DNA from: Haliotis rubra
Lineage: Eukaryota
Length of the DNA stretch: 64,000 bases
Direction of reading: 5' to 3'
Assembly (NCBI RefSeq): GCF_003918875.1
Contig: NW_025766248.1
Location: forward strand, 1 to 64,000
Under the pieces are notes generated by a model. That model was not told the DNA's origin. It was given only the letters and a program-made list of their open reading frames with translations, and did no database searches. Each line of letters starts with the position of its first letter. The first letter of the stretch is position 1. The position numbers were made by a program, and so were the translations under genes. Shown here in pieces: positions 1 through 64,000 of the stretch.

Positions 1-542
1 ATAGTAAACTATAGAGTTCCGACAGCTCGTAACATTATGAATGCTTTGTGGATAGGGACAGAGAAGGGGTTGGATTGGGGTTGAGGTAAAGGGGCAGGAT
101 TGGGGATGCATTTTGACTGAGGTTGGGTTGAGATGCCTGGCCGGCCAGGTTGTGATGAGTCAGTGATTGTTATACCTGCTTTCTTTCAGACAGCTCCACA
201 TCATATCCAAATCAATTTCATTGTATCAGACTTGAATGGACTCAGTTTAATCATCAGATTATCAGGCCCCGACACAATAATTTACACATTGATGCATGGG
301 GCATTAAACCAATAATACCAACAATACATCATAACATGAAAACATGTTACAAAAAGGTGTGTGTGGGAGGTGAGCTAAATGTAATACAGTTCTAAGACAA
401 ATCTCATACATACCCCTTATAATAAATAAACTGTCCCTACACTAATTTAAAGTATTGTTTGGTATCATTTTTTGTATTTCAGACACCCTGTTATAGAGGA
501 AAAAACTCATCTCAAGAGTAGATAGGCTTCTACTGAATAGAC

Positions 543-906
543 TAGGGCTGGGACAGGTCCAAAATTTCTACCTGGGTACCCCACCCCTATTACCCTACCC
601 TGCCCGGATACTCGTTATGTTAATTCCTGACATCAAAATTGTAAGAAATGGCTAAAATATTCTTCAGCTCAGAGGCTAAAATTTCAAGTTTCTTAATATC
701 TTAACCATGTATTTTATTCAAAAGAAGTGACTGTAATTATGTCTAAGTCTTCAAAGACAATACAACCTTTTAATCATGAAAGAATAACATATTACATTGT
801 TTAATCTATTAGTCACATGATCCTGATGGGTCGGGTATTGAGGCGGGTACCGGGTCCGACTCATTACCCACCGTCCCCGGTATCCGGGTTACCCATGCCA
901 GCCCTA
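543..906. mobile_element. hAT-type MITE (364 bp)
   Basis: Terminal inverted repeats TAGGGCTGG (543) and CCAGCCCTA (906). Flanked by an 8-bp target-site duplication, GAATAGAC (535-542) and GAATAGAT (907-914). GC-rich subterminal TACCC/GGGTA motifs surround an AT-rich core. An 8-bp TSD with a TAGGG start is typical of hAT elements. Confidence 0.8.
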
Positions 907-949
907 GAATAGATTATTTGCAATATGGAAGCTGGCTTAGATATAGTAT

Positions 950-1150
950 GTCTCAGTCACTGAAACGCATTATTTTCCCTTCCGCCTAGCCCTTTCTGCA
1001 ATGCTAGCAGCTCTAGATGAAGCAAGTCTAGATTTCCTGTATTTCCTGTTGGGTCTGTATCTCCCTTCTAACTGGGGCTCCTTGTCAAATTTTAAAGGAA
1101 TTGTTTGTTTCTATCAAAATTACATATGTTCAGATGCTAAGAGTTAGTCT
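950..1150 (+). repeat. ~200-bp segment duplicated (diverged) at ~2288-2490
   Basis: cagtcactgaa(a/t)cgcattattttc...gaagcaagtctagatttcct...aaaggaattgtttgt...gttagtct occurs in both places in the same orientation. Confidence 0.75.
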
Positions 1151-1290
1151 AGCCTAGATACAAAATACAGTTAATGTAAAACATGTTATAATTGTAACAT
1201 CAGTAGGATTTGTACTTATTGGGTCTGATTTATCACAGTTTCTCCTAGGTACCAAACAATAATACATTCTACATACAAATGATAACTAAC

Positions 1291-1431
1291 CTCTGAGATT
1301 TTGTTACCTTTTATAAAACCTTGATCATCAGTCCACTGGATTAACAATTCTTTGCCAACTCTGATTGACTTGGAATGAAGAGTGGTTTACAAGAGCTGGC
1401 AACAGAGTTAACAAGACATCATTCTGTTTAC
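1291..1431 (-). other. Putative non-coding or 5'UTR exon of a minus-strand transcript running out of the window; an upstream donor lies at 1895
   Basis: Minus strand reads tctttacAG|...GAG|GTTAG around this segment, and there is a perfect CAG|GTGAGT donor at 1895/1894. All three frames contain stops. Support is splice signals only. Confidence 0.3.
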
Positions 1432-2546
1432 CTGTAAAGAGAATATACAAACTTAACAGCTGAAAAATGAAGTCATTCAGTCCTCAAAATTCATCTGGGA
1501 AACGTGTGACTTATATAATCACCATGTTTATGTTTAGGCTAGGATATTCATAAAAATTATAGCATTAGATATGTTTCAGTTTAGATCTGCCATGACTACT
1601 GAAATTCATCCTGCAGATTTCTCAGGAAAGACACCTTTTATTCCACAACACTGAGGTTAACCTCACCTTAACTTTTAAGCACAGCATAATATTTGTCAAC
1701 GTTTCGTTTTCCACATATGTATAATACTAATCACTGTCGACAACTTATTGTCACTGTTTCGAATCATACGTTCCACTAAATCTGGACATACAATATGTTT
1801 TTAGCTCTACAAAAAATATCAATTTTGGGTGCTACGCCACAGTTACCTCCCCTGAAAGCAGACAGCCTCACGTCGAATGTCTTAATTTACTCACCTGTCA
1901 GCTTGGCAACGCTCGCAGTAACACAACTGGTCTTGATGAGATGATTTAACTGGATTTCTGCTCAAACTGCTTACTTCAACCTTCGTGTATTACCTAATAT
2001 GCGCACTAACAGAATACAGGATGATGTTTGGTGACATTACCTGGTCTAAATATAGCTTGACAGTTTACTAGCAATGGTGCAATGTTTACATCGTATTGAA
2101 AGGCAGTGTTGGTAGATTCTATTCCTGCGTGAAGGGGTGGTAGATTGGGACAGTTTATTCAGACAGTGGAATCTATTTGGGTGTAGAAATTACTGAATCG
2201 CCTAGGTGGTAGAGTATATGTTGTGTCTCAGGTATGCACGATAGTGATGGCAGCTTCACATGATCATAATATATATACTGTAGTCTGTCTCACAGTCACT
2301 GAATCGCATTATTTTCACTTCCGCCCAACCCTTTCTGCAAAGCTAATGATTGTCAAGCCCTGAATGAAGCAAGTCTAGATTTCCTCAGCTTCCGACAGAA
2401 TCTCACGTCTCTCTCAGACTCCTTTCCAATTTAAAAGGAATTGTTTGTGTTTATCAAAAATTATATATTTTCAGATACTAAGCGTTAGTCTTATAATATA
2501 CACTGTAGGTTTATAACAAATCTGCTAACATATACATGTGTATACC

Positions 2547-2768
2547 CACGGTATGAAACCTCCAAAAATTTCAGCCAGACCACAGGGTTGGTTAGATGTA
2601 AAACTTGCCAGCCCTGACCAAAACTTACCTGCCCGAAAAATATCTTCATATACATGTACATGTCTAAAGTTTAACCCAATCGTCGGGCAGGTGAATGTGA
2701 GAATCTGGCAGTCCGTGTTGAAAATAACCCGTCCCGGGCGGTCGGGCAGGCAGGTATTTCGAACGCTG
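2547..2768. mobile_element. Possible degraded hAT-like MITE
   Basis: Imperfect TIRs (CACGGTATGAAA ... TTTCGAACGCTG) and internal inverted motifs (cctgcccga / tcgggcagg). The TSD is not convincing. Confidence 0.35.
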
Positions 2769-3387
2769 GTTTAACCAGACACCATATAATAGAATATGGT
2801 CTCTGGTATAACGAACTGTTCTTTGGTCACCGCCACTGCCTATTTTAGTCGAAATGCGTAAAACAGACTACGGTTATACCGAAGTAAAATCAGTGGTCAC
2901 CACGAGTTCCTTATATCTGTAGTTTACTGTAGTTCAGCCTTGGCAGAAATATTTTTCATCGGATCTTTGAGGGTGGCGTATAAAAACTGGTTCATCGTAT
3001 TATATTTACTGGTAGAACTAATCAACCCCCATCCCAGTTAAATGATACCTGGCTTCGATAAAATGGTACTTGTTGTTACCCTGTCTGATTATATAAGAAG
3101 GAGGTCTCGGCACACACATAAGTTTGATTGCGAGTCACGATAAAAGTGCAAAAAAGGCAATGCATTAAATGTAAATAGAGCAAAGAAACATGTATCGTGA
3201 GATCACGAGGACTTTCTGTCTTATCGTTGAAATGCGTCTCGGGTCCCTAACTGAAGATTTCAACGATTAGAAACCAAAATCCGAGTGATCTAACCTATTT
3301 ATAGGGACATTTATCTTTGGCTTCAACCCAGAAGTCAAATTGGTATCATTTACAACATTTATGTGTCTGGGGTGAGACCATTTCCCA

Positions 3388-3427
3388 GGGGCGGTGCGGT
3401 ATCCTTGTAGTTAAAGCGCCTGCTCGT
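3388..3427 (+). mobile_element. 5' fragment of tRNA-derived SINE (family A), cut off at the left edge of the array
   Basis: ggggcggtgcggtatccttgtagttaaagcgcctgctcgt matches the head of fuller copies, e.g. the reverse complement of 54710-54748 (gggcggtggagtagcctagtggttaaagcgttcgctcgt). Confidence 0.65.
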
Positions 3428-3443
3428 TACTTGTTTCTTGCAG

Positions 3444-3501
3444 GCATGCGTATCAAGCAAAAATTCCCCATGGACGAACGGGGCATGTCCTTTGGGTGGT
3501 G
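3444..3501 (+). pseudogene. Truncated copy of the last (SH3) exon at the left edge of the array
   Basis: Reads ttcttgcAG|GC ATG CGT ATC AAG CAA AAA TTC CCC ATG GAC GAA CGG GGC ATG TCC TTT GGG TGG TG and then joins spacer sequence directly. About 175 bp are deleted relative to full units. Confidence 0.85.
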
Positions 3502-4534
3502 CCTTTCTTGGATCTGACAAAGTGGGGTCTGAAGTCGGGTGAAGCAGGTGGGGCTGTTTCTCAGGGAGACTGATATTGAGAGTAGCACAGAAAAGCGGCC
3601 GTAAAATGCGCGTGGCCGTAGTGGGGTCTGAAGTGGGGTCAAGCAGGTCGGGCGGGTTCATGTACCTTTGAAGTAGTCCCATTCGACTGTGAAAGTGGGG
3701 ACTCGGGCTGTGGCGGGTAGATGAGATTCCACGTGCGTCACCCCCGAATGTAGGGAGGGTCAGACACAGCAGTTCAGTGGACCAATAATGGGACATGGCT
3801 TCCTCGATCAAGGGACTATTTCAGTTGTGGACACTACCAGGCCCGTCGAATCCCTACGCGCGTCGCTGTTCATGATCTTTCATTGGAAAAGTACAGATGG
3901 GTACTGGCAAATAAGGCTGTATGAATCGAATATACAAACAGAACATGCAAGTCACTCAAATTTTCTACCAATCCATTGCACATACCAGGGAGTGTAATTT
4001 ACTCTATCGTACTTACACAGGGCTGGCCTCTAATCGCAAGGGAAATCGGAAAATCAAAAGGTGAGCCTCTAGATACAGGCGTAAGAACAAATATACATGG
4101 TTTGATGATATACACAGTTTGCTAAAACCACGAAGTTAAACTTGGGCCGCTTCACTCCCACGCACAACACCCAAGCTATCTATGTACACCATACATTTTT
4201 CCTGAGGAAACACTAAAGGAGGGTAGTATAGGTATCGAGCTCCCTAATTATAAGCCGGACTAAGTGGGAACTGAATATTGCTATAGAATTATAAAATCAT
4301 CCCAAATAATCCCCGAACATTCAGGGCTGCTCAACAATCGGAAACAACACAGACTTCTGACTTTGAGTCTGCTGGCAGAATGGATGTTTAGTTTTCATCT
4401 TCATTTTCCCTCACACTAGAAGATGTAGCCTTTTCAGTGGCACATGGCGGGATGGCACTGACAAATTCTCGCCACATGCATTAAGGGTCACATACTACCA
4501 CGTATAAAATGTCATAGCTAAATTGACAACCATT

Positions 4535-5337
4535 AAGAATTGCGACTTTCCTTATCTTTCGTCTCATTGCTCGCAGAAACGATATTGTTTTATGTTACTA
4601 ATTTTGTCGTATACTTGAGGATATAATCTCTATAATGATATATGGCACCACATCATCCATGTAATAGTGTAGGCGTGATAAATACCTGAAAGTATGAGGT
4701 CCATTTACTAAAGTCGGTAAACCCTCAAGAATTGCGACTTTTGGTATCTATGGTCTCATTGCTCTCAGAAACGATATTTTTCTGTGATTGTAATTTTGTC
4801 ATATACTTGAGGATATGTGCTTTTTAATGATATATGGAACGATATCATCGACAAAATGGTACATGAGCAATCAATTTCTGAACTTGTTATTCCCGGATAC
4901 TTGCACGCTTAAAGTTGGACTGAAAGTCGGCAAAACTTGCGAATTGCGACTTTTAGTATCTCTCGTCTCCCTCCTCGCAGACAAGATATTTATCTATGAT
5001 TGGGATTTTGTCGTATACTTGAGGATATAATCCCTTCAATGATATGCGGCACGATATCATCCATAAAATTGTGTGGGCGTAATAAATATCTGAATTTATG
5101 AGGTCCATATACTCAAGTCTGTAAGACTAAAGTATTGCGACTTTCGGTATCGTTTGCCTTCCTCCTGGCAGACCAGATATCAATCTATAATTGTAATCTT
5201 GTCATATACTTGAGGATATAATCTTTCTAATGATATATGACACGATATCATCGACAAAATGGTAGAGGAATAACCAGTTCCTGGACTTATGAGCTCCATA
5301 TACTTGCACACATCAATTTGGACTAAAATCGGCAACC
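4535..5337 (+). repeat. Internal ~190-210-bp sub-repeat x4 (A-B-A-B) present in every array unit
   Basis: Monomers start at ~4535, 4727, 4939 and 5130 with (a)gaattgcgacttt and share tgtc(g/a)tatacttgaggatat. Monomers 1 and 3 share gt(a/g)ggcgt...atgaggtccat. Monomers 2 and 4 share atcatcgacaaaatggta...acttgcac...ttggact. Confidence 0.9.
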
Positions 5338-5574
5338 GTCAAAGACCAACACACTCAGCATCTCATGCGGGCCACGCTTCTCGGTGACGGGATATCTGTC
5401 TATGTTCCTGTATTCCCCGCATATTTCCAGACTGCCATGTTAATGCATGTCGTACCCAGCCTGCAATAAGCTGGGCCCCGTCTTGCATGTCGCTAGTTGG
5501 TGCGCGCAAAGGGAGCCAGGAACCAGCTTAAGCCTGCAATGACGGACTTTACCGAGACGTGACGGAATCGTTTC

Positions 5575-5586
5575 TGTGACGTCACA
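5575..5586. promoter_or_regulatory. Palindromic CRE (TGTGACGTCACA) about 95 bp upstream of the predicted ATG, in every unit
   Basis: Full consensus TGACGTCA at 5577-5584 inside a 12-bp palindrome, within a CpG-rich stretch. Function is inferred. Confidence 0.5.
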
Positions 5587-5680
5587 ATCGCAAGGCCGCC
5601 ATTGCCTGAGTAGCAACCAGTTTCGCATCAGTTGACCGCATAAGCTCTGCCCAAATTGTCTTTTCTCTGCGTTTCCAAGT

Positions 5681-8600
5681 ATGAACGAGATCCATCTACC
5701 CGATTTTCATCATCTCCAGAACGACGGGGAACTGTAAGTAACTTTCTTTGGTTCCATTCTGCACGCAGTGTGACGGAATCTCAAATTAAATGTAACGGAC
5801 GTTCTCGTTGCTATGTCCGAGTTGGACGCCATTTTGTACATAACTTCAACAAGGTCTACCCAGATACATAAAAGAATTCCAGCAATCAATCTGCCTTAAA
5901 TGCCTCATCCCGTTCCCCTTTTCTAACTGTGTAAAGTCTATTTAGAATTGTCGACAATATTGGCGATGATATTCTTACATTTTCGCCCTAAAACAATATG
6001 CCAATTTCGTGCCCAATCGCGTAACAATAGCCCCTACTTTATCACAGGTCAGATGGAGTTCATGTTGTCTGTTTACAGCTTGAACCCTTCTCGTTTCTGG
6101 GTGGACATAATGAAGTCCCGGGTAGGCATCAGCAATTCATACGCCGAAAAGCTGCTCGACTGGTGTCAGGATTGTAGGACTAAGCTTGGCACTGTCAGTC
6201 AAGATGGTAAGCATGCGATTACTTATTCAGCTACTATTCAAAATAACGTTTTGACTGATGTTCCTGTTATGTTGCTTCGGGCACTCCTTTAGGTTTGTTT
6301 TGCTTAATTAGCAGCCCCACAAGTTCTCTTTATTCCGTTTTCAGCTTGTTCCGAGAGTTATGAGATTTGCCATCTTCTAGACTGCTACTTGATATCCTCC
6401 GAACAGGAGGCTAATCATATTCTCGCTGTGTCACGTGATATGACGACCCAGGGTGGACCCATCCATTCTCTAAAAAGGTAAGAGTAATGAACATTTGTTA
6501 GTGTCATTCGTGTGTGACTATATATCCACGTGTTGTTTTGACTGTGTGATTAAAAACATGGACAGAGTGGCATTCATATTAGTGGTTGATGTTTTCAGAT
6601 TGGCCTCGACTAACAGGGGAGGCGTGTTGTCTGAGCACAAGGCCTTGAGCCGGGAACTTCTGTCCCTGACTGAGAGACACATGGTGTGCCTCAAACATCT
6701 TCAGGAGGTGAAGGAGGTGAGTTATTCTGGCGACTGCCCTTAGGATGAAACACTTGAATGTAGTTTGTTTTCTATTCTGAATACTACTGTACACACGCGT
6801 GTTTATTTCAAGTACAATATGACAAGGTGAATGTCTTCTCCATTTTTGCAGAGCGGAATAATGGCCATGGCTGCCTCTCGTAATTATGAAAGGAGAATAA
6901 GCGAGCTGAAGGCTGAGCTAGTGAAAGTGGGGGAAAGGTCCAAGACGTCTCAGCAAAGTATGCTGGAGAAGAAAGTCCGGACTCTGGAGTCCAAGCTGGT
7001 TAAACACAATCAGAAGGAGCAGACCCACAAAGCCCGTTATGAGTGCCTGTTGAAAGAGGAAAGCGAGCTTGTGAACAGGCTGAGAAAGGTGAGCATTAAA
7101 AACAGGGGTGCTCACATCTGAGTTTCCAGCCATTCCTACTCATTCTTTGAAGGACTCCTTTCTTACAGAACTGTTTATCTTAATCCCTTTGTAACCCCCT
7201 TTCTCTGTGTGAGTAAACGCTCCACTTACTGAAACCTATACATGCACATGCACATGCCATGTAAAGCACCAACGTTCATTCACGTCTGTCTCTCAATCTT
7301 GTTTACGTCTGTTTTGTGCTTGTGTTTTTTCTGTCCTTCTCTTTGTTACTTTTTAGTTTGTTTGCTTTCCTTTCTCTATCTATTCCCTGTTCTGTTTGTC
7401 CCCTCCCTCCCTCCACCCACCCAGACCTCTGACCATGCATGTCAAGAAGCATGTGACCTGCAGAAGAGTCAGTTGGAGTCCTTGATCTCCAGTCTCAGAG
7501 ACTTTGTTGTCAAGACATGCTCGCCTGACAACGGTGACAGGTACAGCAATAGGGCTGGCTTATCTGTGTTACAGTGTATTGATCCAAAGTTTTGATGCTC
7601 TTTCCTTTTCTCCCTCTCTCTGTGTTTCTCTCCAAGTGTTGAATAGTAATCAGGATCGGGTAGAAGAAAGCTATGATCATTGCATCAGTGTGTACCGGCT
7701 CCCTCACTTTTAATTGCATTTAGAGTTAATCTTCTAAATGACTGAGTCAGACTGACTTGTCTTTGCGTTGCTTTGATAGTTAACCTATGCTTTGTTTATA
7801 TTAATGAAGGTATTGTGTGTTGCTTCAGGAGCAGCTTCCTGAAGGCGGCCATTGATGACATAGCTGTCGATGACATCATCAATGCCACCTGTGATGTCAC
7901 CTCACAGAAGTACATCTTCCCAGATGTTCAGGCCTGGCATGGGAAGTTTGGCTTCTTGGAGAAAATTCCAACCCCGTTCGTCCGAGCATCGGATGTGGCC
8001 ATTAGACGAGATCCAAAGAAAGGCCTGACTGAGGAGAACCTCCTGGCACAAGAAATCATGTCAGCCATTGGCCAGCCCGTTCACAGTCGCAGACGCTGGA
8101 TCTCTAAGTCTAGTACCAAGAATGGTGACAACGGTGACTTCAACAACAACGAATCTGTTACTGTCATCTCAAAAGGTAAATGGAGTCTTGTATTATACAT
8201 GTATAAAACTCTGTCTGTGAGGACACTTCATATTGCTTTAAACTTTAAAATTTACGAAAGAGATTATATGGTAAGATGCAGATGTTCAATCAATTTTTGT
8301 GTCTCTCCTCAGCTGCAGTGGAGGAGGACGTGAAGTATCTGGAAGACGTGTATGTGCGCGTTATCCGCCCCTTCAAGCCCACCCACCCTGAGCACCTCCA
8401 GCTGAATCTGGGTGAGTGTTCCCAAGGAGCAGTGTCTGTAACACTCATGCATGGGATGTAGGAGCGGCCATTGTTGCGTCCATAGATGACCATGTAAGCA
8501 TGCTACATGTACGAGGTTAGTCTGAGTGGTCCTTCTGTTGGGAGTGGAAGTGAAGCAAGTGATTACTAAAACTGTGCATGCTGCGTGTCTCTTTGTATAT

Positions 8601-8776
8601 TTGTATGGTTCTCTTGGATTATGGTGTTACTTCTGTTTCTTGCAGGCATGCGTATCAAGCAAAAATTCCCCATGGACGTACGGGGCATGTCCTTTGGGTG
8701 GTGTCGGCGTGGGCTTGGGGGTCGGAAGAAGCGGCATGGATTTTACCCTGCAGATCACGTGATCTTGGAGAACTAG
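5681..8776 (+). CDS. Divergent PACSIN/syndapin-like F-BAR + SH3 protein, copy 1 (intact, 9 exons, 453 aa)
   Basis: Exons 5681-5733, 6079-6206, 6345-6477, 6599-6716, 6852-7088, 7425-7540, 7829-8175, 8313-8411 and 8646-8776. All introns are GT-AG with compatible phases; total 1362 nt with no internal stop. Motifs resembling PACSIN (compared from memory): SRVGISNSYAEKLLDW ~ ERAKIEKAYAQQLTDW; ARYECLL...CQEACDLQKSQLESL ~ EKYEKVL...FEQCQQFEEKRLVFL; LKAAIDDI...FPDVQAW ~ LEQAIRGA...WPQFEEW. The C-terminus VYVRVIRPFKPTHPEHLQLNLGMRIKQKFPMDVRGMSFGWCRRGLGGRKKRHGFYPADHV is SH3-like. Exon 1 is the least certain; an alternative start is the ATG at 6053. Confidence 0.85.
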
Positions 8777-11060
8777 ACTTTCATTTCATTTCAGTTGTAT
8801 ATGTTGTAAAAACTTTATTTTCTACTGTGAATACACATTGATGAAGGTGTACACATTTTGTCTGTTTTCATTACTCTGTGCCTTCCTTGGATCTGACAAA
8901 GTGGGGTCTGAAGTCGGGTGAAGCAGGTGGGGCTGTTTCTCAGGGAGACTGATATTGAGAGTAGCACAGAAAAGCGGCCGTAAAATGCGCGTGGCCGTAG
9001 TGGGGCCTGAAGTGGGGTCAAGCAGGTCGGGCGGGTTCATGTACCTTTGAAGTAGTCCCATTCGACTGTGAAAGTGGGGACTCGGGCTGTGGCGGGTAGA
9101 TGAGATTCCACGTGCGTCACCCCCGAATGTAGGGAGGGTCAGACACAGCAGTTCAGTGGACCAATAATGGGACATGGCTTCCTCGATCAAGGGACTATTT
9201 CAGTTGTGGACACTACCAGGCCCGTCGAATCCCTACGCGCGTCGCTGTTCATGATCTTTCATTGGAAAAAGTACAGATGGGTACTGGCAAATAAGGCTGT
9301 ATGAATCGAATATACAAACAGAACATGCAAGTCACTCAAATTTTCTACCAATCCATTGCACATACCAGGGAGTGTAATTTACTCTATCGTACTTACACAG
9401 GGCTGGCCTCTAATCGCAAGGGAAATCGGAAAATCAAAAGGTGAGCCTCTAGATACAGGCGTAAGAACAAATATACATGGTTTGATGATATACACAGTTT
9501 GCTAAAACCACGAAGTTAAACTTGGGCCGCTTCACTCCCACGCACAACACCCAAGCTATCTATGTACACCATACATTTTTCCTGAGGAAACACTAAAGGA
9601 GGGTAGTATAGGTATCGAGCTCCCTAATTATAAGCCGGACTAAGTGGGAACTGAATATTGCTATAGAATTATAAAATCATCCCAAATAATCCCCGAACAT
9701 TCAGGGCTGCTCAACAATCGGAAACAACACAGACTTCTGACTTTGAGTCTGCTGGCAGAATGGATGTTTAGTTTTCATCTTCATTTTCCCTCACACTAGA
9801 AGATGTAGCCTTTTCAGTGGCACATGGCGGGATGGCACTGACAAATTCTCGCCACATGCATTAAGGGTCACATACTACCACGTATAAAATGTCATAGCTA
9901 AATTGACAACCATTAAGAATTGCGACTTTCGTTATCTTTCGTCTCATTGCTCGCAGAAACGATATTGTTTTATGTTACTAATTTTGTCGTATACTTGAGG
10001 ATATAATCTCTATAATGATATATGGCACCACATCATCCATGTAATAGTGTAGGCGTGATAAATACCTGAAAGTATGAGGTCCATTTACTAAAGTCGGTAA
10101 ACCTAAAGAATTGCGACTTTTTGGTATCTATGGTCTCATTGCTCTCAGAAACGATATTTTTCTGTGATTGTAATTTTGTCATATACTTGAGGATATGTGC
10201 TTTTTAATGATATATGGAACGATATCATCGACAAAATGGTACATGAGCAATCAATTTCTGAACTTGTTATTCCCGGATACTTGCACGCTTAAAGTTGGAC
10301 TGAAAGTCGGCAAAACTTGCGAATTGCGACTTTTAGTATCTCTCGTCTCCCTCCTCGCAGACAAGATATTTATCTATGATTGGGATTTTGTCGTATACTT
10401 GAGGATATAATCCCTTCAATGATATGCGGCACGATATCATCCATAAAATAGTGTAGGCGTAATAAATATCTGAATTTATGAGGTCCATATACTCAAGTCT
10501 GTAAGACTAAAGTATTGCGACTTTCGGTATCGTTTGCCTTCCTCCTGGCAGACCAGATATCAATCTATAATTGTAATCTTGTCATATACTTGAGGATATA
10601 ATCTTTCTAATGATATATGACACGATATCATCGACAAAATGGTACAGGAATAACCAGTTCCTGGACTTATGAGCTCCATATACTTGCACACATCAATTTG
10701 GACTAAAATCGGCAACCGTCAAAGACCAACACACTCAGCATCTCATGCGGGCCACGCTTCTCGGTGACGGGATATCTGTCTATGTTCCTGTATTCCCCGC
10801 ATATTTCCAGACTGCCATGTTAATGCATGTCGTACCCAGCCTGCAATAAGCTGGGCCCCGTCTTGCATGTCGCTAGTTGGTGCGCGCAAAGGGAGCCAGG
10901 AACCAGCTTAAGCCTGCAATGACGGACTTTACCGAGACGTGACGGAATCGTTTCTGTGACGTCACAATCGCAAGGCCGCCATTGCCTGAGTAGCAACCAG
11001 TTTCGCATCAGTTGACCGCATAAGCTCTGCCCAAATTGTCTTTTCTCTGCGTTTCCAAGT

Positions 11061-14000
11061 ATGAACGAGATCCATCTACCCGATTTTCATCATCTCCAGA
11101 ACGACGGGGAACTGTAAGTAACTTTCTTTGGTTCCATTCTGCACGCAGTGTGACGGAATCTCAAATTAAATGTAACGGACGTTCTCGTTGCTATGTCCGA
11201 GTTGGACGCCATTTTGTACATAACTTCAACAAGGTCTACCCAGATACATAAAAGAATTCCAGCAATCAATCTGCCTTAAATGCCTCATCCCGTTCCCCTT
11301 TTCTAACTGTGTAAAGTCTATTTAGAATTGTCGACAATATTGGCGATGATATTCTTACATTTTCGCCCTAAAACAATATGCCAATTTCGTGCCCAATCGC
11401 GTAACAATAGCCCCTACTTTATCACAGGTCAGATGGAGTTCATGTTGTCTGTTTACAGCTTGAACCCTTCTCGTTTCTGGGTGGACATAATGAAGTCCCG
11501 GGTAGGCATCAGCAATTCATACGCCGAAAAGCTGCTCGACTGGTGTCAGGATTGTAGGACTAAGCTTGGCACTGTCAGTCAAGATGGTAAGCATGCGATT
11601 ACTTATTCAGCTACTATTCAAAATAACGTTTTGACTGATGTTCCTGTTATGTTGCTTCGGGCACTCCTTTAGGTTTGTTTTGCTTAATTAGCAGCCCCAC
11701 AAGTTCTCTTTATTCCGTTTTCAGCTTGTTCCGAGAGTTATGAGATTTGCCATCTTCTAGACTGCTACTTGATATCCTCCGAACAGGAGGCTAATCATAT
11801 TCTCGCTGTGTCACGTGATATGACGACCCAGGGTGGACCCATCCATTCTCTAAAAGGTAAGAGTAATGAACATTTGTTAGTGTCATTCGTGTGTGACTAT
11901 ATATCCACGTGTTGTTTTGACTGTGTGATTAAAAACATGGACAGAGTGGCATTCATATTAGTGGTTGATGTTTTCAGATTGGCCTCGACTAACAGGGGAG
12001 GCGTGTTGTCTGAGCACAAGGCCTTGAGCCGGGAACTTCTGTCCCTGACTGAGAGACACATGGTGTGCCTCAAACATCTTCAGGAGGTGAAGGAGGTGAG
12101 TTATTCTGGCGACTGCCCTTAGGATGAAACACTTGAATGTAGTTTGTTTTCTATTCTGAATACTACTGTACACACGCGTGTTTATTTCAAGTACAATATG
12201 ACAAGGTGAATGTCTTCTCCATTTTTGCAGAGCGGAATAATGGCCATGGCTGCCTCTCGTAATTATGAAAGGAGAATAAGCGAGCTGAAGGCTGAGCTAG
12301 TGAAAGTGGGGGAAAGGTCCAAGACGTCTCAGCAAAGTATGCTGGAGAAGAAAGTCCGGACTCTGGAGTCCAAGCTGGTTAAACACAATCAGAAGGAGCA
12401 GACCCACAAAGCCCGTTATGAGTGCCTGTTGAAAGAGGAAAGCGAGCTTGTGAACAGGCTGAGAAAGGTGAGCATTAAAAACAGGGGTGCTCACATCTGA
12501 GTTTCCAGCCATTCCTACTCATTCTTTGAAGGACTCCTTTCTTACAGAACTGTTTATCTTAATCCCTTTGTAACCCCCTTTCTCTGTGTGAGTAAACGCT
12601 CCACTTACTGAAACCTATACATGCACATGCACATGCACATGCCATGTAAAGCACCAACGTTCATTCACGTCTGTCTCTCAATCTTGTTTACGTCTGTTTT
12701 GTGCTTGTGTTTTTTCTGTCCTTCTCTTTGTTACTTTTAGTTTGTTTGTTTTCCTTTCTCTATCTATTCCCTGTTCTGTTTGTCCCCCTCCCTCCCTCCA
12801 CCCACCCAGACCTCTGACCATGCATGTCAAGAAGCATGTGACCTGCAGAAGAGTCAGTTGGAGTCCTTGATCTCCAGTCTCAGAGACTTTGTTGTCAAGA
12901 CATGCTCGCCTGACAACGGTGACAGGTACAGCAATAGGGCTGGCTTATCTGTGTTACAGTGTATTGATCCAAAGTTTTGATGCTCTTTCCTTTTCTCCCT
13001 CTCTCTGTGTTTCTCTCCAAGTGTTGAATAGTAATCAGGATCGGGTAGAAGAAAGCTATGATCATTGCATCAGTGTGTACCGGCTCCCTCACTTTTAATT
13101 GCATTTAGAGTTAATCTTCTAAATGACTGAGTCAGACTGACTTGTCTTTGCGTTGCTTTGATAGTTAACCTATGCTTTGTTTATATTAATGAAGGTATTG
13201 TGTGTTGCTTCAGGAGCAGCTTCCTGAAGGCGGCCATTGATGACATAGCTGTCGATGACATCATCAATGCCACCTGTGATGTCACCTCACAGAAGTACAT
13301 CTTCCCAGATGTTCAGGCCTGGCATGGGAAGTTTGGCTTCTTGGAGAAAATTCCAACCCCGTTCGTCCGAGCATCGGATGTGGCCATTAGACGAGATCCA
13401 AAGAAAGGCCTGACTGAGGAGAACCTCCTGGCACAAGAAATCATGTCAGCCATTGGCCAGCCCGTTCACAGTCGCAGACGCTGGATCTCTAAGTCTAGTA
13501 CCAAGAATGGTGACAACGGTGACTTCAACAACAACGAATCTGTTACTGTCATCTCAAAAGGTAAATGGAGTCTTGTATTATACATGTATAAAACTCTGTC
13601 TGTGAGGACACTTCATATTGCTTTAAACTTTAAAATTTACGAAAGAGATTATATGGTAAGATGCAGATGTTCAATGAATTTTTGTGTCTCTCCTCAGCTG
13701 CAGTGGAGGAGGACGTGAAGTATCTGGAAGACGTGTATGTGCGCGTTATCCGCCCCTTCAAGCCCACCCACCCTGAGCACCTCCAGCTGAATCTGGGTGA
13801 GTGTTCCCAAGGAGCAGTGTCTGTAACACTCATGCATGGGATGTAGGAGCGGCCATTGTTGCGTCCATAGATGACCATGTAAGCATGCTACATGTACGAG
13901 GTTAGTCTGAGTGGTCCTTCTGTTGGGAGTGGAAGTGAAGCAAGTGATTACTAAAACTGTGCATGCTGCGTGTCTCTTTGTATATTTGTATGGTTCTCTT

Positions 14001-14161
14001 GGATTATGGTGTTACTTCTGTTTCTTGCAGGCATGCGTATCAAGCAAAAATTCCCCATGGACGTACGGGGCATGTCCTTTGGGTGGTGTCGGCGTGGGCT
14101 TGGGGGTCGGAAGAAGCGGCATGGATTTTACCCTGCAGATCACGTGATCTTGGAGAACTAG
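11061..14161 (+). pseudogene. PACSIN-like gene copy 2 (frameshifted as assembled)
   Basis: Same exons as copy 1, but the end of exon 3 reads CTAAAAG|GT with one A missing (~11852-11855), causing an early stop in exon 4. This is a homopolymer indel and could be an error. Confidence 0.7.
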
Positions 14162-16443
14162 ACTTTCATTTCATTTCAGTTGTATATGTTGTAAAAACTT
14201 TATTTTCTACTGTGAATACACATTGATGAAGGTGTACACATTTTGTCTGTTTTCATTACTCTGTGCCTTCCTTGGATCTGACAAAGTGGGGTCTGAAGTC
14301 GGGTGAAGCAGGTGGGGCTGTTTCTCAGGGAGACTGATATTGAGAGTAGCACAGAAAAGCGGCCGTAAAATGCGCGTGGCCGTAGTGGGGTCTGAAGTGG
14401 GGTCAAGCAGGTCGGGCGGGTTCATGTACCTTTGAAGTAGTCCCATTCGACTGTGAAAGTGGGGACTCGGGCTGTGGCGGGTAGATGAGATTCCACGTGC
14501 GTCACCCCCGAATGTAGGGAGGGTCAGACACAGCAGTTCAGTGGACCAATAATGGGACATGGCTTCCTCGATCAAGGGACTATTTCAGTTGTGGACACTA
14601 CCAGGCCCGTCGAATCCCTACGCGCGTCGCTGTTCATGATCTTTCATTGGAAAAAGTACAGATGGGTACTGGCAAATAAGGCTGTATGAATCGAATATAC
14701 AAACAGAACATGCAAGTCACTCAAATTTTCTACCAATCCATTGCACATACCAGGGAGTGTAATTTTACTCTATCGTACTTACACAGGGCTGGCCTCTAAT
14801 CGCAAGGGAAATCGGAAAATCAAAAGGTGAGCCTCTAGATACAGGCGTAAGAACAAATATACATGGTTTGATGATATACACAGTTTGCTAAAACCACGAA
14901 GTTAAACTTGGGCCGCTTCACTCCCACGCACAACACCCAAGCTATCTATGTACACCATACATTTTTCCTGAGGAAACACTAAAGGAGGGTAGTATAGGTA
15001 TCGAGCTCCCTAATTATAAGCCGGACTAAGTGGGAACTGAATATTGCTATAGAATTATAAAATCATCCCAAATAATCCCCGAACATTCAGGGCTGCTCAA
15101 CAATCGGAAACAACACAGACTTCTGACTTTGAGTCTGCTGGCAGAATGGATGTTTAGTTTTCATCTTCATTTTCCCTCACACTAGAAGATGTAGCCTTTT
15201 CAGTGGCACATGGCGGGATGGCACTGACAAATTCTCGCCACATGCATTAAGGGTCACATACTACCACGTATAAAATGTCATAGCTAAATTGACAACCATT
15301 AAGAATTGCGACTTTCCTTATCTTTCGTCTCATTGCTCGCAGAAACGATATTGTTTTATGTTACTAATTTTGTCGTATACTTGAGGATATAATCTCTATA
15401 ATGATATATGGCACCACATCATCCATGTAATAGTGTAGGCGTGATAAATACCTGAAAGTATGAGGTCCATTTACTAAAGTCGGTAAACCTAAAGAATTGC
15501 GACTTTTGGTATCTATGGTCTCATTGCTCTCAGAAACGATATTTTTCTGTGATTGTAATTTTGTCATATACTTGAGGATATGTGCTTTTAATGATATATG
15601 GAACGATATCATCGACAAAATGGTACATGAGCAATCAATTTCTGAACTTGTTATTCCCGGATACTTGCACGCTTAAAGTTGGACTGAAAGTCGGCAAAAC
15701 TTGCGAATTGCGACTTTTAGTATCTCTCGTCTCCCTCCTCGCAGACAAGATATTTATCTATGATTGGGATTTTGTCGTATACTTGAGGATATAATCCCTT
15801 CAATGATATGCGGCACGATATCATCCATAAAATAGTGTAGGCGTAATAAATATCTGAATTTATGAGGTCCATATACTCAAGTCTGTAAGACTAAAGTATT
15901 GCGACTTTCGGTATCGTTTGCCTTCCTCCTGGCAGACCAGATATCAATCTATAATTGTAATCTTGTCATATACTTGAGGATATCATCTTTCTAATGATAT
16001 ATGACACGATATCATCGACAAAAGGTACAGGAATAACCAGTTCCTGGACTTATGAGCTCCATATACTTGCACACATCAATTTGGACTAAAATCGGCAACC
16101 GTCAAAGACCAACACACTCAGCATCTCATGCGGGCCACGCTTCTCGGTGACGGGATATCTGTCTATGTTCCTGTATTCCCCGCATATTTCCAGACTGCCA
16201 TGTTAATGCATGTCGTACCCAGCCTGCAATAAGCTGGGCCCCGTCTTGCATGTCGCTAGTTGGTGCGCGCAAAGGGAGCCAGGAACCAGCTTAAGCCTGC
16301 AATGACGGACTTTACCGAGACGTGACGGAATCGTTTCTGTGACGTCACAATCGCAAGGCCGCCATTGCCTGAGTAGCAACCAGTTTCGCATCAGTTGACC
16401 GCATAAGCTCTGCCCAAATTGTCTTTTCTCTGCGTTTCCAAGT

Positions 16444-19400
16444 ATGAACGAGATCCATCTACCCGATTTTCATCATCTCCAGAACGACGGGGAACTGTAA
16501 GTAACTTTCTTTGGTTCCATTCTGCACGCAGTGTGACGGAATCTCCAAATTAAATGTAACGGACGTTCTCGTTGCTATGTCCGAGTTGGACGCCATTTTG
16601 TACATAACTTCAACAAGGTCTACCCAGATACATAAAAGAATTCCAGCAATCAATCTGCCTTAAATGCCTCATCCCGTTCCCCTTTTCTAACTGTGTAAAG
16701 TCTATTTAGAATTGTCGACAATATTGGCGATGATATTCTTACATTTTCGCCCTAAAACAATATGCCAATTTCGTGCCCAATCGCGTAACAATAGCCCCTA
16801 CTTTATCACAGGTCAGATGGAGTTCATGTTGTCTGTTTACAGCTTGAACCCTTCTCGTTTCTGGGTGGACATAATGAAGTCCCGGGTAGGCATCAGCAAT
16901 TCATACGCCGAAAAGCTGCTCGACTGGTGTCAGGATTGTAGGACTAAGCTTGGCACTGTCAGTCAAGATGGTAAGCATGCGATTACTTATTCAGCTACTA
17001 TTCAAAATAACGTTTTGACTGATGTTCCTGTTATGTTGCTTCGGGCACTCCTTTAGGTTTGTTTTGCTTAATTAGCAGCCCCACAAGTTCTCTTTATTCC
17101 GTTTTCAGCTTGTTCCGAGAGTTATGAGATTTGCCATCTTCTAGACTGCTACTTGATATCCTCCGAACAGGAGGCTAATCATATTCTCGCTGTGTCACGT
17201 GATATGACGACCCAGGGTGGACCCATCCATTCTCTAAAAGGTAAGAGTAATGAACATTTGTTAGTGTCATTCGTGTGTGACTATATATCCACGTGTTGTT
17301 TTGACTGTGTGATTAAAAACATGGACAGAGTGGCATTCATATTAGTGGTTGATGTTTTCAGATTGGCCTCGACTAACAGGGGAGGCGTGTTGTCTGAGCA
17401 CAAGGCCTTGAGCCGGGAACTTCTGTCCCTGACTGAGAGACACATGGTGTGCCTCAAACATCTTCAGGAGGTGAAGGAGGTGAGTTATTCTGGCGACTGC
17501 CCTTAGGATGAAACACTTGAATGTAGTTTGTTTTCTATTCTGAATACTACTGTACACACGCGTGTTTATTTCAAGTACAATATGACAAGGTGAATGTCTT
17601 CTCCATTTTTGCAGAGCGGAATAATGGCCATGGCTGCCTCTCGTAATTATGAAAGGAGAATAAGCGAGCTGAAGGCTGAGCTAGTGAAAGTGGGGGAAAG
17701 GTCCAAGACGTCTCAGCAAAGTATGCTGGAGAAGAAAGTCCGGACTCTGGAGTCCAAGCTGGTTAAACACAATCAGAAGGAGCAGACCCACAAAGCCCGT
17801 TATGAGTGCCTGTTGAAAGAGGAAAGCGAGCTTGTGAACAGGCTGAGAAAGGTGAGCATTAAAAACAGGGGTGCTCACATCTGAGTTTCCAGCCATTCCT
17901 ACTCATTCTTTGAAGGACTCCTTTCTTACAGAACTGTTTATCTTAATCCCTTTGTAACCCCCTTTCTCTGTGTGAGTAAACGCTCCACTTACTGAAACCT
18001 ATACATGCACATGCATGCATGCCATGTAAAGCACCAACGTTCATTCACGTCTGTCTCTCAATCTTGTTTACGTCTGTTTTGTGCTTGTGTTTTTTCTGTC
18101 CTTCTCTTTGTTACTTTTTAGTTTGTTTGCTTTCCTTTCTCTATCTATTCCCTGTTCTGTTTGTCCCCCTCCCTCCCTCCACCCACCCAGACCTCTGACC
18201 ATGCATGTCAAGAAGCATGTGACCTGCAGAAGAGTCAGTTGGAGTCCTTGATCTCCAGTCTCAGAGACTTTGTTGTCAAGACATGCTCGCCTGACAACGG
18301 TGACAGGTACAGCAATAGGGCTGGCTTATCTGTGTTACAGTGTATTGATCCAAAGTTTTGATGCTCTTTCCTTTTCTCCCCTCTCTGTGTTTCTCTCCAA
18401 GTGTTGAATAGTAATCAGGATCGGGTAGAAGAAAGCTATGATCATTGCATCAGTGTGTACCGGCTCCCTCACTTTTAATTGCATTTAGAGTTAATCTTCT
18501 AAATGACTGAGTCAGACTGACTTGTCTTTGCGTTGCTTTGATAGTTAACCTATGCTTTGTTTATATTAATGAAGGTATTGTGTGTTGCTTCAGGAGCAGC
18601 TTCCTGAAGGCGGCCATTGATGACATAGCTGTCGATGACATCATCAATGCCACCTGTGATGTCACCTCACAGAAGTACATCTTCCCAGATGTTCAGGCCT
18701 GGCATGGGAAGTTTGGCTTCTTGGAGAAAATTCCAACCCCGTTCGTCCGAGCATCGGATGTGGCCATTAGACGAGATCCAAAGAAAGGCCTGACTGAGGA
18801 GAACCTCCTGGCACAAGAAATCATGTCAGCCATTGGCCAGCCCGTTCACAGTCGCAGACGCTGGATCTCTAAGTCTAGTACCAAGAATGGTGACAACGGT
18901 GACTTCAACAACAACGAATCTGTTACTGTCATCTCAAAAGGTAAATGGAGTCTTGTATTATACATGTATAAAACTCTGTCTGTGAGGACACTTCATATTG
19001 CTTTAAACTTTAAAATTTACGAAAGAGATTATATGGTAAGATGCAGATGTTCAATCAATTTTTGTGTCTCTCCTCAGCTGCAGTGGAGGAGGACGTGAAG
19101 TATCTGGAAGACGTGTATGTGCGCGTTATCCGCCCCTTCAAGCCCACCCACCCTGAGCACCTCCAGCTGAATCTGGGTGAGTGTTCCCAAGGAGCAGTGT
19201 CTGTAACACTCATGCATGGGATGTAGGAGCGGCCATTGTTGCGTCCATAGATGACCATGTAAGCATGCTACATGTACGAGGTTAGTCTGAGTGGTCCTTC
19301 TGTTGGGAGTGGAAGTGAAGCAAGTGATTACTAAAACTGTGCATGCTGCGTGTCTCTTTGTATATTTGTATGGTTCTCTTGGATTATGGTGTTACTTCTG

Positions 19401-19541
19401 TTTCTTGCAGGCATGCGTATCAAGCAAAAATTCCCCATGGACGTACGGGGCATGTCCTTTGGGTGGTGTCGGCGTGGGCTTGGGGGTCGGAAGAAGCGGC
19501 ATGGATTTTACCCTGCAGATCACGTGATCTTGGAGAACTAG
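16444..19541 (+). pseudogene. PACSIN-like gene copy 3 (frameshifted as assembled)
   Basis: Same one-A deletion at the end of exon 3 (~17236-17239) as in copy 2. Confidence 0.7.
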
Positions 19542-21823
19542 ACTTTCATTTCATTTCAGTTGTATATGTTGTAAAAACTTTATTTTCTACTGTGAATACA
19601 CATTGATGAAGGTGTACACATTTTGTCTGTTTTCATTACTCTGTGCCTTCCTTGGATCTGACAAAGTGGGGTCTGAAGTCGGGTGAAGCAGGTGGGGCTG
19701 TTTCTCAGGGAGACTGATATTGAGAGTAGCACAGAAAAGCGGCCGTAAAATGCGCGTGGCCGTAGTGGGGTCTGAAGTGGGGTCAAGCAGGTCGGGCGGG
19801 TTCATGTACCTTTGAAGTAGTCCCATTCGACTGTGAAAGTGGGGACTCGGGCTGTGGCGGGTAGATGAGATTCCACGTGCGTCACCCCCGAATGTAGGGA
19901 GGGTCAGACACAGCAGTTCAGTGGACCAATAATGGGACATGGCTTCCTCGATCAAGGGACTATTTCAGTTGTGGACACTACCAGGCCCGTCGAATCCCTA
20001 CGCGCGTCGCTGTTCATGATCTTTCATTGGAAAAAGTACAGATGGGTACTGGCAAATAAGGCTGTATGAATCGAATATACAAACAGAACATGCAAGTCAC
20101 TCAAATTTTCTACCAATCCATTGCACATACCAGGGAGTGTAATTTACTCTATCGTACTTACACAGGGCTGGCCTCTAATCGCAAGGGAAATCGGAAAATC
20201 AAAAGGTGAGCCTCTAGATACAGGCGTAAGAACAAATATACATGGTTTGATGATATACACAGTTTGCTAAAACCACGAAGTTAAACTTGGGCCGCTTCAC
20301 TCCCACGCACAACACCCAAGCTATCTATGTACACCATACATTTTTCCTGAGGAAACACTAAAGGAGGGTAGTATAGGTATCGAGCTCCCTAATTATAAGC
20401 CGGACTAAGTGGGAACTGAATATTGCTATAGAATTATAAAATCATCCCAAATAATCCCCGAACATTCAGGGCTGCTCAACAATCGGAAACAACACAGACT
20501 TCTGACTTTGAGTCTGCTGGCAGAATGGATGTTTAGTTTTCATCTTCATTTTCCCTCACACTAGAAGATGTAGCCTTTTCAGTGGCACATGGCGGGATGG
20601 CACTGACAAATTCTCGCCACATGCATTAAGGGTCACATACTACCACGTATAAAATGTCATAGCTAAATTGACAACCATTAAGAATTGCGACTTTCCTTAT
20701 CTTTCGTCTCATTGCTCGCAGAAACGATATTGTTTTATGTTACTAATTTTGTCGTATACTTGAGGATATAATCTCTATAATGATATATGGCACCACATCA
20801 TCCATGTAATAGTGTAGGCGTGATAAATACCTGAAAGTATGAGGTCCATTTACTAAAGTCGGTAAACCTAAAGAATTGCGACTTTTGGTATCTATGGTCT
20901 CATTGCTCTCAGAAACGATATTTTTCTGTGATTGTAATTTTGTCATATACTTGAGGATATGTGCTTTTAATGATATATGGAACGATATCATCGACAAAAT
21001 GGTACATGAGCAATCAATTTCTGAACTTGTTATTCCCGGATACTTGCACGCTTAAAGTTGGACTGAAAGTCGGCAAAACTTGCGAATTGCGACTTTTAGT
21101 ATCTCTCGTCTCCCTCCTCGCAGACAAGATATTTATCTATGATTGGGATTTTGTCGTATACTTGAGGATATAATCCCTTCAATGATATGCGGCACGATAT
21201 CATCCATAAAATAGTGTAGGCGTAATAAATATCTGAATTTATGAGGTCCATATACTCAAGTCTGTAAGACTAAAGTATTGCGACTTTCGGTATCGTTTGC
21301 CTTCCTCCTGGCAGACCAGATATCAATCTATAATTGTAATCTTGTCATATACTTGAGGATATCATCTTTCTAATGATATATGACACGATATCATCGACAA
21401 AATGGTACAGGAATAACCAGTTCCTGGACTTATGAGCTCCATATACTTGCACACATCAATTTGGACTAAAATCGGCAACCGTCAAAGACCAACACACTCA
21501 GCATCTCATGCGGGCCACGCTTCTCGGTGACGGGATATCTGTCTATGTTCCTGTATTCCCCGAATATTTCCAGACTGCCATGTTAATGCATGTCGTGCCC
21601 AGCCTGCAATAAGCTGGGCCCCGTCTTGCATGTCGCTAGTTGGTGCGCGCAAAGGGAGCCAGGAACCAGCTTAAGCCTGCAATGACGGACTTTACCGAGA
21701 CGTGACGGAATCGTTTCTGTGACGTCACAATCGCAAGGCCGCCATTGCCTGAGTAGCAACCAGTTTCGCATCAGTTGACCGCATAAGCTCTGCCCAAATT
21801 GTCTTTTCTCTGCGTTTCCAAGT

Positions 21824-24800
21824 ATGAACGAGATCCATCTACCCGATTTTCATCATCTCCAGAACGACGGGGAACTGTAAGTAACTTTCTTTGGTTCCAT
21901 TCTGCACGCAGTGTGACGGAATCTCCAAATTAAATGTAACGGACGTTCTCGTTGCTATGTCCGAGTTGGACGCCATTTTGTACATAACTTCAACAAGGTC
22001 TACCCAGATACATAAAAGAATTCCAGCAATCAATCTGCCTTAAATGCCTCATCCCGTTCCCCTTTTCTAACTGTGTAAAGTCTATTTAGAATTGTCGACA
22101 ATATTGGCGATGATATTCTTACATTTTCGCCCTAAAACAATATGCCAATTTCGTGCCAAATCGCGTAACAATAGCCCCTACTTTATCACAGGTCAGATGG
22201 AGTTCATGTTGTCTGTTTACAGCTTGAACCCTTCTCGTTTCTGGGTGGACATAATGAAGTCCCGGGTAGGCATCAGCAATTCATACGCCGAAAAGCTGCT
22301 CGACTGGTGTCAGGATTGTAGGACTAAGCTTGGCACTGTCAGTCAAGATGGTAAGCATGCGATTACTTATTCAGCTACTATTCAAAATAACGTTTTGACT
22401 GATGTTCCTGTTATGTTGCTTCGGGCACTCCTTTAGGTTTGTTTTGCTTAATTAGCAGCCCCACAAGTTCTCTTTATTCCGTTTTCAGCTTGTTCCGAGA
22501 GTTATGAGATTTGCCATCTTCTAGACTGCTACTTGATATATCCTCCGAACAGGAGGCTAATCATATTCTCGCTGTGTCACGTGATATGACGACCCAGGGT
22601 GGACCCATCCATTCTCTAAAAAGGTAAGAGTAATGAACATTTGTTAGTGTCATTCGTGTGTGACTATATATCCACGTGTTGTTTTGACTGTGTGATTAAA
22701 AACATGGACAGAGTGGCATTCATATTAGTGGTTGATGTTTTCAGATTGGCCTCGACTAACAGGGGAGGCGTGTTGTCTGAGCACAAGGCCTTGAGCCGGG
22801 AACTTCTGTCCCTGACTGAGAGACACATGGTGTGCCTCAAACATCTTCAGGAGGTGAAGGAGGTGAGTTATTCTGGCGACTGCCCTTAGGATGAAACACT
22901 TGAATGTAGTTTGTTTTCTATTCTGAATACTACTGTACACACGCGTGTTTATTTCAAGTACAATATGACAAGGTGAATGTCTTCTCCATTTTTGCAGAGC
23001 GGAATAATGGCCATGGCTGCCTCTCGTAATTATGAAAGGAGAATAAGCGAGCTGAAGGCTGAGCTAGTGAAAGTGGGGGAAAGGTCCAAGACGTCTCAGC
23101 AAAGTATGCTGGAGAAGAAAGTCCGGACTCTGGAGTCCAAGCTGGTTAAACACAATCAGAAGGAGCAGACCCACAAAGCCCGTTATGAGTGCCTGTTGAA
23201 AGAGGAAAGCGAGCTTGTGAACAGGCTGAGAAAGGTGAGCATTAAAAACAGGGGTGCTCACATCTGAGTTTCCAGCCATTCCTACTCATTCTTTGAAGGA
23301 CTCCTTTCTTACAGAACTGTTTATCTTAATCCCTTTGTAACCCCCTTTCTCTGTGTGAGTAAACGCTCCACTTACTGAAACCTATACATGCACATGCACA
23401 TGCACATGCCATGTAAAGCACCAACGTTCATTCACGTCTGTCTCTCAATCTTGTTTACGTCTGTTTTGTGCTTGTGTTTTTTCTGTCCTTCTCTTTGTTA
23501 CTTTTTAGTTTGTTTGCTTTCCTTTCTCTATCTATTCCCTGTTCTGTTTGTCCCCCTCCCTCCCTCCACCCACCCAGACCTCTGACCATGCATGTCAAGA
23601 AGCATGTGACCTGCAGAAGAGTCAGTTGGAGTCCTTGATCTCCAGTCTCAGAGACTTTGTTGTCAAGACATGCTCGCCTGACAACGGTGACAGGTACAGC
23701 AATAGGGCTGGCTTATCTGTGTTACAGTGTATTGATCCAAAGTTTTGATGCTCTTTCCTTTTCTCCCTCTCTCTGTGTTTCTCTCCAAGTGTTGAATAGT
23801 AATCAGGATCGGGTAGAAGAAAGCTATGATCATTGCATCAGTGTGTACCGGCTCCCTCACTTTTAATTGCATTTAGAGTTAATCTTCTAAATGACTGAGT
23901 CAGACTGACTTGTCTTTGCGTTGCTTTGATAGTTAACCTATGCTTTGTTTATATTAATGAAGGTATTGTGTGTTGCTTCAGGAGCAGCTTCCTGAAGGCG
24001 GCCATTGATGACATAGCTGTCGATGACATCATCAATGCCACCTGTGATGTCACCTCACAGAAGTACATCTTCCCAGATGTTCAGGCCTGGCATGGGAAGT
24101 TTGGCTTCTTGGAGAAAATTCCAACCCCGTTCGTCCGAGCATCGGATGTGGCCATTAGACGAGATCCAAAGAAAGGCCTGACTGAGGAGAACCTCCTGGC
24201 ACAAGAAATCATGTCAGCCATTGGCCAGCCCGTTCACAGTCGCAGACGCTGGATCTCTAAGTCTAGTACCAAGAATGGTGACAACGGTGACTTCAACAAC
24301 AACGAATCTGTTACTGTCATCTCAAAAGGTAAATGGAGTCTTGTATTATACATGTATAAAACTCTGTCTGTGAGGACACTTCATATTGCTTTAAACTTTA
24401 AAATTTACGAAAGAGATTATATGGTAAGATGCAGATGTTCAATGAATTTTTGTGTCTCTCCTCAGCTGCAGTGGAGGAGGACGTGAAGTATCTGGAAGAC
24501 GTGTATGTGCGCGTTATCCGCCCCTTCAAGCCCACCCACCCTGAGCACCTCCAGCTGAATCTGGGTGAGTGTTCCCAAGGAGCAGTGTCTGTAACACTCA
24601 TGCATGGGATGTAGGAGCGGCCATTGTTGCGTCCATAGATGACCATGTAAGCATGCTACATGTACGAGGTTAGTCTGAGTGGTCCTTCTGTTGGGAGTGG
24701 AAGTGAAGCAAGTGATTACTAAAACTGTGCATGCTGCGTGTCTCTTTGTATATTTGTATGGTTCTCTTGGATTATGGTGTTACTTCTGTTTCTTGCAGGC

Positions 24801-24928
24801 ATGCGTATCAAGCAAAATTCCCCATGGACGTACGGGGCATGTCCTTTGGGTGGTGTCGGCGTGGGCTTGGGGGTCGGAAGAAGCGGCATGGATTTTACCC
24901 TGCAGATCACGTGATCTTGGAGAACTAG
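21824..24928 (+). pseudogene. PACSIN-like gene copy 4 (frameshifted as assembled)
   Basis: 2-bp TA insertion in exon 3 (ttgatatatcc, ~22536-22541) and one A missing in exon 9 (agcaaaattc, ~24811-24820). Confidence 0.7.
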
Positions 24929-27211
24929 ACTTTCATTTCATTTCAGTTGTATATGTTGTAAAACTTTATTTTCTACTGTGAATACACATTGATGAAGGTG
25001 TACACATTTTGTCTGTTTTCATTACTCTGTGCCTTCCTTGGATCTGACAAAGTGGGGTCTGAAGTCGGGTGAAGCAGGTGGGGCTGTTTCTCAGGGAGAC
25101 TGATATTGAGAGTAGCACAGAAAAGCGGCCGTAAAATGCGCGTGGCCGTAGTGGGGTCTGAAGTGGGGTCAAGCAGGTCGGGCGGGTTCATGTACCTTTG
25201 AAGTAGTCCCATTCGACTGTGAAAGTGGGGACTCGGGCTGTGGCGGGTAGATGAGATTCCACGTGCGTCACCCCCGAATGTAGGGAGGGTCAGACACAGC
25301 AGTTCAGTGGAACAATAATGGGACATGGCTTCCTCGATCAAGGGACTATTTCAGTTGTGGACACTACCAGGCCCGTCGAATCCCTACGCGCGTCGCTGTT
25401 CATGATCTTTCATTGGAAAAAGTACAGATGGGTACTGGCAAATAAGGCTGTATGAATCGAATATACAAACAGAACATGCAAGTCACTCAAATTTTCTACC
25501 AATCCATTGCACATACCAGGGAGTGTAATTTACTCTATCGTACTTACACAGGGCTGGCCTCTAATCGCAAGGGAAATCGGAAAATCAAAAGGTGAGCCTC
25601 TAGATACAGGCGTAAGAACAAATATACATGGTTTGATGATATACACAGTTTGCTAAAACCACGAAGTTAAACTTGGGCCGCTTCACTCCCACGCACAACA
25701 CCCAAGCTATCTATGTACACCATACATTTTTCCTGAGGAAACACTAAAGGAGGGTAGTATAGGTATCGAGCTCCCTAATTATAAGCCGGACTAAGTGGGA
25801 ACTGAATATTGCTATAGAATTATAAAATCATCCCAAATAATCCCCGAACATTCAGGGCTGCTCAACAATCGGAAACAACACAGACTTCTGACTTTGAGTC
25901 TGCTGGCAGAATGGATGTTTAGTTTTCATCTTCATTTTCCCTCACACTAGAAGATGTAGCCTTTTCAGTGGCACATGGCGGGATGGCACTGACAAATTCT
26001 CGCCACATGCATTAAGGGTCACATACTACCACGTATAAAATGTCATAGCTAAATTGACAACCATTAAGAATTGCGACTTTCCTTATCTTTCGTCTCATTG
26101 CTCGCAGAAACGATATTGTTTTATGTTACTAATTTTGTCGTATACTTGAGGATATAATCTCTATAATGATATATGGCACCACATCATCCATGTAATAGTG
26201 TAGGCGTGATAAATACCTGAAAGTATGAGGTCCATTTACTAAAGTCGGTAAACCTAAAGAATTGCGACTTTTGGTATCTATGGTCTCATTGCTCTCAGAA
26301 ACGATATTTTTCTGTGATTGTAATTTTGTCATATACTTGAGGATATGTGCTTTTTAAGGATATATGGAACGATATCATCGACAAAATGGTACATGAGCAA
26401 TCAATTTCTGAACTTGTTCTTCCCGGATACTTGCACGCTTAAAGTTGGACTGAAAGTCGGCAAAACTTGCGAATTGCGACTTTTAGTATCTCTCGTCTCC
26501 CTCCTCGCAGACAAGATATTTATCTATGATTGGGATTTTGTCGTATACTTGAGGATATAATCCCTTCAATGATATGCGGCACGATATCATCCATAAAATA
26601 GTGTAGGCGTAATAAATATCTGAATTTATGAGGTCCATATACTCAAGTCTGTAAGACTAAAGTATTGCGACTTTCGGTATCGTTTGCCTTCCTCCTGGCA
26701 GACCAGATATCAATCTATAATTGTAATCTTGTCATATACTTGAGGATATCATCTTTCTAATGATATATGACACGATATCATCGACAAAATGGTACAGGAA
26801 TAACCAGTTCCTGGACTTATGAGCTCCATATACTTGCACACATCAATTTGGACTAAAATCGGCAACCGTCAAAGACCAACACACTCAGCATCTCATGCGG
26901 GCCACGCTTCTCGGTGACGGGATATCTGTCTATGTTCCTGTATTCCCCGCATATTTCCAGACTGCCATGTTAATGCATGTCGTACCCAGCCTGCAATAAG
27001 CTGGGCCCCGTCTTGCATGTCGCTAGTTGGTGCGCCGCAAAGGGAGCCAGGAACCAGCTTAAGCCTGCAATGACGGACTTTACCGAGACGTGACGGAATC
27101 GTTTCTGTGACGTCACAATCGCAAGGCCGCCATTGCCTGAGTAGCAACCAGTTTCGCATCAGTTGACCGCATAAGCTCTGCCCAAATTGTCTTTTCTCTG
27201 CGTTTCCAAGT

Positions 27212-30200
27212 ATGAACGAGATCCATCTACCCGATTTTCATCATCTCCAGAACGACGGGGAACTGTAAGTAACTTTCTTTGGTTCCATTCTGCACGCAGT
27301 GTGACGGAATCTCCAAATTAAATGTAACGGACGTTCTCGTTGCTATGTCCGAGTTGGACGCCATTTTGTACATAACTTCAACAAGGTCTACCCAGATACA
27401 TAAAAGAATTTCAGCAATCAATCTGCCTTAAATGCCTCATCCCGTTCCCCTTTTCTAACTGTGTAAAAGTCTATTTAGAATTGTCGACAATATTGGCGAT
27501 GATATTCTTACATTTTCGCCCTAAAACAATATGCCAATTTCGTGCCAAATCGCGTAACAATAGCCCCTACTTTATCACAGGTCAGATGGAGTTCATGTTG
27601 TCTGTTTACAGCTTGAACCCTTCTCGTTTCTGGGTGGACATAATGAAGTCCCGGGTAGGCATCAGCAATTCATACGCCGAAAAGCTGCTCGACTGGTGTC
27701 AGGATTGTAGGACTAAGCTTGGCACTGTCAGTCAAGATGGTAAGCATGCGATTACTTATTCAGCTACTATTCAAAATAACGTTTTGACTGATGTTCCTGT
27801 TATGTTGCTTCGGGCACTCCTTTAGGTTTGTTTTGCTTAATTAGCAGCCCCACAAGTTCTCTTTATTCCGTTTTCAGCTTGTTCCGAGAGTTATGAGATT
27901 TGCCATCTTCTAGACTGCTACTTGATATCCTCCGAACAGGAGGCTAATCATATTCTCGCTGTGTCACGTGATATGACGACCCAGGGTGGACCCATCCATT
28001 CTCTAAAAAGGTAAGAGTAATGAACATTTGTTAGTGTCATTCGTGTGTGACTATATATCCACGTGTTGTTTTGACTGTGTGATTAAAAACATGGACAGAG
28101 TGGCATTCATATTAGTGGTTGATGTTTTCAGATTGGCCTCGACTAACAGGGGAGGCGTGTTGTCTGAGCACAAGGCCTTGAGCCGGGAACTTCTGTCCCT
28201 GACTGAGAGACACATGGTGTGCCTCAAACATCTTCAGGAGGTGAAGGAGGTGAGTTATTCTGGCGACTGCCCTTAGGATGAAACACTTGAATGTAGTTTG
28301 TTTTCTATTCTGAATACTACTGTACACACGCGTGTTTATTTCAAGTACAATATGACAAGGTGAATGTCTTCTCCATTTTGCAGAGCGGAATAATGGCCAT
28401 GGCTGCCTCTCGTAATTATGAAAGGAGAATAAGCGAGCTGAAGGCTGAGCTAGTGAAAGTGGGGGAAAGGTCCAAGACGTCTCAGCAAAGTATGCTGGAG
28501 AAGAAAGTCCGGACTCTGGAGTCCAAGCTGGTTAAACACAATCAGAAGGAGCAGACCCACAAAGCCCGTTATGAGTGCCTGTTGAAAGAGGAAAGCGAGC
28601 TTGTGAACAGGCTGAGAAAGGTGAGCATTAAAACAGGGGTGCTCACATCTGAGTTTCCAGCCATTCCTACTCATTCTTTGAAGGACTCCTTTCTTACAGA
28701 ACTGTTTATCTTAATCCCTTTGTAACCCCCTTTCTCTGTGTGAGTAAACGCTCCACTTACTGAAACCTATACATGCACATGCACATGCCATGTAAAGCAC
28801 CAACGTTCATTCACGTCTGTCTCTCAATCTTGTTTACGTCTGTTTTGTGCTTGTGTTTTTTCTGTCCTTCTCTTTGTTACTTTTTAGTTTGTTTGCTTTC
28901 CTTTCTCTATCTATTCCCTGTTCTGTTTGTCCCCCTCCCTCCCTCCACCCACCCAGACCTCTGACCATGCATGTCAAGAAGCATGTGACCTGCAGAAGAG
29001 TCAGTTGGAGTCCTTGATCTCCAGTCTCAGAGACTTTGTTGTCAAGACATGCTCGCCTGACAACGGTGACAGGTACAGCAATAGGGCTGGCTTATCTGTG
29101 TTACAGTGTATTGATCCAAAGTTTTGATGCTCTTTCCTTTTCTCCCTCTCTCTGTGTTTCTCTCAAGTGTTGAATAGTAATCAGGATCGGGTAGAAGAAA
29201 GCTATGATCATTGCATCAGTGTGTACCGGCTCCCTCACTTTTAATTGCATTTAGAGTTAATCTTCTAAATGACTGAGTCAGACTGACTTGTCTTTGCGTT
29301 GCTTTGATAGTTAACCTATGCTTTGTTTATATTAATGAAGGTATTGTGTGTTGCTTCAGGAGCAGCTTCCTGAAGGCGGCCATTGATGACATAGCTGTCG
29401 ATGACATCATCAATGCCACCTGTGATGTCACCTCACAGAAGTACATCTTCCCAGATGTTCAGGCCTGGCATGGGAAGTTTGGCTTCTTGGAGAAAATTCC
29501 AACCCCGTTCGTCCGAGCATCGGATGTGGCCCATTAGACGAGATCCAAAGAAAGGCCTGACTGAGGAGAACCTCCTGGCACAAGAAATCATGTCAGCCAT
29601 TGGCCAGCCCGTTCACAGTCGCAGACGCTGGATCTCTAAGTCTAGTACCAAGAATGGTGACAACGGTGACTTCAACAACAACGAATCTGTTACTGTCATC
29701 TCAAAAGGTAAATGGAGTCTTGCATTATACATGTATAAAACTCTGTCTGTGAGGACACTTCATATTGCTTTAAACTTTAAAATTTACGAAAGAGATTATA
29801 TGGTAAGATGCAGATGTTCAATCAATTTTTGTGTCTCTCCTCAGCTGCAGTGGAGGAGGACGTGAAGTATCTGGAAGACGTGTATGTGCGCGTTATCCGC
29901 CCCTTCAAGCCCACCCACCCTGAGCACCTCCAGCTGAATCTGGGTGAGTGTTCCCAAGGAGCAGTGTCTGTAACACTCAAGCATGGGATGTAGGAGCGGC
30001 CATTGTTGCGTCCATAGATGACCATGTAAGCATGCTACATGTACGAGGTTAGTCTGAGTGGTCCTTCTGTTGGGAGTGGAAGTGAAGCAAGTGATAACTA
30101 AAACTGTGCATGCTGCGCGTCTTTTTGTATATTTGTATGGTTCTCTTGGATTATGGTGTTACTTCTGTTTCTTGCAGGCATGCGTATCAAGCAAAAATTC

Positions 30201-30308
30201 CCCATGGACGTACGGGGCATGTCCTTTGGGTGGTGTCGGCGTGGGCTTGGGGGTCGGAAGAAGCGGCATGGATTTTATCCTGCAGATCACGTGATCTTGG
30301 AGAACTAG
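27212..30308 (+). pseudogene. PACSIN-like gene copy 5 (frameshifted as assembled)
   Basis: Extra C in exon 7 (gtggcccatt, ~29530). The ORF track shows the split into 29304..29537 and 29401..29865. Confidence 0.7.
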
Positions 30309-32590
30309 ACTTTCATTTCATTTCAGTTGTATATGTTGTAAAAACTTTATTTTCTACTGTGAATACACATTGATGAAGGTGTACACATTTTGTCTGTTTT
30401 CATTACTCTGTGCCTTCCTTGGATCTGACAAAGTGGGGTCTGAAGTCGGGTGAAGCAGGTGGGGCTGTTTCTCAGGGAGACTGATATTGAGAGTAGCACA
30501 GAAAAGCGGCCGTAAAATGCGCGTGGCCGTAGTGGGGTCTGAAGTGGGGTCAAGCAGGTCGGGCGGGTTCATGTACCTTTGAAGTAGTCCCATTCGACTG
30601 TGAAAGTGGGGACTCGGGCTGTGGCGGGTAGATGAGATTCCACGTGCGTCACCCCGAATGTAGGGAGGGTCAGACACAGCAGTTCAGTGGAACAATAATG
30701 GGACATGGCTTCCTCGATCAAGGGACTATTTCAGTTGTGGACACTACCAGGCCCGTCGAATCCCTACGCGCGTCGCTGTTCATGATCTTTCATTGGAAAA
30801 AGTACAGATGGGTACTGGCAAATAAGGCTGTATGAATCGAATATACAAACAGAACATGCAAGTCACTCAAATTTTCTACCAATCCATTGCACATACCAGG
30901 GAGTGTAATTTACTCTATCGTACTTACACAGGGCTGGCCTCTAATCGCAAGGGAAATCGGAAAATCAAAAGGTGAGCCTCTAGATACAGGCGTAAGAACA
31001 AATATACATGGTTTGATGATATACACAGTTTGCTAAAACCACGAAGTTAAACTTGGGCCGCTTCACTCCCACGCACAACACCCAAGCTATCTATGTACAC
31101 CATACATTTTTCCTGAGGAAACACTAAAGGAGGGTAGTATAGGTATCGAGCTCCCTAATTATAAGCCGGACTAAGTGGGAACTGAATATTGCTATAGAAT
31201 TATAAAATCATCCCAAATAATCCCCGAACATTCAGGGCTGCTCAACAATCGGAAACAACACAGACTTCTGACTTTGAGTCTGCTGGCAGAATGGATGTTT
31301 AGTTTTCATCTTCATTTTCCCTCACACTAGAAGATGTAGCCTTTTCAGTGGCACATGGCGGGATGGCACTGACAAATTCTCGCCACATGCATTAAGGGTC
31401 ACATACTACCACGTATAAAATGTCATAGCTAAATTGACAACCATTAAGAATTGCGACTTTCCTTATCTTTCGTCTCATTGCTCGCAGAAACGATATTGTT
31501 TTATGTTACTAATTTTGTCGTATACTTGAGGATATAATCTCTATAATGATATATGGCACCACATCATCCATGTAATAGTGTAGGCGTGATAAATACCTGA
31601 AAGTATGAGGTCCATTTACTAAAGTCGGTAAACCTAAAGAATTGCGACTTTTGGTATCTATGGTCTCATTGCTCTCAGAAACGATATTTTTCTGTGATTG
31701 TAATTTTGTCATATACTTGAGGATATGTGCTTTTTAATGATATATGGAACGATATCATCGACAAAATGGTACATGAGCAATCAATTTCTGAACTTGTTAT
31801 TCCCGGATACTTGCACGCTTAAAGTTGGACTGAAAGTCGGCAAAACTTGCGAATTGCGACTTTTAGTATCTCTCGTCTCCCTCCTCGCAGACAAGATATT
31901 TATCTATGATTGGGATTTTGTCGTATACTTGAGGATATAATCCCTTCAATGATATGCGGCACGATATCATCCATAAAATAGTGTAGGCGTAATAAATATC
32001 TGAATTTATGAGGTCCATATACTCAAGTCTGTAAGACTAAAGTATTGCGACTTTCGGTATCGTTTGCCTTCCTCCTGGCAGACCAGATATCAATCTATAA
32101 TTGTAATCTTGTCATATACTTGAGGATATCATCTTTCTAATGATATATGACACGATATCATCGACAAAATGGTACAGGAATAACCAGTTCCTGGACTTAT
32201 GAGCTCCATATACTTGCACACATCAATTTGGACTAAAATCGGCAACCGTCAAAGACCAACACACTCAGCATCTCATGCGGGCCACGCTTCTCGGTGACGG
32301 GATATCTGTCTATGTTCCTGTATTCCCCGCATATTTCCAGACTGCCATGTTAATGCATGTCGTGCCCAGCCTGCAATAAGCTGGGCCCCGTCTTGCATGT
32401 CGCTAGTTGGTGCGCGCAAAGGGAGCCAGGAACCAGCTTAAGCCTGCAATGACGGACTTTACCGAGACGTGACGGAATCGTTTCTGTGACGTCACAATCG
32501 CAAGGCCGCCATTGCCTGAGTAGCAACCAGTTTCGCAACAGTTGACCGCATAAGTTCTGCCCAAATTGTCTTTTCTCTGCGTTTCCAAGT

Positions 32591-35500
32591 ATGAACGAGA
32601 TCCATCTACCCGATTTTCATCATCTCCAGAACGACGGGGAACTGTAAGTAACTTTCTTTGGTTCCATTCTGCACGCAGTGTGACGGAATCTCCAAATTAA
32701 ATGTAACGGACGTTCTCGTTGCTATGTCCGAGTTGGACGCCATTTTGTACATAACTTCAACAAGGTCTACCCAGATACATCAAAGAATTTTAGCAATCAA
32801 TCTGCCTTAAATGCCTCATCCCGTTCCCCTTTTCTAACTGTGTAAAAAGTCTATTTAGAATTGTCGACAATATTGGCGATGATATTCTTACATTTTCGCC
32901 CTAAAACAATATGCCAATTTCGTGCCAAATCGCGTAACAATAGCCCCTACTTTATCACAGGTCAGATGGAGTTCATGTTGTCTGTTTACAGCTTGAACCC
33001 TTCTCGTTTCTGGGTGGACATAATGAAGTCCCGGGTAGGCATCAGCAATTCATACGCCGAAAAGCTGCTCGACTGGTGTCAGGATTGTAGGACTAAGCTT
33101 GGCACTGTCAGTCAAGATGGTAAGCATGCAATTACTTATTCAGCTACTATTCAAAATAACGTTTTGACTGATGTTCCTGTTATGTTGCTTCGGGCACTCC
33201 TTTAGGTTTGTTTTGCTTAATTAGCAACCCCACAAGTTCTCTTTATTCCGTTTTCAGCTTGTTCCGAGAGTTATGAGATTCGCCATCTTCTAGACTGCTA
33301 CTTGATATCCTCCGAACAGGAGGCTAATCATATTCTCGCTGTGTCACGTGATATGACGACCCAGGGTGGACCCATCCATTCTCTAAAAAGGTAAGAGTAA
33401 TGAACATTTGTTAGTGTCATTCGTGTGTGACTATATATCCACGTGTTGTTTTGACTGTGTGATTATTAAAAACATGGACAGAGTGGCATTCATATTAGTG
33501 GTTGATGTTTTCAGATTGGCCTCGACTAACAGGGGAGGCGTGTTGTCTGAGCACAAGGCCTTGAGCCGGGAACTTCTGTCCCTGACTGAGAGACACATGG
33601 TGTGCCTCAAACATCTTCAGGAGGTGAAGGAGGTGAGTTATTCTGGCGACTGCCCTTAGGATGAAACACTTGAATGTAGTTTGTTTTCTATTCTGAATAC
33701 TACTGTACACACGCGTGTTTATTTCAAGTACAATATGACAAGGTGAATGTCTTCTCCATTTTTGCAGAGCGGAATAATGGCCATGGCTGCCTCTCGTAAT
33801 TATGAAAGGAGAATAAGCGAGCTGAAGGCTGAGCTAGTGAAAGTGGGGGAAAGGTCCAAGACGTCTCAGCAAAGTATGCTGGAGAAGAAAGTCCGGACTC
33901 TGGAGTCCAAGCTGGTTAAACACAATCAGAAGGAGCAGACCCACAAAGCCCGTTATGAGTGCCTGTTGAAAGAGGAAAGCGAGCTTGTGAACAGGCTGAG
34001 AAAGGTGAGCATTAAAAACAGGGGTGCTCACATCTGAGTTTCCAGCCATTCCTACTCATTCTTTGAAGGACTCCTTTCTTACAGAACTGTTTATCTTAAT
34101 CCCTTTGTAACCCCCTTTCTCTGTGTGAGTAAACGCTCCACTTACTGAAACCTATACATGCACATGCCATGTAAAGCACCAACGTTCATTCACGTCTGTC
34201 TCTCAATCTTGTTTACGTCTGTTTTGTGCTTGTGTTTTTTCTGTCCTTCTCTTTGTTACTTTTTAGTTTGTTTGCTTTCCTTTCTCTATCTATTCCCTGT
34301 TCTGTTTGTCCCCCTCCCTCCCTCCACCCACCCAGACCTCTGACCATGCATGTCAAGAAGCATGTGACCTGCAGAAGAGTCAGTTGGAGTCCTTGATCTC
34401 CAGTCTCAGAGACTTTGTTGTCAAGACATGCTCGCCTGACAACGGTGACAGGTACAGCAATAGGGCTGGCTTATCTGTGTTACAGTGTATTGATCCAAAG
34501 TTTTGATGCTCTTTCCTTTTCTCCCCTCTCTGTGTTTCTCTCCAAGTGTTGAATAGTAATCAGGATCGGGTAGAAGAAAGCTATGATCATTGCATCAGTG
34601 TGTACCGGCTCCCTCACTTTTAATTGCATTTAGAGTTAATCTTCTAAATGACTGAGTCAGACTGACTTGTCTTTGCGTTGCTTTGATAGTTAACCTATGC
34701 TTTGTTTATATTAATGAAGGTATTGTGTGTTGCTTCAGGAGCAGCTTCCTGAAGGCGGCCATTGATGACATAGCTGTCGATGACATCATCAATGCCACCT
34801 GTGATGTCACCTCACAGAAGTACATCTTCCCAGATGTTCAGGCCTGGCATGGGAAGTTTGGCTTCTTGGAGAAAATTCCAACCCCGTTCGTCCGAGCATC
34901 GGATGTGGCCATTAGACGAGATCCAAAGAAAGGCCTGACTGAGGAGAACCTCCTGGCACAAGAAATCATGTCAGCCATTGGCCAGCCCGTTCACAGTCGC
35001 AGACGCTGGATCTCTAAGTCTAGTACCAAGAATGGTGACAACGGGACTTCAACAACAACGAATCTGTTACTGTCATCTCAAAAGGTAAATGGAGTCTTGC
35101 ATTATACATGTATAAAACTCTGTCTGTGAGGACACTTCATATTGCTTTAAACTTTAAAATTTACGAAAGAGATTATATGGTAAGATGCAGATGTTCAATC
35201 AATTTTTGTGTCTCTCCTCAGCTGCAGTGGAGGAGGACGTGAAGTATCTGGAAGACGTGTATGTGCGCGTTATCCGCCCCTTCAAGCCCACCCACCCTGA
35301 GCACCTCCAGCTGAATCTGGGTGAGTGTTCCCAAGGAGCAGTGTCTGTAACACTCATGCATGGGATGTAGGAGCGGCCATTGTTGCGTCCATAGATGACC
35401 ATGTAAGCATGCTACATGTACGAGGTTAGTCTGAGTGGTCCTTCTGTTGGGAGTGGAAGTGAAGCAAGTGATTACTAAAACTGTGCATGCTGCGTGTCTC

Positions 35501-35685
35501 TTTGTATATTTGTATGGTTCTCTTGGATTATGGTGTTACTTCTGTTTCTTGCAGGCATGCGTATCAAGCAAAAATTCCCCATGGACGTACGGGGCATGTC
35601 CTTTGGGTGGTGTCGGCGTGGGCTTGGGGGTCGGAAGAAGCGGCATGGATTTTATCCTGCAGATCACGTGATCTTGGAGAACTAG
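32591..35685 (+). pseudogene. PACSIN-like gene copy 6 (frameshifted as assembled)
   Basis: 1-bp deletion in exon 7 (aacgggac versus aacggtgac, ~35044). Also a TGC>CGC (C>R) change in exon 3. Confidence 0.7.
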
Positions 35686-36067
35686 ACTTTCATTTCATTT
35701 CAGTTGTATATGTTGTAAAAACTTTATTTTCTACTGTGAATACACATTGATGAAGGTGTACACATTTTGTCTGTTTTCATTACTCTGTGCCTTCCTTGGA
35801 TCTGACAAAGTGGGGTCTGAAGTCGGGTGAAGCAGGTGGGGCTGTTTCTCAGGGAGACCGATATTGAGAGTAGCACAGAAAAGCGGTCGTAAAATGCGCG
35901 TGACCGTAGTGGGGTCAAGCAGGTCGGGCGGGTTCATGTACCTTTGAAGTAGTCCCATTCGACTGCATGTGAAAGTGGGGACTCGGGCTGTGGCGGGTAG
36001 ATGAGATTCCACGTGCGTCACCCCCGAATGTAGGGAGGGTCAAACACAGCAGTTCAGTGGGTTAGTC

Positions 36068-36420
36068 CGAGGTTAGTCTGAGTGGTCCTTCTGTTGGGAG
36101 TGGAAGTGAAGCAAATGATTACTAAAACTGTGCATGCTGCGTGTCTCTTTGTATATTTGTATGGTTCTCTTGGATTATGGTGTTACTTCTGTTTCTTACA
36201 GGCATGCGTATCAAGCAAAATTCCCCATGGACGTACGGGGCATGTCCTTTTGGGTGGTGTCGGCGTGGGCTTGGGGGTCGGAAAGAGCGGCATGGATTTT
36301 ACCCTGCAGATCACGTGATCTTGGAGAAATGGACTTTCTTTTCGCTTCTTTACTTTATATATTGTGAATATATTTTGTCTGCTGACGCATAATGATAAAA
36401 GTGTAAACATTTTGTAGTTG
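36068..36420 (+). pseudogene. Extra, more diverged copy of the 3' part of intron 8, the SH3 exon and the 3'UTR at the right edge of the array
   Basis: cgaggttagtctgagtgg...ttcttacAG|GCATGCGT (exon starts at 36202), with compensating -1/+1 indels, a lost stop (GAGAAATGG) and a diverged 3'UTR. Confidence 0.85.
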
Positions 36421-36544
36421 ATCGTTTTGTACTTGCGAGCCACCACATGGCAGGCTGCTGAACCCGAGAGTATTATCTTCCTAGACACACACATTGTTTA
36501 ACATCTGTCTTGCATCCTGATTGTCCCTTGTCTAGATTATTATC

Positions 36545-36650
36545 GACCCTTAAAGATCGGGGTTCGAGTTGGACTTCAGCAGCATCTTCATGTCGAAAGA
36601 GGCGTCTATGGGACCAGGTTCGCTTACTTGGTTGATGCATGCCATCGTAT
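36545..36650 (+). mobile_element. SINE family B, degraded 5' fragment
   Basis: gaccc..aagatc.gggt...ttcagcagc...gtcgaaagaggcg...ttggttga resembles the head of 58026-58293. Confidence 0.55.
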
Positions 36651-38654
36651 CTGAAAGATACAAACAGTCACAGCTGCAGATTCTCAGTCTGTGTGTCTGT
36701 GTTGCAGTTCACTTATTTGTAATCAGTCCTAGAGCAGACTTCAGCAGACTTCAGCTGAAATTCACTAAAATAATGCCGCGGAATAACGAAACTAGAGTGG
36801 TCTCCCTTTGTACATTCACGCTTGACCACGGAACAGGTTCAAGGCGGGTTTTCTTAGCACTCTTGTTGCATAAGTTGCTTATATTTCTGTGATATCTCAG
36901 ACGGTTTTAGTTAAACTATAACCTTAATATGTGTATAGCACAAGACGCCTTGGAAACCCGTCCAGTGTGTTTCCATCAGCCAACTGACCATCACACTGCG
37001 CACCACTCTATCAAAAATCATTACATGTAATATGACTCAATCGATCTGCAGTTTCTGAGACATAGCAAGTAACCGCCAGTATATCATGTCCCCTCCAGTG
37101 CCTATGACTTCAGTAAAGTAGGTAACCTGCAAGCAAACTCCGTTAATCCGTACATCGGCAGATAAGTCTTCACAGTTGAATAATTCTGGAAGTCCCCTTG
37201 AAAGGAACGATATCATTCTTCTGGTGAAAGGTTAACGCAGGATATGAAAACTGCCAACACGTCTGGAAGCATTCAAACTAGTTAACTGTTAACTGTTTAT
37301 TGCACGTGTTACTGTTTTACAAACATACATCTTGTTGACAGTTAACAATCAAGGTAATAAAACATGGCGTGCATTGATGAACAACATCAATATATATCAA
37401 CAGTATCATAACCTTAACATTGTATCAGATTGACTGTGCCCATCTTAAACACAATCACGACCTAGTACTACTCCCACCCGTCTCTTTCTGTGTATAGGTG
37501 TAACAATTACCGATAACGTACGAGAACTCTCGGAAATTACCGATTTCGAAATGTATGTGGTCGCCTCCTTGTGAAGGATTCCACGAGGTTCAAATGTTTG
37601 AAAATACAGTGTAGTTAAAAGAAACGTTGGCTGTCGACGAAGGAAGATTAACAAAAAGAGGACATTCTGCAATGGAAAGAGTTATTGGTTCGGGGGCAAT
37701 ACCAGATTCTCAGATGACGCTGTCGTGATTATGAGCCGTTAAAAAGCGAAACTTCCTAACGGGCTTTGGTGGAATAATTAAACAAGGAAGATTCACTCGA
37801 GGTAGTCAGTGAATTTACATGGGGAGTTCCGAATGAAGGTCGGGTAATTTGATATCCCGGATAAATGGGCTGCCCGAGAGTTTGCATGAAACTCATGGTC
37901 CAAGATAATCTATCATAAATCAAAATAGGCATACGCGTAACACCGTTCATAAATATACCAATGGCAAACCTAGTAATTTTACATATTCGTTTCCAAAAGG
38001 AAATTTATCCTCAAGTCGACCATAAAAATATTTGACAATGACCTTTCAGCATTCATCCAATATCGTCCTTTTCCGTGATGATTTACGACGAGCGCTCTCG
38101 GACATTACCGACTTCCCTTACGTATTCTCTAGACGTATCTTTGTGTGTGTGTTTGGTTTGACGCTGTTTTGAACAGGTATTTCGATTTATATCTCGGCAA
38201 AAGACGTGGCAGAAAAACTCTAATAAATGGAGGCCCTTGTGATATAATCATCTTTGTGAAACCCACATATACTCGGATGTGACACTGTTACACCTAGAAC
38301 GTTAAGTGGAGACAATCAGGCGAATCGTGGATTCAATCATAGGTTCCTGTCACATCAAAGGGACGCAACTCCGCACAGTGTTTCACGGCGCCGTACACGA
38401 CAGGGGTACCCAAGTGTAAACTATAATATCACGTTTGTACAGCTTACATCTTGACAAATTGTTCTAGAAACTGAATCAGTTCACGAAACTGTCCCTAGTT
38501 AACTAATGTTTTCACAATGAATGAGCAAACACAGGGAATACAGATAGAAATCAGATGATTGTATTTCAGGGGACGCAACTCCGATGTACTGATGGACAAT
38601 ATCAGGCTGGTATTGACACCTTAACACAGCGTATCATTACCAGAACGCTAGTAC

Positions 38655-38878
38655 CTCGTGAAGAAACGGGTTCGAACTGATCTTCAGCAACCCACGCATG
38701 TCGTAGAGACGACGGACGGGGTCGGGTGGTCAGGCTTGCTGACTTTGGTTCATACATGTCACCCTATCCCAATTGCGTAGATCGATGCTCATGATGTCAG
38801 TCACTTGATTGTCTGGTCCAGAATGGATTATTTACAGACTGCTGGAATATTGATAAGGGTGGCGTTAAACGACAAACA
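38655..38878 (+). mobile_element. SINE family B
   Basis: cttcagcaaccca...gggtggtcaggct...caattgcgtagatcgatgctcatg...gctggaatattg...ggcgttaaac. Confidence 0.85.
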
Positions 38879-40120
38879 GCCTAATAAAGTACTTCAGGGC
38901 ATTCTCAAACATGTCTAAAACATAACGATACTGTGATGTATGTTGAACATTGACTAACAACGTCAATATTTCATGGGTTTGTATACAGTAGGCTCCTCCA
39001 TTACCCCTCATACACATGACCGCTATGCAGTGTGATTGTGACAGTATCATTGTTCAATAAAAACGAATTGTGGCTTTATATACCTCACGGAATCTATATT
39101 TATCTTTGTGAAACCTAACGTTCCAAAACGCAATGTGTAGAGTGGAGGCTGCAACGCTTGGAGACATGCTCACGAGGAAATGTTGCCGATGTAATCTGAA
39201 CGATCAATGGTGTGAGTACTCGCTGGGTTCCGTCTCGTTGGCACATGGTCGTAAAGGAGGTTCTTTGGTTGATAATAGTCTTCAGTGACAAGCGACCTGT
39301 GTATTTGTCGATTTATATGTGACGTTGGTCTGTATGTAAAAACCAAGAAGTCGACTTTTATCACATCGATGTCAGTGTGTGCGAGGTGTACGTCAACATG
39401 CGCTGTACTGTAAAGTTCAGCCGTTAAACCTCGTGTATTTAACGCCACACGTGGAACTCCGGTAATGTTTGCCTTCAACAAAACAACAGTTCACCTCTAA
39501 CGCGCATAGAACCATTGGCGCACACCGCAGGTCAAACCCTGTGTCATCTGTAATCGATACATCGATCCTGTCCCTTCTAAACACTTCTAATCCTTCAAAA
39601 GACCGAATTTCCGTGCTCACACATGCGTGAGTGTTTGCTAGCGTCCATATCTTTGCCAGACAAGGTGATATCAATCCTTCGCAACACGCACTGACTTTTT
39701 GGACATTGAAGGCCGGTTGGTCGTTAATAAACGGTTATTTCTGGTAACGGTGTTACATTTCAACATGCAATGTTGCATTCGTTAGGCGGGTTTCAACCCC
39801 ATCACGACTTCCACGACGGTAACGCCTCTCAGCTGTCAGACGGAGACGTTTCTTCATCAGTCTTCTACGCCAGCAAACTTTAGTGTTTGTCATAAATCTT
39901 CCTCATTTCTAACATCGGGGTGACTGGTTGGGTTTTCAATGGCGATGGCATTTCGATGATATACTGAACGCTTTTACTCAGTTCAAAGATATCGTATAAG
40001 TAAGACTCTTTATGAAAGGGTTACGAATTTATCTAGAAAAATGAAGCCTACAGTTGTATCGAACGTACTTCAAAGTCTCGAAATTATATGCCTTATCCCT
40101 CACGTATTGGCGATTGTTCA

Positions 40121-40282
40121 GGGGCGGTGGTAAAAAGCGTTTTGTCTGTCACGTAGAAGGCTTCGGTCTCATTCCCCCAGTTAAGTACAATGCGTGAAGT
40201 CCATTTCTGGGTGTACATACATTGATATTGCTGGGATTATTGCTAAAAAGCGGCGTAAAACTAAACTTCCACTCTCACTCAC
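40121..40282 (+). mobile_element. tRNA-derived SINE family A
   Basis: ggggcggtgg head, gtgaagtccatttctgg, gatattgctgggattattgctaaaaagcggcgtaaaac, and an ACTC tail. Confidence 0.85.
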
Positions 40283-41208
40283 GTAGTTGTCAGGTCCAAA
40301 GACGGTTATTTATTCATGTATTACCGGTAGTAAGCCAAACTTCGGATAACTCTCCGTTGTGCCGATCTTTCAGGATGCTGATGTTGTTTAACGGGCTGCC
40401 TGTAAATAAAACTACAGTAATTGATGCGGATAATCCTGCGTATAACGAACAAGCTTTTAACAAACTGATGGAGATATAACCAAATGATGGGTTTTCTTCC
40501 ACTTGCTGTGTATTTTGGGGGTCGAAATGCGTGTAAACTAACCATATACTACTCCATCAAAAGAAGTTTTAGACTCAATAGTGTAAATGTAGCCACTTAT
40601 ACTCTGCTAGTCAACTGTTCTGAAATTGACTTTACTAAAATATTCCTTTACTAGAACCGAGGTACTGTTTACATGAACTAATGTATTTGTAAAAACAAAT
40701 TCGCAACGTTGAAAAGATTATTTTCATGAGTTCAGTAAATGATGAAAATCAGTGAAAAGTTGCGCATTCGCCTCAGCTACTTTACATAATAAAAACGCAG
40801 CTGTTCACATGAAGATATTTGTAATTACGCTTTTAGCAATTTGATGCATGATCCTCGTACAATTCATCTGCATAAAGTTTGCAGTTGGTTCCCCAAGTTA
40901 GTCGAGGAAATTCATCTTCGAAGTAACCATACATATATATGCATATTCAGCATATAGTGAGCGCTTCCAGGTGAGCCAAAATTTTGATGGTAGTATACGA
41001 TGAGAACGAAGTGTAATTAGTGGTCCCTTTAGTTCGGCATGAACCGTAGTTTGCATTGAAAAGTTACGAACCATTGGTCGAATTACGATGACACTCATTA
41101 GATAAAAGTTGCTGGACAATCCCATCCAATGAGACGCCCTTTACGACAATCTGTTAATTCCTAAGTGGAGTTGCTTCGTAATCCTGCCGATATATTTAGA
41201 TTACTTCT

Positions 41209-41385
41209 GACCCGTGAAGATCGGGTAAGAATTGGTCTTCAGGTAACCCATGCTTGCCGTAAAAAGGCGATTAATCGGGTTGTCAGGCTCGTTGACTCAT
41301 TGACACATGTCATCGTCTCCTAGTTGCGTATCTGGTTAATTGCAGACCGCCTGAATATTGCCGGAGTGAGGCTTTATATTAACAA
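41209..41385 (+). mobile_element. SINE family B (internally deleted)
   Basis: gacccgtgaagatc...cccatgcttgccgtaaaaaggcga...caggctcgttgac...gacacatgtcatcg...gaatattgc. Confidence 0.8.
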
Positions 41386-42029
41386 CAAATAGAATAATTT
41401 CTACCCAACCTACGACATGGTGGATTTGGCGTTCCTTATTGATGTTTCTGACGTAATTAAATTCATAAACAAGTGAGTACTCTTGTTAACGCTGTCTTTG
41501 AAAGGGCATATTCAGTCCTAAGCAGATATTTCTCAAAATGGAAATACACGTTCGTTTTGTCAGTTTCTTCATCTTATTTGGTATCATAATCATAAATGTG
41601 TTTTTACAGCAAACACGAGTTGACATCTGAGAATGAATGTGTTGAATGGCATCAGCCAAATATACATTTGTACAAAAGAATATATTTATATCATAGAAGC
41701 CCACTAATACTACATACATCAGGAATATGCTGGCGCTTCTGCGACACCTACATTCATTTTACTAGAACGCTTGGAGTGGAATAAATTATCGTTGTTGTTT
41801 GAAATATACTAGCCACATAGAAACTGTGCACACAGAAAATTCCTTCAGAAGTGGAATCGACACAGAAAAGGCGAAATGATGTAGACACTTTATAAGCTGG
41901 AAATGCTTGGATTTACAACAACATGTCAAAAGAACATGAACAATATCCGTAACGCGATGGCGTCAAGTTCATTAAATTCGAGGGTCTACTGTCCGATACC
42001 AAAATTAAATAACAGGTACTTATTGACCA

Positions 42030-42715
42030 TCATCGCGTGAAGCACAGCAGTGCATTGGCCAGCATATAGGCTTCAAATGAGCATTAAAGGCCTGGGAATG
42101 GTTAGGGACTTGGTCACTGCCGTCCGGAACCTGTGTCTGAGATGAGTCACCCGAAACTATCTGTCCTGTCTTGGCGTCGTTACTCGGGGACGCCCAGAAC
42201 GTGAGAGTGGTCGGCGGCGTCATTACTGCTTCCATAACGCCTGACCAATGCAGATATCGTGTTACGATGGCATTTTAAATGTGCTGCCACCTGTTGTTGG
42301 ATCATGCCTGCTCGAACCATTCCAAAGTCTTCATGACGTTGAGCAGATGTCAGTCTTGGCATGGAATGACCAAAGATCAAGCTTGCCGACAGTGTCAGCA
42401 ATTTCATACGGGTTATTCACGGGACAAACCAATAGCATTATCAACCTTGATCTTCTTACTAGATTTACGGAAAGGGGCGAGTGTTGACGAATGCATTCGC
42501 TTCGTAGGGGCCCTTCGAGAGGGAACAGGAAGTACACATTCAGCTTGTCTCGGAGGTGCGTCTCACGAATGCGAACTTATTTAGATGCTTGGCTTCAGCA
42601 TGAAATTGCGTGGCACCTGTTGAATGTTTGAGATAATCTATTTTTTCAACATATCCTCTTTTGCATATAAAACATGGAAATGTTGACATTATTACATACT
42701 TTATAGCGCACTGAG
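42030..42715 (-). mobile_element. Tc1-family DNA transposon remnant: 5' end and N-terminal HTH region of the transposase (pseudogene)
   Basis: Minus strand from 42362 reads MPRLTSAQRHEDFGMVRAGMIQQQVAAHLKCHRNTISALVRRY, then after a frameshift SGRPRVTTPRQDR*FRVTHLRHRFRTA (paired-like HTH and the GRPR motif of Tc1). A Tc1-like terminus CAGTGCGCTATAAAGTATG lies near 42714. Confidence 0.85.
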
Positions 42716-44232
42716 TCCCCAATCGAGTAGAAGTTGGAAATACTATTCTAATGCCCAAACTTGATGAGCGATGGGGATTATATTAATACCTTTCTGTCAG
42801 AAGAAAAACAGGAAGCGTATTCAAGGAGTTCACCCAGCAAAATCGGATTAAATGCAATTTTAGTTCATTTTGCGTCTCAGCGTCGTTTAAGCTAGAAGTA
42901 AGAATCCCCATAGCATAGGCGCCACTGTATTCCCCTTCCTCTTGGCGTGTTTTCTATATACATATGAATCGGAAACTCTGCTTGAAGTCAAAACAAGTTA
43001 ATTTGATAAAATGTTCTGATATCGTTCAATGATCATCAAATAGCCAATTTCCTTCTTGAACTGGAAATATAGGCGATCCTGTGAGACCGCCTCGTCTATT
43101 TCATATTTAGGTGCCTAAAGATTCATCTTTACCTTGATGTCCAGCAATATTCCAGCAGCTCCAGCCTTTCGTGTTTGCATGTCACAACTTCAGAGATACA
43201 ATGGAGCATTCCCTTTCTACCAAGATTTCAAAGAGGCGCCATACGACCCTTTCCCACAAACCTGTTTGATCTAGATTATAACATTTGTGGCTTTTTCAGG
43301 TCGGTGGCTTCCCTCATGTCTATATTTGTCATATACAGATACACAAACATATAAAAACGATTCTATTTCAGTTTGACTTATTGACCCGATTATTGAATAT
43401 TTATAAATCAATGCGAACTTGTAAAACAGTTTATTCACGATAAACTCTGTTAAAATGTTGGCTTTGTCAATCGCACAAAGCACCAAGCATCTGTCAGCTA
43501 ATCCTGGAACAACGAACCAAAACATACCCCGCTCTACACGTGGACGATATGCACAGCTCCCAGCATGCGTTGGGACAGACCGGAAGTACTGGTGTTGTAT
43601 TCATTACCACAAGAGACCTCTATAGTCCCTTTACGGACATTTTGGTTTGAAACCGGTAAACATTACAAAACAACATTTATGGTCATGTGGTAATCCAGAA
43701 TAATTGAAACACTATTTCCTGGCCTAACGTTGCAAGTAATAGCGGCGTCTAATTGAGACTGAATGAGGATCTTAAGACTCACGACCATGAATGCTCCAAC
43801 ATTGTCCAACATACACATCAAATGCCTGTTTGGGGATTAGCGGCTGGACGGAATGGTGCCATAACTGGATGTCATGGAGTGGACGAACGATGGTGAAAAT
43901 ACACTTCGAGCACTTGTGGCTTCAGATAGGGCTGTTACCCTCCCTGTCTCATGTAGTGCCCCTATTAGTTACTTAGCGACACAAAGGTTAGGTGTAGTTA
44001 TAGCATTGTAGTTTGTGTTGGTGCAATGGGGTTAATTGTTTGTGTCACGTGATAGCACAGCTGTTTTGTTTGACTGCAGACATGGGAGAAAGACTCCGGG
44101 GTTAAGAAGTTTGTTAAACAGACTCCATGGTTCGTATTTAAACTGTTTGGTGAAAACATTAACAGACATTTGTATCAACCTTATGCATAAAGCAGATGAA
44201 ACCAAGTGACATTTATGTACAGAAACAAACTC

Positions 44233-44405
44233 TGGACCCTGTGGTGAACTGGATTGTTTTGACTTTCAGTGACGACTAACGGGATCGGGTGGTCAGGCTC
44301 GTTGACCTGGTTGACACATATCGGGCCATATCCCAAGACGCGATTGTTTTACAGACCGCCGTTATATAGCTGGGGTATTGCTGAGTGTAGCCTTAAAACA
44401 AACAA
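44233..44405 (+). mobile_element. SINE family B (a second degraded copy follows at ~44640-44800)
   Basis: gactaacgggatcgggtggtcaggctcg...ttacagaccgccgttatatagctggggtattgctgagtg. Confidence 0.8.
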
Positions 44406-44946
44406 AACCTTCTTATACCGGGGAGATTGTTTACTGACAGCATGTCACAGCCATATCGTTCTTCGGATGTCACCAAAATGGTGGCAAAATGGTTTTGCAA
44501 GATCAGATGAAATGATAATTTCTTATTGTGTAAAATATAATGTATACAACCAGGGACACTCTACAACATATAGTCTCCCTGATACAACTCACATTTTATA
44601 TACCCTTAGGGATTCCGGTAGGAATATGGCTAAATAAATCAGGTGACCAGGCTCGCTGACTTAGCTGATTATTTGTCATGCTATTGTAACTGGATGAATC
44701 GATGCTCATGATGTCAATCACCGGATTTGTCTGGTTCAAACCAGATCACCCACATTTGGAAGTAATATAGCGAGGAATACTGCTGAATGTAGCGTAAAGA
44801 ACACGCATAGGCACACGTACACGCCCGCCCGCGCGCGCGCACCCACACACACCCGCGCGCGTTGTTGAAAATTAGATTCAACAGGCGTTCAATACGGAAC
44901 TCGGGTGCAAGACGGAATTCGCCTTAGCTCGCCGTATCGCCGTATT

Positions 44947-45097
44947 GTGTGAGTATGAAATTAAGCCCCCATTCCAGCAAAAATCACGGCGTGGGACACC
45001 AGAAATGGGCTTCACACATTGTACCCAACTGGGGAATCGAACCCGGGTCTTCAACGTGACGAACAAAACGCTTTCACCACAAGGCAGCCCTAGCGCC
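44947..45097 (-). mobile_element. tRNA-derived SINE family A
   Basis: The reverse complement contains a B-box-like gacccgggttcgattcccc and ggtacaatgtgtgaagcccatttctggtgtccc. Confidence 0.85.
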
Positions 45098-46047
45098 ACG
45101 TATGTATGTAATAAGAAATCGAAATTGTATAGACACATTCGTACAAGCTCGTGTATTATTTAAGATCCACTTGTTCTGACCATCTGATTTTTTATTCATG
45201 ACAACAACGGTGTCTTCGGCTTCATTACATCCTCATTACTCCTCCATCTCAAGTGTGAAATCAGTAGACAAGACAGCTGTCCAGCTGAGAGATCTATACG
45301 AGCGGGTGCTGCAGCTAGACTCCTACACAGTCACGTGGAAAGCAGTATAAATGTCGGAGATTCATGGCTTCACATTCCAGCCTTACAAAACATTCTTTGC
45401 CGTCAGTTAGGAACAGATAGAAATCATTATTGAACTTTGAGATATGTCACCACATGCATAGTTGCAAAGGTCGTCATTATTCCTACAGAGACTGTGAATA
45501 TATTGTTAGAACAAAACAGAACAATAACAATACAATAACATATTGGAAGCATTGGCGTAACTAATACAATTTTAGTACGTGACAGTAAATGTCGCGGTGG
45601 ATATCATACATGTGTATTCAACATACCATCACTTCTACATATCACTTCAATAATATTTATTGAATTTATAGATATTTCATATTGAGTTCCACTATTTTCC
45701 GAAAATATTTGTAAACGGTGTAAATGAAAACAATAGGCCTTGCATAGACACGTCTATCATCTTCCGGTTATCCTGGCTTTGACTAACATTTAGTCCCCGA
45801 AAATAAATATTTAAAAGTATATGTATCTACAACATAATTCTAGATAGAGCCCACAACAATCCATAATAGACTTTAACTTATTTAACTTATTAACATATTT
45901 TCTACGATCTGGGGGGCAGCTGCTGACTACTCATTGAAAACACTTGCGAATTAATCTGCGTAACATTCTAACTTGAGTGTGAATAATCAATGATCCTATG
46001 TCGTGTCAGCCATTTCGTATGTAGCCTTTTACACTCCACCGACTGAT

Positions 46048-46246
46048 TGGTTGTAGTGGTTGTGCCGATAGTGGTGGTGGTTGTGCCGATGGTGGTGGTG
46101 GTGGTTTTGCTGATGGTGGATGTGCTTCTGGTGGTGGTGGTGCTTATGGGGCTGGGTGTGCTTATGGGGCTGGGTGTGCTGTTGGGGCTGGTTGTGCTGT
46201 TGGGGCTGGGTGTGCTGTTGGGGGTGGTTGTGCCGATGGTGGTGGT
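46048..46246. repeat. Low-complexity (GGT)n tract with 18-bp and 21-bp repeats
   Basis: Repeats of gtggttgtgccgat(g/a)gtg and ggggctgggtgtgct(t/g). Open in several frames (Thr/Ser/Pro-rich, His/Gln-rich, Val/Gly-rich). Confidence 0.85.
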
Positions 46247-46479
46247 GAATGTCGGGGAGTTGCTCATGATCATAATCCTCGTTGTCCATCTTCATCATCC
46301 GTACATGTCATAAACTATACCGACTGGCGACTTTCGAGGATCTTGTAAAGCATGTAACCTTTGGCGAGGAATAAATGCGGAAATGTCTTAACACCAGTTA
46401 TACTGGACAGTTATCCCCAGTCTGCTGTCGAATCTGTTGAAATTAAGTGGTCACGTGGTCCTCAACCGTTGTGTCATGA

Positions 46480-46627
46480 CGTTACTCCGCTTTTATCAAT
46501 ATTTCAGCAATATCACGGCAAGGGACACCAGAAACTAGCTTCTCATATTGTACCCACCTGGGAACAGAACCCGGACCTTTGGTGTTAAGAGCAAAAGCTT
46601 TAACCACTAGGCTACCCTACCGCGCCC
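46480..46627 (-). mobile_element. tRNA-derived SINE family A
   Basis: cagcaatatcacggc...acaccagaaa...ttaaccactaggctacc is the reverse complement of family A. Confidence 0.85.
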
Positions 46628-47244
46628 TCAATTGCCATCGGACGCAGCATAATCAACATAGGCAGATCTTGACGCCGAAGATTTCACCATCACGTCGTTA
46701 AAATTGAATCCGCAAATTATGGGCATAATTTACCTTTGGCGATTTCGCACCGGTAATCAAAGACGACTTCTGCATATAAATCAATACTAGGGCTGTAACA
46801 GTAGCGGAGGTTACACAAACATGCGGCAAAACATGTCCCACTGTATAATCAATGTTCTCTGGTTTGGACCGGACTGGTTGTGAAGTGACTGTGGGATATG
46901 GGTTTCACTGGGAGCGCCTTGCCATCCTTCTGATTGTACAGGCAATGTGTGACGTATATCGTAACGTCTGTACCCGAGAGGGTCGCTTTTCAGAATCAGA
47001 TATAATAAGGGTTAGTTATGGATGGGACCGTTTCTTAATATTCTTCCACATTTACGTCCAGGCCAGAGTTATTATTTCAAAAAGATATCTATAAACAAGT
47101 ACAAAGGGAACCCACAACAATACCATGTTGCAGACTAAGGCAATGAATTGGCATGTAAGTTAGGTCATAATAAGAATAAAGATTTGTAGCCTCAGCATAT
47201 ACATGTCTCCACATCTCTACAATCCAAGATGGCGCTCAAATGTG

Positions 47245-47318
47245 AATAACGAACAACGGATATAGCGAACTAAATTTCTTGGTCCCTTGGAGTTCGTTAT
47301 ATCCATGTTCTACTGTAT
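47245..47318. mobile_element. End fragment of a pogo/Tigger-like MITE related to the element at 61431-63075
   Basis: gcgaactaaattt...ggtcccttggagttcgttatatcc...ctactgTA is the reverse complement of the ataacgaagtcgaagggacc...aaatttagttcgt motif, and ends in CTG-TA. Confidence 0.55.
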
Positions 47319-48135
47319 ATAATTTCAGGAGCTGAGGCAAAGATGTCAGATGATTGACTGAGTAAATCCGAAGAGTGACACCGGGTGTTTACGTTTACTG
47401 AACTCACTTTTATACACATTGAATATATATATAAAAAGATTTTTAGAAGTTTTTAACCCTTAACACAACAAAACTGCACACGAAACCAATAATGCCTTGA
47501 ACCAACCCTGCCATTCGATTATCAACCAATCAGTAAATGGAAGGCCTGTTGTGGGCGTTTTCTATTTTTTTCTTCGGATTTTTGAAACCAAAACACCAAA
47601 AAACGTGCATGGTTATCCAATCACTTTCAGAAAGCGCTTTATAAGTGTGTTTGACCAAAGCTGAATTTCTAAAACGATTCAGTCAAAAACAGATCAAACA
47701 TGTGTCAAGGATTCACCTTGATTATATTTCCCTTTATAATTATTTTTTTCGCTGATTTTTTAAAAATTTGCAAACTGATGCAAACATCAGACGATAAGAG
47801 AAATACGTTCAAATCGGTGTCTAACAATTAAATCATCAGAGACCAGATTATTCCAACATGGGCGTTGTCTGGGAAACGGAACTGGACGTGTAATGAACGC
47901 ACAACAAGAGTGACACAGATCTAATCGGACGCGCCGGAACAGATTGAGTGGTCAATACACAGACTGGACAGTTATGGAAATACGGCTTGTTGTCGCCACG
48001 TGGTATTGGCAGGCACTGATGGATGAACACTCGGCATAAGAGCGACGCCGTAAGTCCTTGTGTGTGTAAGATCAGTTTCCAGGTAAATATTAGCTCGATA
48101 AACTACAGCATCCTGATGTAGGTTTGTGGATCATT

Positions 48136-48267
48136 AGGCAAGTTTGTAGCGCAAATAGGGTTGCGCAACAAAGAAAATGACCAGTCTTCCCATATGCTTC
48201 GCTCGCATATGGGAAGACTGGTCATTTTCTCTTTGTTGCGCAAACCTATTTGAGCAACACTTTGCCT
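48136..48267. repeat. Near-perfect ~130-bp palindrome (foldback)
   Basis: ttgcgcaacaaagaaaatgaccagtcttcccatatgc-ttcgctc-gcatatgggaagactggtcattttctctttgttgcgcaa, extended by imperfect outer arms. Confidence 0.9.
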
Positions 48268-48316
48268 GTGGTGTGATGGATACAAATGATCTGATCCGTC
48301 TTCAGATTATCTAGTC

Positions 48317-48482
48317 TGGATCAGACAATCCAGTGATCGATATCGCGAGCATCGGTCTGCCAATGTTTGCGCGATAACAGGCATTAACCCAGTCAGCGAG
48401 CCTGACCACCCGATCCCGTTAGTCGCCTCTGACGACAAGCGTGGGTTACTGAAAACCAGTTCTAACCTGGATCTTCACGGGT
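48317..48482 (-). mobile_element. SINE family B
   Basis: cagcgagcctgaccacccgatcccgttagtcgcctctgacgacaagc...gatcttcacgggt is the reverse complement of family B. Confidence 0.85.
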
Positions 48483-48912
48483 ATCCAAGATCTGTAGCAA
48501 GGCATTATACTACACAGGGAACATGTACTGATACTACAGATATTTATAAACTGACATCAATTAATATCGCGTTTATGGACGTACAAACGGTGTCTCAAAT
48601 GTACACTAACATGTGTAAGCAAAGTGTTGTTTTTACGTTTGTAACTGCATGAAGCCATCAGGAATGAAGAAGTCGGTATTTGTAAATAGTCAGCAATAAC
48701 ATTGCCACAGAGAGCTTATTTAATCACTAACAATAAAAACAACTTAGGTAATACTGATTCGGTGACATTATAGAAATGGTAATAAATTAGTGGGCGCGGC
48801 CTGTTCGCCAGACACTGCTTGGCTACTAGGCAACAAGATGCAACGTAAACACTTGGAATTAAGGCACTAGCGGATAGGTCCCGTCTCATATGTTTGTGAG
48901 AACCTTTGGCAA

Positions 48913-49104
48913 CACATCTGAATGTAATGCCATTACAAACAGTATGTATAGTGTCCAAGTAAGTGTTATCGGTAACCCTGGGGTATTCTACTGTAGTACA
49001 AAAGTATTCACATCTGAATGTAATGCCATTACAAACAGTATGTATAGTGTCCAAGTAAGTGTTATCGGTAACCCTGGGGTATTCTACTGTAGTACAAGAG
49101 TATT
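48913..49104 (+). repeat. 96-bp direct tandem duplication (2 copies)
   Basis: cacatctgaatgtaatgcc...ctgtagtacaa(a/g)agtatt at 48913-49008 and 49009-49104, with one mismatch. Confidence 0.95.
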
Positions 49105-49134
49105 CACAACTGAAACAAGTGTACCAGCTGCATG

Positions 49135-49642
49135 TATACACAAAGAACTTAATTAAGTGCCCACTGTATTTTTGCAATGATAGGTTTTCAACACGTACAT
49201 AAAACTGCTCATGGTGACCACGATGGAAAAAACATGAGTTTTTCTGACCCGTATGATCCTTTGACTCATAAAAAACAACAAAATGATTGGAATCCATGTT
49301 GAAAATGGTTCATTTTAAAGAAACACTCATTTTCATACAAAGCCATGTCTGTACAAGTATGGCCCTGGAATGTTTAATGTTGAATTTATTGGTGAATGTG
49401 AACATTCAAATGTCTTTTTGCGTGTATTACACGATTCAATGTCAATACTAAGTGTAACCTCCATGTGTCTGCACTCTCCTCCTCATACCCCCTGTCAGCC
49501 TCCTGATCCATTCCTACGTCATTCCTCGTGTAAAGCAGCTTCCAATTGGGCCAGGTTTTGTACAGGAGGGTCCCGTTGTTGCACACGACGACAGATGTCC
49601 CAGATATACTCCAAAAGTTTAAGATCGGGATATGTCTGGGGG
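49135..49642 (-). mobile_element. Tc1-family transposon remnant: C-terminal transposase fragment and 3' end
   Basis: Minus strand 49642-49440 reads PQTYPDLKLLEYIWDICRRVQQRDPPVQNLAQLEAALHEE*, then IRRLTGGMRRRVQ, then HGGYT. This is a degraded SPDLNPIEHxW...L..EW......SM.RR......GG.T Tc1 C-terminus. The lower boundary is approximate. Confidence 0.8.
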
Positions 49643-49778
49643 TGCTTAACTAAGTTCTTTGTGTATATTTTGAACCGTAGCACATTTTAAAAATACCCTT
49701 ATCGTTTAGGAAGGTTCCTTGCATGACGCTATACATCTTGTATATTGTACATCGGAAGCAGCCTAACACCCACTCTCC

Positions 49779-49781
<3 letters not shown>

Positions 49782-49820
<39 letters not shown>

Positions 49821-49865
49821 GTTGATGATGATGATGGTAATGACGACGACGACGATGACGACGAT
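49782..49865. repeat. Compound microsatellite (CT)n + (GAT/GAC)n
   Basis: Directly visible in the sequence. Confidence 0.95.
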
Positions 49866-51244
49866 TGTAAACTGTGCATGGATGAAATAAACCACTTCAA
49901 AGTGTTGGTGATGTTGCGTAGCGTTGACAAGACGGCAGCAGCGTTGAGAGCGAATAACTGAATTATCACCTACTGTGATGGATTGCACATCCCACAACTG
50001 CTCAGCAGAACATTCCCATTTAATTAAATCCATATAAGGTGCACGGCTCTCGCGAGATCACGTCTGAGATGGTACTTTGTCTGACCGGATACGAGGCAAG
50101 CTCAAACACGAACATGACGAGCTGCCTCGTATTGTGTAAGACCACGATTAGACTGAAAGCAGGCTTTAAAAAATCCATACGAGGTACACTTCATCGTCGA
50201 CCTTTGGTGGCAAACGGAGGACATGAAGGTGATGGCCGTATCAAAGGGGAGATAATTCGATATCCAGGTCATTGAACTGTAAATGTCAGGCACGAAAAAA
50301 ACATGACAGTACGTGTCCCTGTTTTATTACATCATATTTGGCAGAACGCATAAACATGAATATAATGAAAAATGTATGAAAATATTAGGTATTTGGTTCA
50401 ACATATATATATCTGGAATTATTTTGGAAGCTGAGATTGATACCAGGACGACAGTGTGTACAGGTTAATTTACAAATACATTGAAACATCCATGTCAGGA
50501 AGGGCGGTTCTTATTCGATAACAGGAACATTTCTTTCCTATCAAAGTGTCAAAAGACCATTATATGATATCGATCGATGCACTTGTGAAATTACGTAGAA
50601 CACAGGAGCGAGCGTCTGGCCTTCCTGCATCATCTACAACAGCGATAAATCGCAACAACTACCAATGTGGTCGTGTTGATTCTAAATCATGCGAAGAGAG
50701 TATCGTCCCAAGGGAAACGGTTGAAAAGAGAAAAGAGCCCATTGCCAGTTGATTTAATGTTACCATGAAGTCCTAATCGAGTCCACAAGTCGATTGTATG
50801 TTATGGTAATCCAATTTTGTACTAAATGCATCAATACAACGAGCATTGATCAGAAACAAATGTTATATGATCAGCGCCTATATGGATCAAGAACCAAAAA
50901 TCAAAGAACGTTCTATAAGCAGGAATTACAGCCTTGTTCATTTCGACACAAGTTCCTTCCTGTATCTGCCTCCGAGTCCGTGGTGCAGTGGAGTTAGTGT
51001 CTGCTCGGACAGCTGAAAGTCCGTGGTTAGACCCCTGTCTACCTCCTGCAAAATACGTTAACCTATGGTATTTAGTGTTGCCTGCCTGGCAGTACTGTGC
51101 CTGTATTCAGTGTTAAACGGCATGCTATCTTCGTGGGCTAACACTATGAAACCAGAATAAATCCGGATTAAAATCAGAATAAATCAGCAAAAGCACGCAC
51201 ACGCTCGCACCCGCGCGCGTCCAGTCAAAAGACACAAAACCCCT

Positions 51245-51390
51245 ATCACCTCACCTCACCTTAACGCATTCCGCATTACCTTAGGTTGAGTGAAACGGCG
51301 TCACCTTACCTAACCCCTCATCCAACCCCAATCTCACCTCACCTCACTTCAACCCACCGCAACACCACCTACCGCACCCCTCACCTTCAC
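51245..51390. repeat. Degenerate (CCTCA)n pentanucleotide tract
   Basis: tcacctcacctcacct motifs at ~51246 and ~51333 in a C/A-rich stretch. Confidence 0.6.
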
Positions 51391-52794
51391 AAACTTCCCA
51401 CAGAAGCAAACATCTGATAACAAAGATGATTTGGTTTGTACCAGATCAGGTTGACTTCATGTTAGCATCGCTGACATATTATGCTAACGTTTGATTGAAG
51501 GCGTTGTAGTGTGGTGGACTCCGTTTTATTCCTCCCTGATCAATATACGACAACAAATATTTAAAAATAAACAAAAACAAAAACCGTTGATGAATCCTTG
51601 AATCCTAACAAGGATAAACATAGTATTATTACCATGATGCGTTTTTTCACCGAACAACCATTACAAGAAGCTGTCAGTACGATGGTATGGTTCCTTTCTT
51701 CTGAAACGTAGAATCATAATCAAACGAAATGCAGCAAGACCACGCGAAATTAGCAAGCACCACAATCATAACGGTTGATTAGGAAATAATGATTAGATGT
51801 GATGTGATTAGCACTCATCAGTGAGTTCCCTAGCAACACGTAATTTATATTTTAACAAACAGCCACGAACATGGTGAAAATAGAAAATATATTTATACAA
51901 GACCATGGACAAACATATTCCCCATGAACTCGTTCAGTTCACACCCAACACATGTATACTGGACAAAAATAGTTGTAATATATGTAAATTTTTGAAAATA
52001 TGAATAATAATATATTTATTCATTGACACACTGATAAAATATCAATCATAAACATACCAATATCCCTAACTTATTTTGTCCATTATATATACATGATAAC
52101 ATGATTGTGTGGTGCTGTAGTTGCAATGCCGTTTAGTGGAGAGAAGACAATGTAAGCTGGTTTTCGGATTCCTTTGCGCCTCGTCATCTTGCGCTAAAGC
52201 TTATATTGCGATATGAGAGACAAGGGTCCAGCGTAAGCCTGGTTTCAACTGGAGATTAGAATGCATTGAGACCGTCACGTGGAGATAAGACACACGAGGT
52301 TCCCCTTGATGAATTTTTCAATGAAATTTGTTATTTCTGCGTATTAAAGTGATATTTATGTTTTCTAGAAGAACGCACTGCGTGGAACAAAATTATATAA
52401 ACTCTGCTACGTTTATAAACTGCATATCAATTATACAATATTGCAATTGAACATCGCGCGTTTCTAAAACTTCATAAGAGGCATTTGAATTTCTAAAATG
52501 GTCTCCATGCTTAATTCCCATTCTATTGCATGTGTACAAAGGCTGTCCTGGAAAGAGTAGAATTACTTTGAGTTAAAATACCACCAAAGGGTTTTGCTAT
52601 ATATATATGCTATATATAAATAAGTCATCAAATTGCAAGTCAAACTCAAAGACTGGAAAATGAAAAAGTGTCACAGGGGTCTAAATATGGAACATTATTA
52701 CCTTTCCGCAAATATCAGATGTCAACAACCTTGATTGCGTGTGTCAGTGTGTTTTGTTACAACAGTTTAAAGCTGGTTTTGCTACATGGACAAG

Positions 52795-52940
52795 TGAAGT
52801 AGCCCAGTGGTAAAAGCGTTCACTCGTAACGAGTTCTATTCCCAGCATGGGTACATTGTGTAAAGCCCATTTCTGGAATCCCTGCTTGTATATTGTTTGT
52901 ATATTTTGATAAACGCGCCATAAAACCATCCTCGCTCACT
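52795..52940 (+). mobile_element. SINE family A (degraded)
   Basis: gtagcccagtggtaaaagcgttcactcgt...atgggtacattgtgtaaagcccatttctgg. Confidence 0.75.
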
Positions 52941-54577
52941 ACATTAATCAATTGATAAAACACATATTCATGGTTTTGCCAAATTAAGCACTTTCAAAAC
53001 TTGACATACTGTTTTTTACTTTACTGCTAATTCTGGTGACACGAACTTTTCAGATTAAAGAAAAACATCAAAATTTAACAACTCAACTCCCCATCTCTCA
53101 CAGGGCGACACATGGAATCTTGGCATGACACTCAATTAAATACAGGCAGTGTTTCAAATTGAAAGTTGAAATCTTCACTTTGTCACTATAAGTAGTTTCA
53201 CTGCTGACAGAACTCACACCAAGGAAAGCTATTTCCGTGCTACCGAATTTACATCGTTAAAACATGACGTGGAACGACAGACACTAAAAGCATTTGCCAC
53301 GAGCTACTAGACAGATGACGCAGTTATTGTTCAAGATGCTGGAGAAGTGAAAGGTAGCTTCCTCATTGTGTTGACTGGTCAACACGTGGGTGTCAGATTA
53401 TAGCACATTGTCACTTTACATCGTTGATTTGTTTTTCAGAGAGGTAGAGTTCAGGGTAAAATAGGAAATAATGTCCCTTAAGACATTCAAAGAGCGAATT
53501 GAGTTTTACGTGATATTTTTTGATAGTCCATCAATAACACATAATGAATTGGGCTTTATTGTGTTGTTTGAACTCAGGTCTTGGGCGTGACGAGCTAACG
53601 AGTTACCTGCTGAGCTATATCACTTCGATCTACAAATTAGAGAGTAAGAGGAAGCCAGTTCCAAACTTTGGTATTACCATAAATCGGCTGAATATTAACT
53701 GAACTCTTAAACGATTAAGCCGGTCCATGGTGATTGAGTCAGTAAGTGAGTGAGTGAGTGAGCCCGCCCACCCGATGCCTGTACTCTGAAGACCACATCT
53801 TGCTGACTACGAATAAACACAAACACCTAACGTTATTTTAAACAAGATGTAATCATCATTATTTAAGATTATTTTTAATATATCATATATAATAACATTA
53901 AATACATTCTATAATAACACCAGATGATCGGGTTTCACCTCAACTGTTGATATCTGTTCTTGATATCCGTAGATATCTTTTGATATCTATTTGAGATCTA
54001 TTGAAGCACTTCTCCTGCCAGCTCCAGTGGGCAGCTGAATACATCCACTGACCAATGATTACGGTCACCACACAACACTGGACTCTCGGGCACTGTAGCT
54101 GGACACTCTGAACTCAGTGGAAGGTCATCTTAGACTGACCAAACATTACATAGATGCTTTCGAACAACGGTCCGGAACATGAATTACTCCTTGTAATTGC
54201 AGGGTCAGTCCGCAGATGGTGGACAAGACACAACGACCATTCCCCGGGACGGTGGAGGTACCAGGGCAACTCTGGAGGGCTATGCCATGTCGCTGGAGCA
54301 ATGCTATAGGCAGCGAGATAAATGTCAGTTCAGCTGTCGTATTAACCTGATTTATCTGTAGCACTGTGTTCCTCGTGCAAACCTGCTCTGTCAGCTCTGC
54401 GCGCAGAGGAATGTTCCAGTGAACAGAACATGTTCTGTGTGAAGGATGGTTGGTAGAACTACGATCAAACACCATGCTATGAAAACCTGAATGAAAACAG
54501 GATTTTGTCTCAGTTGGATTCATGAAAACAATGAGTATGGCTGTGCTGCTCTGACACAACAGTAATGTGTCAGAGAT

Positions 54578-54748
54578 GAGTGAGTGAGTGAGGATGGTTT
54601 TGCGCCGCATTTTAGCAATATTCCAGCAATATCACGGCAGGAGACACCAGAAATGCTGCTGCTACACATAGTAAACATGTGTGGGAATCGAACCCAGGTC
54701 TTCGGCCTGACGAGCGAACGCTTTAACCACTAGGCTACTCCACCGCCC
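54578..54748 (-). mobile_element. tRNA-derived SINE family A, near full length, with likely TSD
   Basis: A-box-like TAGCCTAGTGG, B-box GGTTCGATTCC and (ACTC)n tail on the minus strand. Flanks gtgtcagagatga and gtggtagagatga. Confidence 0.9.
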
Positions 54749-54890
54749 GTGGTAGAGATGAAACGGTACTACAGGAATTTACACTAAATGAAGAATGTCT
54801 CATTTCTTTGTGTTCGTGGATCATATCTGACAATACTGAAATTAAACAATTAACTTAACTTGCAATACATTTTATCACATCAGTTGCAAA

Positions 54891-54994
54891 GTGATCAGCA
54901 AAGCCAGGGGAAATAGGCTTGACCGGCGTGATCAGCAAAGCCAGGGGAAATATGCTGACCAAGTGATCAACAAAGCCAGGGGAAATATGCTGAC
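54891..54994 (+). repeat. ~35-bp minisatellite x3
   Basis: gtgatca(g/a)caaagccagggga...tgacc repeated three times. Confidence 0.9.
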
Positions 54995-55109
54995 CATCCG
55001 AGGTTGTTTGCTGCCGCTATCAAAGATATTCAAGCTCTACTGCCGTCTACTAATGGCCATACCAGTGACTGAAACGACCAATCCGCACCATCGAGGTTAA
55101 TGATGACAT

Positions 55110-55263
55110 CAGTGAGTAACTGAGTATGTGTTTACGCCTCTTTTAGGAATAATCCAGCAATATCATGGGGTACCACAAATGACCTTTGTACCCATTTGGG
55201 GAATCGAGACCGGGTTTTCGTCCTGACGAGCGAACGCTTTTACCCTGCTTACTAGGCTACCCG
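55110..55263 (-). mobile_element. SINE family A (degraded)
   Basis: tttacgcc...ccagcaatatca...ggggaatcga...gacgagcgaacgcttt...ctaggctaccc. Confidence 0.75.
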
Positions 55264-55332
55264 ACTGAAATGGGGTTTACTCGTCTCAAAGGTTATTGTA
55301 CTTACAGTGCCGTGCATGTGCATGTGTATGTG

Positions 55333-55364
<32 letters not shown>

Positions 55365-55467
55365 TTCTATCCACTGCATTACGAAGCGATCCAACGACAC
55401 AATGGGATACCGTTACCCAAGTAACAAAACACGATCATCCGATCTTCAGTCGCATCTTAAGGCTAGA

Positions 55468-55703
55468 GACCCTTGAAGATCTTCAGTAACCCATCCTTGT
55501 CGTAAGAGGCGAGTAACGGGATCGGGTGGTCAGGCTCGCTGACTTGCTTGACACATGTCATGGGTTCCCAATTGCGTAGATCGATGCTCATGCTGTTGAT
55601 CATTGGATTGTCTGGTCAGATTGGGTATTTTTACAGACCGCCGCCATGTAGCTCGAATATTGCTGGGTGCGGCGTAGAACTAAACTCACTCACTCACTCA
55701 CTC
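55468..55703 (+). mobile_element. SINE family B, near full length
   Basis: gacccttgaagatcttcagtaacccatccttgtcgtaagaggcga...agaccgccgccatgtagctcgaatattgctgggtgcggcgtagaactaa(actc)n. Confidence 0.9.
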
Positions 55704-57101
55704 TTAGAAGTTTGGTGCTGTGGACCAATCATCGGGTCGTTAAGGGTCAGATATACAGTCAGTTCTGTATGTGCCGGATACTCAGCATAAGGTGTAGGGA
55801 ATCTAGATCTGGTATCACAGTACACTAATACTGTATTACTATCGTTATGATATACGTGTAAATACCTCAAATTACCTTCAACACGTAATTAAACAATGTT
55901 TTTTGGGGAAATTTTTGACTTTGTAGAAAGAATTGTTTCAGCAATAGCTGTTTGTCATACTGTCGGTTGAAAATGTATTGACCCGGAATATTTTGTTTCC
56001 AGATGTTTTTATGCATTCGGAGGCGAGGACAACATATATCTCTTTTATTGTTATAATGGAAACGACTTTCCATGGTAACCAGGTGGAATATCATGAATAT
56101 GAAACAAATATATCAAAATCTTGAACTAAAACACCATTATAGTTTATCATATCTATGTAAGATGAAAGTGACATCGAAACACTTTGAAGCAACAATACAT
56201 TGAAACATACCCTCATCACTGCTAACACCAGTGTTCATCACGAGAAAGACGAGTTAACACTACAGACTTGATGCAGTATAAACTGGATATTTCTCGTGGT
56301 AACGAGGCGTCAGTGCGCTCTGATGTTATCCAGGGATGCGGAGAATGAGATAGAGTAGGCCCTATCGTCTATGATAAAGGGCAATACAAGGCACCGTCAG
56401 GCGAAGGTAGTGGTTGGCAGCTTACAGCAGCGCCACTTTGAGGTATATTTCAGTTCATTTTAACCTGTCAAATCCGGAATCAGACTTCTACTGATCTCTG
56501 TTAATACTGGACCAATTTACGCTGCCAAATTTAGTACGTGTTTTCATCAGCAAGTAAATCTGCCTCATCACGACATCCGTCACTCCGGATGGGATCCGGA
56601 CATTGCAGGCAAAGGACCAATTTATTATGCAACTGACATTCCAGACTTTAAATGAACTTTTCAAATAGTTTACTCACACATCCGGAAAGCTGATCTCACT
56701 AATAAGCTTCCGTAAATGACTGGGTATTTCGAGAATGAACTCAACCAATTTGCGTAACAATACTCTCGGAAGTTCGACAATCTTTGGAAGTATATTCTGA
56801 CATACTCTTTGAGACAGGTATTTTCCTTAAAGGAACAGAGATATATTACTGTGGATAGTCGAGAAATGGTAAATACTAATCTAGATACTGTTGGTAGAAG
56901 TTGTGGAAGCCTCGTAAAAGAGAAATACTCAAACTGTGCCACAGCATCCTGTGATACTATAGTGAGTGGAGTGAGTTAAATTCAACGTCATTTCGGCAAT
57001 ATTCTGACCTTACCGTGACGAAAGAAAATTATACATAAGTATAGATATATTCAAAAGGTATAAAATCATGACGCTGGGATACTATAAAAAAAACACCATG
57101 A

Positions 57102-57181
57102 TAGATCTGATAGACAGCAGATCTGATAGGAAGCAGATCTGATAGACGGCAGGTCTGATAGACGGAAGATCTGATAGACGG
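57102..57181 (+). repeat. 16-bp minisatellite (AGATCTGATAGACGGC) x5
   Basis: Directly visible in the sequence. Confidence 0.9.
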
Positions 57182-58026
57182 CTCACTGGAAAGGTAGATG
57201 CTGATAATTCTCTCTACATAACAATAAATGTCAGCCAGCCATCGACACCACGTGTCAGTGCGTGCATATATTGTAACTGAGTCAGTGTTAATCTAATGAC
57301 ACGCGAGTTGATTATCTGTATCAGTGGCCACTCCTATTCAATTTTGAGTTTCTACTGATAATTAGGGAGCGGAAATACTTCAGGTGGTTACCTATTTAGA
57401 GAAACTGCTGAACGTTAGTGTTTGGATAACCAATTTTCCCCGAGGAATATCGGTTAACAGAAATCGAATCCAAAATAATTGATTGGTTGTTAGTTATGTT
57501 GAGTTTTCTCCCCTGGGAGCTGTTGACGATGTCTTTGTGTTAATGCTGCACTGTATGCGATGGTGTAGATGATGCGCAGGAGGGAGTAGCGTCTCCGGGG
57601 AAATACTTCCACACAGAAATCAACACTGGCTTGATACGTTATTTAGTCTAACTTCCACACACTGTTAACGTTGTACTTATAGTCCTTGGTAGATAGTGTC
57701 AGGAGTTATCTCCCCTGTTATTATTACGGATTCAGCAACACGGTACATGGAGAATCGGAAGGGGTCAGTGGCTCTGTTTGGGGGCAAATTTGCAAAGGGG
57801 TTAACGAATAGGAAATTAGCAATATTCCCTTTCTTGTTTTATTTCTTGAACGCCGCGGTAACATGTCTTAATTGGCGTGGCCTGGGGATCAACAACTGAT
57901 CACTATCCGAGCAGGGCAGCTCACAGTGTATTGAGGCATTCCACTGGAGTCATTACCATTCTTACAGTCGTCAGTAGGGACATTACACATGTGTTGGAAG
58001 ATTGGTCTTGTCCTCATTCATATGTG

Positions 58027-58293
58027 ACCCGTGAAGATCCGGGGTAGAAAATGTCTTCAGCAACCCATGCTTGCCACAAAAGGCGACTATGTTTGTCGTA
58101 AGAGGCGACTAACGGGATCGGGTGGTCAGGCTCGCTGACTTGGTTGACACATGTCATCGGTTCCCAATTGCGCAGATCGATGCTCATGCTGTTGATCACT
58201 GGGTTGTCTGGTACAGACTCGATTATTTACAGACCGCTGCCATATAGCTGGAATATTGCTGAGTGCGGCGTAAAAGTAAACTCACTCACTCAT
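58027..58293 (+). mobile_element. SINE family B, most complete copy
   Basis: gacccgtgaagatccggggtaga...cttcagcaacccatgcttgcc...gtcgtaagaggcgactaacgggatcgggtggtcagg...gctggaatattgctgagtgcggcgtaaaagtaa(actc)n. Flanks cattcatatg and cattcatatg suggest a TSD. Confidence 0.92.
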
Positions 58294-58652
58294 TCATATG
58301 TTTTCCTAATGCTTTCAAAAGAGTCCTCTGAGTTCTGCACCCAGTCACGTGTTGTGTAATATCGTCAAATTCAGGAGAACATAACTCTGTCTCAAGGACC
58401 GTTCCGATTTTGCACTCCGATCCGTTCTGTTGAAAAACCAAACCGGCTCAAATGTGGCTCACCTAATTAATGTTGACAAAATATGCCTGCATTAATTTTA
58501 TTAACGTTAAAAATAAGCCTATTAGTAATCAAATGACATCTAGTTTAACTGATATGTAAATATATGTAAATGATGCGGTATAAACGGAGATTTTGACACG
58601 CTGAAACTTAATCACAACTATGTTCAAGTTGGTAAATATTGATATAATAAAT

Positions 58653-58806
58653 AGGGCGATGGGATAGCCTTGTGGTTCGCTCGTCGCGCAGAAGACCCGA
58701 GTTCGATTCCCCAAATGGGTACTATGTGTGAAGCCCATTTCTATTGTCCCCGTAGTGATATTGCTGGATTATTGCTAAAGGAGGCGTAAAACAAAACTCA
58801 CTCACT
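58653..58806 (+). mobile_element. tRNA-derived SINE family A with likely TSD
   Basis: gggcgatgggatagcct...gagttcgattcccc...gtgaagcccatttc...ggcgtaaaacaaa(actc)n. Flanks atataataaatag and atatgataaatag. Confidence 0.9.
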
Positions 58807-59269
58807 AATATGATAAATAGCAATTGACAAATTCAGTTTCCGATCTGTTCTGATTTATATACAAAATATAGAATTATTGTCCTTCTGAGAGGGTACGTAA
58901 AGTCCCAGAAACATTCAAAGGAAATTTAAATTTACCAGTTGTTTTAAATGTAGTATTCTTGTCATTTTAATTTTGGCTAAATTTGACTTCAATCCCCAGC
59001 GGCTAAAGGGATGATATAAATCCAGCTAGGGTCCATGCAGGTAGCAAAAGTATTGTAAAATCCCCATGGTCCCTAATTTGGTGATCTACCTTGCAGTTGT
59101 TGGCGATATATAGCCAGCTTTTTATATTATATTGTCCAAATAGTGCTATTAGTTTTAACTTTCCACACTAGTTTTAGTTTAGTTGTAATTGTGATATTCT
59201 AGGTGTTTTACTGTCCTTCGTAGACAAGTTTTTATCATATACATATATTCCATTTCAGTGTCAAATATG

Positions 59270-59361
59270 TTCTCGTCACGATATGGCTGCGATATTGCTG
59301 ATGTGACGTTAAATATTAACTCACTCACTCACTCACTCACTCACTCACTCACTCACTCACT
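59270..59361 (+). mobile_element. 3' end of a SINE/LINE with a long (ACTC)n tail
   Basis: cgtcacgatatggctgcgatattgctgatgtgacgttaaatatta(actc)~10 is a variant of the tail shared by families A and B. Confidence 0.7.
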
Positions 59362-60491
59362 ATATACAAAATAGGTAGATGAGTTAATGTTGTTTAATGA
59401 CGCAACAAAAACGTATAAAAGTTCGATCAAACCAATGATCCCGACATACCAAATCAATAAATCTGACTTCCACTTCAATACGACAGGGATTCCATATTGA
59501 TACCCTTCTCCCCACAAGGTCAAAGAATGTAATTGCTTTGGATTTATGTTTGTAGCAGAACTGTAACATGTCCAATTTGTACGATTCTGTTACAGGCAAA
59601 CATAGTTTCACTTTTGTGTACACAGGGTTTCTTGAGCATAACTCTTGCACTGTTGAGCAAAAACGAACCCTTTAATGAAAAACACCACTTTAATCTGGTT
59701 TCGTTTCATGCCATCTTAATGTTTTCTAGAAATGCTGTTGAGGTTTTCTTATGCAACATGCATTTACAAAGGCTGAATCAGATGTTATTAGACTTTGTTA
59801 ATAGTGAAAATCAAATAAATGTCGCTACTGTGATTTTTCAGAAAATGAAGATAACTTATGGGAAGAAAGACCAACGATACTTGTCAGCTCATTCAAATAA
59901 TTGATTCTGATAAATTAGATGAAAATGTCAGAGCGACACATAAAAAATCTCATGGTGATTCACACAAGCTTCCTGCTTTGAACAAACTTTTGTTTTCTTG
60001 GCCATGTCTTTGAGTCACTACCAGAACAAATCTCATTACACTTGACATCAATGACATTCTAACAAATGTCTCTTTAATAACATTTTCTCATAGTCTAAAC
60101 CGACCGAACCTCTTTGAAGGTCACCTACAAACTCAAATTTGTAGTCCCGTTATGAGGAATAGGTCAGAAATGGGCAATATCACCGACGTCAAAGAACGAC
60201 ACCATGACGGAATTACAAATTCATGTTGACCTTCTGCCCGAACACCCGAACAAAGTCAGCACATGTTCAGTCACGTTTAATGTACATAAAAGTAGTAAAT
60301 ATAGTTTTGTTACTTTTCCTATATTTTTTGTTCGATAAACGTGCGAACCGTTCATGTGAAGAGATTAGCTGGTTAGACCCTGCTGTCAGACTGACACTTT
60401 CAACTTGCGGCATTCAAGCGATCAAGTACGGTGCCAGACTAATAGCTAGTCAAATAGAATTCAAGAACCCACGATTCTTTCATATTACTAG

Positions 60492-60662
60492 AGAGTGAAT
60501 GGAAGGTGTGGTTTTTATGCCGCTTTTCAACAATATTACCACAATATCCACAGCGGGCGACACCAGAAATGAGCTTCACACATTGCACCCACGTGGGGAA
60601 TTGAACCAGGGCCTTAGGCGTGACGAGCGAACGCTTTAACCACAAGGCTACCCACCACCACC
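60492..60662 (-). mobile_element. tRNA-derived SINE family A
   Basis: tttatgccgctttt...gacaccagaaatgagcttcacacattg...gtgacgagcgaacgctttaaccac. Confidence 0.88.
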
Positions 60663-61467
60663 CATATTTCTTTTGTCAATGTGACATACTAAAAAAGATG
60701 AAGAACACCCTATATTTCCATTATTGATATAGATTACATGTTTTTCAATATAAGAACTTAAAGAAAACCGATTCTTTCATAAAGAGATATGAAAGTCAAA
60801 GTTAAAGAACATGCGAATCTTTCATATTACCTTAATTAATATGTCATTGTAAGAAAGTTTCAGTTTATCTTATCTTGGACAAGATTTTCGTAACCTCCTA
60901 TTTCACTGAAACAACATTGATGTAGGACAGAGAGCATCATAACACAGGCTATTAGATGGAATGGTAAAGCATCATTGATTGAACTGGGAGTTGTACAGTC
61001 AGCTAATTGGGTTAGCTCAGCACGGCTTGGCGAGACATGTATGATGAATTAGTCCGCATCTATCAGAATACATCCCCATTAACCCTGTGACATGATTTAG
61101 GAATACATGGCAATATGAACGGTACGGATTGAAGAGTGAGATGTTCCTATTTGAAGTCCGAGCTTACTGGATTGGTCTCTGTTGACCGACATGGTTTGTA
61201 CACGTACGGTCAACATTCATATTTCTGTAATGGACACTGCCTTGATTCCACTCTGTTTTTTAGAACACTGTAAACTGCGTTATGAATAAAAAACGAACTC
61301 AAATGGACCACTAATTCTAGTTCGTCATAACAATAGTTCGTTATACTCATTTCGAATACAAAACACTTCTAGTTGCCAGGAAAAGAACCCAGTTCGTTAT
61401 AATCGTATTCGTAATAAATGTCCATCATGCTACCGTTATAACGAAGTCGAAGGGACCACTAAATTTA

Positions 61468-63050
61468 GTTCGTCATTACCGTCAGTTCGACATGCACATT
61501 TCTAATACTATATACCTCAAGTGGCGGGGAAAACAGTTCGTTATAACAGTCAGTTCGACATACACATTTGTAATACTATATACCTCAAGTGGCGGGAAAA
61601 TAGTTCGTTATAACCGTCAGTTCGACATGCACATTTCTAATACTATATACCTCAAGTGGCGGGTAAAACAGTTCGTTATAACCGTCAGTTCGACATACAC
61701 ATTTCTAATACTATATACCTCAAGTGGCGGGAAAAACAGGTTCGTTATAACCGTCAGTTCGACATGCACATTTCTAATACTATATACCCTCGAAGTGGCG
61801 GGTAAAACAGTTCGTTATAACCGTCAGTTCCACATGCACATTTCTAATACTATATACCTCAAGTGGCGGGAAAAACAGTTCGTTATAACAGTCAGTTCGA
61901 CATACACATTTCTAATACTATATACCTCAAGTGGTGGGGAAAACAGTTCGTTATAACAGTCAGTTCGACATACACATTTGTAATACTATATACCTCAAGT
62001 GGCGGGGAAAACAGTTCGTTTTAACCGTCAGTTCGATTATGCACATTTCTAATACTATAAACCTCAAGTGGCGGGAAAAACAGTTCGTTATAACCGTCAG
62101 TTCGACATGCACATTTCTAATACTATATACCTCAAGTGGCGGGTAAAACAGTTCGTTATAACCGTCAGTTCGACATGCACATTTCTAATACTATATACCT
62201 CAAGCGGCGGGGAAAACAGTTCGTTATAACTGTCAGTTCTACATGCACATTTCTAATACTATATACCTCAAGTGGCGGGAAAAACAGTTCGTTATAACCG
62301 TCAGTTCGACATACACATTTCTAATACTATATACCTCAAGTGGCGGGGAAAACAGTTCGTTATAACAGTCAGTTCCACATACACATTTCTAATACTATAT
62401 ACCTCAAGTGGCGGGAAAAACAGTTCGTTATAACCGTCAGTTCGACACCACATTTCTAATACTATATACCTCAAGTGGCGGAAATAGTTCGTTATAACCG
62501 TCAGTTCGACATGCACATTTCTAATACTATATACCTCAAGCGGCGGGGAAAAACAGTTCGTTATAACCGTCAGTTCGACATACACATTTCTAATACTATA
62601 TACCTCAAGTGGCGGGAAAACAGTTCGTTATAACCGTCAGTTCGACATATACATTTCTAATACTATATACCTCAAGTGGCGGGAAAACAGTTCGTTATAA
62701 CCGTCAATTCGACATACCCATTTCTAATACTATAAACCTCAAGTGGCGGGGAAAACAGTTCGTTATAACCGTCAGTTCGACATACACATTTCTAATACTA
62801 TATACCTCAAGTGGCGGGAAAACAGTTCGCTATAACCGTCAGTTCGACATACACATTTCTAATACTATATACCTCAAGTGGCGGGTAAAACAGTTCGTTA
62901 TAACCGTAGTTCGACATGCACATTTCTAATACTATATACCTTAAGTGGCGGGTAAAACAGTTCGCTATAACGGTAGTTCGACATACACATTTCTAATACT
63001 ATATACCTTAAGTGGCGGGTAAAACAGTTCGTTATAACCGTCAGTTCGTT
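61468..63050 (+). repeat. ~68-bp tandem satellite, roughly 23 copies
   Basis: Unit CAGTTCGTTATAACCGTCAGTTCGACATRCACATTTCTAATACTATATACCTCAAGTGGCGGGDAAAA. Confidence 0.97.
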
Positions 63051-64000
63051 ACTAACGTTTTCGTTATAGCGACGTGTAAAATTTAAGACGTTTTGCATTT
63101 GAAGACAAGGCATGAAATGACAATACTCGACATTTATAGCCATCCATATCCCGTTCTCCACAATAGTTGGCACATTGACAGTCATCCAAGGATCATAATC
63201 AGCGCGAATCCAGGAGTCGAACCACGGCCATAGGTTCCTGGAGTGATTAGACACCCAAATCAGTACAGCGAAATGCGGTGCTTTAACCGACTTCCCAACC
63301 ACGGCCGCTATTAATATTTGAACAGACTGTACGGCCGTAATGTTAGAATTCTAAACGCATTTAAAGAAAATGTACGATTTTGGTTTTTGGGGGGTTCTTT
63401 AGACATTACCAAAGACTGATAGGTGAAAATGTTTTGCACAGCGTGTGTTGTTGTTTTTCAAATATGATTTTCTTAGTTGATAAATGATAACTGTAACCTT
63501 TCGTGGTAGGAATTTATGTCATTATTGAGAAAAAGGTCTGATTTTGTAACTCAATTATACGCGAACGTTTTACATTCCAATGGTGCTTGCTAGAGCCCAC
63601 ACACCCAGAGATATACACGGAGCCCAGTCACGATTCTTCTGTATCCTTATCCTATCTTTATCATCCGAAATAGCATGTTATCTGACTAAAGGGCAGAACT
63701 CGTATATCTACAGATTCGTTAATGGCCTGCTTCTGAAGATACTCGCCCGGAATGCTCGTACAGGGCAGCTGACTCTGACATCAATGGCAATCCAAGGTAT
63801 TTGGATTTCCGCACTAGTCATTCACAGACTGTCCACTATAGATGATAAAGGGACCACTCCTGTTGATTACACTGACCTCTCTAATCAGAGAAAGGTCACC
63901 ATAAGGTTTACTCAGCGATCGATGTCACCACATGGACCGGAATAACAGCCTTGACCTTGAATTACGCCTCGCAGTGTTTAAAGGGTGAGTCTATGGTGCT

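What the first reader, a model, noticed from the sequence alone, without database searches (positions are those of the whole stretch)
3427..36060. Recently amplified tandem array of a hidden, intron-containing, divergent PACSIN/syndapin-like gene
Seen: six ~5.38-kb near-identical units, each with nine phase-compatible GT-AG exons that splice to a 453-aa F-BAR-like + SH3 protein. The ORF track shows only fragments of it. Known: PACSIN/syndapin is normally a conserved, low-copy membrane-shaping and endocytic gene. Inference: a paralogue this diverged in protein yet amplified into near-identical tandem copies fits the pattern of ampliconic germline, conflict or immune genes (Sdic, Stellate, TSPY-type arrays). 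This is the best candidate in the window for an undescribed system.
Basis: partly seen in the sequence, partly recalled or inferred. Interest (0 to 1): 0.9.

Follow-up and report, generated by a model that had tools for sequence, protein, structure and literature searches.

The report
Abalone-specific F-BAR/SH3-like gene tandem array
Six near-identical 5.4-kb tandem repeats in the blacklip abalone genome each carry a nine-exon gene for an abalone-only protein that looks like a very divergent PACSIN-type membrane-bending adaptor; the gene is real and conserved, but nothing tested here marks it as a conflict gene.

Summary
The repeat is real. There are six head-to-tail units of 5,379-5,386 bp at 3621-35916, 99.2-99.7% identical, with partial copies at both edges (3426-3635; 35908-36415). 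The window is Haliotis rubra contig QXJH01000222.1, positions 1-64000. Unit 1 splices through nine GT-AG exons into an intact 453-aa ORF. The same nine exon sizes give the annotated proteins of H. rufescens and H. asinina. Units 2-6 each carry one or two frameshifting indels as assembled. These are probably Nanopore errors: 1-bp homopolymer indels are about ten times over-represented compared with the PacBio HiFi H. rufescens array, and they are not depleted in exons, whereas substitutions are (2 of 32, P=0.006). The protein family was found only in Haliotis, is named "uncharacterized protein", and has no Pfam domain above threshold. Several weak but concordant lines point to an N-terminal F-BAR and a C-terminal SH3. 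dN/dS is 0.19-0.27 overall and 0.05-0.07 in the SH3-like part, which means purifying selection. Copies group by species, so amplification is recent or the copies evolve in concert. The conflict or germline reading is untested for expression and not supported by evolutionary rate.

The parts
3426..3635 (+). Left edge of the array: a fragment of the exon-9 region (unit positions about 5012-5089) joined to the unit's last ~140 bp
   Evidence: blastn of a unit against the window
3621..8999 (+). Unit 1, the only copy with an intact 453-aa ORF. Exons: 5681-5733, 6079-6206, 6345-6477, 6599-6716, 6852-7088, 7425-7540, 7829-8175, 8313-8411, 8646-8776. RefSeq LOC124277477 annotates only residues 93-453
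9000..14384 (+). Unit 2. The gene spans 11061-14161. One A is missing from the A5 run at the end of exon 3 (after 11851), so the first stop falls at codon 121
14385..19764 (+). Unit 3. The gene spans 16444-19541. It has the same 1-bp deletion as unit 2 (after 17235)
19765..25150 (+). Unit 4. The gene spans 21824-24928. There is an AT insertion in exon 3 (22536-22537) and a 1-bp A deletion in exon 9 (after 24813)
25151..30531 (+). Unit 5. The gene spans 27212-30308. There is an extra C in exon 7 (29530)
30532..35916 (+). Unit 6, the most diverged unit. The gene spans 32591-35685. A T is missing in exon 7 (after 35044). Its frameshifted product is RefSeq XP_046569121.1 (P0007)
4537..5335 (+). 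Two ~400-bp tandem copies (78-79% alike, each with a ~191-bp sub-period) in the spacer upstream of each gene. They recur in every unit (9917-10715, 15303-16098, 20682-21478, 26068-26865, 31448-32245). They are candidate sites of unequal crossing-over
35908..36060 (+). Start of a seventh unit (unit positions 12-160) at the right edge
36065..36415 (+). Diverged relic of the exon-9 region: 90% nucleotide identity to the units, 76% amino-acid identity over residues 411-452

Best explanation
The region is a genuine tandem array in Haliotis rubra. The repeating unit is a 3.1-kb nine-exon gene plus a 2.3-kb spacer. The gene encodes a 453-aa intracellular protein found only in abalones. Its most likely build is a very divergent N-terminal F-BAR (membrane-curvature) domain of about 285 residues, a ~100-residue linker, and an unusually basic SH3-like C-terminus. 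This is the architecture of PACSIN/syndapin and PSTPIP adaptors.

Shown: the array, the gene model, its conservation under purifying selection across four species, tandem amplification in a second species, and grouping of copies by species.

Inferred: (a) the array grew, and is kept uniform, by unequal crossing-over or gene conversion, probably in the ~400-bp direct repeats of the spacer; (b) the frameshifts in units 2-6 are Nanopore homopolymer errors, so most copies are really intact; (c) the protein links membranes to SH3 ligands and the amplification raises its dose in some tissue. Point (c) is the weakest step.
For: Array and gene model. The identical exon structure gives the database proteins in H. 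rufescens and H. asinina.

Range: only Haliotis proteins were found, all unnamed.

A second array: at least four genes at a ~5.7-kb pitch in the H. rufescens locus fetched, and ten loci in all on that 13-Mb scaffold, in a PacBio HiFi assembly.

Selection: pairwise dN/dS is 0.19-0.27, and 0.05-0.07 in the SH3-like part. Only 2 of 32 substitution columns between units lie in exons, which make up 25% of the unit (P=0.006).

Error signature: 22 of 28 indel events are 1 bp, 19 of those lie in homopolymers, and indels are not depleted in exons. The substitution-to-indel ratio is about 1:1 here, against 44:4, 65:7 and 29:5 in the HiFi array. The assembly was Nanopore with Racon and one round of Pilon.

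Fold: Foldseek's top 18 PDB hits are PACSIN F-BAR domains, and the top 8 Swiss-Prot models are PACSIN1/2/3. The C-terminal model has five strands plus a short helix, and all 50 listed PDB hits are SH3 domains. Language-model features give FCH for residues 1-290 alone (0.91, 176 shared features) and SH3 for the C-terminus alone (0.88). Pfam FCH is sub-threshold in 11 of 15 members. Intersectin SH3 aligns over its full length at E=0.83.

Copies group by species. The spacer-plus-gene layout is shared by three species.
Against: No Pfam FCH or SH3 model reaches its cut-off (best FCH score 14.5 bits in the run that reported bits, against 27.8 required; no SH3 hit at E<=10). A family profile finds no F-BAR or SH3 chain in the PDB at E<=10.

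Both AlphaFold models have low confidence (mean pLDDT 48.7 and 48.1), and the Foldseek E-values are only 1e-3 to 1e-2. A geometry-only aligner gives generic long-helix matches.

As assembled, five of six copies are broken. No reads could be examined, so real pseudogenes are not excluded. No expression data were available.
Confidence: 0.7

Rival explanations
1. Array of mostly dead copies. The frameshifts in units 2-6 and in the copy on the second contig are real, so only one gene of seven works and the rest are young pseudogenes.
For: Each of units 2-6 has one or two frameshifting indels as assembled. RefSeq had to build truncated models of 228-401 aa. The unit-6 deletion is not in a homopolymer.
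Against: Nineteen of 22 1-bp indels lie in homopolymers. Indels are spread evenly over exons and non-exons, while substitutions avoid exons. The indel excess relative to substitutions is about tenfold compared with the HiFi array of H. rufescens, where all but one of the eleven annotated models of that array are full length.
Confidence: 0.15
2. Assembly artefact in copy number. The H. rubra locus really holds one copy, or some other number, and the six units are an over-expansion or a mix of haplotypes in a Nanopore hybrid meta-assembly.
For: A second contig (QXJH01000166.1) has the same left flank (0.17% different), one unit only, and then a right flank homologous to the window's. Two individuals were sequenced.
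Against: The units differ by their own substitutions, with divergence rising from units 1-4 to units 5 and 6. The single copy on the other contig differs from every unit by 12-19 substitutions, and its right flank is only ~90% identical, so it is not a collapsed version of this array. Tandem arrays of the same unit exist in an independent HiFi assembly of another species.
Confidence: 0.1
3. One reading: an ampliconic germline, conflict or immune gene whose copy number is driven by an arms race.
For: Near-identical tandem copies, found only in one genus, copies uniform within each species, and a possible 1-versus-6 copy difference between two contigs.
Against: Pairwise dN/dS is 0.19-0.27 with a strongly constrained C-terminal domain. 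There are no expression or sex-linkage data, and no paper was found. Whole-gene pairwise rates cannot exclude selection at a few sites.
Confidence: 0.12
4. The N-terminal part is an unrelated coiled coil rather than an F-BAR domain, and the resemblance to PACSIN comes only from long helices in front of an SH3-like end.
For: No Pfam or PDB sequence match. Equally weak Pfam hits to other helical families such as HisK-N-like and KELK. VIA-align and the AFDB cluster search give mixed helical proteins.
Against: Foldseek ranks PACSIN F-BAR chains first in two libraries, followed by other F-BAR proteins such as FCHO, FBP17, GAS7 and ARHGAP45. Features of residues 1-290 alone give FCH clusters for all ten best named hits. 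The FCH sub-threshold hit lies at the expected N-terminal position, residues 28-85.
Confidence: 0.2

Closest known systems
PACSIN / syndapin (F-BAR + SH3 endocytic adaptors)
   Same: Length (~450 aa) and order of parts: a helical N-terminal ~285 residues, a linker, then a C-terminal ~65-residue SH3-like domain. PACSIN F-BAR structures are the top Foldseek hits. PACSIN clusters are among the top feature hits.
   Different: Sequence identity is 10-17% in the fold alignments. No Pfam FCH or SH3 hit reaches threshold. There is no NPF motif. The SH3-like domain is strongly basic, pI 10.2. The family is restricted to Haliotis and is multi-copy in tandem. Orthology or descent from PACSIN was not tested.
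PSTPIP1/2 and other F-BAR+SH3 adaptors (nostrin, FCHSD, CIP4/TOCA)
   Same: The same two-domain logic. PSTPIP1 and nematode FCH+SH3 clusters score as high as PACSIN in the feature search. The best SH3 structural and sequence hit is the intersectin-1 SH3d chain of the FCHSD2-ITSN1 complex.
   Different: There is no HR1 or second SH3. The ranking among F-BAR subfamilies rests on weak scores.
Tandem multi-copy gene arrays kept uniform by unequal crossing-over (ampliconic genes such as Sdic, Stellate, TSPY)
   Same: Head-to-tail units of a few kb at more than 99% identity. Copies are more alike within a species than between species.
   Different: No evidence of germline-limited expression, sex linkage or fast protein evolution. 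The coding sequence is under purifying selection.

Membership tests
PACSIN/syndapin | N-terminal FCH/F-BAR domain recognised by the family model (Pfam PF00611) | tested here: not met
   Best score 14.5 bits (E=0.046, residues 28-85) against a cut-off of 27.8. There are sub-threshold hits in 11 of 15 members, best E=0.011.
PACSIN/syndapin | F-BAR fold (elongated helical bundle) at the N-terminus | tested here: inconclusive
   The AF2 model has mean pLDDT 48.7 (55-87 over residues 40-280) with long helices at 33-56, 63-94, 115-169 and 176-254. The top 18 Foldseek PDB hits are PACSIN F-BAR, E about 1e-2, TM by target 0.44-0.53. Swiss-Prot models of PACSIN1/2/3 come first. The geometry-only aligner does not discriminate.
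PACSIN/syndapin | C-terminal SH3 domain | tested here: inconclusive
   No Pfam SH3 hit at E<=10. phmmer finds intersectin-1 SH3 at E=0.83 over the whole domain. The AF2 model has pLDDT 48 but five strands plus a short helix in SH3 order. All 50 listed Foldseek PDB hits are SH3 domains, best E=0.037. The feature search scores 0.88 to SH3 clusters.
PACSIN/syndapin | NPF motifs in the linker (EHD binding; present in PACSIN1/2 according to my own knowledge, not checked here) | tested here: not met
   There is no NPF in the 453-aa product.
PACSIN/syndapin | Groups with PACSINs in a phylogeny that includes the species' canonical PACSIN | not testable with these tools
   No PACSIN sequence could be obtained, and the sequence similarity is too low for a tree.
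Ampliconic germline/conflict gene arrays | Near-identical tandem copies | tested here: met
   Six units at 99.2-99.7% identity.
Ampliconic germline/conflict gene arrays | Fast or positively selected protein evolution | tested here: not met
   Nei-Gojobori dN/dS is 0.19-0.27 between species and 0.05-0.07 in the SH3-like part. No site-level test was run.
Ampliconic germline/conflict gene arrays | Germline-restricted expression or sex linkage | not testable with these tools
   No RNA-seq or sex-specific depth data were available.

The most novel reading that the evidence does not exclude
An abalone-specific offshoot of the F-BAR/SH3 adaptors has gained a new partner specificity through its basic SH3-like domain with altered binding-site residues. 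Its copy number varies between haplotypes and species (1 versus 6 in H. rubra, 2 dispersed in H. asinina, ten or more in H. rufescens) because dose is under lineage-specific selection in a specialised tissue such as gametes or haemocytes.
Probability: 0.15. Interest if true: 0.6.

Novelty: new variant of a known kind. Interest (0 to 1): 0.4.

Why it matters
The work gives a fold-level name, probable F-BAR + SH3, to a genus-restricted family that public annotation lists only as 'uncharacterized protein' with no domain. It shows the family is conserved yet repeatedly multi-copy in abalones. It also shows that the H. rubra reference probably misreports five of six copies as broken because of homopolymer errors, which is a caution for anyone using that annotation. 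If dose or copy-number variation proves functional, the locus would be a tractable case of recent gene amplification in a farmed mollusc. As it stands it is a moderately interesting lineage-specific paralogue, not a new kind of system.

Tried and rejected
- Pfam on raw ORF pieces of a unit gave nothing useful.
- Rfam on the whole window found no family.
- My first gene model started at an internal ATG with a short exon 3. It was out of phase in unit 2. It was corrected after the unit alignment showed a 1-bp deletion and the homologue P0001 showed 12 more residues in exon 3.
It found only a Haliotis protein and one 97-aa fragment from an unidentified read set, so the F-BAR part never had an exhaustive search.
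- Family profiles against PDB sequences returned only a chance hit, syncytin-2.
- VIA-align on the full model gave generic long-helix matches. AFDB clusters gave a mixed list.
No profile-profile test against real PACSINs was therefore possible.
- The window's own spliced protein has no reference, so the database proteins P0011 and P0012 (H. rubra, 99-100% identical over the residues they share) and P0006 (H. asinina, 90%) were used as stand-ins for Pfam, folding and atlas searches.
- Literature searches for abalone plus PACSIN or F-BAR, for the LOC identifiers and for the read-set accession found nothing.
- Synteny between the window's flanks and the H. asinina locus showed only interspersed repeats.
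Full report
**Observation.** A self-comparison shows six head-to-tail units starting at 3621, 9000, 14385, 19765, 25151 and 30532 and ending at 35916. They are 5,379-5,386 bp long and 99.2-99.7% identical. Each spacer holds two ~400-bp tandem copies that are 78-79% alike. The left edge (3426-3635) is a piece of the exon-9 region fused to the end of a unit. The right edge has the first 160 bp of a seventh unit (35908-36060), followed by a 90%-identical relic of the exon-9 region (36065-36415). Units 1-4 differ from each other by 4-9 substitutions. Unit 5 differs from units 1-4 by 11-16, and unit 6 differs from units 1-5 by 16-21.

**Gene model.** Nine exons with GT-AG borders on the + strand of unit 1 add up to 1,362 nt, which is 453 aa plus a stop. 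The exons are 5681-5733, 6079-6206, 6345-6477, 6599-6716, 6852-7088, 7425-7540, 7829-8175, 8313-8411 and 8646-8776. The product aligns end to end with a 450-aa database protein at 78% identity. An exact splice-mapping of the database proteins onto their own loci in H. rufescens and H. asinina recovers the same nine exon sizes, so the model is right.

It does not hold for 'each' unit, however. As assembled, units 2 and 3 lack one A of an A5 run in exon 3. Unit 4 has an AT insertion in exon 3 and lacks an A in exon 9. Unit 5 has an extra C in exon 7, and unit 6 lacks a T in exon 7.

**Origin of the window.** The truncated RefSeq proteins of Haliotis rubra reproduce these frameshifts exactly. For example, the 383-aa XP_046569121.1 is the unit-6 product. 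Their loci lie at the same coordinates on contig QXJH01000222.1 of GCA_003918875.1. The window is therefore the first 64 kb of that contig. Public annotation already has six unnamed models here (LOC124277477, 277464, 277465, 277467, 277512, 277469), all truncated. Even the model for intact unit 1 starts at residue 93.

**Are the frameshifts real?** The assembly was built from Nanopore reads polished with Racon and one round of Pilon (PMC6774278).
- Among the six units there are 32 substitution columns and 28 indel events. Twenty-two of the indels are 1 bp, and 19 of those sit in homopolymers.
- Substitutions avoid exons: 2 of 32 fall in the 25% of the unit that is exon (P=0.006). One is synonymous and the other is C69R. 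Indels do not avoid exons: 5 of 28.
- In the PacBio HiFi assembly of H. rufescens (PMC9709998), neighbouring units of the homologous array differ by 44:4, 65:7 and 29:5 substitutions to indel events. The ratio here is about 1:1.
- All but one of the eleven annotated H. rufescens models of that array are full length, at 449 or 453 aa.

I infer that most or all of the frameshifts are assembly errors. This needs reads to prove.

**The family.**
- An exhaustive HMMER search with exon 7 and a word-seeded search with a full-length member found only Haliotis proteins.
- H. rubra has the six loci above plus one on another contig.
- H. rufescens has ten loci (eleven annotated models) on one 13-Mb scaffold, plus a diverged paralogue on another scaffold.
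- H. cracherodii has one. H. asinina has two.
- All are called 'uncharacterized protein' and none carries a precomputed Pfam domain.
- In H. rufescens the genes sit in tandem at a ~5.7-kb pitch, and the whole unit, spacer repeats included, is homologous to the H. rubra unit.
- The two H. asinina copies lie ~90 kb apart in opposite orientation. One has the spacer (up to the ~400-bp repeat) downstream and a repeat copy upstream. The other has the full spacer upstream.
- The spacer-gene arrangement is therefore old, and the ~400-bp repeats mark the ends of the duplicated segment. That fits unequal crossing-over, but it remains an inference.

**Selection and history.** Nei-Gojobori dN/dS between species is 0.19-0.27, with dS of 0.21-0.25 for rubra-asinina and 0.43 for rubra-rufescens. 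For the SH3-like last 68 residues dN/dS is 0.05-0.07. A protein tree groups copies by species with full support. The H. rufescens array copies form one group next to H. cracherodii, and the second H. rufescens paralogue lies outside both. Within-array divergence in H. rubra is 0.07-0.4%, about a hundredth of the rubra-asinina dS. The arrays were therefore either amplified recently and separately, or they are kept uniform by concerted evolution.

**What the protein is.**
- *Pfam.* No FCH or SH3 hit above threshold. FCH appears sub-threshold at residues 28-85 (14.5 bits against a cut-off of 27.8) and in 11 of 15 members, best E=0.011.
- *PDB sequence searches.* Family profiles find no F-BAR or SH3 chain.
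- *Full-length AlphaFold model.* Built from four sequences, it is poor (pLDDT 48.7) but all-helical over residues 20-290 with three long helices.
- *Foldseek on that model.* PACSIN/syndapin F-BAR crystal structures take ranks 1-18, followed by other F-BAR proteins among the next ranks (GAS7, FBP17, FCHO2, srGAP2, PSTPIP1), at E about 1e-2 and TM by target about 0.5. PACSIN1/2/3 are also first among Swiss-Prot models.
- *C-terminal 78 residues folded alone.* The model is again of low confidence (pLDDT 48) but has five strands and a short helix in SH3 order. All 50 listed PDB hits are SH3 domains. phmmer aligns the whole domain to intersectin-1 SH3 at E=0.83.
- *Language-model features.* FCH+SH3 clusters for the whole protein (0.91), FCH for residues 1-290 alone (0.91, 176 shared features), and SH3 for the C-terminus alone (0.88).
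- *Other properties.* There is no NPF motif, and the SH3-like part is basic with pI 10.2. The N-terminus shows no hydrophobic leader by eye; no signal-peptide predictor was run.

I put the F-BAR + SH3 reading at about 75%. Membership in PACSIN proper was not shown.

**Mechanism.** The most likely account is an intracellular adaptor that dimerises through a divergent F-BAR domain on membranes and recruits partners through an atypical SH3. Its gene dose was raised by tandem amplification. The first part follows from the fold assignment. The dose argument is inference. The conflict or germline idea is not excluded, but it has no support beyond the amplification itself.

**A second contig.** The first 19 kb of QXJH01000166.1 carries, in order:
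- the same left flank (0.17% substitutions);
- one unit that differs from every unit here by 12-19 substitutions in the gene;
- a right flank homologous to 36508-39340 but only ~90% identical, with no exon-9 relic.

This is either an unpurged haplotype with one copy, which would mean copy-number polymorphism, or a paralogous segment. I could not decide between them.

**Verdict.** This is a real, recently homogenised tandem array of a conserved, abalone-restricted gene that is undescribed in the papers searched, with a probable F-BAR/SH3 build. It is a new variant of a known kind of protein in a common kind of genomic arrangement, and of moderate interest.

Noticed in passing
L007 (GCA_003918875.1 QXJH01000166.1, first 19.4 kb, reversed) versus window 1-9139 and 36508-39340: A second H. 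rubra contig has the same left flank and a single gene unit, followed by a right flank only ~90% identical to the window's. It may be a one-copy haplotype (copy-number polymorphism) or a paralogous segment. An IBR/RNF216-like gene lies further left on that contig.
   Followed up: partly
window 5681-6439 (unit 1): The RefSeq model for unit 1 (LOC124277477, 361 aa) starts at residue 93, although exons 1-3 are intact in the sequence. The full 453-aa product of H. rubra is therefore absent from the public protein set.
   Followed up: yes
window 61467-63048: A 68-bp tandem repeat with about 23 copies and 93% matches.
   Followed up: no
window 48913-49114: A 96-bp unit repeated 2.1 times at 98% identity, inside a 193-aa minus-strand ORF that is probably spurious.
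   Followed up: no
window 38657-38870, 48298-48480, 55478-55712, 58026-58296: Copies of a ~200-270-bp interspersed repeat in both orientations, 74-90% identical to sequence at L002:6734-7834 near the H. asinina gene. It is probably a SINE or MITE-like element common in Haliotis.
   Followed up: no
L004 (Logan contig DRR299178_541023, 1,276 bp): A genomic fragment from an unidentified read set carries exons 7 and 8 of a homologue at ~66-68% nucleotide identity to the three Haliotis species compared, with internal deletions in exon 7. It suggests a more distant relative or a decayed copy outside the sampled species.
   Followed up: partly
L001 (H. rufescens JALGQA010000023.1:5304877-5328002): The H. 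rufescens array has two subtypes, 449 and 453 aa, differing by a 12-nt stretch at the end of exon 7 (335 versus 347 nt). One 279-aa model (P0016) diverges in sequence after exon 6.
   Followed up: partly
window 543-897: An 81%-identical match on the minus strand to L002:19683-20030, inside the ankyrin/SOCS-box gene next to the H. asinina copy. It may be a trace of shared synteny or just a repeat.
   Followed up: no
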